From NCBI GenBank assembly GCA_016211215.1, contig JACQSR010000018.1:1-54334 (forward strand): a stretch of DNA of 54,334 nt. The letters are read 5' to 3'. Under the pieces are notes generated by a model that saw nothing but the letters and a program-made list of their open reading frames with translations, did no database searches and was not told the origin of the DNA. The stretch is from Candidatus Woesearchaeota archaeon (lineage in GTDB: Archaea > Nanobdellota > Nanobdellia > Woesearchaeales > JACQSR01). A program made the position numbers and the translations under genes. Shown piece after piece: positions 1 through 54,334 of the stretch (within the stretch, counting starts at the first letter, position 1; every line of letters begins with the position of its first letter).

Positions 1-108
1 AATGATTTAGAGTTCTTCAGAAGGAGGTACAACCACTTTAGGCCGCATAGCAGCCTTGATGGCAAGAAGCCAGGGGAAGTGTATCATGATTTTGCACGAT
101 TATTCTGA
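1..108 (+). CDS. IS481/IS3-type DDE transposase, C-terminal fragment (5'-truncated by window)
   Basis: Frame 1 reads NDLEFFRRRYNHFRPHSSLDGKKPGEVYHDFARLF*. YNxxRPHxSLxGxxP is the integrase-core C-terminal motif of IS3/IS481 transposases. Not in the ORF track. Confidence 0.85.
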   Translation, partial: NDLEFFRRRYNHFRPHSSLDGKKPGEVYHDFARLF

Positions 109-136
109 CTAGTGACATATGTCACTTCGCTATACA
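1..136 (+). mobile_element. Right end of IS481-like insertion sequence (IRR 112-136)
   Basis: GTGACATATGTCACTTCGCTATACA follows the transposase stop and ends in ACA. Its reverse complement matches 54199-54223 at 19/25 positions. Confidence 0.8.
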
Positions 137-3100
137 CTATGGGTATCTGGACCTTTCATACATATAGTACCCTATTAACGCCGAAAGAATGATGATAACA
201 ACAATAATAACCCCCACTACTGCCCCTGTCTTTTTCCCCCCAGATGCAATAATCTTTGGCTCTTCTCCAGGCACAGTATTTTCCTCTGTAGTTAGTGTAC
301 TCCCCCCATCAGGCTTAGATTCAGCAACACCAATAGCATAATAGCTGAACCCGGGTGAATATGCAGAATATTGGAAAAAATCCCCATACTCCCCCACCAT
401 ATTAGTTTCCAACGCAACCCACTCATTGCCTACAAGCCTGTAAAGCACAACCTGGCCGCTGGAAATACTATTTTCATTAAGCCACTGTTTTTCGACCTTG
501 AAATTGACCGTGACAGCTGAAATATCATTGTCATCTACACCCTCCGGATTTAATTCCAGGTACTGGTAAACCTTTGACAATGCTTCCGAAGATGGATTTT
601 CATTTAAGCGTATAACGCTCAACTTTACGTTTATGCCTTCCTTGTTTACGCTCGCCAACACCTCTGTGACGGCAACCCCCTTTGTTGGAAACTCGCTTGC
701 CTTTTGACTGCCCTGTGTATTGGTCGCCTGACTAGATTCCCCTGCTGCAACATTATCTCCCCCGGAAGAAACCCTTACAGATTTTGAAGAAGAAATCGTT
801 CTGCAGTCCTGAGGGCAGTTTGCTATCGTTTCTCCACTTTCGCATATTTCATCTCCACAAAAAGAGGTTAATAGACATTGGCCATCTTCACAAATTCTCC
901 CGGCAGGGCATGCTGTTACACTACCCCATTCCAAGCATGTGTCTGTATCATAGTTTCCGCAAGTCTGATATCCATTGCCAGAGCACTGTTTAACTCCTGA
1001 GGTTGTGCATTCATTTGTGCATGTTGCAGCGCACAATCCATTGCTGCATGTCTGGCCAGAAGGGCAAGATGTTACACTACCCCATTCCAAGCATGTGTCT
1101 GTATCATAGTTTCCGCAAGTCTGATATCCATTGCCAGAGCACTGTTTAACTCCTGAGGTTGTGCATTCATTTGTGCAGCAATCCCCCGGACAATTTTGAG
1201 GTGTTTCTCCTGTTTCACAGATTGAGTTTCCGCATTTGAAAGACTCCTCATCTGTAATTATCAAATCATCGAAAACAGCGCCAACCCCACTAGTATCGAG
1301 CCCTAAATAACCGCTTACATGATAATTTTTGTATTCCGCCTCATCATCGTGAACCTGCAAAGACTTCTCGCCATTTACCCAGACAATTATATCAGGTCCA
1401 ACAGCAGTTATTTTCAGGACAACCCAATTTTCAACTGGATTTGCGCTGGTTTTTTGAAGACCAAGTGTTTTTAGTTGCTTAGTGTTATGGTCATATCTCA
1501 AAAGCGTAACATCCCCATTCGCCCTTAAATGAGCAAGGTATCCGCCATATTCGTCCCACACTGCGCGTCCCGGTTTTATCTTTCTAAACTGCATTCCTGC
1601 CCAGCCATTTCCTTGGCTAAGTAATTTTACTTTTATTTGCGCACTAAAATTAGAAAAAGTTTTATCCTTGATGCTTGTTAGTCCCTGAACAAGGTTATTT
1701 TGGATGTATATTTTGTTGTATACTTTGTTTGGTATTTCCTCGTATGTTACTCTCCAATCTCCTACAGAAGCTTGCCATTGAGAACTAGGATCATCTTGAT
1801 AATAATTAAAAATATCATAAAATAGCAGAGTCGGATGTGGCGCTAAATAACTATTAATAATGGCACCCCCATCTACAGCATTCCATGTGCTACCCCCGCT
1901 TTGGTCGTACACTGGTGCAAAATTCCAAACCCAGAAAACAGAACCGGCAAGACCTGCTTCAAGGGCTGCTTGCCTATGAGCTTTCATTGCTTGAGCAGCA
2001 ACAGCAGCTGAAGAGTACATAAATTTAAATGCACCATACTCACCTAATAAAAATGCAGTATTTGTTTTACCAATCTTGTCAAACTCGCTTGACCTTAATG
2101 CGTCATCGACAGAGAACGTATTGCTTGGGTACATGCCAAACCCGATAAAGTCAAGCTGCGTTGCGAACTGCGATAAAACTAGCGGTCGAGCTGGAAACCT
2201 TTCGTCAACCCAACCAGGTTCAATTTTAAGCCCGTTTGGGCCTGGTTTGCCCACATTTTTAAAGGTGGGTGTCTTTATCCCAACAAGCGCATTTGGGTCT
2301 TCTTCCTTTAGCGCTGCTGCAACCTGGTTTGCCCAATTTACCAAGTTAAAATCTTGGGCTGCTTGTCTTCCAATTGGGCTGTCTATATTATATATGCTCA
2401 TATTGTATGCCTTGCCATCTGCTGTAGTTACATTGGCAACCAATGGATTTCCGGAGGCATCCACCTTGAATGGTTTTGCAGTTCCATCGAAGACTATTTC
2501 TTCTTCGCTTATCACATACGCAAAAATTGTAGACAGCAAATCGGGATTGTGCTCTTTAATCTTGGCAACGAAATCTCTAACATACCTCTTTTTGGCATCT
2601 ATGAAACTCTTAACCATGAACATTCTCATAGTGCCGTCTATTGTGTTTAATTCATAACTCGACATTTCACCCCTTGCCCTATTCAAGTAACCATCATTTT
2701 GGGGGAGCCACTGAAGCCATGGCATGACATAAATATGGTTCTTGTTTGCTCTCTCTAAAAAATCAAGAAAATTATCCATGTAAGGGCTGTAAAGCCCCGT
2801 ATTGCTTATTGGTCCACTAATGCCAAACATTGTTTTACAAACTCTTTGGCCATTAATATCCATGCATAATTCTTGTTCGCCAGAAAAATCGATAGGCACC
2901 CATACTACATTATACCCTTCTTTTCTTAATAAAGCTAGTATATCTTCTGCTCTAGACGAGTCATAAAATCCCGGCTCGAAAAAAATATGGTTATGATTGA
3001 ATGCAGCTACTGTGTATTTCATCACGTTTGGAGTAAACCTTTCTCTTGTAATTGTATCGTAAAATTCGCCGAATTTGGTTCCAGGTCGCGTATCGATCCT

Positions 3101-3253
3101 ATTCAGATGGTTTACCCCAGAAATTTGCTCAATGGCTTTGCCGACAAGTTCAAACTTTCCGAAAAGTGCACCAAAGACTATAAAGCCAACCATTACAACA
3201 ATGGCAAGACTTAGTATTGGTATCCTCTTTTTATACTCACCAATAATAACCAT
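137..3253 (-). CDS. Membrane-anchored surface protein: clan GH-A-like glycoside hydrolase domain + DUF1080/LamG-like beta-sandwich + Cys-rich repeats + PGF-pre-PGF domain + C-terminal TM
   Basis: N-terminal hydrophobic segment; GH5-like motifs GYNVV, FAYVISEEE, LLGEYGA and FWVWN; WAGMQFR...LKITAVG...VWVNG...SGYLGL...FDDL; two CGxxICExGETxxNCPxDC motifs; SPGFSYYAI; C-terminal TM helix. Confidence 0.7.
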   Translation of the reverse strand: MVIIGEYKKRIPILSLAIVVMVGFIVFGALFGKFELVGKAIEQISGVNHLNRIDTRPGTKFGEFYDTITRERFTPNVMKYTVAAFNHNHIFFEPGFYDSSRAEDILALLRKEGYNVVWVPIDFSGEQELCMDINGQRVCKTMFGISGPISNTGLYSPYMDNFLDFLERANKNHIYVMPWLQWLPQNDGYLNRARGEMSSYELNTIDGTMRMFMVKSFIDAKKRYVRDFVAKIKEHNPDLLSTIFAYVISEEEIVFDGTAKPFKVDASGNPLVANVTTADGKAYNMSIYNIDSPIGRQAAQDFNLVNWANQVAAALKEEDPNALVGIKTPTFKNVGKPGPNGLKIEPGWVDERFPARPLVLSQFATQLDFIGFGMYPSNTFSVDDALRSSEFDKIGKTNTAFLLGEYGAFKFMYSSAAVAAQAMKAHRQAALEAGLAGSVFWVWNFAPVYDQSGGSTWNAVDGGAIINSYLAPHPTLLFYDIFNYYQDDPSSQWQASVGDWRVTYEEIPNKVYNKIYIQNNLVQGLTSIKDKTFSNFSAQIKVKLLSQGNGWAGMQFRKIKPGRAVWDEYGGYLAHLRANGDVTLLRYDHNTKQLKTLGLQKTSANPVENWVVLKITAVGPDIIVWVNGEKSLQVHDDEAEYKNYHVSGYLGLDTSGVGAVFDDLIITDEESFKCGNSICETGETPQNCPGDCCTNECTTSGVKQCSGNGYQTCGNYDTDTCLEWGSVTSCPSGQTCSNGLCAATCTNECTTSGVKQCSGNGYQTCGNYDTDTCLEWGSVTACPAGRICEDGQCLLTSFCGDEICESGETIANCPQDCRTISSSKSVRVSSGGDNVAAGESSQATNTQGSQKASEFPTKGVAVTEVLASVNKEGINVKLSVIRLNENPSSEALSKVYQYLELNPEGVDDNDISAVTVNFKVEKQWLNENSISSGQVVLYRLVGNEWVALETNMVGEYGDFFQYSAYSPGFSYYAIGVAESKPDGGSTLTTEENTVPGEEPKIIASGGKKTGAVVGVIIVVIIILSALIGYYMYERSRYP
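914..1177. repeat. Exact 108-bp direct repeat (914-1021 and 1070-1177; period 156 bp) encoding Cys-rich module CTNECTTSGVKQCSGNGYQTCGNYDTDTCLEWGSVT
   Basis: The two copies are identical in DNA and in frame within the 137-3253 CDS. Confidence 0.95.
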
Positions 3254-3291
3254 TATAGGAATTCTTGGATTCCCTGTTTAAATACCTTCTC

Positions 3292-3927
3292 CTAAAACCT
3301 ATCCCTTATTATCCTCCACGCAATAAAAAAACCATCGGACATTTTAATCTTGCTCTCTCCGGCCCTTTTTAGGTACCGCACAGGTATTTCCTTAACTTTC
3401 ATCTTCCTCTTCAATGCAAGCAAACTCATCTGCGCCTCTATGTCAAATCCCTTTGCAGTTAATCCTTTGTACTTTGCAACCTTGAAAGCCCTCATGCCGG
3501 TGTTGATGTCATGCAAATGCCCGCCATAAAGAAGGTTTATCAGTTGGGTGTGAAAAATATTGGCAAGGCGATGCGAAAATGATATATCCTTCATGTCCCT
3601 TACGCCAAAAACAACATCGTATTCCGGGAAAAACTTCAGCATCCTTGGAATTTCCTCCGGCGGATAGGTTTTGTCGCAGTCAAGCAAAACCAAAACATCA
3701 TAGCCCTTGGAAGATGCAACCTCAACGGCTTTTCTTATGCCATAGCCCTTCCCAATGCCGTCCCTTTGGTAAACATCCACCCTGTTCTTCCTTGCAATCT
3801 CCTGAGTTCCGTCTGTGGAGTTTGAATCCGCAATGAACAGGCCATACCCAAGCTTCTTTACAGAACTTATCATCTCCTGGATGCTTTCCCCCTCGTTCCT
3901 CGTCGGAAGGCATACAATGACTTTCAT
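3292..3927 (-). CDS. Glycosyltransferase family 2, DPM1-like (polyprenol-phosphate sugar synthase)
   Basis: LPTRNE, DSNSTDGT, GIGKGYG, DCD (DxD), DINTGMRAF, RAGESK. Confidence 0.9.
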   Translation of the reverse strand: MKVIVCLPTRNEGESIQEMISSVKKLGYGLFIADSNSTDGTQEIARKNRVDVYQRDGIGKGYGIRKAVEVASSKGYDVLVLLDCDKTYPPEEIPRMLKFFPEYDVVFGVRDMKDISFSHRLANIFHTQLINLLYGGHLHDINTGMRAFKVAKYKGLTAKGFDIEAQMSLLALKRKMKVKEIPVRYLKRAGESKIKMSDGFFIAWRIIRDRF

Positions 3928-3928
3928 G

Positions 3929-4900
3929 TCATTGCCTCGAGAAATATTCAGAATACCACAAAAAGGCCTCCTTCAGGGCATCTTCCATCCGGTACTTAGG
4001 CTTCCACCCAAGCATCTCCTGCGCTTTCCTGCACAGCAGGTACTGCTCCCTAATCTCGCTGCTTGCCTGATTGAGTATCTTTACATCAACCTTCCCCTTT
4101 CCGCTGACGTCTATGATTTTATCCACCATGTCCTTCACGCTTATTGGGGTATTTGTCCCGAAATTGAATGCATGGCCGTGTATCTGCTTCCTGCCGAGAT
4201 TTTCCGCAAGCGTAAAGTAGGAGTTGACTGCATCCTTGACATAAAAATAATCCCGCATGTAATTTCCATCGCTCCTTATTATTATTGGCTCATTTTTCAG
4301 GACAGATTGAATCGTTCCGGGAACAATCCTGGAGAAATTCAAATCACCGCCCCCATAAAGGTTGCCGCACCTTGTGATTCCAACCGGAACGCCGTAGGTC
4401 TTGAAATATGACTGTGCAATCAGGTCGGCGCAGCTTTTCGAAACATCGTAGGGATATTCTCCCGCAAGAACAGCCTCTTCCGTGTACGGCAATTTTACAT
4501 GGCTTCCGTACGCCTTGTCGGAGCTTGCCACAACAACGCCCTTAATCCTGTCATTCCTTCTGGCTGCCTCCAGAACATTAACAGTCCCCATTATGTTTAC
4601 CTTGAAAGTTGGCAGCGGACTTTTGACTGCCGTCCCCACAATAGTCTGCGCAGCCAGATGAAATACAGTATCCACGTCATGCTCTATCATCGGCCTCTCT
4701 ATCGTGTCGTAGTCTTCAACAGAACCGTGAACTACGGTTACCTTGTCGTAAAGCCCGAAAATGTCGAATGGCGATTCAGGCACCACGTCTCGCTGCAAAA
4801 CTATGACCTTTGCCCTGTTCTCAACCAGGCTTTTCACCAGCCAGCTTCCCAAAAAACCTGTTCCGCCGGTTACAAAAACACGCCTGTCCGACCAGCTCAT
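3929..4900 (-). CDS. rfbG: CDP-glucose 4,6-dehydratase-like NAD-dependent epimerase/dehydratase
   Basis: TGGTGFLG, HLAAQ, SSDKAYG, YDVSK, RCGNLYGGGD. Start moved to 4900 (ATGA overlap with rfbF stop). Confidence 0.8.
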   Translation of the reverse strand: MSWSDRRVFVTGGTGFLGSWLVKSLVENRAKVIVLQRDVVPESPFDIFGLYDKVTVVHGSVEDYDTIERPMIEHDVDTVFHLAAQTIVGTAVKSPLPTFKVNIMGTVNVLEAARRNDRIKGVVVASSDKAYGSHVKLPYTEEAVLAGEYPYDVSKSCADLIAQSYFKTYGVPVGITRCGNLYGGGDLNFSRIVPGTIQSVLKNEPIIIRSDGNYMRDYFYVKDAVNSYFTLAENLGRKQIHGHAFNFGTNTPISVKDMVDKIIDVSGKGKVDVKILNQASSEIREQYLLCRKAQEMLGWKPKYRMEDALKEAFLWYSEYFSRQ

Positions 4901-5667
4901 TTCCACACTCTCCATGGGGCAATGTTTTCATTCCACATCCTGTTCAGCTGTTCAGCGTCCTTGAAAGTATCCATGCACTCCCAGAAGCCCTTAAACCTGT
5001 AAGCCGCAATTTCCCTCTGCTCGGTGAGCCTCCCGAAAGTGTCTTTCTCAAGCACATCACCGTCATGCAGATGGCTGAAAATATTCCTGTTGAAGACAAA
5101 AAATCCCCCGTTTATCCACTGTGAAAGCCTTGGCTTTTCCCTGAAGCTGTTTATCACGTCGTCCTCCGCAATGTCAAGTATTCCATACTGCGAAATTGGG
5201 TTTATTGCAGTCAATGTTGCAATCTTGCCTTTCCTCCTGTGGAACTCCAGCAGCGCATTCAGGTCAACATTTGACACGCCATCGCCGTAAGTGCAGAAAA
5301 AATCATCTCCATCTATGTACTTTTCTATCTTCTTTATCCTTCCGCCCGTGTTTGTGTTCTCTCCGGTGTCCGCAAACGTGATTTTCCAGTCTTCTACATC
5401 CTGGCTGTGGGGGATTATTTTGTTTTCATTGCTGAGCTGCAGCGTAAAATCATCCTTTAGCTCGTGGTAATTCACAAAATAGTCCTTTATCTTATCTCCC
5501 CTATAACCCAGACAAACAATAAATTCATTAAAGCCGTAGTAAGAATATAGTTTCATTATGTGCCATATTATGGGCCTGTCCCCAATGTGCACCAACGGCT
5601 TTGGAATCTGCCCTGTATATTCCTTCATCCGCATTCCCACGCCGCCGGCAAGGATTACTGTTTTCAT
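4897..5667 (-). CDS. rfbF: Glucose-1-phosphate cytidylyltransferase
   Basis: ILAGGVGMR, PKPLV, WHIMKLYS, DTGENTNTGGRIK, TYGDGV, GFWECMDT. Confidence 0.9.
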   Translation of the reverse strand: MKTVILAGGVGMRMKEYTGQIPKPLVHIGDRPIIWHIMKLYSYYGFNEFIVCLGYRGDKIKDYFVNYHELKDDFTLQLSNENKIIPHSQDVEDWKITFADTGENTNTGGRIKKIEKYIDGDDFFCTYGDGVSNVDLNALLEFHRRKGKIATLTAINPISQYGILDIAEDDVINSFREKPRLSQWINGGFFVFNRNIFSHLHDGDVLEKDTFGRLTEQREIAAYRFKGFWECMDTFKDAEQLNRMWNENIAPWRVWK

Positions 5668-5801
5668 GGGCTGCTGAAATAACTGGGGATTTAAAAGGGT
5701 TTCTAAGGGGTTTATATATTCCAGGAGCCAGTGCCTGGTACATAAAAAGATTCATTCACGCATTTCCAACGGCGTGTTACTAAGGAGATTTGCTATGCCT
5801 A

Positions 5802-7301
5802 TCAGGAGATATCGAAGCTGATTGCCCTTTCATCCTTGTTGCCTGCATCGTCAATTGCCCTGACCAGCAGGTTGTGCCCCCCAGTTGGGAAGAATTTTGA
5901 GCCAAGATAACCGCCACAGCCGAGACAGAAAGTGTTTTCCCTCCCTGCCTCGAGATATTTTAAATTCACTTCCTCTGAGGCTGAGATGTTGAAGTAAACC
6001 CTGCCCTCTCCTGAATAGTAATCCAATTGGGTTATAACTGGTCTTGTAGTGTCCACATACACAAAGACGGGCTTGGACGAGCCTTTGTTTCCAGCGACGT
6101 CTTTGATATCAAACCAATAAGTCATGTTCCTGCCGTCATACTGGTTTATGTTGGCTGTGAAAGTGCAGGACTGGGTCTTTTCAAGAGGATTATAGCCGCA
6201 GGCTTTTGACGTCTGCTCGCCCCCATAATGGAGAGTTATCTTCTCCATGTTCAACTCTTCCCATTCCAACACAAAAGTACCGTTTGTGTATTTTCTTCTT
6301 GCCGGATAGGTTTTCCGTATTTTTGGGGCTTTGCTGTCCGTCAGGAAAGAGATTGATTTGCTTTTATTTATGCTGCCGTTTCTTGCATAAAAAGTAACAT
6401 TATGCAGCCCGTCCCGGAAGCTCTTGGTTTTCTCGGCTGAAAATCCATACTCACCGCAATCCCTGCAAAGCATGCGCTCCCTCGGAGTTTTCTCCATAAA
6501 ATCTATGTAGAAAATCTCTCCAACTTTCGTGCTTGCCGAAATATTGAATTTGATTGTCCTGTTGGTGCTAATCTTATCAGGAACATAATTTATGGTTAGT
6601 TTGAGCGGACAAATGGATAGGTCATCTGCAACTCCGTTGCAGTCATTGTCCAAATCATCGTCGCAGATTTCGGCTGATGGCCCAATTTCCTCCTGCACTG
6701 TCTGATAGCTGCCGCCCTCGCACCGCCTGATTTCCCTCTGGCACACTCCAACGTCGGAGCCGGAAACTATATCGGGAAGGTTTTCATCAATTTCCCCGTC
6801 ACAATTGTCATCGATGCCGTTGCATGTCTCATTGGGTGTGATTTCGCACGGGCTGCATCCTGCATAGAATTCACAGGTTGAGAAATCATGGCACAAACTG
6901 GATTGGTACGCCAGAACGAACTCGGCACCCCGCACTATTCCGCCATCCCCCTCGTAATAAAGTATGCCCAAGACCAAAACAGAAGCTCCAGAAGGCAGAG
7001 TTTCAATCTCCCCTATGCCTAATGGCTGGGTTTCTTCCCCATTGACCGAAAACTCTGCAGTAGAGGGCAAAAGGTCATTGATGGATTTAACCCACACCTC
7101 AAAATCAAATCCGTCTATCTCATACACCACTGTGTCATTTTCAGCCAGAATGTCATAAACATACGAAGGCTCGCCTGAAGACCCGCAGCCCTGGGTATAA
7201 GCATCTTCTAATGAATATCCAGACAAAACCAGCAAGCAAAAGATTCCAGCCCAAACTATGACACGGATTTTAATTTCAAAGCACCCCCAAAATGCCTGCA
7301 C
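5802..7301 (-). CDS. Secreted/surface protein with Cys/Asp-rich MopE-like metal-binding repeats and C-terminal Ig-like domains
   Basis: Signal-like N-terminus; ETCNGIDDNCDGEIDE and EICDDDLDNDCNGVADD; DVAGN/DDAGN Ig-like ends. Start uncertain. Confidence 0.65.
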   Translation of the reverse strand: MQAFWGCFEIKIRVIVWAGIFCLLVLSGYSLEDAYTQGCGSSGEPSYVYDILAENDTVVYEIDGFDFEVWVKSINDLLPSTAEFSVNGEETQPLGIGEIETLPSGASVLVLGILYYEGDGGIVRGAEFVLAYQSSLCHDFSTCEFYAGCSPCEITPNETCNGIDDNCDGEIDENLPDIVSGSDVGVCQREIRRCEGGSYQTVQEEIGPSAEICDDDLDNDCNGVADDLSICPLKLTINYVPDKISTNRTIKFNISASTKVGEIFYIDFMEKTPRERMLCRDCGEYGFSAEKTKSFRDGLHNVTFYARNGSINKSKSISFLTDSKAPKIRKTYPARRKYTNGTFVLEWEELNMEKITLHYGGEQTSKACGYNPLEKTQSCTFTANINQYDGRNMTYWFDIKDVAGNKGSSKPVFVYVDTTRPVITQLDYYSGEGRVYFNISASEEVNLKYLEAGRENTFCLGCGGYLGSKFFPTGGHNLLVRAIDDAGNKDERAISFDIS

Positions 7302-7362
7302 CGGGAGTCAGGGTTGAATATAAAAAGATTTATTGCCCCCAGAATATGCTCCCAAAGAGCAG

Positions 7363-8358
7363 CTATAAATTGTACTGCTTCCTGTAATATTCAAGGTACT
7401 CTCCCGATTTTAACCTCTTCCACCACCACCTGTTTGCCTTGTACCAGTTTACCGTTGTTTTTATGCCTTCCTCAAATGAAACCTTTGGCTTGAAGCCGAG
7501 TTTCCTGATTTTAGCGCTGTCAAGGCTGTACCTGAAATCATGTCCGGGACGGTCTTTGACGGGCTTGATTAATGAGTCGGGCTTGCCGAGCAGTTTCAAT
7601 ATCAGCCTTGTAACTCCTTTGTTGGATAATTCCTGCCCGGATGCAATGTTATAAATTTCCCCAGGCATTCCCTTTTCCACGGCCAAAGAGATTGCCCTGC
7701 AGTTATCCTCCACATAAAGCCAGTCCCTCACATTGCTTCCATCGCCGTACAAGGGCAGTTCCTTGTCCTCGATTGCGTTTGTGATGAACAGCGGCATTAA
7801 TTTCTCCGGATACTGGAAAGGCCCGTAATTGTTCGAGCTTCTTGTTATGACTACCGGAAGCCTGTAGGTGACGAAATAGGAATGGGCAAGCATATCTGCT
7901 CCGGCCTTTGAAGCTGAATAGGGGCTGCTCGGCCTTAGCAGGTCATTTTCATTAAACGAGCCTTTCTCCCTGCTCCCATAAACCTCGTCGGTGGATATCT
8001 GCACAAATCGCTTTACCTTGTGCCTTCTTGCAGCCTCAAGCAGTGTGTAAGTCCCAAAAATATCCGTCCGTATAAAGTCACCGGGCTTTCCGATGCTCCT
8101 GTCAACATGGCTCTCTGCTGCAAAATTTACAATTATGTCCGCATCCCTGGCCAGCTTGTCAACAATGGCAGCATCGCATATGTCCCCTTTTGCATAATCG
8201 TACCTTGCATCGTCCTCGACATCCTTCAGATTGTCCGGATTTCCTGCGTAGGTCTGCTTGTCCAGATTGACAACCTGCACATCCGGTTTTGTTGCAAGAA
8301 TATGCCTGATAAAATGCGAGCCTATAAATCCCAGTCCGCCGGTAACGAGTATTCTCAT
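7363..8358 (-). CDS. rfbB: dTDP-glucose 4,6-dehydratase
   Basis: TGGLGFIG, FAAESHVDRS, STDEVYG, YSASK, DRPGHDFRY. Confidence 0.95.
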   Translation of the reverse strand: MRILVTGGLGFIGSHFIRHILATKPDVQVVNLDKQTYAGNPDNLKDVEDDARYDYAKGDICDAAIVDKLARDADIIVNFAAESHVDRSIGKPGDFIRTDIFGTYTLLEAARRHKVKRFVQISTDEVYGSREKGSFNENDLLRPSSPYSASKAGADMLAHSYFVTYRLPVVITRSSNNYGPFQYPEKLMPLFITNAIEDKELPLYGDGSNVRDWLYVEDNCRAISLAVEKGMPGEIYNIASGQELSNKGVTRLILKLLGKPDSLIKPVKDRPGHDFRYSLDSAKIRKLGFKPKVSFEEGIKTTVNWYKANRWWWKRLKSGEYLEYYRKQYNL

Positions 8359-8447
8359 AATTCCTCAGTATGGCCTACCTAACGCCATTCTTAAATATTT
8401 CCCTAAAGATTGTTAATATTTATAAAGTTCAGGGCAACTCTGCGCTC

Positions 8448-8675
8448 ATGGCGGGGAACATTGCATTAGTGGTAGGCAACGTAGTATCTGGCGTGATATT
8501 GCCGGATAGGAGAGAATGCTCAGGGAAAAATATTGCTGAGGCGCTGCAGTCGGAAAGAAATTTGCTTGAGCGCAGATACGGTGCGGTAATGCCCGGTCCC
8601 GAGGGAGCACTTCTTGTTTATTATTCCTCCTGTCCAAGGGATACAGAACTAATAAGCCCCTACTCATCGCATTGA
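8448..8675 (+). CDS. Small hypothetical protein
   Basis: ATG about 22 nt after TTTATAAA (8419-8426). No recognisable motif. Confidence 0.35.
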   Translation: MAGNIALVVGNVVSGVILPDRRECSGKNIAEALQSERNLLERRYGAVMPGPEGALLVYYSSCPRDTELISPYSSH

Positions 8676-8728
8676 CTGGAATTCTATTTTTTGTCAACCT
8701 TTTTAACTGATGCCACAACCCCACAGGG

Positions 8729-9187
8729 ATGGAATTCACAAACCTAAACGGTATTCCTGTGGGCTATGAAACCATTGGCGGCATAAAAATAATCTATCCT
8801 ATCCGGCTTGAGCCGGAGTTTCTTCAAAAATTAGACGATAAAGGAAGAATTGCAGTGCCAAAGAAACTTGTGGATGCTTATGAGCTATCCTCTGAAGATA
8901 TTATCACAATACTCTATCTCGGAATGCTTGACATAAAGGGAGATGAGAGAACAAAGGTTGGCATCGAAAGTTTTGTATCAGGAGATTATGTTCATCAGGC
9001 ACTTCACCAAATAATCGGGGGAATGTCAGATATAAGTGAAATTGACTCGGAAAACAGGTTTACGGTGTCGGCAGATGTCCGCAACTGGTTTACCCAGAAA
9101 TACACAGAAGAACTCAGCAAAGTTATGGGGAGAATCTACAAAATCGAGAGAAAAATTCAGCCCCCTTTCTCAACCCCCCATTCATAA
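8729..9187 (+). CDS. MraZ/AbrB-like swapped-hairpin DNA-binding protein
   Basis: Two DxxxR-type motifs: KLDDKGRIAVP and EIDSENRFTVS. Confidence 0.5.
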   Translation: MEFTNLNGIPVGYETIGGIKIIYPIRLEPEFLQKLDDKGRIAVPKKLVDAYELSSEDIITILYLGMLDIKGDERTKVGIESFVSGDYVHQALHQIIGGMSDISEIDSENRFTVSADVRNWFTQKYTEELSKVMGRIYKIERKIQPPFSTPHS

Positions 9188-9615
9188 GGGATATCCTTAG
9201 ATTTGTGGGAAATTCTAAATTCGTCAGGAGTTTTATAATCGTATTTTTCCGTGGGCACATTAATCAGGTAGCATGGCTCATTTCCCACCGGAGTAATTCC
9301 GTGCAAAACATTAGTCGGGATTTTCAGGAGTATTGGGTTTTTCTCGCCTAAAAAATGCTCCTCAACTTTTCCTTTCGTGCTGCTGTTTTCCCTTAAGTCG
9401 TACAGAACAACCTTTGCATTGCCCTTCACAACAACAAAATGGTCAACCTGCTTTTTGTGGTAATGCCATCCCTTGACGACATTTGGCTTGCACACGGAAA
9501 GGTAAACCTGCCCGAACCTCTCAAACAATTCATCATCATTGCGAAGCATCTCCATCAGGAAGCCGCGGTCATCCGATACAACCTTCAGTTTCTTTATCTT
9601 TACGCCTTCTATCAT
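9157..9615 (-). CDS. rfbC: dTDP-4-dehydrorhamnose 3,5-epimerase family (cupin)
   Basis: DDRGFLME, VKGWHYH, DLRENSST, IPTNVLHG. Start moved to MIEGV at 9615. Confidence 0.85.
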   Translation of the reverse strand: MIEGVKIKKLKVVSDDRGFLMEMLRNDDELFERFGQVYLSVCKPNVVKGWHYHKKQVDHFVVVKGNAKVVLYDLRENSSTKGKVEEHFLGEKNPILLKIPTNVLHGITPVGNEPCYLINVPTEKYDYKTPDEFRISHKSKDIPYEWGVEKGG

Positions 9616-9634
9616 GGCCTTCCCGAATCGCAAC

Positions 9635-9646
9635 CTATTTATATAG
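9635..9646. promoter_or_regulatory. Candidate bidirectional TATA box between divergent rfbC and GT2
   Basis: CTATTTATATAG lies in a 50-bp gap, with its TATA core 21-23 nt from both start codons. Confidence 0.6.
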
Positions 9647-9665
9647 ATTGCCCATCTCCCGACGC

Positions 9666-10370
9666 ATGAAAATAGCCGTAGTGATGCCTGCATACAACGC
9701 AGAGAAGACCCTTGAAAAGACTTACAATGACATTCCAAAGGATGCCGTTGACGATATAATTCTTGTTGATGACTGCAGCATGGACAAGACCGTTGAGATT
9801 GCAAAAAAGCTTCCAATCAAGATTTATGTCCACAAGCAGAACAAGGGCTACGGCGGCAATCAGAAAACCTGCTACGACAAGGCTTTGCAAAGGGGCGCGG
9901 ATATCATAGTTCTTTTGCATCCCGATTACCAGTACGACCCAAAAAAAATTCCTGAAATGGTGGAACCCATAAAGAAGGGAGAGGCAGACATCGTTTACGG
10001 CTCGAGGATGCTGAATTCAGGCGGAGCAAAATCCGGAAACATGCCCTGGTGGAAGAGATTTGGAAACTTCTGGCTCACGTCTTATTTCAACCTCATGCTC
10101 GGCACAAAATTCACGGACATTGCAACCGGCTACATTGCATACAGCAAAAAAGTCCTGGAATCAATACCCTATCATAAGAACTCGGACGGGTTCACATTTG
10201 ATGAAGAGGCAATAATACAGTGCGTTTCAAACGGCTTCAGGACAAGGGAGATTGCGGTGCCAACAAAGTATGAAAAAGACTCATCAACAACATCCTTTTC
10301 GGACTGCGTTTCATACACTTTAAGGCTGTCATACAGGGTTGCAAGGTACAAGCTTACAGGCAAGACATAG
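9666..10370 (+). CDS. Glycosyltransferase family 2 (DPM1-like)
   Basis: MPAYNAE, VDDCSMD, NKGYGGNQK, HPDYQY, GSR. Start moved to 9666. Confidence 0.9.
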   Translation: MKIAVVMPAYNAEKTLEKTYNDIPKDAVDDIILVDDCSMDKTVEIAKKLPIKIYVHKQNKGYGGNQKTCYDKALQRGADIIVLLHPDYQYDPKKIPEMVEPIKKGEADIVYGSRMLNSGGAKSGNMPWWKRFGNFWLTSYFNLMLGTKFTDIATGYIAYSKKVLESIPYHKNSDGFTFDEEAIIQCVSNGFRTREIAVPTKYEKDSSTTSFSDCVSYTLRLSYRVARYKLTGKT

Positions 10371-10401
10371 CTTTTTATAGCGTTAAATACTCTTTATTAC
10401 T

Positions 10402-11874
10402 ATGGCTGATGCACTCTTAATCAATGCCAAGGGATTTAAGCTGATAAACGACCAGACTTTGCCCTTTGGGTTGCTGTATACCGCTGGTTACTCGCTGAAG
10501 GACTTCACCATTAAAATTCTCGACCAAAGGGTTGATGAAGATTTTGAAAAGCACCTTCTTCAGGAGTTAAAGCAGAATCCCATGGTAGTTGGCATTACCT
10601 GCATGACCGGCCCCATGATTCTTGATGCACTTAGGATTTCAAAGGCTGCAAAGGAAAACTCATCCGCAATGGTTGTCTGGGGGGGCATCCATCCAACATT
10701 AGACCCAGAAGTAACATTGGAAAACCCGCTTATAGACGCAGTTGTTTTAGGGGAAGGCGAAATAACATTCAACGAGCTGCTCAAGGCTGTAAGGCACGGA
10801 AAAACATTGGACGGTATCGAGGGAATATGGTTCAAGGATAAAGGCGGAAACATCCGCAAAAATCCCCCCAGAAAAGAAATAACGAACCTTGACACAATTG
10901 AAAGGCCGCCATACGAGCTTCTTGACATTGAGAGGTACATCCAGATAAAGGACTCCCGCGGCTCAACAAGGTCTCTGAACATGTTTACATCGAGAGGATG
11001 CCCGCATAAGTGCATTTACTGCTACAATCTGCATTTCAACAAGGCGTACTGGCGACAGATGAGCACCAACCGTGTTAACCAGGAGCTCAAGTACATTGTA
11101 GACACATATAGGCTGAAGAATGTTTTTTTCCTCGACGACAACTTCATGGTCAACATGAAAAGGGTCAATGACATTGCAGCATTCATCAAGGATGAGTTTT
11201 CAAAGAAAGATTTCACATGGGACATACTTGGCGCCCAGGTGTCTACGCTGAAGAACGTGAGCAGCGAGGAGCTGCAGTTCCTTGATTCAACGCACTGCCA
11301 GTCGATGATGATTGGCATTGAAACAGGCTCCCCAAGGATGATGGAGCTGATACACAAGGGAATTACAGTAGAGCAGGTGATTGAAGTCAACAAAAAGCTT
11401 GCAAGCACAAACATCAGGCCTTACTACTCTTTCATGACCGGATTCCCGACTGAAACAGACGACGACCGGGTTGCCTCAATAAAGCTTATGTTCCAGGTCA
11501 AGAAGGAAAATCCCCACGCAAATGTCGGCACTATGAAGCCCGTAATGATTTACCCCGGAACCGACATCTTCCAGACAGCTCTGCAGCACGGATTTAAGCC
11601 TCCAAAAAAGCTTGAGGACTGGGCCGGCTTTACATGGGACAATTTTGTCAACATTGATTACCCGTGGCTTTCAAGGAAGGAAAAGAAAAGGCTTGTCCAC
11701 ATGTATTATTACACCCTGCTTCTGAACCCGGACCATCTTTACATAAACTCAAGGCTCTTCACATTGGGCTCAAGAATCCTTTATCCGCTTGCAAAGTTCA
11801 GGTTAAACCACCAGATATTTGCGCTGCCAATAGAATCTGAAGCGATTCATTTCGTGCAGAGAAATTTTATGTAG
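10402..11874 (+). CDS. B12-binding domain radical SAM protein
   Basis: WGGIHPT, GEGE, TSRGCPHKCIYC (CxxxCxxC), DDNF, GIETGS, GFPTET. Confidence 0.9.
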   Translation: MADALLINAKGFKLINDQTLPFGLLYTAGYSLKDFTIKILDQRVDEDFEKHLLQELKQNPMVVGITCMTGPMILDALRISKAAKENSSAMVVWGGIHPTLDPEVTLENPLIDAVVLGEGEITFNELLKAVRHGKTLDGIEGIWFKDKGGNIRKNPPRKEITNLDTIERPPYELLDIERYIQIKDSRGSTRSLNMFTSRGCPHKCIYCYNLHFNKAYWRQMSTNRVNQELKYIVDTYRLKNVFFLDDNFMVNMKRVNDIAAFIKDEFSKKDFTWDILGAQVSTLKNVSSEELQFLDSTHCQSMMIGIETGSPRMMELIHKGITVEQVIEVNKKLASTNIRPYYSFMTGFPTETDDDRVASIKLMFQVKKENPHANVGTMKPVMIYPGTDIFQTALQHGFKPPKKLEDWAGFTWDNFVNIDYPWLSRKEKKRLVHMYYYTLLLNPDHLYINSRLFTLGSRILYPLAKFRLNHQIFALPIESEAIHFVQRNFM

Positions 11875-11981
11875 TATAATGACGAACAAAAGTTCTTAAT
11901 ATATAAGTGAGCCATTATATTCGCAGAACATAACCACTTCATGTCAATAACTTATGTTCTGTGTTATATTTACTATTTCTA

Positions 11982-12749
11982 TTAGCTATGATGTATATTT
12001 GGGCAATACGGCAGCAGAACCATTTCAACTTCACTAAAATCTATAGGTTTAGGAAAATAATGTATTACTTTTCCAGTTGCTATCCGAACCCTTTCTGCAA
12101 ATTCTTTTGCCGGCAGTGTCCTGCATTGATTTTGAAGACACTCATTTCTATGCATACAATCTGAATAATGTCCAACATCAAATCTTTCCGGAAATATTAA
12201 TTCACCCACGCAAACATCCAATTCATATATTTTGTCAAGCTCACCACGCTCGCAATGGATTCTGGCATTTTCCACAGAGTGTATCCAGCCACGTTCACCT
12301 TCATCAATCTGAACGCACTTAAAAACCACATCGTCCGAAGGTTTGTATGGCTTCCGAAGTATCTCAACTTCGTCAAGGGGTATGCCGCAGTACTCTTTTG
12401 CTATTAGGTTATACTGAGCCAATTGTGTATTAAGACAATGGAAGGTGTTTATCTCAAGACTAAATCTCAGCCCTACCATTAAAAGCGGGTGGCTGTGCTC
12501 AACCCTGTAAACAATATCGTGGGACAGTTTTTCCCTGCCGCCATGTATATGCGCCCCTTTCATGAGGATGTGGTCTGCAACTCTCTGTTCCAACTTAGAA
12601 GGCAGGCCCAAGACCGCTAATTCCGAATACAACTCTGGCAACATCTTTCTATCTGACTTTTCATCTAACTCGCTATCTAATCTTTTCCTTTCTTTTTCTG
12701 AAATTTTCCTGTATTTTGTTTTTGCCATTAGAGTTAATTCGTCCCGCAC
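11982..12749 (-). CDS. Hypothetical protein
   Basis: 255-aa ORF starting 2 nt after the stop of the upstream ORF. No motif recognised. Confidence 0.6.
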   Translation of the reverse strand: MRDELTLMAKTKYRKISEKERKRLDSELDEKSDRKMLPELYSELAVLGLPSKLEQRVADHILMKGAHIHGGREKLSHDIVYRVEHSHPLLMVGLRFSLEINTFHCLNTQLAQYNLIAKEYCGIPLDEVEILRKPYKPSDDVVFKCVQIDEGERGWIHSVENARIHCERGELDKIYELDVCVGELIFPERFDVGHYSDCMHRNECLQNQCRTLPAKEFAERVRIATGKVIHYFPKPIDFSEVEMVLLPYCPNIHHS

Positions 12750-12751
12750 AC

Positions 12752-13123
12752 TTATACTGCAATCTCCTTCATTGCTTTGTCAATCCTGTCTTCGAGGAGG
12801 CCAAGTTTAGCAAGTTCTCTTTTTACAAGAAATTTTCCCACCCGGTGTCCAACATACATCCCCCCGAGCATACCGGGGAGTTCTGCAAGCAGACCATATA
12901 CCGTCCCTAGTGATATTGCTCTACCTTCATCATTTGAAAGTGCAAAGGCAACCGACCCTGTAACCAACCCTGTAACCAACGCTGCACCAATACCCCCAAG
13001 ACCAAAACCAGCAGTTATACACTTATTATACCTCCCCTTACAATCAGCTATAATTTCTTTATAATGTTCATTGATTTCCTGTTGTGTACTATCCATTTGA
13101 TTCACCATTTGCAAAGGGTACAA
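12752..13123 (-). CDS. Hypothetical Gly-rich two-TM membrane protein
   Basis: Two Gly-rich hydrophobic stretches. Start may be 13108. Confidence 0.6.
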   Translation of the reverse strand: MYPLQMVNQMDSTQQEINEHYKEIIADCKGRYNKCITAGFGLGGIGAALVTGLVTGSVAFALSNDEGRAISLGTVYGLLAELPGMLGGMYVGHRVGKFLVKRELAKLGLLEDRIDKAMKEIAV

Positions 13124-13204
13124 TGTAAGTGTTATAAATTTTCTTCACCCCCTTAGTAGGTGAAACCAGAAAGTTTTAAATAAGGAGAGATGCTATCCAA
13201 CGAA

Positions 13205-13960
13205 ATGAACACCCAAATCCTCGAGGAAATAGGCCTCACAAAGACTGAAATCAAGATATACCTGGCTCTGCTGAAATTAGGCCAGTCAACAACTACCAAC
13301 ATCGTCAGAAAAGCAGAGATTCATGCCTCCAAGGTTTACGAGTTTCTTGACAAGCTCATCCAAAAAGGCCTTGTTTCCTATGTCATAAAATCCAACAAGA
13401 AGTATTTCACCGCATCTGACCCAAGTATCATAAAAGAATTCCTCCACGAGAAAGTAAGCGAGATTAACGAACAGGAAAAGGAAATTGACATGATACTGCC
13501 CCGTTTAGCAGAGATAAGGAGAGAAGCGGAAGAAACCATCCACTCCGAGATATATGAAGGCCTAAGGGGCGTAAAGAGCGTGTATGAGAAGATATTGTCC
13601 ACCTTAAAGAAAGGCGAAACGCAATACATTATCGGCGCACCTAGGATTGCAAATGAACTCGTCGAGGGTTATCTTCTTGAATGGCACAGGAGAAGGATAA
13701 AGAAAGGCATTAGGTGCAAATACATCTATGACAGCAACGCAAGGGATTACGGCAAAGTTCGCGAGAAGATGCAATTTACCCAGGTAAGGTATCTCCCAAA
13801 AGGCAATGTATCCCCTATGTGGATTGAGATATTCAGGGATTACGTTGCCATTAGCCACATCAAGGGAAGAAACGCTGTTTTGTTTCTCATCCACGACAGG
13901 GAAATAGCAAAAGGCTATCTGGATTACTTCGGCTTGATTTGGAATGTGTCGAGGGAGTGA
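13205..13960 (+). CDS. TrmB-family transcriptional regulator
   Basis: LEEIGLTKTEIKIYLALL...VYEFLDKLIQKGLVS, YEGLRG. TTTTAAATA about 23 nt upstream. Confidence 0.85.
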   Translation: MNTQILEEIGLTKTEIKIYLALLKLGQSTTTNIVRKAEIHASKVYEFLDKLIQKGLVSYVIKSNKKYFTASDPSIIKEFLHEKVSEINEQEKEIDMILPRLAEIRREAEETIHSEIYEGLRGVKSVYEKILSTLKKGETQYIIGAPRIANELVEGYLLEWHRRRIKKGIRCKYIYDSNARDYGKVREKMQFTQVRYLPKGNVSPMWIEIFRDYVAISHIKGRNAVLFLIHDREIAKGYLDYFGLIWNVSRE

Positions 13961-13996
13961 TGATTACACTTTCCAATACGAAGATTTAAATATATC

Positions 13997-14013
13997 CTAG
14001 TAATTATTACTAG
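13997..14013. promoter_or_regulatory. Palindromic operator for AbrB-VapC autoregulation
   Basis: CTAGTAAT-T-ATTACTAG lies between TTTAAATA and the antitoxin ATG. Confidence 0.6.
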
Positions 14014-14014
14014 T

Positions 14015-14272
14015 ATGGGTATAGCTAAAGTTACTAGGAATTATCAAGTTACAATTCCCCGGGATATAAGGAGGCTTGAAGACATCAGAATAGGCGATAC
14101 CGTCCTGTTCGCAATAGAGGGAAACAGGATAGACTTCTTAAAATTAGAGAGGAAAAAGATGCTGAAAAGCCTTGCAGGTGCATGGAAAGATAAGATTAAT
14201 GTTTCTGGTGCTGAATATGTTCGTGAATTCAGAAAAGAATGGGGTAAACGCAGCAAAAGGCTGGGATTATGA
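14015..14272 (+). CDS. AbrB/MazE-family antitoxin
   Basis: KVTRNYQVTIPRDIR...GDTV; ATGA overlap with the PIN gene. Confidence 0.85.
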   Translation: MGIAKVTRNYQVTIPRDIRRLEDIRIGDTVLFAIEGNRIDFLKLERKKMLKSLAGAWKDKINVSGAEYVREFRKEWGKRSKRLGL

Positions 14273-14637
14273 AACTCCTCGATACAGATATTTTTATTGA
14301 TTTCTTCAGGGGAGTGCCAGAAGCGGAAGAGTATATTGCGGAAAATATCGATGAGATTGTCTTCTCAGCCATAAGCGAAGCTGAACTTCTATCAGGCAAA
14401 ATATGCAACGACCAAACCGAGCGTGAGAAGGTTTTTCACCTGTTGTCGCAATTTGATAAGATACCTGTCGGCAATCCCTTAGTCCAAATCGCCGGTGATA
14501 TAAGAAGAAACCACAACATAAGTTTGCCTGACGCAATCATAGCCGCATCTGCAGCAGTTAACAGTGCAACTTTAGTAACCAGAAATCTTAAGCACTTTAA
14601 AGGGATAGACAAGCTCAAAGTTGAAGATCCCTACTAG
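14269..14637 (+). CDS. vapC: PIN-domain VapC toxin
   Basis: LLDTDIFID, SEAEL, PDAIIAA, TRNLKHF. Confidence 0.9.
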   Translation: MKLLDTDIFIDFFRGVPEAEEYIAENIDEIVFSAISEAELLSGKICNDQTEREKVFHLLSQFDKIPVGNPLVQIAGDIRRNHNISLPDAIIAASAAVNSATLVTRNLKHFKGIDKLKVEDPY

Positions 14638-15752
14638 GCAATTTCAGGCTTAAATCCCTTAACACCCTCAACCACCTTCCCAACCTCTTCATCAGTCATA
14701 TCCGGATACAATGGCAATGTCAGCAATTTTTTCCACGCTCTTTCAGCAACAGGGCAATCCGCCTTAATTCCCCTGAAGACAGGATGCTTGTACGCAGGAA
14801 GGTAATGTACCCCTGAAGAAATGCCATTTTTCATAAGATGCTGCATCAATTTGTCCCTTTCCCCCGTTTTAATTACATAATTGTGATAGCCACTTTTTGC
14901 ATAATCCTTCACAACTGGAGTTTCAAGCCAGCCAAGATTTTCAAATTCCGCATTGTATCTTTTCCAAATCTTTTCCCTTTTTCCATTTAATTCGCTAATC
15001 CTTTCAAGCTGAACTATTCCGATTGCAGCCAGAATGTCGGGCATCTGGAACTTCCAGCCAACTTCATCTATGGTGTAATTCCATTTGTACTGGTCCTTCC
15101 CGGTTCTGTCCCCGGTTTCCCTGCTGATTCCAAGCCATCGCAGTTTCCTAACCCTGCTTGCATTCTCCCCGTCATTCATCACAACCATCCCGCCATCGCC
15201 AGTTGCCAGATTCTTCACAGCCTGAAATGAAAAGCACCCAAAATCGCCAATGCTCCCGAGCATTTTATTTTTGTACTTTCCGCCTGTTGCATGGGCGCAG
15301 TCCTCAATCACAGCCAGCTTATGCTCTTTTGCAATCTGCATTATCTCGTCCATCCTGCACGCATGGCCCCCGTAATGCACAGGAATAATTGCTTTTGTCC
15401 TTGAAGTTATTTTCCTCCTTATGTCATCCGGATTAATGTTCAGCGTATCTTCCTCCACATCGGCAAATACAACCCTGCAGTCATTGTATAACGCAGCATA
15501 TGCCGTGGATATAAACGTAACCGGTGTTGTTATAATTTCAGAGCCTTTTGGAAAGTCGCAGACCTTCACCGCAAGATGCAACCCGGCAGTGCAGCTGTTC
15601 AATGCAACCGCATTTTTAGTTCCAATGAACCTTGCAAATTTTTCCTCAAACTCTGCCGCTTTGGGCCCCGCACCCCACCAGCCGCTCTCAAGAACGGATT
15701 TTACCGATTCAATCTCCCTATTGCTTACGCTCGGCTTGAATACAGGAATCAT
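14634..15752 (-). CDS. DegT/DnrJ/EryC1/StrS PLP-dependent sugar aminotransferase
   Basis: NSCTAGLH, PVHYGG, EDCAHA, SFQAVKNLATGDGG, LPLYP. Confidence 0.93.
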   Translation of the reverse strand: MIPVFKPSVSNREIESVKSVLESGWWGAGPKAAEFEEKFARFIGTKNAVALNSCTAGLHLAVKVCDFPKGSEIITTPVTFISTAYAALYNDCRVVFADVEEDTLNINPDDIRRKITSRTKAIIPVHYGGHACRMDEIMQIAKEHKLAVIEDCAHATGGKYKNKMLGSIGDFGCFSFQAVKNLATGDGGMVVMNDGENASRVRKLRWLGISRETGDRTGKDQYKWNYTIDEVGWKFQMPDILAAIGIVQLERISELNGKREKIWKRYNAEFENLGWLETPVVKDYAKSGYHNYVIKTGERDKLMQHLMKNGISSGVHYLPAYKHPVFRGIKADCPVAERAWKKLLTLPLYPDMTDEEVGKVVEGVKGFKPEIA

Positions 15753-15823
15753 GCCAGAAAGCAATTTAGCGATGTTTTTAAATGTATAGGCAGGGATGTT
15801 AATAAATGATGCTCAGCAGAAGC

Positions 15824-16540
15824 CTAGGCTTTTTTGCTTGCCATGAACTTGGACGCAGTATGCAGCGCATCAAACGTTCCGGCATCAATCCAGAACCCTT
15901 CAAATATCTCGTACTCTAAATCATTATTGTCAACATAGTGCTGAAGAACTTCTGTAATCTCCAGCTCTGCACGCTTTGACGGCTTCAGTTTTGGGATAAT
16001 GCCAAAAGCCTTCTTGTCGAGCAGGTAAATCCCGCATATTGCAAGGTCGCTTTTCGGCTCTGCTGGCTTCTCCTGCATTCCAACAACCTTTCCATTTCTG
16101 ACTTCCGCAAGGCCGTACCTATGCGGGTCATCCACTTTCTTAAGCAGTATCTTTGCCCCTGCCCCGCTTTTACCAAAGCTTTCAACATATCCCCTTATGC
16201 TGCCATCCATTATATTGTCTCCCAGAATGGCAACAAACTTGTCGTCTCCAATAAAGTCCTTTGCAAGCGACAGCGCAACCGGAATTCCCCCTGAACCATC
16301 CTGAACCTTATACGTCAGATTAACATCATACTGCCTTCCGGAGCCAAGCAGTTTCAGGAAATCAGATATGTTCTCCCCGCCGGAAACCACAAGAATGTCC
16401 TTAATCCCGGCCTCCCTCAGCAGTTCAAGAGGGTAAAATATCATCGGCTTGTTGTAAACCGGCAACAAATGCTTGTTCGTAACACTGGTCAGGGGATACA
16501 GCCTCGAACCAGTCCCACCTGCAAGTATTACGCCTTTCAT
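15824..16540 (-). CDS. rfbA: Glucose-1-phosphate thymidylyltransferase (short form)
   Basis: GVILAGGTGSRLYP, KHLLPVYNKPMI, LGDN, EKP, ELEIT, WIDAGT. Start moved to 16540. Confidence 0.9.
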   Translation of the reverse strand: MKGVILAGGTGSRLYPLTSVTNKHLLPVYNKPMIFYPLELLREAGIKDILVVSGGENISDFLKLLGSGRQYDVNLTYKVQDGSGGIPVALSLAKDFIGDDKFVAILGDNIMDGSIRGYVESFGKSGAGAKILLKKVDDPHRYGLAEVRNGKVVGMQEKPAEPKSDLAICGIYLLDKKAFGIIPKLKPSKRAELEITEVLQHYVDNNDLEYEIFEGFWIDAGTFDALHTASKFMASKKA

Positions 16541-16545
16541 TCTTA

Positions 16546-17025
16546 TTACAAGCCCCTCGCAACTATAAACTCCGCAATTTTGCACACTTTGTATGCTTCT
16601 TCGCGATAGAATACATCCGCAACCTTCCTGCTTTCTGTATTCTTTGGCACACGACCATAAATCAACATTGCTGCTTCGTGTACTGTTTCCGCAAGACTCC
16701 TTTCTTCATTAACTCTTTTTTCAACAAACATAGTAGCGATATCCACAGTATCAACTTTATACCCAGAAATATCCTCACAAAGAGTCCTGAAATCCGGCAA
16801 TATACCATCTTCTAACCAGCCCTTCACCTTTTCATAGGGTATTTTTTTTAATATACCTATAGCTTCCCTAAGAGCCGGCAAACTCTCAATTTCGCTTTTG
16901 GTTAGACACATTTCCCAATCTGTTGCACTTGAACCTTCTCCCTCAACTAAATCCTTGTAGCGCCACCCAAACACGGCTGCGGCACTCCCAAACATCGATA
17001 CCAAATCTTCCTTAGATGCATTCAT
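16546..17025 (-). CDS. Hypothetical protein
   Basis: About 160-aa ORF ending 5 nt before the rfbA start. No motif recognised. Confidence 0.55.
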   Translation of the reverse strand: MNASKEDLVSMFGSAAAVFGWRYKDLVEGEGSSATDWEMCLTKSEIESLPALREAIGILKKIPYEKVKGWLEDGILPDFRTLCEDISGYKVDTVDIATMFVEKRVNEERSLAETVHEAAMLIYGRVPKNTESRKVADVFYREEAYKVCKIAEFIVARGL

Positions 17026-17067
17026 TATTATCGCCCCCAATATCTGATTAGGAACTGAAAAACGTTA

Positions 17068-17218
17068 TTAAAGCTTTTGTTTCCCTTTCCTGCTAAAGAA
17101 GTACATTAAAAGAAGGGCTAAAATTGTCCCAATTGTTATCCATTTTCCAGTCTCGAAAGAATCAGGCTCATACCCCAAAACAAGCTCCTTCTCGCCGTCA
17201 ACCCATATTGCGCTGTTT
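17068..17218 (-). pseudogene. Displaced 3' end of a yfhO-like gene
   Basis: Reads NSAIWVDGEKELVLGYEPDSFETGKWITIGTILALLLMYFFSRKGKQKL* with no start codon. The first 93 bp are identical to 20619-20711. Confidence 0.85.
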
Positions 17219-17300
17219 TTCCCCTTAGCGCAATAAAAATGTTTAAATACACCTAGTGCACCCTATCCGAGATAAGGCCAAGTTACTCAAACATGATTTT

Positions 17301-18683
17301 ATGAAAGTATGCTTCGTCACGCCTAAAACAACTGAAAGGAGGAGTGAGATACAGTATATACAGTTAGGAATAGCTTACCTCGGTTCCATCTTACTAAAAA
17401 ACAACCACGAAGTCAAGGTTATAGACGGCAGGATCAATAGCTATTCTGACCAAGAGATTCTAAGAACGGCCGGGGACTGGAGGCCAGAGTTGATTGCGGT
17501 AAGTTCAACCTCCAGCCAGATCAATGAAAGCCTGAGAATCCTGAAAATAATAAAAGAGGAGTACCCTGAAATAAAGAATGTACTGGGTGGAGCACATTTC
17601 TCTGGCGTCCCAGCGGAAATGATGGAACAAAACCGGTTTATAGACTTCGGCGTGGTTGGAGAAGGTGAGTACACCATATTGGAAATAGCAAACGGCAAGG
17701 ATGTTTCAGATATAGACGGGCTTGTTTACAGAAAGGAAGGCAACATCACCTTAAACAAAAAAAGAGAATACGAAAGAGACCTTGACAAGTTCCCTTTTCC
17801 AGCACGGCAGCTCTTTGATATGAAAAAGTATTACGGCAATGCGCTTGAGGTCAAGGAAAAGCCAATGGCGACTATCATAACCTCGAGGGGGTGCCCCTAT
17901 GGATGCGTATTTTGCTGTAAAGCGTCGTTTGGTCCCTTCTTCAGGTCAAGAAGCCCCAAGAATGTTCTCGATGAGATGCAGCAACTCGTTAACGAGGGGT
18001 ACAGGGAGATACACATAGTTGATGATAACTTCTCCATGGATATGAAGAGGGCAGAAGAGATATTCGACGGAGTGATAAACAATGGATGGAACCTGAAGTT
18101 TGCTTTTCCAAATGGGTTAAGGGCTGATAGGCTCGATAGGGGGTTGTTAACCAAGATGAAGAAAGCCGGAGTCTATTTTATGTCAATCGGGGTAGAATCC
18201 GGAGACCCTAAAGTGCTAAAAGCCATTAATAAGGGGGTAACATTGGAAAGGATACAGGAGACAGTAAAGATAGCCAGGGAACTGGGAATATTTGTAAACT
18301 TATTTCTTGTCGCCGGATTGCCTGAATCTACAAGAGAATCAGAGAGAATGACGCTTGATTTTGCATTAAAGATTGACCCTGACCAGGCAAGCCTAGGCGT
18401 TGTTACCCCATATCCCGGAAGCAAGCTTTATGATGAATTGTTTGCAAAAGGTTTGATAGATCATGACTGGGGAAAGTACAGGCACGATTTTGCCGGTAAG
18501 AGGCTGCTTTATAAGTCAGAGATGACGGAAGAAGAGGTTGTTGAAGCATGGAATACTTTCACAAAAAAATTTTACCTAAGGCCAAGTTATCCTCTTAAGA
18601 TGATAATAAGGCATAAGGCTTTTGGAACGAAAAAGCTCTATGTTATGTTAAGGAGCTTAATCACCCGGAAATTAGGGGGATAA
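17301..18683 (+). CDS. B12-binding domain radical SAM protein
   Basis: LGIAYLGS, LGGAHFS, GEGE, TSRGCPYGCVFC, DDNF, GVESG, PYPGS. Start moved to 17301. Confidence 0.9.
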   Translation: MKVCFVTPKTTERRSEIQYIQLGIAYLGSILLKNNHEVKVIDGRINSYSDQEILRTAGDWRPELIAVSSTSSQINESLRILKIIKEEYPEIKNVLGGAHFSGVPAEMMEQNRFIDFGVVGEGEYTILEIANGKDVSDIDGLVYRKEGNITLNKKREYERDLDKFPFPARQLFDMKKYYGNALEVKEKPMATIITSRGCPYGCVFCCKASFGPFFRSRSPKNVLDEMQQLVNEGYREIHIVDDNFSMDMKRAEEIFDGVINNGWNLKFAFPNGLRADRLDRGLLTKMKKAGVYFMSIGVESGDPKVLKAINKGVTLERIQETVKIARELGIFVNLFLVAGLPESTRESERMTLDFALKIDPDQASLGVVTPYPGSKLYDELFAKGLIDHDWGKYRHDFAGKRLLYKSEMTEEEVVEAWNTFTKKFYLRPSYPLKMIIRHKAFGTKKLYVMLRSLITRKLGG

Positions 18684-18740
18684 ACTGTAGGAAATAACAT
18701 TAATTTTCGGATAACATCGCAATTTGCTGTTAGCCTACCC

Positions 18741-18855
18741 AACCGAAGGGAGAGCGCAGCGTGGTCGTAGTGAGCGAAACGGAGAAGTTTTTACACCGCC
18801 TCTACTTATAGCAAAGTGCATAAATTTTGGAACTTTATTACTGCACTTTGCTATA
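18741..18855. repeat. Structured intergenic element (REP/MITE-like)
   Basis: 14-bp inverted repeat TATAGCAAAGTGCA (18807-18820) / TGCACTTTGCTATA (18842-18855). ACCGAAGGGAG is shared with the 41966-42034 element. Confidence 0.5.
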
Positions 18856-18962
18856 CTAGCAGAGCGCACAAATGTTTCGTTATTAATGCGATCTGCTATT
18901 AGGTGCCGCTGTAGTTTTTCTCTTACTTTTAATTATCACTTATCAGCTTTAGCAGAGTAGAA

Positions 18963-19697
18963 TTAAGGGGTCGCTTTTTTCCATTTTTGCAAAAAGAATC
19001 TTTTGTATGATCTTGCAACTGCATCACTTTGAATAACAAACGCAGTTGGTACATCATCCCAATCAAGCGTTATTACTTTGTTTTTGTAAATTACTACACC
19101 ACTCGGCGTAAATTCTTTGAGATATTTTATGTTTGTATGAGGAATGTCTTTGAAAATCTCTTTTACTTTCTTCTTTGCGCTATGGACAGCAAGTCCTCTC
19201 ACTTTGATTTTCTTTTCTGATCTTTTTAGATGATAATTCCTAAAAAATAGGGTAACCTGTTCATTAAAGAGATTTTCTTTTGGAACTTGGAAAAAATAAT
19301 ATTCATCACCAGCATCAAGAGAAGTGAGAATATCATTAAATGCTGTTTTTAGGCCATTTAATCCGTCATAGACTTTGGCATTTTGTTTATCCCTACTATT
19401 TTTTTCTTTTTCTTTCAACTCAGGAAGAAGTTCATTTAGTTTTCTTCTTTTCTCTTCTAAGAATAGTTTTAATGAATCGGGACTTTCAGATTGATAAAAC
19501 TTTATTTTTCCCTGCAGAATATAACTAACAAGACCTTTCTCAACGAGGGAGCCCAGAACATGATAAACAGTACTACTTTGCAGTTGGGTTCTATCTATTA
19601 TCTTTCCTGTTTTTGATGGTCCTGTTTCTAGCAAGGCAACGTAAATTTTTGCTTCGGCTGTTGATAATCCAAGTTCCCCTAATACTCTTAAATCCAT
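18963..19697 (-). CDS. TrmB-family transcriptional regulator
   Basis: LGELGLSTAEAKIYVALL...VYHVLGSLVEKGLVS, YDGLNG. Confidence 0.85.
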   Translation of the reverse strand: MDLRVLGELGLSTAEAKIYVALLETGPSKTGKIIDRTQLQSSTVYHVLGSLVEKGLVSYILQGKIKFYQSESPDSLKLFLEEKRRKLNELLPELKEKEKNSRDKQNAKVYDGLNGLKTAFNDILTSLDAGDEYYFFQVPKENLFNEQVTLFFRNYHLKRSEKKIKVRGLAVHSAKKKVKEIFKDIPHTNIKYLKEFTPSGVVIYKNKVITLDWDDVPTAFVIQSDAVARSYKRFFLQKWKKATP

Positions 19698-19733
19698 AAT
19701 TGTATAGATTATTCTGCTCAATATTTAAAACTT

Positions 19734-19745
19734 TCCAATATTGGA
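19734..19745. promoter_or_regulatory. Candidate TrmB operator
   Basis: Perfect palindrome TCCAATATTGGA between the divergent TrmB and methyltransferase genes, next to TTTAAAA. Confidence 0.4.
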
Positions 19746-19805
19746 GAGCAATTGTTTTTAAGTGAACTTCAACCACAGGTCTTTATGATAATACTAGGGG
19801 AATCT

Positions 19806-20456
19806 ATGGAATTTCAGGACACGATATTGCGTTCAGTAGAACAACATCCAGTTCCATATTTGGTAAAATTGAAAGGTTTGGATTATGTTATGTTTCCAGA
19901 AACATTCAATCCAAATTATGCTAAAGCAAGTTTGTTTTTGCTTGACAATTTAGGAGTTCAAGATGGTGATGTTGTTTTAGACCCATTTACTGGTTCTGGA
20001 GCTGATGCAATATTTGCAGTTAGAGAAGGAGCATCCAGAGCTGTCGCAATTGATAAATTTACCATGCCCTATCTGTGTGCGAGATATAATGTTCATAGAC
20101 TCGGTTTGGAGGATAGGGTTGATGTTAGACAAGGAGATTTGTTTGATGTTCTGACAGAAGATGAAAGATTTAATCTTGTAATTGCAAATCCGCCATTTAA
20201 AGCCATGCAGCCACATTCTGATATTGCAGCTGCTTTGCGAGATGAAGAATATGCCACATTACACAGGTTTTTCTCAGAAGTAGGTAAATACCTGACAGAT
20301 GATGGAAGAATAAGAATGGTGTTTTCTGATGTTGGCGATATGGATTTGCTTCAAGATCTAGCCAAAAATCATGGTTTTTTACCTGAAGTAGTCAATCAAA
20401 CAAAATATGCTTCTAGTGTACGAATTGAAGTCTATGAGATGCGGAGGGAAAAATAA
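19806..20456 (+). CDS. Class I SAM-dependent methyltransferase (HemK/PrmC-like)
   Basis: VLDPFTGSG, GDLF, ANPPF. Start uncertain. Confidence 0.85.
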   Translation: MEFQDTILRSVEQHPVPYLVKLKGLDYVMFPETFNPNYAKASLFLLDNLGVQDGDVVLDPFTGSGADAIFAVREGASRAVAIDKFTMPYLCARYNVHRLGLEDRVDVRQGDLFDVLTEDERFNLVIANPPFKAMQPHSDIAAALRDEEYATLHRFFSEVGKYLTDDGRIRMVFSDVGDMDLLQDLAKNHGFLPEVVNQTKYASSVRIEVYEMRREK

Positions 20457-20460
20457 ATAA

Positions 20461-20491
20461 AATACCCCATCGCCCCAAGGGGCGGGGTATT
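20461..20491. terminator. GC-rich stem-loop (terminator or IS200/IS605-end-like remnant) between convergent genes
   Basis: AATACCCC...GGGGTATT and CGCCCC-AA-GGGGCG arms. A second hairpin, CCACCG-CAAA-CGGTGG, lies at 20533-20548. Confidence 0.45.
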
Positions 20492-20569
20492 GTTACAGTG
20501 CTATTATTAATGCTGTTGTGGATGCAACCCGTCCACCGCAAACGGTGGGGATCGATGAAATCAAAGAAG

Positions 20570-22846
20570 TTACTGTTTCCTTTTATGAAAAACATAAAGG
20601 AATATAAGAACAGCTATCGTCCCAATTGTTATCCATTTTCCAGTCTCGAAAGAATCAGGCTCATACCCCAAAACAAGCTCCTTCTCGCCGTCAACCCATA
20701 TTGCGCTGTTTACCCCGTTTGACCTCAATATTTCCCTCTCTTTTCCATCAGCATGCGCCCTCCAGCCATCAGGAAACAAATAAAACTTCTCTGCAAGCTG
20801 CAAAAATCCCCTTTTGCCTTCAACATCAATCTTCCTTATGTCGTTTCCATACTCGCTTATTTTTGCCTCATTTGCATCATACCCCTCCCCAAAGCCCTTG
20901 AGCAGGGATGCTATCTCATCAGCAGAAACGCTTGTTTTGCCTTCTGCAACATTCGGAAGCACCTTTCCGCCCTTCCCCATATAGGCTGACAGAGGCTCCA
21001 CATTATCCAGCTTCACTCCGTCAACAAGCAGGACTGCGTCAAAATGCCCAAGAAACCCATCATCATACGCTGCAATATCGGGACTCTCCCCAATTATTAT
21101 AACTGTTTTCGCGGGGTAAAACTCCTGCATCCTCATGATTCCGTACATTGCCCCCTTTTCATTGCCGTAATCCCCCACGATTAGTATGCTGTGCTCCGGG
21201 AAATAAGCCCTCGGCAGGAAATCAAGGTTTTCATACAGGTACGGCCCGTCAATTCCCTTGTCAGTCCCGTGGTCTTCGAGGCATCCGCTGCATTCGTCAA
21301 ACTTCCCCACAAAATTCAGCCCTGGAATTTTAATCTCGGACTCAGAGTAGATGTACCTCGTATTGAGCATGCCATAAAACTTTGCCGGGTCAGTATAAGC
21401 TACTGACAGGTATTCATTAAGATAGTCATATATCCATATTGGGCTTGTCCCGTAGAGAATCTCCAAATCCCTGAAAACCGCATACATACCTGCAAATCCT
21501 GCAATAGTTTGCGTCCCGATGTTGTGTATCCTGAATACGCCCTCCTGCTCGGACAGGTAGTTTAGCAGCTGGTTGTTCTTCAGGGAAGAATCTATGTCGA
21601 TGGTCCTTCTTCCGTATATCGATATTGCGGAGAATATTGCGCTGGAAAGGAAAAGGAGGATAACTATAACTGAAAAGGCCATCTTCATGCTTAATTTCGG
21701 AAATTTCCTCTCCGCAAACTCAAACAGTTTTGCCGAGCCAAATCCCGCAAGCACGCTTATTCCAAACTGGTAGAGGAACAAAAACCTGTCAACGTGGTGG
21801 CCAGCCGAAATTCCGGGAACAAATCTCCAGATAGGATAGTAGAGGTATGTGCCAGCGCCTATAAGGAATCCGGCAGCTGCAATCAGCACAAAAGTAAGAA
21901 CTGTTTTCCTTTTCCACAGCGGAATTGAAAAAAGCAAAAGGATTATGGCTATTGGGCCAAGGCTTGCATACGATGCGTGCTCCACCCATTTGTTCGGCGG
22001 ATTTATCAGCAAAGAATAAAAATCCTCAAACGTGTTGAACTGCAAATGCCCCCCAATGCTTTCCTCATACGAGAAGCCCTGCCCTTTGCTTGAAACATCG
22101 CCCCATTCAAGCAGCGGAAGAACTCTTACAGCCATCAGCCCAAAAAATACTGCAAAAACAACCAGGCCGAAAAGTATTACCCGCACAATCCTTCCCTTGG
22201 CATCTTTTCCAAAAATGTGCATTGCGCAGATTATTGGCAAAATCACGCTTACTGCGTAAAGGAAAAAGTCAAGTCCGGAGCTGTGCCCCACAACAGCAAG
22301 CACAACGCCTGCAATTATGCTGTCTCTAATCCACATCTCTGAGTTCAAAGCCTTGTGAGCCGCCAAAAATATCATCGGTACCCAGGCATAAACAGAGTAC
22401 CTTGATTGTATGGTTATTGCATGGGTTATTGCAAATCCGGAAAACATGTAGATTACTCCCGAAATTAAGGCATTCCTTTCCTTAAGCCCCAGATATAGTG
22501 CAAGATAGAACATGAAAACGCCGGCAAGAAAAGTGTTTACAAGTATCCCGAGATTGCATCCGCCCTGAAATGTGGGGCTTATGATTCCAAGCAGAACATT
22601 ATAGTGCAGCACCGCATTTTGCGCATTTGCAAAGAAAGGAACTCCGCCATGGTAATTCGGCATCCACAATGGAAAGTCCCAGTTTTTTATTCCTTCCTGC
22701 ACAACCTTGAAATTCGCAATTTCAGCAACAGGGCATTCGCTGTAAATCATATGGCTGAATGAAAGCCCGTCCCAGTAGAACACAGCAGTAAGTATCAAAA
22801 ACGCCAGAATGTAAGTCCAATGGCCCCTCCTAATTAGTTTGTACAT
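20570..22846 (-). CDS. YfhO-like polytopic membrane glycosyltransferase (GT-C)
   Basis: PLWMPNYHGGVPFFA, IYMFSG, many TM helices, YENLDFLPRAY, GWRAHADG...YEP and a C-terminal TM. Confidence 0.8.
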   Translation of the reverse strand: MYKLIRRGHWTYILAFLILTAVFYWDGLSFSHMIYSECPVAEIANFKVVQEGIKNWDFPLWMPNYHGGVPFFANAQNAVLHYNVLLGIISPTFQGGCNLGILVNTFLAGVFMFYLALYLGLKERNALISGVIYMFSGFAITHAITIQSRYSVYAWVPMIFLAAHKALNSEMWIRDSIIAGVVLAVVGHSSGLDFFLYAVSVILPIICAMHIFGKDAKGRIVRVILFGLVVFAVFFGLMAVRVLPLLEWGDVSSKGQGFSYEESIGGHLQFNTFEDFYSLLINPPNKWVEHASYASLGPIAIILLLFSIPLWKRKTVLTFVLIAAAGFLIGAGTYLYYPIWRFVPGISAGHHVDRFLFLYQFGISVLAGFGSAKLFEFAERKFPKLSMKMAFSVIVILLFLSSAIFSAISIYGRRTIDIDSSLKNNQLLNYLSEQEGVFRIHNIGTQTIAGFAGMYAVFRDLEILYGTSPIWIYDYLNEYLSVAYTDPAKFYGMLNTRYIYSESEIKIPGLNFVGKFDECSGCLEDHGTDKGIDGPYLYENLDFLPRAYFPEHSILIVGDYGNEKGAMYGIMRMQEFYPAKTVIIIGESPDIAAYDDGFLGHFDAVLLVDGVKLDNVEPLSAYMGKGGKVLPNVAEGKTSVSADEIASLLKGFGEGYDANEAKISEYGNDIRKIDVEGKRGFLQLAEKFYLFPDGWRAHADGKEREILRSNGVNSAIWVDGEKELVLGYEPDSFETGKWITIGTIAVLIFLYVFHKRKQ

Positions 22847-25157
22847 TTTTTGATTTCTTGAAATAGTAAACTAAGTAGCCCAAAATCAGTATTACAGTTA
22901 TCACCGAAATCCAGCTTCCCATCATATAAGACCTCGGAAGATACCTAAACTCCACATTTTCCGCAGGCTCTTCAAGATAGACTGCGCTTATGACGCCGTT
23001 TGCCCGCATAATTTCACTTTCCCCTCCATCCGCTGACGCGCTCCACCCGGGATACATGGAGTACAGCTCGCTCATTACCAAAAAACCTGACTTGCCGCCT
23101 GTCTTGACATCCTTTCTTTCCAGATTTGGCGCTGTTATGCCCTCTATGCTTTTTGCAGGCCTGCTTTTGAAAATCTCCCATACCCTTGCAAGGCCCTCAT
23201 CTGATATCATTTTTTCGCCCTTGGTGATGTCCGGCAAAAGTATACCCCCTGAATCGACATATGCTTTCAGAAGCCCCATGCTTCCTTCATCAACTGAGCC
23301 TGCCGCAAGCGCAATTACTGGAAACTTCTTAAGCCCATCAATATCGTAGCTGTTAATTTTTCTCTCGGAGAAGATTATTGCCATGTTCTTGGGGTCAAAC
23401 TGCTCCTTAAGCATCAATCCATACATCACGTTCTTCACATCTTCCCTGCTGCCTGCCACCAGTATTGCATTTTTTGTAATGAATGCCCTTGGCACGAACT
23501 CATTGTTCTCGTACAGGTAAGGCCCATGGGCCTTTAAGAGGTTCTTTATCGGGCATATTCTGCATTCGTCAAATTTTTGAACCAGCGAGAGTCCCGTTAA
23601 ATTCCTCTCTTCCATGGAGGTTACATACCTGACATTTAGTATGCCCCAAAATACCGCAGGGTTGTACTGCATGCCGATTGCAAGGTACTCGTTCATGTAT
23701 TCGGTAAGCCATGTGGAAGAGTAGGCATATATATGCTCGAGCCTAAGAGGCACATTGTAAAGGTCCGTGCCCCAGTCAATGCCGTTAGTCTCAAATGTGT
23801 GTATCCTGAAACTGCCCGTCTGATTCGCAATATACCTTAGAATATCATTGTTCTCAATTACCTCCTGTACCGGATACTGCTCAAATCCTGCCGGTTGCCT
23901 CGCAAAGACCATCAGGTTGAGCACAACAAGGCCAATTAATGCAGAACACGCTATAATCATGCCCTTCCTCTCCAGGCGATATTTTTCTTTCAGTGAGTCA
24001 AGCAGCATATCCGCACCAAGCGCGGCAAGAAATGCCCCTGCAAATGAAAACAGCGCAAACACCCTCTCAAGGTACCTAAAGCTGTCAAATGGCGGGACAT
24101 AATCATAAAGCAGCCTGAACACAAAAGAGCCGGAAGTGATTGAAAGGGCAAGAATCATCGTTAACATCAGAAAAATGTGAATCCTTTTTGTGGGTTTTTT
24201 GTACAGGGCATACAATATGAGCAAAAAAGCTATGATTCCTATCTTGTAAAAGCCTTCCCGCCCGGAATATCGAATTTCAAGCTTTAAAGGTTCTATCGCA
24301 GTCGAGAATGTTTCCGACAATGGTGTCACCCGTGAAGCGCTTTGCTCATAGCTCAGATGCCCCCTGCCGGTAATGTCCAGGTACTCCTTTGTTGGCAATA
24401 CCCTCTGCGCGCTAAGCCCCAGCACCACCACTGACACTATAATCCCCGCATAGAAAACCTTCTTGGCTCTCCCGTTGAATTCCGACCCAACAAGCTGAAC
24501 CGCCAGAAAAATGCCAAACGCAAGTATATTGAACAACGGCACCTTCAAGCTCGGATCAACCCTGATCTGCAGTGCAAACATTATGCCTGTTAGCACAGAA
24601 TAAAATACCCACTCCTTTTCCCGAAATGCCTTTATTGCAAACAAAAAAATCAAAGGGGTTATCGCATATGCATTGAGCTGTGTCAGGCCGCCGTCAAGGG
24701 TCCTTATCATGTAACCCGAGAACATGTAAACTATTGCGCCCAAAAGCCCTGCAGCCCGCTTTCTCGTCACCGAGAATACAAGCGCATACATCGAGATTCC
24801 TGCTATCACAAAATCGAGCAAATAATTCAGCTTTGTGGCAGCAACAGCAGGAAACAGAATTGCAAGCCACCCCGACCATGAGTCAAGGCCGAGAAACAAT
24901 CCCGAACCAAGCATAGGCATCCCGCTAAACCCATAGGGATTCCACAACGGCCAACTGTCGCCATAATCATAAAATGACTGCCTCATGAATTCCATTCGCG
25001 GCAGGTAGGTTGTTGAATGGTCCAGCATCGGCAAGGTGCTTAGGGAGAAAACGTCAAAGCTGTAAAGATTGACGAAGACTAGGAGTATTATTAACAATAC
25101 AAAAACGCCATGATTTTTTGCCCCTTCCGCAATTTTTCTTAGATTTCCCTGAACCAT
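22830..25157 (-). CDS. YfhO-like polytopic membrane glycosyltransferase (GT-C), tandem paralog
   Basis: PLWNPYGFSGMP, VYMFSG, YENNEFVPRAF, YPGWSA...YLP. Collinear similarity to the 20570-22846 product. Confidence 0.8.
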   Translation of the reverse strand: MVQGNLRKIAEGAKNHGVFVLLIILLVFVNLYSFDVFSLSTLPMLDHSTTYLPRMEFMRQSFYDYGDSWPLWNPYGFSGMPMLGSGLFLGLDSWSGWLAILFPAVAATKLNYLLDFVIAGISMYALVFSVTRKRAAGLLGAIVYMFSGYMIRTLDGGLTQLNAYAITPLIFLFAIKAFREKEWVFYSVLTGIMFALQIRVDPSLKVPLFNILAFGIFLAVQLVGSEFNGRAKKVFYAGIIVSVVVLGLSAQRVLPTKEYLDITGRGHLSYEQSASRVTPLSETFSTAIEPLKLEIRYSGREGFYKIGIIAFLLILYALYKKPTKRIHIFLMLTMILALSITSGSFVFRLLYDYVPPFDSFRYLERVFALFSFAGAFLAALGADMLLDSLKEKYRLERKGMIIACSALIGLVVLNLMVFARQPAGFEQYPVQEVIENNDILRYIANQTGSFRIHTFETNGIDWGTDLYNVPLRLEHIYAYSSTWLTEYMNEYLAIGMQYNPAVFWGILNVRYVTSMEERNLTGLSLVQKFDECRICPIKNLLKAHGPYLYENNEFVPRAFITKNAILVAGSREDVKNVMYGLMLKEQFDPKNMAIIFSERKINSYDIDGLKKFPVIALAAGSVDEGSMGLLKAYVDSGGILLPDITKGEKMISDEGLARVWEIFKSRPAKSIEGITAPNLERKDVKTGGKSGFLVMSELYSMYPGWSASADGGESEIMRANGVISAVYLEEPAENVEFRYLPRSYMMGSWISVITVILILGYLVYYFKKSKNVQTN

Positions 25158-26077
25158 TTTACAAAAATCTTAATTCCCCCCTCTATTGGAACTTGGGGTT
25201 GGTAACCCAAAAGCCTTTTTGCCTTTGCCAAATCCGCATATGTGGCCTCTACATCCCCTTTCTGCTTTTCAGCGTGTATAATTTTTGCCTTTTTTCCGCA
25301 CTCTTTTTCAATAAGGGATATTAGGTATCTTAATTCCACAGGCCGTGAGTTTCCCAGGTTTATTATCTCAAAATCAAATTCCACGGATAAAGCCTCCAAG
25401 ATGCCATCAGTTATGTCGCTGACAAAAGTATAGTCTCTTTTAGAGCTTCCATCACCGTATATTTCTATCTCTTCCCCTCCAAGAATTTTTTTTGTAAAGC
25501 TGTATATTGCCATGTCGGGCCTTCCCCTTGGGCCGTAAACCGTAAAAAACCTGAGGCAGGTTGCCTTAAGGCCGTGCTTTTCGCTATATTGCTGGCACAG
25601 CAGCTCGGCTTCCCTCTTTGTAGCTGCATAAGGCGAAATCTGAACCAAATCATTGTCTTCTTCGCTGAAAGGTATTCTTTTGGAATTTCCGTAAACGCTG
25701 GAACTGGAGCCGAATATGAAATGGGGAACCTTGTACTTTACCGCCAGCTCCAAAAGATTTTTTGTTCCCGCAACATTTACATCATGATACAGCCTTGAGT
25801 TTGAAAATGAAGGCCTTACACCGGCTCTGGCTGCTAGATGGACTATTTTTGAAAATTTGTGCTTTTGAAAAACCTTCTCGAGTTTTTCCTTGTGGCAAAT
25901 ATCCCCTCTATAAAGAAATAACCCCCCATGCATCTCCTTTATGTTCCGTTCCTTTGCTGCAGGGTCGTAGAAATCATTAAAATTATCAAAACAGATAACA
26001 GATTCCCCCCTATTGATCAGTGCTTCGCAAACATGGCTTCCAATAAACCCGGCACCCCCTGTTACAAGTATCTCCAT
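25139..26077 (-). CDS. UDP-glucuronate 4-epimerase-like NAD-dependent epimerase
   Basis: TGGAGFIG, HLAARAGVRPS, YAATK, RFFTVYGPRGRPDMA. Confidence 0.85.
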   Translation of the reverse strand: MEILVTGGAGFIGSHVCEALINRGESVICFDNFNDFYDPAAKERNIKEMHGGLFLYRGDICHKEKLEKVFQKHKFSKIVHLAARAGVRPSFSNSRLYHDVNVAGTKNLLELAVKYKVPHFIFGSSSSVYGNSKRIPFSEEDNDLVQISPYAATKREAELLCQQYSEKHGLKATCLRFFTVYGPRGRPDMAIYSFTKKILGGEEIEIYGDGSSKRDYTFVSDITDGILEALSVEFDFEIINLGNSRPVELRYLISLIEKECGKKAKIIHAEKQKGDVEATYADLAKAKRLLGYQPQVPIEGGIKIFVKWFREI

Positions 26078-26172
26078 ACGCACCCCTGATGCGGGCGTTA
26101 AGTAGCTTTATAAAGATTTGTTATGGTGCATCGCCATATATATTTAAATAGGACAATGGAAGTAATTTGCCC

Positions 26173-27099
26173 ATGAAAAAGCTGCTCAAGATTGTAGTGC
26201 CGGTTGTGGTCTCAATAGCCCTTCTTGCTTACCTTTTATCGCAGATTGACATGGGCAGTTTCGTGCAAGTCCTTAAATCAGCATCAATCCCACTTGCTGC
26301 GCTGTCCTTTCTGTTTTACGGATTATGCCAAATCATCCGTGCGCTGCGCTTCAGGCTGCTAATCGGCAAGCGCATTGGTATTGTTAACATGATAAGGATA
26401 TCTTTCATCCACAATCTTGCCAACAATTTACTGCCCGCGAAAGCCGGAGAGCTTTCCTATGTTTACCTGATAAAAAAATCAGGCCTCAGGTTTACATTCA
26501 GCATTTCATCCCTCATAGTTGCGCGTGTTTTTGACCTGGTGGCACTTTCACTCCTGCTTATCCTGTCATTGCTGTTCGCCAGTATTCCTTTCGCATTGCC
26601 GGGAAGTGTCTTAACAGCCGCTTTCCTTGTGTTCATTCTTGGCATTGCACTTGTTTTTATGCTCTTATTTTTTACCAAGAGGATTTCCCCTATTTTGAGG
26701 AGGCTATGCCCAAAGAAGTTCCTGGGGCATCTTGATGATACATTGCAGATTATGGAGTCTCATAGGGGCAATATCCCATCAATAACATCCCATTCTGTCC
26801 TGATATGGGTGCTGCACCTTTCTTCTTTCTACTTTCTCGCCGCTTCCCTTGGCGCGGGAATTTCTTTCTGGCAGGCAATCTTCATTTCGGTGTTTTATGT
26901 TTTCCTTCCAGTCCTGCCGTTCCATGGGATTGCCGGGTTTGGCACTTCCGAAGCGTACTGGACAATCATGCTCGTGCTTTTTAGCATGCCCAGGGAAAGC
27001 GCAATTGCCCTTTCTTTCGCCCTTCATTCCCTGAACGTCCTGTTCTATGTAATCCTTGGAGTTTACGGATTTGCAACATTCCCAAAAGAAATCACTTGA
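26173..27099 (+). CDS. Lysylphosphatidylglycerol-synthase-TM / UPF0104 flippase-like membrane protein
   Basis: IRALRF, NNLLPAKAGE, RVFD, GFGTSEA; polytopic. Confidence 0.8.
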   Translation: MKKLLKIVVPVVVSIALLAYLLSQIDMGSFVQVLKSASIPLAALSFLFYGLCQIIRALRFRLLIGKRIGIVNMIRISFIHNLANNLLPAKAGELSYVYLIKKSGLRFTFSISSLIVARVFDLVALSLLLILSLLFASIPFALPGSVLTAAFLVFILGIALVFMLLFFTKRISPILRRLCPKKFLGHLDDTLQIMESHRGNIPSITSHSVLIWVLHLSSFYFLAASLGAGISFWQAIFISVFYVFLPVLPFHGIAGFGTSEAYWTIMLVLFSMPRESAIALSFALHSLNVLFYVILGVYGFATFPKEIT

Positions 27100-28024
27100 G
27101 GACAGACATTATGGAATAATATTCCTGCTTCTTGCTCGAGAAATATGTCTTTACAAGTATATCCGATATCACGCCTAAAATAATAAACTGAACCCCCAAA
27201 ATAAGAAGAACCACTGAAAGCAGCAGCAAAGGCCTGTTTGCCAGGGATTGGCTGTAAATCAGCTTTAGCGCCATAAGGTAAAGCCCAATTGCAAAACCTG
27301 TAAAGCCCATTATCATTCCCAACCCTCCAAACAGGTGCATAGGCCTTGCGGAATACTGCATCCAGAATTTTACAATGAGCAAATCCAGGAATCCCCTAAG
27401 CACCCTTCCTATACCGTACTTCGTCTTCCCGTGTTTTCTCGGAAGATGGTTGACCTTAATCTCCCCCACCTTGAACCCGCGCCATAGTAGTATTGCTGGA
27501 ATGAACCTGTGGGTTTCCCCGAACAAGTCCAAATTCACAAAGCAATCCCTCCGGTACGCCTTCAGGGAACATCCGGAATCGTGTATTTTTTCTCCAGTCA
27601 AAAGTTTCCTGAAGGAATTCGCAAGAACAGATGTAACCCTTTTTCCCAGCGGGTCCCTCCTGCTGGCCCTCCATCCTGAAACGCAGTCGTACCCTTCGCC
27701 CAGCTTTTGAATCAGGCGCGGAATGTCATTTGGGTCGTTCTGCAAGTCAGCATCCATTGTAACTATTACTTTTCCGGATGCCATTTTGATACCAGCATCA
27801 AATGCAGCGGTTTGCCCAAAATTCTTCCTGAACCTCACGCACTTAACGTGTTTGTCCTGGGCATGCAGCCTCTCAATAACTTCAAATGTCCTGTCCTTGC
27901 TGCCGTCGTCCACAAATACAACCTCATAATCCTTCCCCCTCAATACATCCGCCAGAGATTTATGCAAAAGGGGTATGTTTTCCCACTCATTATATGCAGG
28001 TACAACGATGCTGATTTCAGTCAT
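27092..28024 (-). CDS. Glycosyltransferase family 2, ArnC/GtrB-like with two C-terminal TM helices
   Basis: PAYNE, DDGSKD, NFGQTAA, DADLQND, DSGCSLKAYR, HRFIP. Confidence 0.9.
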   Translation of the reverse strand: MTEISIVVPAYNEWENIPLLHKSLADVLRGKDYEVVFVDDGSKDRTFEVIERLHAQDKHVKCVRFRKNFGQTAAFDAGIKMASGKVIVTMDADLQNDPNDIPRLIQKLGEGYDCVSGWRASRRDPLGKRVTSVLANSFRKLLTGEKIHDSGCSLKAYRRDCFVNLDLFGETHRFIPAILLWRGFKVGEIKVNHLPRKHGKTKYGIGRVLRGFLDLLIVKFWMQYSARPMHLFGGLGMIMGFTGFAIGLYLMALKLIYSQSLANRPLLLLSVVLLILGVQFIILGVISDILVKTYFSSKKQEYYSIMSVLK

Positions 28025-28491
28025 TTTCTTGCCCCAATAATCCTGTTTAACATGCCTGTAGTCGACAGCCCTTTATATTTCTTTATGAGGTGTACCCTTC
28101 CCCCATATTTCCTCACAGTCTCAGCCTCAATGCAGTTTTCTCCGTACTCTTCGCCGTTGCAGTGCACATCCGGCTTAATTGCCTCAAGAAGCTTTCTCGG
28201 GTCGTCTTCATCAAATATAACAACATAGTCAACCATCTCCAGAGCGGATATCACGGCCGCCCTTGAATCCTGGTTGTTTATGGGCCGGTCTTTGCTTTTG
28301 TATCGCTTGATTGATGCATCCGAATTTAATCCCACGATAAGCACATCCCCCTGAGATTTCGCTTCTTCAAGAAATTTTATGTGCCCCAAATGAAGTATGT
28401 CAAACGCCCCGTTGCATGTTACTATCTTCCTGCCTTCCTTCTTCAGCTTTTCCGCAATTTCCGCTATTTCATTCCGGTTTTTTAGTTTCAT
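28021..28491 (-). CDS. rfaE2: D-glycero-beta-D-manno-heptose 1-phosphate adenylyltransferase (HldE domain II)
   Basis: NGAFDILHLGH, VGLNSDASI, RPIN, FDEDDP, GLSTT. Start moved to 28491. Confidence 0.88.
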   Translation of the reverse strand: MKLKNRNEIAEIAEKLKKEGRKIVTCNGAFDILHLGHIKFLEEAKSQGDVLIVGLNSDASIKRYKSKDRPINNQDSRAAVISALEMVDYVVIFDEDDPRKLLEAIKPDVHCNGEEYGENCIEAETVRKYGGRVHLIKKYKGLSTTGMLNRIIGARK

Positions 28492-29008
28492 TTTCCGCAA
28501 TCCATTCCGCAGCATCCCGCAGGTCCGATGCAATGTAATCCGCGCTCCTGCCCGTGCTTTTCTCCGTGCCGAATGCACCCGAGCTCACGAAAACGGTGAT
28601 GCATCCCGCGTATTTTCCCATCTGGATGTCCCTGTCCTGGTCTCCAATCACATAGCTCTTTCCAAGCTCGACATTGTGCTTTCTTGCAGCGTCATGAAGC
28701 ATCTTCGGCGAAGGTTTCCTGCACTCGCATTCGTCTTCCTTGGCATGGAAGCACGCAAATACATCATCCACATCCCCGATTTCCTTCAGAAGTGCATTTG
28801 TAAAGTTACGGAAATCCTCCCTCGAGTATATGCCTAGACCAACACCCGATTGGTTTGTTACTATGAACATCTTGAACCCCAGATTTGACAAAAGCTTCAT
28901 CCCCTCTCTTGCATTTTTTGCCAAAGACAGGTGCTCAGGCTTATGGGGATAGCCATTTGTGTCTGAATTAAGTACACCATCCCTGTCAAGAAAAATCGCC
29001 TTGTTCAT
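28469..29008 (-). CDS. gmhB: D,D-heptose 1,7-bisphosphate phosphatase (HAD-IIIA)
   Basis: FLDRDGVLN, TNQSG, CFH...CECRKP, IGD. Confidence 0.9.
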   Translation of the reverse strand: MNKAIFLDRDGVLNSDTNGYPHKPEHLSLAKNAREGMKLLSNLGFKMFIVTNQSGVGLGIYSREDFRNFTNALLKEIGDVDDVFACFHAKEDECECRKPSPKMLHDAARKHNVELGKSYVIGDQDRDIQMGKYAGCITVFVSSGAFGTEKSTGRSADYIASDLRDAAEWIAENETKKPE

Positions 29009-29961
29009 ATGCTCCCTTCCAGCTCCTCAGCAGTAACCGATGAAGTGCCAAGCTTCCCTACCACAATTCCTGCAGCATAGTTTGCGAGCAACGCAGCATC
29101 TTTAAGGGAAGCACCTGCAGCAACTGCCAAGCCCAAAGTTGCCACCACTGTATCTCCCGCACCGCTGACATCAAACACTTCCTTTGCATGCGTTTCGACT
29201 TTTGTTACCTCATTCCCGTCAAACAGAACCATTCCCTTCTCTCCCCGGGTTATCAGAACAGCGCATCCAAGTTTTGACGCAAGAAGATTCCCAAGCTCAG
29301 TTACCTTTTCATCGGTGCATTCACGCCATCCTGCAAGCTCGCATGCCTCCTTTAGATTGGGTGTTATCAGGTAAGCATTTTTGTACTCCACCTTGTTGTC
29401 CGGCTTTGGGTCCACGATAACTTTCACGCCCCTGGCTTTGGATATTTCCGCAATGAAATCAAGCACTCTCTGAGTTACAAGCCCCTTTGCGTAATCTGAA
29501 ATCAGCACAACCTCTATGTCGTCAATTATTGACTCTATCCTGCGTATGATTTCCCCCTCTATTGGGCTGCCGATGGTTTCCCTGCTCTCGTGGTCTATCC
29601 TTATGAGCTGCTGCTTTCCCCCCATCACCCTTACCTTTCTGGTTGTCGCGCGCATATTATCAGTTATTATGCCGCGCGTGCTTATTCCCCTTTTCTGCAT
29701 CTCTTCCTGCAGCTGCTTCCACGAATCGTCATTTCCAACTACTGCGATTATGAGCGCTTCCCCGCCAAGCGAGGTTATGTTGGCTGCGGTGTTTCCTGCC
29801 CCGCCTATGGTATAATTTTCCTTCTGAACGTCCACCACCTGCACCGGGGCTTCCGGCGATATTCTTGACACGTTCCCCCAGATGTACTTGTCAAGCATTA
29901 TATCGCCTATCACAAGCACCCTCTTGCCCATCATGTTCCTTATCAGGCTTATTAGATTCAT
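29005..29961 (-). CDS. rfaE1: D-glycero-beta-D-manno-heptose 7-phosphate kinase (HldE domain I)
   Basis: GDIMLD, RISPEAPV, GGAGN, SDYAKG, TPNLKE, DVSGAGDT. Confidence 0.93.
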   Translation of the reverse strand: MNLISLIRNMMGKRVLVIGDIMLDKYIWGNVSRISPEAPVQVVDVQKENYTIGGAGNTAANITSLGGEALIIAVVGNDDSWKQLQEEMQKRGISTRGIITDNMRATTRKVRVMGGKQQLIRIDHESRETIGSPIEGEIIRRIESIIDDIEVVLISDYAKGLVTQRVLDFIAEISKARGVKVIVDPKPDNKVEYKNAYLITPNLKEACELAGWRECTDEKVTELGNLLASKLGCAVLITRGEKGMVLFDGNEVTKVETHAKEVFDVSGAGDTVVATLGLAVAAGASLKDAALLANYAAGIVVGKLGTSSVTAEELEGSI

Positions 29962-30857
29962 GATATCCCGTTCTCCCTGAAATAATCCTTTATCCCTGCT
30001 GCCAGGCTGTATTTTGCGGCAAAGCCGATTTTTTCCTTTGCCCTGGACACCTCAGCGCAGGTAAGATTCTGGTAAAACCCGTATGGATTGTCAAAATAGT
30101 CCGGCTCGAGGTTCTTTCCCAGCACCTCGTTCAGATTTTTTACCATTGCGTTAAATGATTCCGGCTTTCCGGTCCCAATGTTTACAATGCAGCTTTTCTT
30201 TGCCTCCATTGCGCTGAGGTTTGCCTCCACAACGTCCTTGACGTAAATGAAGTCCCTTTTCTGCTCCCCGAACTTGAATATTCTCGGCCTTTTTCCTGCT
30301 TTCATCTGCTGCGCAAGCTGGTAAGCCATTGATGATGCATGCCTCTTGTAGCTTTCCCCCGGACCGTAAACATTGAAGTACCTTAATCCCACAATAAGCG
30401 GAATGCTTCCGTCATAGTTCCTTGCAATCTTGTCCATCTCGGCCTTCGACCTTGCATATGCATTCAGCGGGTTTAGTTCGTCGCTCTCCTTGTTTGGCGC
30501 AGCATTGTTCCCGTAAACTCCCGCGGAACTTGCGTAGATTAGCTTTGCATTGCACGATTCTGCAAAGAATATTACATTTCTGAATCCTCCAACATTTGCA
30601 TCCATCATCTCCTTTTCATCTTCAATTAATGTGTCGGTTATTGCAGCCTGGTGGAAGATAACATCAACTTTTCCCAGCGCTGAAAAATCAAAATGCGCAA
30701 CATCCCCGTAAACAACATTTCCTGCAAACCCCTTTAGGTTTTCCTTCTTTGAACCCCTAAAGTCATCCACAACAATTACCTCGTGTCCCAAAGACTCCAG
30801 CTTCAAGGCAAGATTCGAGCCGATAAACCCTGCTCCTCCAGTTACCAATATTTTCAT
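29958..30857 (-). CDS. hldD: ADP-L-glycero-D-manno-heptose 6-epimerase
   Basis: TGGAGFIG, HQAAITDT, ASSAGVYG, YARSK, RYFNVYGPGE, YQNLTCA; lies inside the heptose operon. Confidence 0.85.
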   Translation of the reverse strand: MKILVTGGAGFIGSNLALKLESLGHEVIVVDDFRGSKKENLKGFAGNVVYGDVAHFDFSALGKVDVIFHQAAITDTLIEDEKEMMDANVGGFRNVIFFAESCNAKLIYASSAGVYGNNAAPNKESDELNPLNAYARSKAEMDKIARNYDGSIPLIVGLRYFNVYGPGESYKRHASSMAYQLAQQMKAGKRPRIFKFGEQKRDFIYVKDVVEANLSAMEAKKSCIVNIGTGKPESFNAMVKNLNEVLGKNLEPDYFDNPYGFYQNLTCAEVSRAKEKIGFAAKYSLAAGIKDYFRENGIS

Positions 30858-31414
30858 GTTAGCACCTCTTCAGTAATCTCTGCGATTATATGCAAAATCA
30901 TGATGTGCATTTCCTGTATCCTTGGGGTGTTTTTTGATTCAACATTTATGTTAACGTCGGAATTTTTCATCTTTCCGCCATCGTTTCCTGTCAATGTTAT
31001 AGTCCTGCATCCAATCTCTTTTGCCTTTTCAATACCCTTAATCACATTTGCGCTGTTTCCGGATGTGCTTAAGCCGATAACAACATCACCTTTACCTGCC
31101 AATGCCTCAATTTGCCTGGAAAAAACATTCTCAAAACCATAATCATTGCCAATTGCAGTTAGGATTGCAATGTCGGTGTTCAGCGCAATGCACGCATACC
31201 CCTTCCTTTCCTTCTTGTACCTTCCAACAAATTCTGCGGCAAAATGCGATGCCTGTGTTGCACTGCCCCCATTGCCCATTACAAGAACCTTTCCGTTGTT
31301 TCTCAGGCACTCTACAACCATATTTGCGGCCTCCGCTATATCAGCAGAAAGATTCTTTGTATCGTTGCTTACCTTAACATGCTCTTCAATCATCCTTCTT
31401 ATTGCTTCTTCCAT
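30854..31414 (-). CDS. gmhA: Phosphoheptose isomerase (SIS domain)
   Basis: GNGGSA, HFAAEFVGRY, TAIGNDYG, STSGNS, RIQEMH. Confidence 0.95.
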   Translation of the reverse strand: MEEAIRRMIEEHVKVSNDTKNLSADIAEAANMVVECLRNNGKVLVMGNGGSATQASHFAAEFVGRYKKERKGYACIALNTDIAILTAIGNDYGFENVFSRQIEALAGKGDVVIGLSTSGNSANVIKGIEKAKEIGCRTITLTGNDGGKMKNSDVNINVESKNTPRIQEMHIMILHIIAEITEEVLT

Positions 31415-31525
31415 TATTTCACCAAAAGTATGAACTATTCATACCTTTAATCGCCCTCCATATATAAATCTTTCTGTACAGAGATTTATTTTCTATATAG
31501 GGAATAATTAGAACCGCCCTTAAAC

Positions 31526-32110
31526 TTAATTACCTTCGGACTCTTCAAGAAGAAGTCTCTTTGTTTCAACATTATCAAACCCCATGGATATTAATAGTGC
31601 TCTGGTTGGTTGATTTCTAACCCAAATCCTTTGGGAATCTTGCAAATACAAACTTGGAGTCACTAATTGAACTGAATGAGGAATTTTCTTTGCCTTTCTT
31701 AACCATTTTGATGTAGGCCAGGATGGTTTGAAAATCAGTCTTTTTTCGTAATCTGTTATTTGATAATTTTTATACCCTGCATTCAATGCAAGATGCCAAT
31801 AGTCATAATCCATAAAAACCCCATCAACATTTTCAAATGAAAGAAGAACATCATTTGGAAATTCTCTTCTTTTTCTAAAATCTTTTCCGTTTGGACCACT
31901 TGATAAGATTCTTCTCCATTGATTTTGATAACCTGTCATCCTAATATCCTCTTCAGTTGCACCAACCGCTAAAAATAACGGATAAAAACCAACTTCTTTT
32001 TCTAACCAAGAATATGCCTCTTTAAAATTTGGATCGGAATGTTCAGAATTAGCTCTTGTTTCCCCATAAACTATACTATTCAAACTTCTGCAATGATGAT
32101 ATGATAGCAT
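31526..32110 (-). CDS. Hypothetical protein, possibly DUF3841-like
   Basis: EAYSWL and DYDYWHLALN resemble DUF3841 motifs as I recall them. The DNA looks AT-rich. Confidence 0.5.
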   Translation of the reverse strand: MLSYHHCRSLNSIVYGETRANSEHSDPNFKEAYSWLEKEVGFYPLFLAVGATEEDIRMTGYQNQWRRILSSGPNGKDFRKRREFPNDVLLSFENVDGVFMDYDYWHLALNAGYKNYQITDYEKRLIFKPSWPTSKWLRKAKKIPHSVQLVTPSLYLQDSQRIWVRNQPTRALLISMGFDNVETKRLLLEESEGN

Positions 32111-32379
32111 AACATCGGGTAATCAACAAACATTATTAAATTTATCGGGCCAGAACGCAACTCTTAGTTATGACTTACCCATGTTAGTGGGAAGCTGTTG
32201 CGTGAAAGTTTAAAACCCCCAGCCCCTTTTTTCCAATGCTATGGGTACATACCAAAAAGCTGTTAAGTATGAAATGGATTGCTGAGAGGATAAGGATGCA
32301 GTATGAGACCAAACTCCGCGGTTCGCAACCTGATGTGAAATTACTAAATCCTTAAATAGTCATACCTTTGCATACCATT

Positions 32380-33219
32380 ATGCACTCGGAAAAAGGAGCC
32401 GGATTTCTAATTTTTCTATGCATGCTTTACTTCGGTGTTTCAGGCATCATGGTCAAAGTTCTTGGCATAAGCCCTTCCTCATTGTATTCCCTTATGGCAT
32501 TTGGCCTTGGAATTGTCGGAATCGCAGTTTCAGTCTTAAGAAAGCAGGAATTCTTTTTCAGGAAATATTTCCTTTTCTACCTTATACTTGCATTCTTTTT
32601 CTCAATGAACGTAATAGCGTTCTACAAATCTTACCAGCTGACATCGCTGGCAAATGCTGTGCTTAGCCACTATACTGCCCCCATATTCATCGCAGTTTTA
32701 TCCCCATTCCTGCTCAAGGAAAGGCTTGAAACAGTGTCCATAGCTGCCCTTGTCATCTCAACAATTGGATTGTTTCTTATCGTTGGCCCGGAAAACATCA
32801 GCTTCGGCAACAATGACTTTTTGGGAATAATGTACGGAACACTGTCCGGATTTGGATATGCAATGCAGGTTATTCTTTACCGCCTGCACCCTGAGATAGG
32901 CGAAGGGCCTCTGATTGCCACTTCCTCCATAATCAGCCTGTTGTTTGTGCTGCCGTTTGCCAGCATAGGCCATTTCGGTTCGGCAAATTTGGCATTGCTC
33001 CTCCCGTATGCCATACTTACGCCATTGGTTGTCACCCTATACGCATTTGCGGTAAAGCATGTAAGGGCTCAATTCGCAGGCATAATCGGCTACACGGAAA
33101 TAATTTCAGTGACCATATTCGGGATATTCCTCCTCAACGAAATTCCAACAATGCTAACATTTATAGGCGGTTTGCTTATAATCGCAAGCGGACTGCTGAT
33201 CATAAGGAAGCTAAGATGA
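32380..33219 (+). CDS. DMT/EamA-family transporter
   Basis: About 10 TM helices; YTAPIF...FLLKE; IFLLNE...GGLLI. Confidence 0.85.
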   Translation: MHSEKGAGFLIFLCMLYFGVSGIMVKVLGISPSSLYSLMAFGLGIVGIAVSVLRKQEFFFRKYFLFYLILAFFFSMNVIAFYKSYQLTSLANAVLSHYTAPIFIAVLSPFLLKERLETVSIAALVISTIGLFLIVGPENISFGNNDFLGIMYGTLSGFGYAMQVILYRLHPEIGEGPLIATSSIISLLFVLPFASIGHFGSANLALLLPYAILTPLVVTLYAFAVKHVRAQFAGIIGYTEIISVTIFGIFLLNEIPTMLTFIGGLLIIASGLLIIRKLR

Positions 33220-33968
33220 AAAAGGAAAAAATCGCAATCAGCCTCGACAGGAATATCCTTGAACTGCTCGACTCTAAGGTGGACGGCTCGGTTATACGCT
33301 CACGCTCGCAGGCAGTTGAGTTTTACTTAAAGAAAGGACTGAAGGAGGAAAGCATAGACACGGCAGTTATTCTCCTGAAGGGAGAGCACCAGTCAATTGC
33401 AATGAGAAAATTCAAGGGAACCACGCTCATCTCATCCCAGATTGATTTTCTTGCTGCAAATGGAATAACCCATGTTTACATACTTACCCAGCACACAAAA
33501 ATCATCAATAATTTGCTCGAGGAGATTTCAAAGTCGAGGATAAAGGCGGAGATTATAGAGAAAGACTCAAAGGGAAATGCCTCTGCACTGGTTGCAGCCA
33601 AGGGCAGGATTGCAAATGACTTTATCGCAATGTCCGGCGATGTCTACAACCATTTTAATCTCAGGAGCATGATTGAGAAGCACAAGAACAACAATAAAAT
33701 GGCAACTATGGGCTTAATGTCAAGGGAAAAGGCCTCTGAATATGGAAATGTTATTCTTGACGGGGATATTATAATAGATTTCACCGAAAAGCCGAAGAAA
33801 GCGGAATCAAACATTGTCAACGCGGGAATTTACATCTTCAGGCCGGAAATATTCAACCTTCTCAGCCCGTCAACAATATCATTGGAAAGCGATTTATTCC
33901 CCGTGCTTGCAAGGCAAAGGCAGCTTCTTGGGTTCTTTACGCACGGCGAGTACGGGCATGTTATTTAG
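33216..33968 (+). CDS. Ribbon-helix-helix domain fused to a degenerate sugar-nucleotidyltransferase domain
   Basis: KIAISLD...SRSQAVE RHH, followed by AVIL, SGD, YG, FTEKP, VNAGIYIF, SLE. The GGxGTR loop is missing. Confidence 0.75.
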   Translation: MKKEKIAISLDRNILELLDSKVDGSVIRSRSQAVEFYLKKGLKEESIDTAVILLKGEHQSIAMRKFKGTTLISSQIDFLAANGITHVYILTQHTKIINNLLEEISKSRIKAEIIEKDSKGNASALVAAKGRIANDFIAMSGDVYNHFNLRSMIEKHKNNNKMATMGLMSREKASEYGNVILDGDIIIDFTEKPKKAESNIVNAGIYIFRPEIFNLLSPSTISLESDLFPVLARQRQLLGFFTHGEYGHVI

Positions 33969-34488
33969 GCACATAAATCCCGTCTTTCAGGAAGAAATCA
34001 GTAGGAACCAGCCCCTCAAGATTTGCAGGCACAGGCAATATGCCCAAGACATATTCTTTGTCAATTCTCTTCAACTCTTTGTCAATTCCCCTGCAGTTGC
34101 CTATTCTCAATTCGCGTTCCACAACCTTAACGGAAATGAAGCATGGCCTTAGAATCCCATCGCGCATTTCTAAAGAAGTGTCAATGTTAAGCTCCAAGGT
34201 TTCATAATAAGGACCAAAACCAGTGTCATAATCTTCGACCAGGATTCCACGCTCCACAAAAAGAGTGCCTTTGTACCTTGGGGGAGCATTACCATCTTTT
34301 GGCGCAGTGTACAAGGTGTGTACCCCCTGGATTTCAGCCACCCTTCCGTTCAACCACGACAATAAAGAAAACCTGCTGAGACCCCGAAAATAACCCATCT
34401 CCAGACTTTCTCCTGGCAGATTCACATTTCCTCCAAGCTTTTCCAAAAGTCCCACAGGGTCAACCAATTTTGTGTCAATGCTTTTCAT
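33961..34488 (-). CDS. Hypothetical protein (paralog of the adjacent ORF)
   Basis: Shares V[DN]PxGL, YExL, PC[FL]IxV and PTxxFL with 34475-34963. Confidence 0.65.
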   Translation of the reverse strand: MKSIDTKLVDPVGLLEKLGGNVNLPGESLEMGYFRGLSRFSLLSWLNGRVAEIQGVHTLYTAPKDGNAPPRYKGTLFVERGILVEDYDTGFGPYYETLELNIDTSLEMRDGILRPCFISVKVVERELRIGNCRGIDKELKRIDKEYVLGILPVPANLEGLVPTDFFLKDGIYVPK

Positions 34489-34963
34489 AAGATTCCCTCG
34501 TCTTATCATTCAAAAACATGGCAGTTGGAAGCAATAAGGTTCCCCGTGACGGCCATGGCAATCTTCCACCATACAACCTTAGAGTCTTTCGCGTTACCTC
34601 AATCTCTCCTTCACGATTTTTAACGAGAACATCAATTAAACAAGGCGGCACTTCATAGCCCGATTTAAGCTTGAGAGGACTTTTTATTCTAATGCCAAGA
34701 TGCTCGTAACCGTAATGCTGCCAGCCATCTGTCCCGTATTCGTTTGCCTCACCGCTCTCAACGTATAGGTGGCCTATTTTCTTCCATTGCAACAAAGGAA
34801 AAAAGCCCGTAGTGTTAACCCGTTTTTCATCAACGTACCAGCTTAATGGTCTATACATGACATAATCCCCAAGACTAAGCCTTCCCGAATCGTATGAGAG
34901 CGATTCGTTCAGCCTTTCTACAAGCCCATGGGGATTCACAAACTCAAACTTAGGCTCTTCCAT
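34475..34963 (-). CDS. Hypothetical protein (paralog of the adjacent ORF)
   Basis: Same shared motifs as 33961-34488; TATA-like sequence upstream. Confidence 0.65.
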   Translation of the reverse strand: MEEPKFEFVNPHGLVERLNESLSYDSGRLSLGDYVMYRPLSWYVDEKRVNTTGFFPLLQWKKIGHLYVESGEANEYGTDGWQHYGYEHLGIRIKSPLKLKSGYEVPPCLIDVLVKNREGEIEVTRKTLRLYGGRLPWPSRGTLLLPTAMFLNDKTRESYEKH

Positions 34964-35055
34964 TCATCGAGGTAATGCAAGATAACTTAAAAAGATTTCC
35001 ACGAGAAAAAGAAACAAAAAAATAAAGAATACTATTCCAACCTAAAATACTAAAC

Positions 35056-35211
35056 TTAGTACTTCTTGTGCTTTTGGTAGCAGTCCCTGCAGTAAACAGC
35101 CCGCCCTTCAGTTGGCTTAAAGGGTACTTCTGTCTCAGCGCCGCAGTCAGAGCATGTTACTTTATGCATCTGCCTTGGTCCTCGGTCAAATCTACCTTCT
35201 CCAAAACCCAT
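35056..35211 (-). CDS. CxxC-x17-CxxC zinc-ribbon small protein (51 aa)
   Basis: MGFGEGRFDRGPRQMHKVTCSDCGAETEVPFKPTEGRAVYCRDCYQKHKKY*, preceded by a GGAGG RBS. Too short to appear in the ORF track. Confidence 0.92.
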   Translation of the reverse strand: MGFGEGRFDRGPRQMHKVTCSDCGAETEVPFKPTEGRAVYCRDCYQKHKKY

Positions 35212-35309
35212 TTTTATTCCTCCGATATACGCTCAAAAGAAACTAGAATTCCTTTCTACGTACTACTAAGCATACAGAAACAGGTTTTCATTTAAAAAAC
35301 TATCGGTTT

Positions 35310-35702
35310 TCAGTATTTGAGCACCCTTAATCCAGGGATTCTTGCAAAATGCGCATCACCTGAAACCAGGGTATCTCCTCTCGTCAAGGCAATGCCTGCA
35401 ACCATGATATCCACACCACCAATTTGCTGGCCCTGGCGAATTAAACCTGCCTCGACTTCCGCAGACCTTTTTGCTGCAGCCTCGTCAAGCGGAAAAACTG
35501 TCAGATGAGTCAATAACTCTTCAACCCGCTTTTTCTCCCTGTCAGGGATAGAGCTTAGCAAAGCCCCTTCCCACATCTCCATTACGGATGGCGCAGCGAC
35601 AGCCAGCACGGATTCCTTTCTTTCCAAATCGTCCAATAAATCAACTGCAGAAGGCTTGTTCCGAAGAATATCAATGAGAAAAGAGCTGTCCAGAACTGCC
35701 AT
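35310..35702 (-). CDS. vapC: PIN-domain VapC toxin
   Basis: VLDSSFLID, SVMEM, DIMVAGIA, DAHF. Confidence 0.9.
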   Translation of the reverse strand: MAVLDSSFLIDILRNKPSAVDLLDDLERKESVLAVAAPSVMEMWEGALLSSIPDREKKRVEELLTHLTVFPLDEAAAKRSAEVEAGLIRQGQQIGGVDIMVAGIALTRGDTLVSGDAHFARIPGLRVLKY

Positions 35703-35703
35703 C

Positions 35704-35952
35704 TTACCCCTCCAATCCAGATACAGTCTTTTTCATCCTTTCCCGGTGGGCTGTGGCATGGCGCTGTCGTACAGCATATACCTCTTTCTTCAGCTTGTCT
35801 GCGCTGGAGGAGGAGAGTGCTCCGACAAATTCCTTTATGGACCGTTTTCCGGAGATTCGGATTATGGTCTCGCTAAAGCTTTCTTTCTCTTCCTTCATTC
35901 CTTTCAGCGCTTCGTAAGCATCGTTAGTAACAGTTATAGTCTTTGTAGCCAT
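35704..35952 (-). CDS. Archaeal VapB-type antitoxin (DUF217-like)
   Basis: TKTITVTNDAYEALKGMK..ESFSETIIR, directly upstream of the PIN gene. Short TATG repeats between TATA box and ATG. Confidence 0.85.
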   Translation of the reverse strand: MATKTITVTNDAYEALKGMKEEKESFSETIIRISGKRSIKEFVGALSSSSADKLKKEVYAVRQRHATAHRERMKKTVSGLEG

Positions 35953-35995
35953 AATCTATGTGTATGTATGTTTAGATATTTAAATGTTGCTATGT

Positions 35996-36607
35996 TCACT
36001 CCATATAGTTTACCCCGGCATCCGCATCTGAAGAGCATAACCTCCTATTCGCAAGCCTTTCCAAAACGTCAATCGAAAGCGACCTTATATCATCACAGAG
36101 CTCCCTGTCTTTCTCAAGTTTATGGCCTACGAAAGGAAGCCAATATGCAGCATCAGGGAAATCTCCTTCGCCCAAGCCCAAGAATTCCAATATTGTATAA
36201 ACTTTGCCATAAGGGTTTGTTTGCCGAATCCTGTCTGCTACCGAGTTTCCCGTAGCAAGCACGAGAGTTTCATTGCCAATGGTATTTGCAGACACTATTA
36301 ATGCCTTTTTCTCAAGGAAATCATCAATGCCTTCTTTCAGCAGAATAACGCCGACGCGCGGATGGATTGTAGTTGGGCTTTGCCTCAGCACCTCAACCTC
36401 CCCTGAGTAGATTCCATTCCTGTACCGCTGGCATTCTTCAAGGCGCCTTTCTCTTCTCAGCATATCCCTTTCCAATTTTTCCGGAAAAAGCGTGCCAAAC
36501 TCAACAACTAGGTCCTGCAATCCGTACTCTTCCCTGTAATGCATTGTGTAAGAGGCAAAACAGGGGCTTCTTCTGGAACCTGCAGCGCAAACGTAAAGCA
36601 ATGGCAT
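35996..36607 (-). CDS. Hypothetical protein with LMW-PTP/ArsC-like P-loop
   Basis: LYVCAAGSRRSP (Cx5R-S) at the N-terminus and DFPD near the C-terminus. Confidence 0.5.
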   Translation of the reverse strand: MPLLYVCAAGSRRSPCFASYTMHYREEYGLQDLVVEFGTLFPEKLERDMLRRERRLEECQRYRNGIYSGEVEVLRQSPTTIHPRVGVILLKEGIDDFLEKKALIVSANTIGNETLVLATGNSVADRIRQTNPYGKVYTILEFLGLGEGDFPDAAYWLPFVGHKLEKDRELCDDIRSLSIDVLERLANRRLCSSDADAGVNYME

Positions 36608-36641
36608 TCCTTAAGGGGTTCGGATTACATTTATATTTCTT

Positions 36642-37274
36642 TCACTCCACCTTGCAATACGCGCACCATTCTTTCTCGTAGAACTTCTGCGGGATTCTGT
36701 TGATGTCATCGCGCATCCCTTCAATCAGAAATACAAACTTCATCTGGTTGTCCTTTTTGTTTATGTCCACGCTCATAAGCTTGAATTTCCTGGTGTTGGT
36801 GAGCAAAAGGCCCTTTACGTCCTTTTCATTAATGATTTTGCTGGTTCCAATCTCTAGCCTCTTTTGGTACAGCCCAATTCCGTGCCTTTCGAAGTACCTG
36901 TCAAAAGCTACGATTGCCCATATTGAGGCATAGGCGATTCCCGCCTCTCTATAATACCCAATTCCCACCAGCAGCCCAAGAAGTGCGAAGAACCATATTG
37001 CAGCTGCAGTTGTTGCGCCGTATATCTTGTCCGTTGTCTTTATCAGCGCCCCTGCACCCAAAAAGCCTATTCCGGTTATTACAGCGCCGAGCAAAGGCAG
37101 CGGGTTGTCAGGCGTTAGTGTTACTGCGGCAATTGAGAGTGCGCACGCGCCCACAGAAACAAATATGAAAGCCCCGAAGCCTATTGGCTTGTGCGACTTC
37201 TGCCTTTCCAGCCCGAACAGCAGCGCCAGCACGAACGTAATCACAAACCTGATTATTATAATCTCTGTTTCCAT
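36642..37274 (-). CDS. MgtC/SapB-family membrane protein
   Basis: GLERQ, VITGIGFLGAG, GATTAAAIW. Confidence 0.9.
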   Translation of the reverse strand: METEIIIIRFVITFVLALLFGLERQKSHKPIGFGAFIFVSVGACALSIAAVTLTPDNPLPLLGAVITGIGFLGAGALIKTTDKIYGATTAAAIWFFALLGLLVGIGYYREAGIAYASIWAIVAFDRYFERHGIGLYQKRLEIGTSKIINEKDVKGLLLTNTRKFKLMSVDINKKDNQMKFVFLIEGMRDDINRIPQKFYEKEWCAYCKVE

Positions 37275-37312
37275 TATCCAAAGCCGTAGCTATGCCGTTT
37301 AAATTATTTTGC

Positions 37313-37735
37313 TTATCCCCTTGGCCAGCCGGCTATTATGCCGCCCATCACAACCATAGAAACAAGCTGAAAGCCGGCATTTATGATGTACAGCCTTACA
37401 GTCTTGCCCTCCCACAGAACCATCCCAAGCAGGGTAGTTGCAATGAAACCCAGCCAAAACAGGAACCCGGTAACAAGCCCAAGTAATATGGTTGCAGCCT
37501 CAAGATAGCCAAGGAACAGTGCAAGAACGTAAGCAGTTATAAGTGTTGCAACAAAGCCAAGCACAAACGACAATATCATCCCCTTCTTTGCCTCTTCCAT
37601 CTTCTTAGGAGTCATCCCGGAAGCCTTTGCCCAGACCTTCCCGAAAACAGGCTTTGAATACCATATCATCCCAAGAACCATTGACACAACAGCAGCGACG
37701 AGCACTGCCCACTCATTAGCGCCAATTGCAACCAT
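37313..37735 (-). CDS. DUF1761-family membrane protein
   Basis: AVLVAAVVSMVLGMIWYS..FGKVW, WLGF, INAG; GAGGTG RBS. Confidence 0.8.
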   Translation of the reverse strand: MVAIGANEWAVLVAAVVSMVLGMIWYSKPVFGKVWAKASGMTPKKMEEAKKGMILSFVLGFVATLITAYVLALFLGYLEAATILLGLVTGFLFWLGFIATTLLGMVLWEGKTVRLYIINAGFQLVSMVVMGGIIAGWPRG

Positions 37736-37814
37736 ATATAACCACCTCATTCCCCGTAATGAGTTTAAACTTTATAAACTTTCCTCGGATGCAGTATATA
37801 TTACGGAGAGTATT

Positions 37815-38480
37815 ATGGAAAAAAGGCGCGCAATCAGGCTAACTGAAGAATTTGTGAAGAAAAGGCTCTCGGGCGACAGCTCTGGCCATGACTGGTGGCA
37901 CATCCAGCGCGTCAGAAAGCTTTCGTTGTTCATTGCAAAAAGGGAGAAAGCCGACCTGTTTATTGTTGAGCTTGCCGCGCTGCTTCACGACATTGGGGAC
38001 TGGAAATTCCACGGGGATGAAAAAGGCTCTCAGATTGCCAAAGCATGGCTTGAAAGACTAAAGGCGGATGAAAAAGTAATTGGACAGGTATATGAAATTA
38101 TAGACAATGTGTCGTTCAAGGGCGCAGGCGTTGCATCAAATATACAATCATTGGAAGGCAGAATTGTGCAGGATGCAGACAGGTTGGACGCAATTGGCGC
38201 AATAGGCATCGGAAGGACCTTCGCGTACGGCGGCTATTCAGGACGCGCAATGCACAACCCCTCAGTAAAGCCCAGGCTGCACAAGTCCTTCGAGGAGTAC
38301 AGGAAAAGCAAAAACCCCACCATAAACCATTTCTATGAAAAGCTTTTATTGCTCAAAGGCAGGATGAACACAAAAACTGCAAGAAAGATTGCAGAAAGAA
38401 GGCATAAGTTCATGGAATTTTACCTAAAAGAGTTCTTCAGGGAGTGGTATGGGAAGGATTACAGGAAACAAAAGGCTTAA
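37815..38480 (+). CDS. HD-domain phosphohydrolase
   Basis: GHDWWHIQRV, LLHD, QDADRLDAIGAIG, HFYEKLL. Confidence 0.92.
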   Translation: MEKRRAIRLTEEFVKKRLSGDSSGHDWWHIQRVRKLSLFIAKREKADLFIVELAALLHDIGDWKFHGDEKGSQIAKAWLERLKADEKVIGQVYEIIDNVSFKGAGVASNIQSLEGRIVQDADRLDAIGAIGIGRTFAYGGYSGRAMHNPSVKPRLHKSFEEYRKSKNPTINHFYEKLLLLKGRMNTKTARKIAERRHKFMEFYLKEFFREWYGKDYRKQKA

Positions 38481-38502
38481 ATACTTAGTAATACTTAGTA
38501 AT
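38481..38502 (+). promoter_or_regulatory. Tandem direct-repeat operator upstream of RHH gene
   Basis: ATACTTAGTA x2 between the TTAAATA box and ATG 38506. Confidence 0.5.
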
Positions 38503-38505
38503 CCC

Positions 38506-38766
38506 ATGGAAGCCATATGCGTTAAGTTTGATGAGGATTTTATCCATACAATGGAAGACGTGATGAAGAAGAACAGGTACTCCACTAAAGCAGAGTTTAT
38601 AAGGGAAGCGGTAAGGGAAAAACTCTCCAGGCTGGAAAAAGAGAAGATACTGAGAAACCTTTACATGCTGAAAGGGGCCTCAAAAAGAAAAACAAGTGAT
38701 GGTGAGTTGCACGCTGCACGTGAAAAAGCCTTCAAGATTCTTGAGAGCAAGTTTGACGTTAAATAA
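38506..38766 (+). CDS. CopG/RHH-family regulator or antitoxin
   Basis: ICVKFD...YSTKAEFIREAVREK. Confidence 0.8.
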   Translation: MEAICVKFDEDFIHTMEDVMKKNRYSTKAEFIREAVREKLSRLEKEKILRNLYMLKGASKRKTSDGELHAAREKAFKILESKFDVK

Positions 38767-39175
38767 TGTCTTGGGGCATTGTCGGTTCAGCTATGTCCAG
38801 CAATTTCTTAAAATGCCTGTCCAGCGTCACCAATGTTGCCCGGCAATCCCTTGAAATAAGGGCATGTAAGGCATCTCCCTGCGGCAAATTCCGTTTATTT
38901 GACAGGTCTTTTGCCTTCCTTACCTGTTTTTCGGTTGATTCGGTAAATAGGAGTATTGGCCCGATTTCCCTGAACAATCCTTCAATCTCATGGGGCGAAT
39001 AGCCCGCTATGCCAAGTTCCAGCACAATAATGTCTGAATAGACTATCTTATCATTATTCTCCGTAACTTTAGCCAAAAGTTTACGGGCCCATTCACCTTT
39101 GGGGATGTTAGGCTCATTTCTATCCTCAAAGAAGTCCAACCAAATTGATGTGTCCAAATAGTACTTCCGAGCCAT
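38759..39175 (-). CDS. PIN-domain protein
   Basis: YYLDTSIWLD, EL, GDALHA, TLDRHF. Confidence 0.88.
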   Translation of the reverse strand: MARKYYLDTSIWLDFFEDRNEPNIPKGEWARKLLAKVTENNDKIVYSDIIVLELGIAGYSPHEIEGLFREIGPILLFTESTEKQVRKAKDLSNKRNLPQGDALHALISRDCRATLVTLDRHFKKLLDIAEPTMPQDII

Positions 39176-39237
39176 TCAAGAAGGGAACACTGGGCAATAT
39201 TTATACCCTCGTCCGGAAAATCCGTAGAATTTGCGGC

Positions 39238-40017
39238 TTAAAATAAACCCCTGGAAGCCCCGCCGTCAACTGAAATGGTAGTTCCTGTGATAAAGCATTG
39301 CTCTGATGCAAGAAAGCTCACAAGATTTCCGAGCTCCATCGGGTTCTGAAGCCTTCCAATTGGAATTCCTTTTACAATTTCCTCCTCAATATCCTTAAGT
39401 GATTTCTTTGCCGTTGTTTTCAGCTTCATAATCTGCATGTACCTTTCCGTCCTGAATGCAGCAGGGCATACATTGTTTATGAAAACGTTGTCCTTCGCAA
39501 ACTCTTTTGAGAGAACTTTTGCCATGCCTATTATCCCCACCCTGTAAACATCCGACAGTATCAAAGAATCAATCGGCTCTTTTACCGCAATCGAAGTTGA
39601 ATTTATAATCCTTCCAAAATTCTGCTTCCTCATTATTGGCAGCACTAGCCTATGCAACCTTACTGCAGGCATAAGAAGCATGTCATGGGCTTCTTTCCAG
39701 TCTTCATCCCCAAAGTCAAAGAAATTTCCCGGTTTTGGCCCCGGAGTGTTGTTGAAAAGTATATGTACCGTGCCAAAAGTTTCAATCACTTTTCCAACCA
39801 TTGTTTCGACGTCTTTTTTCTCGGTTAAGTCGCATCTTATCGCAAGAACCTTCCTTTTGTATTTTCTCTCCAGTTCCTTTTTTGCTGCATCAAGATTTTT
39901 GCTGTCATGCGAGCATATTGCAACTTGGGCATTATCCCTTAGAAGGGCTTCCGCGCACGCCTTCCCCAGCCCTTTTGAGGATGCGCAAACAATTGCAACA
40001 CGCTGTTTGTGGTCCAT
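39238..40017 (-). CDS. Short-chain dehydrogenase/reductase
   Basis: ASSKGLG, CDL, FGRIIN, IPIGR, ITGTTISVDGG. Confidence 0.9.
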   Translation of the reverse strand: MDHKQRVAIVCASSKGLGKACAEALLRDNAQVAICSHDSKNLDAAKKELERKYKRKVLAIRCDLTEKKDVETMVGKVIETFGTVHILFNNTPGPKPGNFFDFGDEDWKEAHDMLLMPAVRLHRLVLPIMRKQNFGRIINSTSIAVKEPIDSLILSDVYRVGIIGMAKVLSKEFAKDNVFINNVCPAAFRTERYMQIMKLKTTAKKSLKDIEEEIVKGIPIGRLQNPMELGNLVSFLASEQCFITGTTISVDGGASRGLF

Positions 40018-40122
40018 GCATCACCCCTCATTAAGCAAGGATATAAATTTTTGGCTTTGAAACCACAAGATTTATAAATAAAATTACTACCCACTAGTGA
40101 AATTATTTTGGGTGATGCAGAT

Positions 40123-40413
40123 ATGCCAAGTGTTGATGATGTGGTTAAGGGCATTGAAAAGGCTCCGCTTACAGATGAAGTTAAAATCAGGGCGATAAAG
40201 GCCGTTAGAGGGTGTGAATGGCTTCCGCAAGAGCTGGCTCGTTGCCCTTCTAACGGAGATAATCTTGAGGGAGGCATAGTTTGGCGGATTAGGGATTCGC
40301 TGGAGCCTGTTCTGGTTAACAACAGTGTAGAGTATGGGGCAAGAATGGATACATACTGTCACATATACCTCTCAATTGGCGGCACAAAGGAAGTGCGATT
40401 CCAGACAGGGTGA
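40123..40413 (+). CDS. Hypothetical protein
   Basis: TTTATAAATA and a GGTGA RBS upstream. No motif recognised. Confidence 0.5.
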   Translation: MPSVDDVVKGIEKAPLTDEVKIRAIKAVRGCEWLPQELARCPSNGDNLEGGIVWRIRDSLEPVLVNNSVEYGARMDTYCHIYLSIGGTKEVRFQTG

Positions 40414-40492
40414 TTTTTTGTCAGGAGTATCTAACATAACTTCTCGCAGACAAAAATAAAGATTTATATACCTACTTAAGATATATCCCAAA

Positions 40493-40843
40493 ATGAAACT
40501 TTTAATCTGGTTGGTTGTCTTGATTGTGCCTGCGCTTCTGCTCTTAGGCTGTTCCACAAAAAACTATGATACATTGGCAAAATGCCTCTCGGAAAAAGGC
40601 GTGAAAATGTACGGCGCATACTGGTGCCCGCACTGCCAGAACCAGGAGAAGATGTTCGGCGATAGCTGGAAATATGTCACCTATGTTGAATGCTCTTTGC
40701 CCAACCGCGCAGGCCAGACCCAAATCTGCAAGGACGCAAAGATTGAGGGATATCCAACATGGGAGTTTTCAGACGGCAGCAGGCTTAGCGGGGAATTGTC
40801 TTTTGAAACTCTAAGCCAGAAGAGCGGCTGCAATACCGAATAG
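40493..40843 (+). CDS. Exported thioredoxin/glutaredoxin-like protein (lipobox)
   Basis: LLLGC, YGAYWCPHC, YVEC, GYPTW. Confidence 0.85.
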   Translation: MKLLIWLVVLIVPALLLLGCSTKNYDTLAKCLSEKGVKMYGAYWCPHCQNQEKMFGDSWKYVTYVECSLPNRAGQTQICKDAKIEGYPTWEFSDGSRLSGELSFETLSQKSGCNTE

Positions 40844-40883
40844 TTCGGATACATTTTTAAAAAATAGCTGATTCTTCACCAAT

Positions 40884-41786
40884 ATGCCACTCGACCATGA
40901 GCCACTGGAGATAATAAGCATTAAAGAAACTGAAGTTCGACCACAGCGGATTAGCAAAAACGCCTCATGGAACCATGCGATGAACCTTCTTGCTCACGCA
41001 GCTGAGAAATACTTAATCGGCATTGACGGTTCAATTAAAGTCGAGGAAATCACCTATAAACCCGGGGTAAGAAATCCTTTTTCAAGAAACCATGAAAGCA
41101 AGGCATGGCATTACGTCGCTTCAAATGACGCTGCAGTAATTGTTCTTCCCCAACGCGGTTCTGGCTACAACTTCGCCCAGCCTGTTTGCCGTTATTTGGC
41201 GAGCAACGGCATCAGCGCATACGAACTTGAGGCCCCGCTGAGAAAAGACAATCTTCCTGAAGGCATTGAGAGTGTTTTAAACATCGAATACGACCTATTA
41301 TCATTGAAGGAATTTTTTCGCAATGCAGTTACGGATGCAAGAGGCATTGCTGACATTGCAACCGAGGAAAAGATAGGCATCCTCGGCATTAGCATTGGCG
41401 CAATCTTCTCAAGCGTTGTTTATGGAATTGACGATAGATTCACAAGCGCATGCCTGGTAATGGGCGGCGGTAATCTTCCCTATTTGCTCAAGCACTCCCC
41501 ACGCAAACTCGTAAGGCACCTCTACTCCTGCCTCGGCGATTTGAGGGAAGAAGACGTTTCGGACATTGAGCCCTGCAATTTAGCCGCTCCCCATAAGGCA
41601 GGAAATCTCCTTATAGTAAGTGCAGCACATGACAAATCCATTCCTGCCCATTCAAGAAATGCATTGTGGGAAGCCTGGGGAAGGCCGGAACAATACCTGC
41701 TGGGAGACGGCCACTTTAGCATCATCAGAAAAGTCCCGAAATTGCTGCCAAAAATCCTAGAACATTATGAGAGGACGTTGAAGTAA
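40884..41786 (+). CDS. Alpha/beta-hydrolase
   Basis: GISIG nucleophile elbow; HDKSIP (Asp); DGH (His). Confidence 0.8.
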   Translation: MPLDHEPLEIISIKETEVRPQRISKNASWNHAMNLLAHAAEKYLIGIDGSIKVEEITYKPGVRNPFSRNHESKAWHYVASNDAAVIVLPQRGSGYNFAQPVCRYLASNGISAYELEAPLRKDNLPEGIESVLNIEYDLLSLKEFFRNAVTDARGIADIATEEKIGILGISIGAIFSSVVYGIDDRFTSACLVMGGGNLPYLLKHSPRKLVRHLYSCLGDLREEDVSDIEPCNLAAPHKAGNLLIVSAAHDKSIPAHSRNALWEAWGRPEQYLLGDGHFSIIRKVPKLLPKILEHYERTLK

Positions 41787-41908
41787 TCCTGCCTAAACCA
41801 TAAATCCAGTAACATCAATTTATAGGGGTTTTAGAATTCACATCTCTGCTTCACAAAGATTGGATTTTTTCATCACTGCTTCTCTAAGGAAAAAAGTTGT
41901 TGTAAAAT

Positions 41909-42034
41909 CTCAATTTTCCACCATTCTCTGAATGGTGGAATAAACTATGGAAAATTGAGGGTCCAGAAAAACGACCCGAGCGACCGAAGGGAGCGAGCAT
42001 GCCATCGGTCTTTGACCGATGGTGGTCGTTTTTC
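41909..42034. repeat. Multi-hairpin intergenic element (REP/MITE-like or structured RNA)
   Basis: Inverted repeats at 41909-20/41948-59 (12 bp), 41916-26/41930-40 (11 bp), 41966-76/42024-34 (11 bp) and 42002-10/42014-22 (9 bp). Confidence 0.65.
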
Positions 42035-42095
42035 GCTTGACACCAGAACCGGACGGTTCAAGAATTGCTGGAGAGGTTTCCTTTGCTACACTTAG

Positions 42096-42632
42096 TCAAA
42101 AAATCTTGATGAGCGGTGAAACCTTAGTGACCCCGGAGATTATATCAATTATCTCCCTTCTGTCTCTCTGTTCCTGTTTAGAATAACCTAAATTAAAAAA
42201 ACCAGAGAGGTAAATCATAATATCTTTAGCATCGTCCCTGCTGATTGGAGATTTCCTTCTAACCTCCTTCAACCCCTCATGTTCCAAAAGCTCCGCCAAA
42301 TCGCCATTGATTCCGTAAATCCTTTCTACAGGGTCAATCCCAATCCCCTTCATAGGCGTAAATGAATAAAGATTATCGCGGGAATATAGCTCACATCCAT
42401 TATAGCGTGTTACTGTAAAATCATTAAAAAGAGCTTCCATCACATTCCAAGGCGAATCGGCAATAAACGCAGCTGTTCTTGGCACTCCGGCCTGCCTGCT
42501 TATAATCCCACCCTCGGAAACATGGCTGTACGGAACCAGTGATACCACAGTAAATTTCCCTGCCGTCTTATCAACTATAGTACCACACGTAGTATCACGC
42601 TCGGACCGCGGAACGATTATCTCCCCTACCAT
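42096..42632 (-). CDS. Hypothetical protein
   Basis: 178-aa ORF with TATA-like sequence upstream. No motif recognised. Confidence 0.55.
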   Translation of the reverse strand: MVGEIIVPRSERDTTCGTIVDKTAGKFTVVSLVPYSHVSEGGIISRQAGVPRTAAFIADSPWNVMEALFNDFTVTRYNGCELYSRDNLYSFTPMKGIGIDPVERIYGINGDLAELLEHEGLKEVRRKSPISRDDAKDIMIYLSGFFNLGYSKQEQRDRREIIDIISGVTKVSPLIKIF

Positions 42633-42691
42633 GTTGTGGGGGAGTGTCGGGCAGGTTAAAAAACTTTGGATTACCCCAAACCTTTATATAG

Positions 42692-42711
42692 AAGTTCGTA
42701 TATACGAACTT
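42692..42711. promoter_or_regulatory. DtxR/TroR-type operator
   Basis: Perfect 20-bp palindrome AAGTTCGTATATACGAACTT between TTTATATA (42683-42690) and the repressor ATG (42714). Confidence 0.8.
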
Positions 42712-42713
42712 TA

Positions 42714-43112
42714 ATGACTCCCAAAAGGGAAGATTATCTCAGGGCAATTGACCACCTGCAGGAAAAGCACAAAAGGAACGTAAAGGCAATTGAAGTGGCA
42801 AAATACATGAAGCTGGCAAAGTCAACTGTGTCAGAACGTCTTGATGAGCTTGTAAAAGAAAATCTTCTTAAGCCAAAAAGGTACTCAACCCTTGAGCTCA
42901 CAAGGAAAGGCAAGATTCTTGCAAGAAAAATGACCTACAAGCACCGCCTCATTGAAGTTTTTTTGCGCACCTCGCTTAAGATGAAGGATGTCCATGAAGA
43001 GGCGCATAAGCTGGAACACGCCTTTTCTGACTCTGCAATTGAAAAGCTAAGGTCGTTCCTCAACAACCCGCAATACTGCCCGCACGGCAAGCCATTGCCA
43101 AAGATAAGATGA
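42714..43112 (+). CDS. DtxR/MntR-family metal-dependent repressor
   Basis: EDYLRAI, STVS, KHRLIEVFL, HEEAHKLEH, CPHG. Confidence 0.93.
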   Translation: MTPKREDYLRAIDHLQEKHKRNVKAIEVAKYMKLAKSTVSERLDELVKENLLKPKRYSTLELTRKGKILARKMTYKHRLIEVFLRTSLKMKDVHEEAHKLEHAFSDSAIEKLRSFLNNPQYCPHGKPLPKIR

Positions 43113-43996
43113 TAAATAAAAAAACAGCCCTCATTGCAGTCCTTGTTATAGCTTTGCTGCTTTCCTCCTGCGAAAAAACCGATGATGGGAAAAAAACAGC
43201 CATCTCAACCATCAACATCATCAACGATTTCGTTAAAAACGTTGCCGGAGACAAAATAGGGGCAGTACCGCTGCTTCCCGTTGGCTCCGACCCGCACATA
43301 TACGAGCCGGTTCCCAGAGATGTCCAGAAGATTGCAGAGTCGGATATAGTCTTCTACAACGGCTTCAACCTTGAAAAATGGCTTTTTGAGATTCTTGAAA
43401 ATGCGGGCAGCTCAAGGCAGGCATTTCAGGTGGCAAGAAATCTGGAGCCGATGAAAAGCCCAAAAGGCGACCCTGACCCGCATCTCTGGATGGACCCTGT
43501 TTATGCAGTTACGTATGTTGAAAACATCAGGGATTCGCTGTCAGAATTCGATCCTGAAAATGCAGAATATTACTGGCAAAATGCGGAAAGCTATATCAAA
43601 CAGCTTGAAGAGCTGGATGAATGGATTAAATCAAAGGTTGCAGAAATCCCCGAGGAGAAAAGAAAGCTTGTTACAACGCATGACGCATACGCCTACTTTG
43701 GCAAACGTTACGGCTTTAAAGTTATAGGCAGCATATGGGGAATTACGACAGAAGACGAGCCATCTGCAAAAGAGATAGCTTTATTGGTCGACAAGATTAA
43801 TTCCGAGAAGGTTCCTGCTGTATTTTTTGAAACCACAATTAACCCAAAACTTATGCAAAGGGTCGCAGCTGAGGCAAACGTAAAGCTCGGAAAGCCGCTT
43901 TATGGGGATTCACTTGGCCCCGAAGGAAGCGGCGCAGATACCTATATTAAGATGGTAAAAACGAATGTGGAAAATATAGTCGAGGCGCTGAAATGA
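43109..43996 (+). CDS. Mn/Zn/Fe ABC transporter substrate-binding lipoprotein (TroA-like)
   Basis: LLSSC lipobox, DPHIYEP, DPHLW, HDAYAY, GDSL. Confidence 0.93.
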   Translation: MINKKTALIAVLVIALLLSSCEKTDDGKKTAISTINIINDFVKNVAGDKIGAVPLLPVGSDPHIYEPVPRDVQKIAESDIVFYNGFNLEKWLFEILENAGSSRQAFQVARNLEPMKSPKGDPDPHLWMDPVYAVTYVENIRDSLSEFDPENAEYYWQNAESYIKQLEELDEWIKSKVAEIPEEKRKLVTTHDAYAYFGKRYGFKVIGSIWGITTEDEPSAKEIALLVDKINSEKVPAVFFETTINPKLMQRVAAEANVKLGKPLYGDSLGPEGSGADTYIKMVKTNVENIVEALK

Positions 43997-44721
43997 ATGC
44001 CATTGAAACAAAAAACCTGACCGTAAGCTATGACAGGCAGCCGGTAATTAGGGGAGTAAGCATCGAAATTAAGGAGAAGCAGATAGTCGGGATTATAGGG
44101 CCGAACGGCGCAGGAAAAAGCACATTGCTGAAGGCCATGGTTGGCCTGCTTCCCATAGACTCAGGCAATGTATCAATATTCGGAAAGGCCGTAAGCGATG
44201 CCAGGCATTTGATTGCCTACATTCCCCAGAGAAGCGAGATTGACTGGGACTTTCCGGTAACGGTGAACGATGTTGTAACGATGGGCAGGTACAAAAAGAT
44301 TGGCATGTTCAGGAGGCCAAAAAAAACTGACCATGAAATTGCCAGAAAATCATTGCGGGAAGTCGGCATGCTCCAGTATTCGGACAGGAGCATCGGGCAG
44401 CTTTCCGGAGGCCAGCAGCAGCGTGTTTTCATTGCAAGGGCCCTTGTCCAGCAAACCCCGATATTAATGCTCGACGAGCCCTTTGTCGGCATAGACGCAA
44501 CAACTGAAAAGTCCATCTGGCAGCTTCTTCATAAACTGAAGGGCCAAAAGACAATTATTGTGGTAAACCATAACCTCACCGAGAGCATAAAAAATTACGA
44601 CAAGGTTGCTCTGATAAACCAGAGGCTTATTGCCTACTGCAATCCCAAGCTGCTGAATCAGGAAATAATCCAAAAAACATACACCGGAAGGCTTACCCTG
44701 CTCGAGGAGCTGCAGCAATGA
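43993..44721 (+). CDS. Metal ABC transporter ATP-binding protein
   Basis: GPNGAGKS, YIPQ, LSGGQQQR, LDEP. Confidence 0.95.
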   Translation: MNAIETKNLTVSYDRQPVIRGVSIEIKEKQIVGIIGPNGAGKSTLLKAMVGLLPIDSGNVSIFGKAVSDARHLIAYIPQRSEIDWDFPVTVNDVVTMGRYKKIGMFRRPKKTDHEIARKSLREVGMLQYSDRSIGQLSGGQQQRVFIARALVQQTPILMLDEPFVGIDATTEKSIWQLLHKLKGQKTIIVVNHNLTESIKNYDKVALINQRLIAYCNPKLLNQEIIQKTYTGRLTLLEELQQ

Positions 44722-45932
44722 TAAGCTACCTTATCGACCCATTCCAGTATGAATTCATGGTAAGGGCTTTAATAGCCTCTCTTCTTGTCGGCATTGTCTG
44801 TTCCATACTGAGCTGCTATCTTGTTGTAAAGAAATGGGCTTTGCTCGGCGACGCAATTTCGCATGCAGTCCTGCCCGGAGTTGCAATTGCCTTCATGCTC
44901 AATATCCCATTTTTCATCGGGGCGCTGTTTACGGGAATTGCAACCGCGCTTGGAATAGGCCTTGTCACAAAATACAGCAAAGTCAAGGAAGACGCTGCCA
45001 TTGGCGTAATGTTCACAACAGCCTTTGCTTTTGGAATCCTGCTTCTTAGCCTGATTAGGGCAAAGAGCATTGATTTGTACCACATCCTTTTTGGAAATGT
45101 ATTGGGAGTTTCCACAACAGATATGATTATCACGGCAGTTTCGGGGTTGGTGGTGCTTGTAACCATAATCCTGCTTTTCAAGGAGCTTTTGCTTCACGCC
45201 TTTGACCCGATAATGGCTTCCTCAATAGGATTGCCAACCTCTTTCTTCCACTACCTTCTGATGTTTCTCCTTTCAGTTACAATTGTGGCATCCCTGCAGA
45301 CAGTAGGCATAGTGCTTGTCATTGCAATGCTGATTACCCCCGGGGCTGCCGCTTATCTCCTCGTAAGGAGGCTTTCCCATATGATGCTTGTTGCAGCCGG
45401 AATCGGCATTGTGTCTTCGCTGGCCGGCCTCTACTTCTCCTACTACCTTAATGTCGCCTCAGGCGCAATGATGGTGCTTGTTGCGGGGCTGATATTCCTC
45501 CTTGCATTTTTGTTCTCTCCCAGGGAAGGTGTTATCTGGAAAACAATAAGGAAGCGCAGAATTGCGCTAAACACCATGCTTGAGGATTGCCTGCTTTCAG
45601 TTTACAGGCTCTCGGACGGAAAAGGTTATGTTGGAATAGAAAAGGCTGAGCACCCGTCTGTAGTAAGCACTCTGGAAAAGCAAAAATTGGCAAATGTGAA
45701 AGGTAGCCTTGTCAGGCTATCGCCGCTGGGAATGAAAAGGGCAACCTATCTTATAAAAGTCCACAGGCTCTGGGAAACTTACCTGGTCGAAAAGGCGGAT
45801 ATTCCAACAGAGCATGTCCACGATTTTGCGCACAAATACGAGCACATCACCCCAGTTAATGTTGCATCGGAAATGAACAGGGTTCTCAATCACCCAAAAA
45901 GAGACCCGCATGGGCATAGGATTCCGAGATAG
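44718..45932 (+). CDS. Metal ABC permease fused to a C-terminal DtxR-like domain
   Basis: GDAISHAVLPG, EDAAIG, FDP permease motifs, then HRLWETYL...HDFAHKYEH...DPHG. Confidence 0.9.
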   Translation: MISYLIDPFQYEFMVRALIASLLVGIVCSILSCYLVVKKWALLGDAISHAVLPGVAIAFMLNIPFFIGALFTGIATALGIGLVTKYSKVKEDAAIGVMFTTAFAFGILLLSLIRAKSIDLYHILFGNVLGVSTTDMIITAVSGLVVLVTIILLFKELLLHAFDPIMASSIGLPTSFFHYLLMFLLSVTIVASLQTVGIVLVIAMLITPGAAAYLLVRRLSHMMLVAAGIGIVSSLAGLYFSYYLNVASGAMMVLVAGLIFLLAFLFSPREGVIWKTIRKRRIALNTMLEDCLLSVYRLSDGKGYVGIEKAEHPSVVSTLEKQKLANVKGSLVRLSPLGMKRATYLIKVHRLWETYLVEKADIPTEHVHDFAHKYEHITPVNVASEMNRVLNHPKRDPHGHRIPR

Positions 45933-46427
45933 TTAACCAAATGAATATTCCTCTAGCTTATAAATCTGGGCAACAAGAACTTCCTTCCAGTCTGCTATAA
46001 TTTGGCTGAACTGCTGCCTTATCCTCAGCTTTCTTTTTTCCAGGTCAGCCACATTTTTTACCAGCATTACAATGTAAATGTCGTAGTCCCCCGCCATTGC
46101 CATTAGGTTTATTACTCTTGGGTCTTTTTTCAGTGTTTGAATCAGGTTTTCATAATCCTTCTCTTTGATGTCCTTCAGCTTCAGGTATATATGAACCCCA
46201 ATTGGAAGCCCGATGGCGGCTGAGTCAACCTGCAGGGCATATTTGGTTATTACTTTGCCTTCCTCCAGTTTTTGAATCCTTTTCTTGATGGAATCGATGG
46301 ACAGCCCTATCTTTTTTGAAAGCTCTATGAGCCTTATTCGTGAATTCTCCCCCAGATAACCCAATATTTTCAGGTCAGTGCTGTCAATATCCCTTAATTC
46401 TTCGGTTTTAACCTTCTTTATTGCCAT
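45933..46427 (-). CDS. Lrp/AsnC-family transcriptional regulator
   Basis: DSTDLKIL..L.ENSR...ELSKKIGLS...RIQKLEE, GDYD. Start moved to 46427. Confidence 0.88.
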   Translation of the reverse strand: MAIKKVKTEELRDIDSTDLKILGYLGENSRIRLIELSKKIGLSIDSIKKRIQKLEEGKVITKYALQVDSAAIGLPIGVHIYLKLKDIKEKDYENLIQTLKKDPRVINLMAMAGDYDIYIVMLVKNVADLEKRKLRIRQQFSQIIADWKEVLVAQIYKLEEYSFG

Positions 46428-46548
46428 TTTTATCTTAATTATTAAGGAAATATATAAATCTATCCAAAAAATTAAGATAAAGTAATAGAAAAGTATAAAT
46501 AATCCTTGCATCCACATCCCCATTAGACAACTACTAAAAGGTAACAAA

Positions 46549-47487
46549 ATGACCTATCGACGAAAACAAATGGTCTATAACCCACCGGGAAAAATTGAAT
46601 TAAACGGGGATTATCCAGAATTTGGAAAATGGGTGAACCCTTCTGATTTAGATAGGAAGCATAAGGGAATAACACCAGAACAAGAAGAAAGAGGTTTGAC
46701 TAAGAAAACAGGGAATATTATTTTGATGGTTTCCAAGAGACTTGAGGACCTTGAGAGAATAAGTAACGAGTGCTCACCGGATATAAGCTCGGTTATTCCG
46801 GATGGAAAAAGTTATTCCAGAGAAGACGTAATTGGATTATTGGAGGATTTAACAATAACTTGGAAAACTCCCACCATATATGTTGGTAGGAGAGGAGACC
46901 TACGCCGTGCAGAAGAACAAAAATCCAACTTCAAAATTAATTTACAAAGAATGATTAATCAAGTTGATGTATACCTTGAAAATAGGCATAATTTCTATTT
47001 TGAAGAAATAGGTCACAGTTTTTACGACGATCAGCGATTATTGAAATATTGCCTCGCAATGGACCCTGTTTTTTGTTTTTTGGATGGTCTTGAGAAAATG
47101 ATTCGTGGTTGGAACTCACGCCTTCCCTCCGAAAGTGAATATCGTATAACCGGTTGTAAAATTTACGAACTACAGGAGTTAATCGAAAATAGAACAATGA
47201 AGAAGGAAACTTACCAAAAAATATTGAATGGTTCAAATCCGAAAATAAATCGCTTATTAAAATCATTTGAAGTGGCTATTAAACAAAAAACTCCCACCAT
47301 ACATATTAGAAATAATGATAAGTACCTTAATGGCTGCTTAGAATATCTTAAAAGAGAATTAAAAGGGGGCAGAGTCAGAAACCCCATTGAAGTAAGGCCA
47401 GGAATATTGTATGGCGGAGATAAAGAAGTTAAATATCAAAGGGATATGCAGGCTATGAGAGAACATTATGGAAAAAAATCCAAGTAA
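46549..47487 (+). CDS. Hypothetical protein
   Basis: 312-aa ORF in visibly AT-rich DNA. No motif recognised. Confidence 0.65.
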   Translation: MTYRRKQMVYNPPGKIELNGDYPEFGKWVNPSDLDRKHKGITPEQEERGLTKKTGNIILMVSKRLEDLERISNECSPDISSVIPDGKSYSREDVIGLLEDLTITWKTPTIYVGRRGDLRRAEEQKSNFKINLQRMINQVDVYLENRHNFYFEEIGHSFYDDQRLLKYCLAMDPVFCFLDGLEKMIRGWNSRLPSESEYRITGCKIYELQELIENRTMKKETYQKILNGSNPKINRLLKSFEVAIKQKTPTIHIRNNDKYLNGCLEYLKRELKGGRVRNPIEVRPGILYGGDKEVKYQRDMQAMREHYGKKSK

Positions 47488-47514
47488 ACATTTTTATTGA
47501 ATTTACCAGTAATA

Positions 47515-48120
47515 TTATCCTGCCAGCATCTTCCCGCTCTGCCACAGAAATCTCAGGGAGATAACAAGTATGATTACTGAATAGAGAACAGTTATTGCGC
47601 TGTCTATCCAGAAGAATCCTGTAAAGTACATTACAACTGCCCCACCCAAAATTGTAACCCAGCCGAGAACATCCTGCGCGTAATGCAGTATAAGGACTTT
47701 TATGTTTATGTTTTTTCTTTCTGATTTAAGCAATTTGTAGAATATAAAACTGTTAAAGGAGATCCCAATTACGCCCAGCGCAATAACCAGCCTGCTTTCC
47801 ACAGGCTCCGGCGAAGATATTCTTCCGACGGCCTCGTAAATCAGGTACAGAGAGCCTATAACCAACGCAAGCGCATTGGCGAAAGCAACTGCAACTTTAA
47901 GCCTTTCAAACCTCGGATGCCTGTGCTGCCTTGCAATCCTTTCAACCCACCATGAGAAGAACAAAGAAATAACATCGGTAAAATCATGCAGTGCATCAGA
48001 TATTACTGCTATGGAATTAGACAGCAATCCTCCTGCCAGCTCAACCAAAAAAAACACAAAGTTTACCACTACTCCCGAAAGCAAAACCTTCTCCTCGTGG
48101 TTAGATTCGTGAGACGACAT
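47515..48120 (-). CDS. Cation diffusion facilitator (CzcD-like), TM domain only
   Basis: SIAVISDALHDFTD, HYAQD. Ends just after TM6. Confidence 0.8.
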   Translation of the reverse strand: MSSHESNHEEKVLLSGVVVNFVFFLVELAGGLLSNSIAVISDALHDFTDVISLFFSWWVERIARQHRHPRFERLKVAVAFANALALVIGSLYLIYEAVGRISSPEPVESRLVIALGVIGISFNSFIFYKLLKSERKNINIKVLILHYAQDVLGWVTILGGAVVMYFTGFFWIDSAITVLYSVIILVISLRFLWQSGKMLAG

Positions 48121-49174
48121 CTTCAACAGATATGCTCTTCATGCATTTTTGGTAATCCTCGCCCCTGTAGTAGCAGTTCGGTATTTCCCCCTTGTGAACA
48201 TTAATGCAGGGGCTGTATTTGCAGATTTCCCCCTTGTAAATGCCTGTCCCTTTCAGAGGCCCGAACCTAACCGGCAGATTGGGCCCGAACAATCCTATTG
48301 TTCTTGTTCCCATCGCTGCTGAAATGTGCATCGGCCCGGAATCGTTGCCTATAAGGAGGGAGCATCTCTTGATGAGGTAAAAACTCTGCTGCAGCGTAAA
48401 TTCCCCGCATGAGTTTATGGGCTTGCCTTTCATCAGGCCTGCAACATCGTCATGCATCTTTGCTTCCGACTTTGACCCCATGAACACTATCCTTGCCTTT
48501 TTAGCGCCAATCAGAATGTCGCACAGCTTTGCAAACCTATCCTTCGGCCAAATCCTTGACGGAGCGCTTTCCGCAACCCCAACTGCAATACCAACAAGAA
48601 AATCCTTTTTCCTTACCCCCTTCTTCAGCAGGTAGTCATCAACTATTTGCTTATCCCGGGAACTGTATTTCAGCTGGGTAAGACCTTTCACTTTTTTTGC
48701 AATGCCAAGGGGCTTCAGCAAATCCATAAATGTCTGCGAGCAGTGCTGCCTGTCGTTGTATTTTACCTTATCGGTATAAAGCCTCGACCTTAAGCCGTGG
48801 GAATACCCCACTCTTCTTCCTGCAACAAAATAGGAGATTATCGAAGACACATTGAGGTACTCCTCGAAGTCTATTGCAGTGCCGTAAGAATTGCGGTTTT
48901 TTATTATGTAGCGCAAAACCGCAAAGGGGCTCGTGCTTATCACATCAACGTCAAAATCCCTGTATACATCCCTGTTTCTTTCTGTGGCAAGCACCTTTAC
49001 GTTCTTCATCTCATGAAGCGCAGGAAGTGTCAGTATTGACTCGCCAATGCCCCAAAGCTGTATCGCCAGGATTTTTCCATTTGCGGCCTTTCCTCTCCCG
49101 GGAAACAGCCCTAGAAGCACGCACCACAACCCGCCAATATACCTGTCCAGGAATCTTGTAAGCCTTACGTTCAT
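48101..49174 (-). CDS. Glycosyltransferase family 9 (heptosyltransferase-like)
   Basis: GIGESILTLP, RIWPKDRF, GNDSGPMHISAAMG, LFGP, CSPC-like CKYSPC, CMKSI. Confidence 0.9.
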   Translation of the reverse strand: MNVRLTRFLDRYIGGLWCVLLGLFPGRGKAANGKILAIQLWGIGESILTLPALHEMKNVKVLATERNRDVYRDFDVDVISTSPFAVLRYIIKNRNSYGTAIDFEEYLNVSSIISYFVAGRRVGYSHGLRSRLYTDKVKYNDRQHCSQTFMDLLKPLGIAKKVKGLTQLKYSSRDKQIVDDYLLKKGVRKKDFLVGIAVGVAESAPSRIWPKDRFAKLCDILIGAKKARIVFMGSKSEAKMHDDVAGLMKGKPINSCGEFTLQQSFYLIKRCSLLIGNDSGPMHISAAMGTRTIGLFGPNLPVRFGPLKGTGIYKGEICKYSPCINVHKGEIPNCYYRGEDYQKCMKSISVEDVVSRI

Positions 49175-49500
49175 TTTTTCCTTTCAAACGCAGTCTTCCT
49201 CACAACCTCTTCAAGCTTTTTCTGGTTCTTTCTCAGCAGAGTGTAGTTGAGGAAAACAACGCCAATGAGGAACATAAAGCCAAGCACGATATAAAAATCC
49301 ATTCTCCTCGCAAAATCAAGGCCACCCACAATCGGGTCAACTAAAGCAGGGAACAATGTTATCAGGATGAACACTACCCACAGCGCAGTCCACACCCCGA
49401 ATGCCTTCGCTGAAAATTCATTCCTCTTGAAATGCACGAAAGAGGTGTATATCATGAATATGCCGAAAAGCAGCCCCAGTATCTGAATTCCAAGTATCAT
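49171..49500 (-). CDS. DUF2304-family small membrane protein
   Basis: Three TM helices plus a C-terminal amphipathic helix; follows a GT2, the usual pairing. Confidence 0.75.
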   Translation of the reverse strand: MILGIQILGLLFGIFMIYTSFVHFKRNEFSAKAFGVWTALWVVFILITLFPALVDPIVGGLDFARRMDFYIVLGFMFLIGVVFLNYTLLRKNQKKLEEVVRKTAFERKK

Positions 49501-49527
49501 GGCGCATCACCCCTTATCCCATTTAAA

Positions 49528-50184
49528 TTATTTTGCAATCTTCCACCATATCATGCTGAACACAATCTTTATCCCGTCCCATACGGTAGTTCCCTTGTAC
49601 CTGTCACCGTATATTGTCTCTATCGGAATTTCCCTGTACCGGAGATGGTTGTTCCCGACCTTTGCAATCATTTCGCTTTCCATCGAGTAATCAACCGCGC
49701 TCCAGCGTATTTTCCTGTAAACATCCGCCCTAAAGGCCCTATAGCCTGATTGTGTGTCTTTCAGGCTAATGCCGAACAGAACCCCGCACACGCTGTTGAT
49801 AAACCAGTTTCCAAACCTAAGCACGGCAGGCATTTTTTTGTTAAGCCTCCTGTAGCCAAACACTACGTCGGCATCCTTAAGCTCCGATATAAACCGGGGT
49901 ATTTCGCGTGGCTCGTGCTGTCCATCCGCATCCAAAACAACTATGATGGATGCACCTTCCCTTGCCGCATAATCGCACCCAGTTTTCAGCGCAGCCCCCT
50001 TTCCCAAATTCACGACATGCTGAAGCGTAACTGCGTTTCTGCTTGCAATTTCATATGTGTTGTCAGAGCTTCCGTCATCAACCACCACTATTTTGTCCAC
50101 AAATCCCTTTGTCTTCTCAAGAACTTTCCCAATCCTCTGCCCTTCGTTATAGGCAGCGATTACGGCCCATGTATTCTGCTTCAT
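49528..50184 (-). CDS. Glycosyltransferase family 2 (DPM1-like)
   Basis: AAYNE, DDGSSD, NLGKGAAL, DADGQH, DTQSGYRA. Confidence 0.92.
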   Translation of the reverse strand: MKQNTWAVIAAYNEGQRIGKVLEKTKGFVDKIVVVDDGSSDNTYEIASRNAVTLQHVVNLGKGAALKTGCDYAAREGASIIVVLDADGQHEPREIPRFISELKDADVVFGYRRLNKKMPAVLRFGNWFINSVCGVLFGISLKDTQSGYRAFRADVYRKIRWSAVDYSMESEMIAKVGNNHLRYREIPIETIYGDRYKGTTVWDGIKIVFSMIWWKIAK

Positions 50185-50301
50185 AGAATTAGTAATTTTC
50201 CGGAGATTTAAATTATTATGCCTTACTCAATTGCATGGCGGTTGTTAAGGTGAGATGCCGCCCCAAAACACTTAAAAACAATTAACCATAAATGTACCTT
50301 T

Positions 50302-50595
50302 ATGCCTAAAATATTCGAGATAAAGGATAAAAGTGGTAGAAAAATATCCTTATCGCAGGAAAGATGGACGCACATTAACCAAGAGCACCCGGAAGTTGCT
50401 CCCCATATAGAAGAAATAAAGGAAACATTGGAAAATCCTATCCAAATTAAATCTTACGAATTTGATGAGGAAGTGAAATATTACTACAAACACTTAAAAC
50501 AGAAGCCTTTGGCAGGATATCTGCTGGTAATAGTTAAGTATTTAAACGGAGAGGGCTTTATAATTACATCCTACTTTGTAAGGAACATAAAATGA
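50302..50595 (+). CDS. Putative RelE/DUF4258-like toxin
   Basis: ERWTHINQEHPE...LLVIVKY...FIITSY; ATGA overlap with the DUF2283 gene. Confidence 0.6.
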   Translation: MPKIFEIKDKSGRKISLSQERWTHINQEHPEVAPHIEEIKETLENPIQIKSYEFDEEVKYYYKHLKQKPLAGYLLVIVKYLNGEGFIITSYFVRNIK

Positions 50596-50834
50596 AGGGT
50601 CCAATGAGGTTGCATTATGACGAGGAGGGTGACTTCCTGGAGATATCTATAGGCAAGCCGACGAAATGCTATGCGTCCGAAATAGAACCGGGAGTCTTCC
50701 TTAGGATAGATGAAAAAACAAACGAAGTAAGAAGTGTAGGAGTTATCGGGTTTAAAAAGCGTTCAAGGAAAATCGAAGACATAAAGCTCGATCTTCCAAT
50801 TGACATTAATTTCTCAGTCCCTGCTAGTTCTTAG
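50592..50834 (+). CDS. DUF2283-family putative antitoxin
   Basis: YDEEGDFLEI...GVFLRID...GVIG. Confidence 0.75.
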   Translation: MKGPMRLHYDEEGDFLEISIGKPTKCYASEIEPGVFLRIDEKTNEVRSVGVIGFKKRSRKIEDIKLDLPIDINFSVPASS

Positions 50835-50873
50835 CGTACAGAAATGAACTTTGAACGCGAAAAATCCAACAAA

Positions 50874-51194
50874 ATGGCTAAACAAAGGAAACTAAGGTGC
50901 GACTGCGGAGGATTCCTGGCAGAGCAAAAGACTGTTTTTGGCAGTTTTGAAACCGACGCCATGGCCTGCCCGAAATGCAGTTTTACAACCTTAACAAAGG
51001 AACAGGCAGAGAGATATGCAAGGCTAAAGCAGCTCCACTCCATAATTGATTCTGAGAGAAGGATAATCAAGATTGGGAACTCTATGGGGCTTACCTTGCC
51101 GGACAAGCTTCAGGAATTTGGTGCAAAGGTCGGAAAGAAGGTAAGAACAGAGGCATTGGGACCAAATTCATTCAAGGTGGAGCTTGTGGGCTAA
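50874..51194 (+). CDS. Zinc-ribbon + AbrB-like domain protein
   Basis: CDCGG...CPKC followed by RRIIKIGNSMGLTLP. Confidence 0.75.
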   Translation: MAKQRKLRCDCGGFLAEQKTVFGSFETDAMACPKCSFTTLTKEQAERYARLKQLHSIIDSERRIIKIGNSMGLTLPDKLQEFGAKVGKKVRTEALGPNSFKVELVG

Positions 51195-54145
51195 CCCGCA
51201 GTAGCATTTCCGGTTTGCTTGAATGCTGGCAATAAATTCATGCCGCTTCCGTTCCAGTCAACCTTGTAGATGTATATCTGGCCCCCTCCGACAGTAGTCT
51301 GGTAGCTGAACGGCTTGAAATGCTCAAGGCCATGGCCTGCCAAAAAGAACATCCTCGTGAACATTCCGCCGGCTATTTCTGGGCTGGCTGCTATGTTTCT
51401 ATAGTTATTTCCATCCGGGAAAACCACTATGCTTACGCCTATTGTGTCATTGAAGCTCCTTTCCCTCATTCCATCTTTGGTTGCAAGCCAGAGCGCATTG
51501 GGGTGCATGATGCCGTTTCCTGTCTGCACATCTGCCTGAAGGGTCTCAAGGTTCACCCTGATTTTTGCTCCCTGAATGGAATCGCATTCAATTTCATTAT
51601 CGGCCAGCTTTCTGCATGCCTTTGCACCCGACTGGTATCCGGGCCATGGGGCTATCCAGTTGTTTGCATCCTCGCTCGTCTTTAGATTCTGTATTTCATA
51701 TGCAACATTGCTTGCCTGCTGCTCGGTCATGTTGAAGCGCTGCACCAAAAAGTCAACGCCCTTTTTGAAGTCGCTTGCGTATTCGGGCCTCTTCAGCGTG
51801 TTGTACATCAATGCCCTGTCAAAATTCCAGTTGCCGAAATGCGCCCAGACGCCTGACTTTCCGACCATGTCCTCCGACGCCACAAAGTAAGCCTCAGGCG
51901 GCTCGCAATGGGTGTGCTTCAGTACTTCATCCGCCTGCTCTGGGCTTAGGCCTTTATTCAGCAGAACCTTTCCCGCATCATCCTTTCCAAGCACCACAAT
52001 TTGGTGTATGATATCTATCGTCTTCGCAACGTCATTGACTGAAGGAAGCAGCTTGTCATATGCAGTATTCGCCCCGCAGTCAAGCATCCTCAGTATTCCA
52101 ACAGCCTCGTCTTCATTGCTTGTTGATAATATCCTTCCGACCCAGTGCGCGGGAGGTGAATCCTGGGATGTACCGTCAAAAGTAACCGGCCTGTTCCCTA
52201 TGTACTTGAACCAGTGCCCGAAGTCCCACCACGATGTTATAATGGAATTTTTGGATGCTTCCCTGTTTATCTTGTCCAGCGAGTTCCACCACCCATCATT
52301 CATGTCCGACACCTGCGCAGTTGCGGCATTGTACGAGGAGCTTAGAACATTCACAGGATAAACCAAAAGCATCAGGAACACAAGAACAACGGACAGCCTT
52401 GCTATCCTCCCGTCTATTTTCAGGATGTCCCTGAAGAATTTTGAGAAATAATCAGATAGTATCCCAAAAGATATTCCAAGAGCAAGCGCAAACGCAGGCA
52501 CTATGAGCAGCGTGAACCTAACTCCTTTGGTGCTTGCATATATGGTTGACACATACCACATTATAAGCAGCATTGTAAGGTTTATGTCCTCGAGGTCTTC
52601 CCTCTTTATTATGGATATTATGAAAAGTATTGCAATCGGAATGCTGATAAGGCCGAGGAACAGCAGCAAGTTCTGGGGCCTTAGTGCAAGTATCACTATG
52701 TACCATACCCCGCATCCAAGAATGTAAAGCCACTTTGTCTGGGCTTCAGCCTTTCTCCTCACCAGCGGCAGTACCATGCCAATCAGCGATAGGAAGAACA
52801 GGAACAAACTGCCTATCCCTGTCTGGTCTATTACCGAATTAAGGGACGCGGGAGTCTGCTCTGCAACTGTCGTGTAAACATTGGGCCATACCGTGCTTAT
52901 TCCAACTTCCTTAAGCTTTGTAAATCCTATCGGCCTTGCTATGGTTGCCTTGTAAAATATCTCCCCATTGGTGAATATTGCGACAAATATTCCGGAAAAC
53001 AGGAAAAATGCGGCAAGCACTATCAGCGCATTCTTGATTGACTGCTGGCCAAGAATTTTTCCAATCTTAAACTCGCCCCTGTGGATAATGGCATAATAAG
53101 CCATGTAAGCTATGATGGCAACAAGCAGGAAGTCAAATATGTACCACCAGCCGGACCATGAAAACGCGTAAAGTCCCACAAAGAAGCCGTTTAGCGCAGC
53201 AAGCAGTATCCTGTACTTTAGCGACTTTGCCCCCATGCATTCAAGGAAAAGCCAGGTTATGACAAGGGGGAAAAAGACGTTGTAGCCATCGGTGTCTGAA
53301 ATCCCTCCAAGTGTCCTCACAAGAAATGCAGGATGCACCGCAACAATTATGCCGGCAATCAGGCCCCCAAAATCACCTGCAATCCTCCTCGCCACAAAGA
53401 ATGCAGGAATTACCGCAAGGGCTGAAATAAGCACAGGAACATAAAAGGAAATGTGCATCAGCGAAACGTCGGGATTAAATAAGGAATAGATTTTGTAAAG
53501 GTATGCGATTAAGTAAGCGTGAAACATGTCTGCAGGAACAAAACGGCCCGTCGGAGAATTCATGTAAGTGTCATACGGCTTGCCATCTTTCAGTATGTCT
53601 CCGGGATGCCCGTTGTTCAATACATTTCTGGCGTGCCTCAGCCAGAAGAAAGGGTCTATTGCTATAAGGTAAGTGTCCCCGTTATCATCCTTGAACTGGG
53701 ATTTGAAGTACTGCGACGCGCTGTTGACATCTCTCTCAACCTGCGCTCCGTTCTTTGCCAGAAAGCTCTCAAACTCCCTGTCCGCCAATGCATTGATGTT
53801 CTGGTCAGGAAGATTCGGATACTGCTGCCTCACCTGGTTCCCAATCTGGTCTTTGTAAGAATTATAAACGACATTTTTCGCCCAATCATCTGTTGCCGGA
53901 AGGTACTGCGGCTGGATTCTGAGGTAGATTGACAGTATTAGCGGAATCAATACAAGCAGGAAAATGCCGTACTTTGAAAGAAAGCCTTTTGTTGCCTTAT
54001 ACGACTGCATAACGCCTTCCTTGACGCCTGAAAGGTCTATGTCATCTGATGCCTTTTGAGGTCCTTCAGAGCTTTTTGAGAAAAAATTCTTTATTTTACT
54101 GAAGTCTATCGAGATTTCGTCATCCTTCTCTTTTTTGTCATCCAT
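51191..54145 (-). CDS. aglB: Oligosaccharyltransferase AglB/STT3
   Basis: Polytopic N-terminal half with DPFFW, DTD, TVAE and RF motifs; SWWDFG; DMVGK. Confidence 0.92.
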   Translation of the reverse strand: MDDKKEKDDEISIDFSKIKNFFSKSSEGPQKASDDIDLSGVKEGVMQSYKATKGFLSKYGIFLLVLIPLILSIYLRIQPQYLPATDDWAKNVVYNSYKDQIGNQVRQQYPNLPDQNINALADREFESFLAKNGAQVERDVNSASQYFKSQFKDDNGDTYLIAIDPFFWLRHARNVLNNGHPGDILKDGKPYDTYMNSPTGRFVPADMFHAYLIAYLYKIYSLFNPDVSLMHISFYVPVLISALAVIPAFFVARRIAGDFGGLIAGIIVAVHPAFLVRTLGGISDTDGYNVFFPLVITWLFLECMGAKSLKYRILLAALNGFFVGLYAFSWSGWWYIFDFLLVAIIAYMAYYAIIHRGEFKIGKILGQQSIKNALIVLAAFFLFSGIFVAIFTNGEIFYKATIARPIGFTKLKEVGISTVWPNVYTTVAEQTPASLNSVIDQTGIGSLFLFFLSLIGMVLPLVRRKAEAQTKWLYILGCGVWYIVILALRPQNLLLFLGLISIPIAILFIISIIKREDLEDINLTMLLIMWYVSTIYASTKGVRFTLLIVPAFALALGISFGILSDYFSKFFRDILKIDGRIARLSVVLVFLMLLVYPVNVLSSSYNAATAQVSDMNDGWWNSLDKINREASKNSIITSWWDFGHWFKYIGNRPVTFDGTSQDSPPAHWVGRILSTSNEDEAVGILRMLDCGANTAYDKLLPSVNDVAKTIDIIHQIVVLGKDDAGKVLLNKGLSPEQADEVLKHTHCEPPEAYFVASEDMVGKSGVWAHFGNWNFDRALMYNTLKRPEYASDFKKGVDFLVQRFNMTEQQASNVAYEIQNLKTSEDANNWIAPWPGYQSGAKACRKLADNEIECDSIQGAKIRVNLETLQADVQTGNGIMHPNALWLATKDGMRERSFNDTIGVSIVVFPDGNNYRNIAASPEIAGGMFTRMFFLAGHGLEHFKPFSYQTTVGGGQIYIYKVDWNGSGMNLLPAFKQTGNATAG

Positions 54146-54198
54146 CCCTGCCTGGAAAACTCAGGGCTATTTAAAAAAGTTGCTATGCATTCACTCAA

Positions 54199-54334
54199 TG
54201 TGCTCCGCAGGGACATATGTCACCCCCCTATAAAGCAGTCAATTTCTAATACGGTTTGGGTGGTATGAATGAAGAAAAGAGATTCTAGGAGAGAGTTCTT
54301 TAGACTGAGAGATGAAGGTTTCTCTTATGCCCAA
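54199..54334 (+). mobile_element. Left end of IS481-like insertion sequence (IRL 54199-54223)
   Basis: TGTGCTCCGCAGGGACATATGTCAC begins with TGT and matches the reverse complement of 112-136 at 19/25 positions. Confidence 0.75.
54269..54334 (+). CDS. Probable transposase N-terminus (HTH start; truncated by window)
   Basis: MKKRDSRREFFRLRDEGFSYAQ, open to the window end, just inside the IRL. Confidence 0.6.
   Translation, partial: MKKRDSRREFFRLRDEGFSYAQ

Follow-up and report, generated by a model that had tools for sequence, protein, structure and literature searches.

Archaeal heptose biosynthetic enzymes (HBEs) have been described as making ADP-heptose in vitro (Tang et al., Science 2024), and the available text of the authors' commentary on that work (PMC11573728) calls the use of archaeal heptose elusive. 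In euryarchaeal N-glycosylation, the known second-step enzymes are of the GT2/GT-A type (PMC8993221). The DUF2304 proteins GacJ and Rv3632 bind or stimulate GT2 polyprenyl-P-HexNAc synthases according to the accessible part of 10.1101/180810, and the heptose-containing N-glycan of Thermoplasma acidophilum is a chemical precedent for archaeal N-linked heptose, as presented in the accessible parts of PMC11407970 and PMC12448462. No paper that links GT9 or heptose to AglB was found in the literature. The initial annotation called the present locus the best candidate for an undescribed system, a label that calls for qualification, as archaeal heptose enzymes are published and NCBI auto-naming already covers these heptose and GT9 genes.

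The window (the whole stretch of 54,334 nucleotides that was analysed) was read with moderate confidence as an N-glycosylation cassette conserved in Woesearchaeales, here in split form, which uses a bacterial-type sugar. Gene identities, operon structure, archaeal origin, GT9 fold, co-occurrence and synteny were observed, as was the failure to find lipid A/Kdo core genes, and the gene system is real and widespread, a putative variant of archaeal N-glycosylation. ADP-heptose genes and a GT9 stand directly beside AglB in many related archaea, which suggests that these archaea place heptose on surface glycoproteins. The host is a tiny groundwater archaeon of the Woesearchaeota type (DPANN). Its genome has a completeness of 84.27% and a contamination estimate of 0.49%; because only 84% is covered, absences are provisional.

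The heptose pathway and GT9 are features typically found in Gram-negative bacteria, the archaeal SSU rRNA of the host genome sits on a separate contig (C30) and the whole stretch is spanned by no single independent contig, all of which would fit a bacterial contig or a chimeric assembly. However, the chance of this is close to negligible. The best-matching relatives of the AglB on the same contig came from Nanoarchaeia/Woesearchaeota records (71, 67 and 58% identity), the GC content was uniform at approximately 0.44 over contig and genome, and the contamination estimate is low. In a second study, contigs of three samples tiled 30.5-50.4 kb of the window at even depth, while a same-genus genome (G105) carried the whole window arrangement in split form with both halves on one 41-kb contig. 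The relatives of AglB, the SSU rRNA and the same-genus synteny agreed that the contig is archaeal. The STT3 profile had matches in 4 of 14 control genomes, which were just the four archaea, and the organism-named matches of GT9 (16/16) and HldA (10/10) were all Woesearchaeota, Nanoarchaeota, Nanoarchaeia or Pacearchaeota.

Profile matches and junctions read from the sequence established the translationally coupled operon gmhA-hldD-hldA-gmhB-hldC-GT2 on the minus strand (31414-27092), in agreement with the initial annotation. The junctions consisted of four 4-nt ATGA overlaps, including that of hldD with gmhA, and a 23-nt overlap at gmhB/hldC. The first gene was gmhA for sedoheptulose-7-phosphate isomerase (30854-31414; TIGR00441, 214.7 bits with a cut-off of 209.45; SIS_2). 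By eye, a putative archaeal-type promoter signal, the TTTATATA box (31461-31468, minus strand), was located approximately 50 nt upstream of its ATG, and a putative SD-like signal, GGTGA, 5-9 nt 5' of the ATG. The following genes were hldD for ADP-glyceromanno-heptose 6-epimerase (29958-30857; TIGR02197, 279.6 bits, cut-off 274.6), hldA (rfaE1, rfaE domain I) for a stand-alone heptose-7-phosphate kinase (29005-29961; TIGR02198, 367.4 bits, cut-off 345), gmhB for heptose-1,7-bisphosphate 7-phosphatase (28469-29008) and hldC (rfaE2, rfaE domain II) for heptose-1-phosphate nucleotidyltransferase (28021-28491; TIGR02199, 174.1 bits, just below the cut-off of 181.5). For gmhB, the beta-type model NF006506 scored best with 148.3 bits (below its cut-off of 178) against 93.7 bits for the alpha-type model. 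All five heptose enzymes were present; three exceeded the NCBIfam equivalog cut-offs, and the other two fell slightly short. The start of hldC is most likely the ATG at 28491 and not the ORF-opening GTG at 28578, given that the family match covers the long ORF only from residue 41 onwards and that the alignment of homologues starts at the ATG. The C-terminal motif of HldC, KYKGLSTT, is without the Arg of STTR5; in the alignment, the Arg position of the promiscuity motif (F/L)XXGRSTT is Leu in the window HldC and Cys in E. coli HldE. Given the missing Arg, ATP would be the simplest expectation for the nucleotide used by HldC.

The GT2-DUF2304-GT9 run was confirmed on the minus strand at 50184-48101 by profile matches. 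The Dpm1-like GT2 (49528-50184) was PpgS/GacI/AglJ/AglK-like, with 124.3 bits for NF058614 (PpgS) and 93.7 bits for TIGR04182 (AglJ), both below cut-off, and may be a Dol-P-HexNAc (or Dol-P-hexose) synthase that primes the glycan. The DUF2304 protein (49171-49500; PF10066, 61.7 bits; three TM segments by TM scan) belongs to the GacJ/Rv3632 family, the partner type of polyprenyl-P-HexNAc synthases. Its gene overlapped by 4 nt with that of the GT9 (48101-49174; PF01075, 104.4 bits, cut-off 22), a putative heptosyltransferase of an AglB-linked DPANN clade. The annotated aglB was also present on the minus strand (51191-54145; PF02516 (STT3), 152.8 bits); it was the sole STT3 match of a profile search in the host genome and was catalytically intact by motif, with WWDFG at residues 639-643. 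A toxin-antitoxin-like insert of approximately 0.9 kb with three small ORFs on the plus strand (50302-51194; PBECR2 nuclease-like, DUF2283 and one of unknown function) parts the GT2 from AglB, whereas AglB is directly adjacent to the GT2 in relatives. The heptose operon and the GT9 lie approximately 17 kb apart, with unrelated genes in between. The spacer at 34000-48100 (two PIN genes, MgtC, ZnuABC-type metal uptake, Lrp, cation efflux and others) was read as splitting an ancestral cluster in the host's genus, because relatives have a compact arrangement. With this gap and the opposite-strand insert, the window holds three separate units, and co-transcription therefore cannot be argued here.

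With regard to priming, phosphoglycosyltransferases of the AglH/WecA type (PF00953) and PglC type (PF02397) were not found in the 84%-complete host genome. PF00953 was likewise not found in the same-genus G105, nor in G025 (1 contig) and G028 (3 contigs). It was present in 20 of 101 genomes of the order (a sample asked for at ≥90% completeness, plus G000), or 20/99 when restricted to genomes ≥90% complete and ≤5% contaminated.

The AF2 model of the GT9 was a full-length GT-B structure (pLDDT 86.2, pTM 0.87) with an extra conserved N-terminal helix (residues 3-22). The best Foldseek matches were GT9 enzymes (3TOV, 2e-20; WaaF, 4e-15; WaaC, approximately 1e-11). Alignment with E. coli WaaC and WaaF showed no variation at the donor-side residues Asp278 and His283 (motif NDSGPMH), and the N-terminal acceptor half gave no sequence alignment to solved GT9s. 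In the GT9 tree, all 10 AglB/DUF2304-adjacent GT9s grouped with the window GT9 in one clade (support 96/88). At the position of the Asp in the GD motif of E. coli WaaC/WaaF, this clade has Glu without exception (E45), and it also shares an invariant Cys/His cluster near the C-terminus (C318, C323, H327, C334 and C344). The cluster may recall the metal site of TibC, which Foldseek also matched (4RAP and 4RB4, approximately 1e-7 (8e-8)). Both observations would suit a protein heptosyltransferase of the TibC/Aah kind which adds heptose directly onto Ser/Thr of a surface protein in the cytoplasm. This is quite unlikely, as the LPS-type GT9s (3TOV, WaaF and WaaC) matched better (2e-20 to 1e-11), the Cys-cluster region was modelled at low confidence (pLDDT 58-65), and what is conserved beside the GT9 is AglB with a lipid-sugar synthase pair, and no substrate protein.

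Among 201 genomes of the order, strong HldA (E ≤ 1e-60) was found in 70 and GT9 in 87; the two occurred together in 67, HldA without GT9 in 3 and GT9 without HldA in 20, and 111 had neither. These counts overstate the case because related genomes are not independent. HldA had a listed place in 69 genomes; a listed GT9 was on the same contig in 48 of these, within 5 kb in 33 and within 10 kb in 39. Places of both GT9 and AglB were listed in 64 genomes; 36 of these had the two on one contig, and 27 had them within 6 kb. Among 20 loci of 19 genomes, picked for long contigs with HldA near GT9 and not a random sample, AglB-GT2-DUF2304-GT9 was contiguous with the heptose genes in 9 genomes of 8 families. 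Since relatives hold these genes as one block, the heptose-AglB link looks ancestral overall, although it is loose in the window. An EamA transporter and a sugar-1-phosphate nucleotidyltransferase (32368-33968, plus strand) are divergent from gmhA, and a homologue of the latter (48-81% identity) stood beside the heptose genes in 10 of the 20 fetched loci.

The GT9 is not strictly tied to the heptose pathway, since strong HldA was missing from 20 of the 87 GT9-positive genomes, including G017 at 98% completeness; some of these may rely on another donor or on the divergent second type of pathway. A GT9 donor different from ADP-heptose, with the heptose pathway serving something else, would also accommodate the Glu in place of Asp at the catalytic-base position and the WaaC, WaaF and WaaQ equivalog scores, which were all below cut-off. 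It is nevertheless very unlikely in view of the GT9 in 67 of 70 HldA-positive genomes and its proximity to HldA (≤5 kb in 33/69), the NDSGPMH residues conserved with WaaC and WaaF, and the lack of any other candidate consumer of ADP-heptose among the genes seen.

No lipid A or Kdo genes were found in the window, as previously annotated, and a genome-wide check gave no match for LpxC, LpxB and WaaA (Glycos_transf_N) in the 84.27%-complete genome; the acceptor therefore cannot be Kdo2-lipid A. The sole CTP_transf_3 match over cut-off adjoins NeuB and is NeuA-like, and it was rejected as a Kdo gene. Contig C1 carries GT2-GT9-GT2-GT9 beside an ABC-2 permease and ATPase (Wzm/Wzt-like), a flippase-like protein and a GT4, with a Wzx/MurJ-like flippase and a nonulosonic-acid cluster further upstream. 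This arrangement resembles ABC-transporter-dependent polysaccharide loci, and the C1-type GT9s form a clade separate from the AglB-linked one. Heptose might then belong to a lipoglycan or lipid-linked surface polysaccharide which, once exported, stays anchored by its lipid or is attached in some other way, with no transfer by AglB, the adjacency to AglB reflecting a general surface glycan island. We regard this as possible but rather unlikely. The clade of the window GT9 is that of the AglB-GT2-DUF2304-GT9 blocks (27/64 genomes within 6 kb) and takes in every AglB/DUF2304-adjacent GT9 of the tree, and no polymerase or ligase was evident beside the window GT9. AglB-adjacent glycosyltransferase clusters are also the usual site of archaeal N-glycan assembly genes.

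The operon ends with an ArnC/GtrB-like GT2 (27092-28024, minus strand; PF00535, 131 bits; NF007986, 190 bits, below cut-off), a putative polyprenyl(dolichyl)-phosphate sugar synthase for which the TM scan gave two segments at the C-terminus. It is followed by a flippase-like membrane protein (LPG_synthase_TM; 26167-27099, plus strand; PF03706, 130.7 bits; TIGR00374, 60.1 bits, cut-off 43.2), a GalE-like NDP-sugar epimerase/dehydratase (25139-26083, minus strand), which is conserved beside the ArnC-like GT2 in relatives, and two paralogous polytopic YfhO/GT-C-like membrane proteins of 758 and 775 aa (20570-25157, minus strand). The last two had weak Pfam matches (DUF6541, 27.3 bits; YfhO), 8-9 TM-like segments and Atlas neighbours with YfhO, PTPS_related and GT-C_AftD, and are candidates, as a lead only, for glycosyl transfer on the outer face. 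The overlap of the GT2 start with the hldC stop, and the occurrence of the GT2/GalE-like epimerase/flippase-like/GT-C-like module after the heptose genes also in G140, G190 and G102, could indicate that this GT2 makes dolichyl-phosphate-heptose from ADP-heptose for transfer outside by the YfhO/GT-C-like proteins. Such a route is highly improbable. Orthologues (E ≤ 1e-60) were found in 46 of the 201 genomes, 29 without a strong heptose kinase and 17 with it against 16 expected by chance, so that the GT2, although coupled to hldC here, does not track the heptose pathway across the order. In several heptose-free genomes it adjoins AglB, and the adjacent GalE-like epimerase suggests a UDP-sugar donor. 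To our knowledge, polyprenyl-P-heptose has no precedent.

For the N-glycosylation cassette, the biochemistry is inferred at each step, as are the nucleotide, the acceptor and the eventual linkage to protein. HldD would epimerise the heptose to the L-glycero form. On the cytoplasmic face, the Dpm1-like GT2 with DUF2304 (a GacI/GacJ- or PpgS/Rv3632-type pair) would charge dolichyl phosphate with HexNAc or hexose, akin to AglK or AglJ of euryarchaeal N-glycosylation. The GT9, with its WaaC/WaaF-type GT-B fold, would then transfer heptose from ADP-heptose to this Dol-P-linked sugar and not to Kdo2-lipid A, and the two further GT9s on C1 may extend the glycan. The lipid-linked glycan would be flipped, with the flippase-like protein at 26167-27099 and the Wzx-like protein on C1 as candidates, and AglB would transfer it to Asn of surface proteins. 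Order-wide synteny and co-occurrence favour the earlier proposal of heptose on an AglB-linked, lipid-linked, non-Kdo acceptor; the suggested role in surface mimicry or virus evasion found no evidence in this analysis.

Compared with known systems, the heptose of T. acidophilum is D-glycero-D-galacto-heptose, unlike that of the window pathway, and the accessible parts of PMC11407970 and PMC12448462 link no genes to it. For the archaeal HBEs of Tang et al., the available text of the commentary (PMC11573728) mentions Methanococcus maripaludis but neither an acceptor nor a transferase, whereas a transferase and AglB context are conserved here across a DPANN order and the window HldC is without the STTR5 motif. 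The bacterial ADP-L-glycero-beta-D-manno-heptose pathway (GmhA, HldE or HldA+HldC, GmhB and HldD) uses the same five enzyme families, and the separate kinase and nucleotidyltransferase of the window match bacteria that have HldA and HldC. The LPS inner-core enzymes WaaC/WaaF share the GT-B GT9 fold and the donor-side Asp and His, but the window GT9 differs in the Glu at the GD position, the N-terminal helix and the Cys/His cluster. The host is archaeal, LpxC, LpxB and WaaA were not found in its genome, and in the genome the GT9 is accompanied by AglB and a Dol-P-sugar synthase pair. The GacI/GacJ pair of S. pyogenes and PpgS/Rv3632 of M. tuberculosis show the same order of a GT2 of approximately 220 aa and a three-TM DUF2304 protein of approximately 110 aa; in the accessible descriptions their product is a donor for GT-C enzymes outside the membrane, which speaks against a primer role, whereas here it would be the GT9 acceptor and then the AglB substrate. 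As in euryarchaeal Dol-P N-glycosylation (M. voltae AglK/AglC/AglB; Hfx. volcanii AglJ/AglG/.../AglB), the window AglB is near a Dpm1-like GT2, the presumed source of the Dol-P-sugar primer, and neither scheme needs an AglH-type enzyme. In contrast to that route, the window GT2 has a DUF2304 partner, so far known from bacteria, and the conserved gene that follows encodes a GT9/GT-B enzyme, accompanied by a supply of ADP-heptose.

The finding concerned 18 ORFs located at 20.5-54.1 kb of the window. Six genes were located on the minus strand from 31414 to 27092, the end of each overlapping the start of the next (ATGA at four junctions, 23 nt at the other), and the isomerase, 7-phosphate kinase, 7-phosphatase, nucleotidyltransferase and 6-epimerase of the ADP-heptose pathway were all predicted to be encoded (5/5). 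The equivalog cut-offs were passed by GmhA (TIGR00441, 214.7 bits, cut-off 209.45), HldD (TIGR02197, 279.6 bits, cut-off 274.6) and the kinase HldA (TIGR02198, 367.4 bits, cut-off 345), while the beta-type GmhB (NF006506, 148.3 bits, cut-off 178) and HldC (TIGR02199, 174.1 bits, cut-off 181.5) fell just short. The start of hldC is most likely ATG at 28491 instead of GTG at 28578. The operon was closed by an ArnC/GtrB-like GT2 with two C-terminal transmembrane segments. Reading by eye placed a TTTATATA box ~50 nt upstream of gmhA and GGTGA just 5' of its ATG. Further along, also on the minus strand, were a Dpm1-like GT2 (49528-50184), DUF2304 with three transmembrane segments (49171-49500) and a GT9 (48101-49174; PF01075, 104.4 bits) which overlapped DUF2304 by 4 nt. 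AglB (51191-54145, minus strand; STT3, 152.8 bits) carried the catalytic WWDxG motif as WWDFG at residues 639-643 and at least eight transmembrane-like segments. The heptose operon, the GT2-DUF2304-GT9 run and aglB described in the initial annotation were thus all identified in the window by profile matches, gene overlaps and the WWDFG motif.

The genome containing the window comprised 1,062,683 bases in 35 contigs and was 84.27% complete. An archaeal SSU rRNA fragment (826 bits) was located on another contig (C30) and not on the window contig (C7), which was assigned to Archaea because of its AglB. The best relatives of this AglB were 71, 67 and 58% identical and belonged to Nanoarchaeia, Woesearchaeota and Nanoarchaeota records, and STT3 family matches among 14 control genomes occurred in the four archaea only. 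The GC content was uniform in the window contig and the genome, and both halves of the window arrangement were present on one 41-kb contig of a genome of the same genus (G105). In a second study, contigs from three samples tiled 30.5-50.4 kb with even depth. Since no single independent contig covered this stretch end to end, its continuity rests on the tiling, the even depth and the same-genus contig. Together with a contamination of 0.49%, these results showed that the contig was archaeal and not a contaminant, as the initial annotation had supposed. Many records with close AglB relatives were titled 'uncultured Methanosarcinales archaeon' (L024, L029, L033 and others) and one 2-kb contig with an AglB relative (L087) was titled 'Patescibacteria group bacterium'; these records are probably mislabelled or misbinned.

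An LPS inner core needs a Kdo2-lipid A acceptor, which is made by Lpx enzymes and WaaA. A search of the 84%-complete genome covering LpxC, LpxB and WaaA (Glycos_transf_N) gave no match for any of the three. The sole CTP_transf_3 match over the cut-off, on contig C1 of the same genome, was NeuA-like, and a KdsB identity was rejected because it adjoined NeuB and a 2-epimerase. The lack of lpx and kds genes noted earlier for the window therefore extended, for the families searched, to the genome. We conclude that the system is neither LPS nor contamination.

The (F/L)XXGRSTT motif is the distinguishing mark of heptose nucleotidyltransferases able to use CTP or UTP as well (Tang and colleagues, PMC11573728). 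The corresponding motif was K-Y-K-G-L-S-T-T in the window HldC and D-G-C-S-T-T in E. coli HldE, and the Arg of this STTR5 motif was found in none of six aligned sequences, being replaced by Leu in the window and Cys in E. coli HldE. Presence of the motif predicts promiscuity and its absence is no proof of ATP specificity; ADP-heptose is the simplest expectation for the predicted product. HldD (E ≤ 1e-55) was found in 35 of the 201 sampled genomes of the window's order, 32 of them within the 70 genomes with the kinase, so that the L,D-isomer is expected from roughly half of the lineages with the heptose pathway, that of the window among them, and the D,D-isomer from the rest.

A search with the GT9 sequence returned 628 proteins at E ≤ 1e-10, and the 120 listed were 46-66% identical. 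All 16 organism-named matches among those listed were from Woesearchaeota, Nanoarchaeota, Nanoarchaeia or Pacearchaeota, as were all 10 kinase matches with organism names. The AF2 model of GT9 (32 sequences) had a pLDDT of 86.2 and a pTM of 0.87. Foldseek placed a Veillonella GT9 (3TOV) at the top (2e-20), followed by E. coli WaaF (1PSW, 4e-15) and WaaC (~1e-11), with alignments spanning ~330-356 columns; TibC was also among the matches (8e-8), weaker than the LPS-type GT9s. The model thus predicted a GT-B fold like that of WaaC and WaaF, in addition to the family profile. By sequence, the C-terminal donor half alone aligned with the solved structures. Asp278 and His283 of the donor-side D..H motif were invariant in all eight aligned sequences including WaaC and WaaF of E. 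coli K-12, and Arg207, the basic residue before WP, stood in place of the Lys of both. In the alignment with E. coli WaaC and WaaF, the Asp of the N-terminal GD motif, which we take to be the catalytic base in WaaC, was replaced by Glu45, which was invariant in 32 clade members. Because Glu for Asp is a conservative change, the function may be kept. Two features were specific to the clade. A helix at the N-terminus (residues 3-22) was conserved, and five Cys/His residues (C318, C323, H327, C334 and C344) formed an invariant cluster where the confidence of the model was low. Named orthology to LPS heptosyltransferases was not reached, since the best model, TIGR02195, gave 80.4 bits and its cut-off is 134.6.

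In the GT9 tree, a single clade of 26 rows (support 96/88) contained the window GT9, all 10 GT9s adjacent to AglB or DUF2304, 11 database matches and four further heptose-adjacent GT9s. This AglB-linked clade was apart from WaaC, WaaF and WaaU of E. coli K-12, the only named bacterial references in the tree. Two GT9s from contig C1 grouped apart from it (97/98) and closer to E. coli WaaF, a placement that is not reliable because of long bacterial branches. A search for longer proteins returned four matches, none with GT2 or DUF2304, and hence no Rosetta-stone link, although this is weak evidence. Three of the four were named Omnitrophota LPS heptosyltransferase II (31-34% identity), and all four are presumably tandem GT9-GT9 proteins since GT9 was the sole family recorded for them. 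Complex prediction for GT9 with DUF2304 gave no verdict for or against an interaction, with a score of 0.00 in both runs and controls not folded.

With regard to lipid priming, the Dpm1-like GT2 scored below the cut-off with both PpgS (124.3 bits) and AglJ (93.7 bits); PpgS was its best NCBIfam model and, with a cut-off of 370, is no guide to specificity. The gene was located directly 5' of the small membrane protein DUF2304 as in a GacI/GacJ-type pair, and this arrangement was kept in relatives. No phosphoglycosyltransferase of PF00953 (AglH/WecA/Alg7) or PF02397 (PglC) was found in the window's genome. PF00953 was present in 20 of 101 genomes of the order, in a sample requested at ≥90% completeness plus the window's genome (20 of 99 when restricted to ≥90% complete and ≤5% contaminated), and G105 gave no match, nor did two relatives assembled into one and three contigs (G025 and G028). 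As PF00953 and PF02397 were not found in the genome and PF00953 was scarce in the order, the Dpm1-like GT2 is, judged from sequence, the only recognisable candidate for a lipid-priming enzyme.

Among the 201 genomes, the kinase exceeded the curated cut-off in 42 and gave a strong match (E ≤ 1e-60) in 70, while GT9 was found in 87. Both were found in 67 genomes, the kinase only in three, GT9 only in 20 and neither in 111. About one third of the sample thus carried the system, which showed that it is a lineage trait and not a curiosity of one genome. GT9 was listed on the kinase contig in 48 of the 69 genomes with a listed kinase place (within 5 kb in 33 and within 10 kb in 39). Relatives of the window AglB (E ≤ 1e-30) were found in 175 of 201 genomes, and where both AglB and GT9 places were listed (64 genomes) the two shared a contig in 36 and were within 6 kb in 27. 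These counts include four unpublished genomes (G112, G121, G132 and G183); without them the two-by-two table became 66, 3, 19 and 109, and AglB and GT9 were within 6 kb in 26 of 63. GT9 was also found in 91 genomes of a 301-genome phylum sample that included the unpublished G355, and 21 of the 91 were from other orders of the same class.

Gene order was mapped by BLASTP to window proteins in 20 stretches from 19 genomes, a set that is not random because it favoured genomes in which a long contig carried the kinase close to GT9. In nine of the 19 (G078, G169, G026, G187, G015, G140, G061, G073 and the same-genus G191), representing eight families, one contiguous block was found in the order AglB, PpgS-like GT2, DUF2304, GT9, a divergent sugar-1-phosphate nucleotidyltransferase (a homologue of window 33216-33968) and gmhA-(hldD)-hldA-gmhB-hldC. 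Glycan-assembly genes were therefore conserved beside aglB, both in this block and in the 27 of 64 genomes. The window and G105 had a split form of the block. In the window, AglB and GT9 were 2.9 kb apart with an insert in between, and a spacer of ~17 kb held PIN-domain genes (35310-35702 and 38759-39175) and metal-transport genes. Toxin-antitoxin-like insertions marked the breaks of the cluster, given these PIN genes in the spacer and a PBECR2-nuclease/DUF2283 pair (50302-51194) with GT2 on one side and AglB on the other. A conserved gene of ~293 aa was observed inside the heptose cluster in five of the 20 stretches (L103:9956-10837, L104:10063-10953 and homologues in L106, L111 and L114), between gmhA and hldA in L103 and L104. 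Its members were ~50% identical to one another and had no assigned family, with sub-threshold deoxyhypusine-synthase/ArgZ-like Rossmann matches only. No HldD orthologue was found in the operon of these five loci and the gene was absent from the window's genome; the protein may be an alternative heptose-modifying enzyme.

The ArnC-like GT2 belonged to a second module, whose other members were an epimerase resembling GalE, a flippase-like protein that exceeded the TIGR00374 cut-off (60.1 against 43.2 bits) and a pair of YfhO/GT-C-like membrane proteins. This module was also located 3' of the heptose genes in three relatives (G140, G190 and G102). Orthologues of the GT2 were found in 46 of 201 genomes, and in several heptose-free genomes the gene was beside AglB. 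Formation of Dol-P-heptose by this GT2 was mostly rejected, as 17 of the 46 genomes had the kinase against ~16 expected by chance. We read the module as a putative independent Dol-P-sugar decoration system, presumably of the Hfx. volcanii AglD/AglS kind, that would not consume ADP-heptose.

Other sugar-related genes were observed outside these loci. Contig C1 (1283-11855; L124, L007), outside the window, had a second and divergent heptose-type gene set comprising a PfkB kinase (TIGR02198, 114 bits), an SIS protein resembling GmhA (TIGR00441, 101 bits) and a 361-aa fusion of HldC-like nucleotidyltransferase and GmhB-like phosphatase (motif EERPLSTT), surrounded by an SDR epimerase/dehydratase, RmlD-like reductase, sugar C-methyltransferase, B12-radical SAM, radical SAM-SPASM and Wzx/MurJ-like flippase. 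The product of this set may be an NDP-heptose tailored to a deoxy or C-methyl form. Weak kinase paralogues resembling the C1 kinase (~110-140 bits) were listed in ~13 other genomes. At C1:18700-41200 (L007, L008), a nonulosonic-acid cluster (DegT, CBS-epimerase, NeuA-like, NeuB and 2-epimerase) was followed by GT2-GT9-GT2-GT9, an ABC-2 permease with ATPase, a flippase-like protein and GT4, which makes C1 a glycan island of ~40 kb with two more GT9s of a different clade. Window positions 1-20000 were also sugar-related, with a GT2, two SDR dehydratase/epimerases, an NTP-transferase, a DegT aminotransferase, two B12-radical SAM enzymes, a membrane-anchored protein of 1038 aa that contains a 3-keto-disaccharide-hydrolase (lectin-like) domain and a secreted protein of 499 aa that has 10 N-X-S/T sequons. 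An ABC-3 (ZnuB-type) permease with a C-terminal fusion to an iron-dependent repressor metal-binding/dimerisation domain was located at 44718-45932 and a stand-alone DtxR-type repressor at 42666-43112. Read depth was about half over 46.4-47.8 kb (46436-47763) in three independent metagenomes, a stretch holding a 312-aa ORF of unknown function (46549-47487), with a GC of 0.378 in the 2-kb bin 46001-48000. Depth rose 2- to 3-fold over 34.5-35.1 kb (34484-35147) in all three runs and ~2-fold over 41.8-42.5 kb (41788-42451) in run X3 only. These changes suggest a variable segment plus repeated elements in the population.

The conserved synteny, the co-occurrence and the absence of detected LPS core genes favoured a heptosylated, AglB-linked, non-Kdo glycan. 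This proposal of the initial annotation was the best-supported reading and is probably correct. Its main rival, in which the heptose would enter a lipid-linked polysaccharide or lipoglycan without transfer by AglB, appears rather unlikely. Within the AglB-linked reading, a more specific scheme is put forward tentatively, with somewhat less than even confidence. In this scheme, Woesearchaeales and sister DPANN orders would have long kept a compact cassette for N-glycosylation. Its GT9, from a distinct clade recognisable by Glu as catalytic base, a membrane helix at the N-terminus and a metal site of Cys and His, would heptosylate dolichyl-phosphate-linked HexNAc from a GacI/GacJ-type pair. If so, there would be two firsts, a GT9 whose lipid acceptor is not LPS and, for any N-glycosylation pathway, a step that depends on ADP-heptose; episymbiotic archaea would show LPS-inner-core-type L,D- or D,D-manno-heptose on surface proteins, and the question of why archaea make manno-heptose would be answered. 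DPANN cells live attached to other microbes, and confirmation would give them a defined surface sugar.

Archaeal heptose biosynthetic enzymes are already published, with M. maripaludis named, and their purpose 'remains elusive' (PMC11573728). The earlier mention of an undescribed system therefore needs qualification. No description of GT9 or the ADP-heptose pathway linked to AglB was found in open-access papers and bioRxiv. For a large archaeal lineage, this locus offers an answer that is concrete and can be tested, and the compact arrangement of relatives does so even more, with the pathway, a dedicated GT9 and the pair for lipid-sugar synthesis immediately next to AglB. Two papers report that the N-glycan of Thermoplasma acidophilum contains heptose, chemically D-glycero-D-galacto-heptose (PMC11407970, PMC12448462). 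If confirmed, the acceptor range of GT9 would extend past Kdo-lipid A and archaeal N-glycosylation would gain a GT-B/ADP-heptose step, the known early steps being GT2 enzymes. According to PMC8993221, GT2 enzymes catalyse the first and second steps where these are known, and Agl24 was the first of the archaeal Agl enzymes for which a GT-B structure was predicted. Overall, the finding is a variant of archaeal N-glycosylation and not a new kind of system. According to 10.1101/180810, GacJ complexes with and stimulates GacI, a GlcNAc-P-undecaprenol synthase, and Rv3632 stimulates PpgS. DUF2304 is the GacJ/Rv3632 family, and the GT2-DUF2304 order of the window matches the GacI/GacJ and PpgS/Rv3632 pairs.
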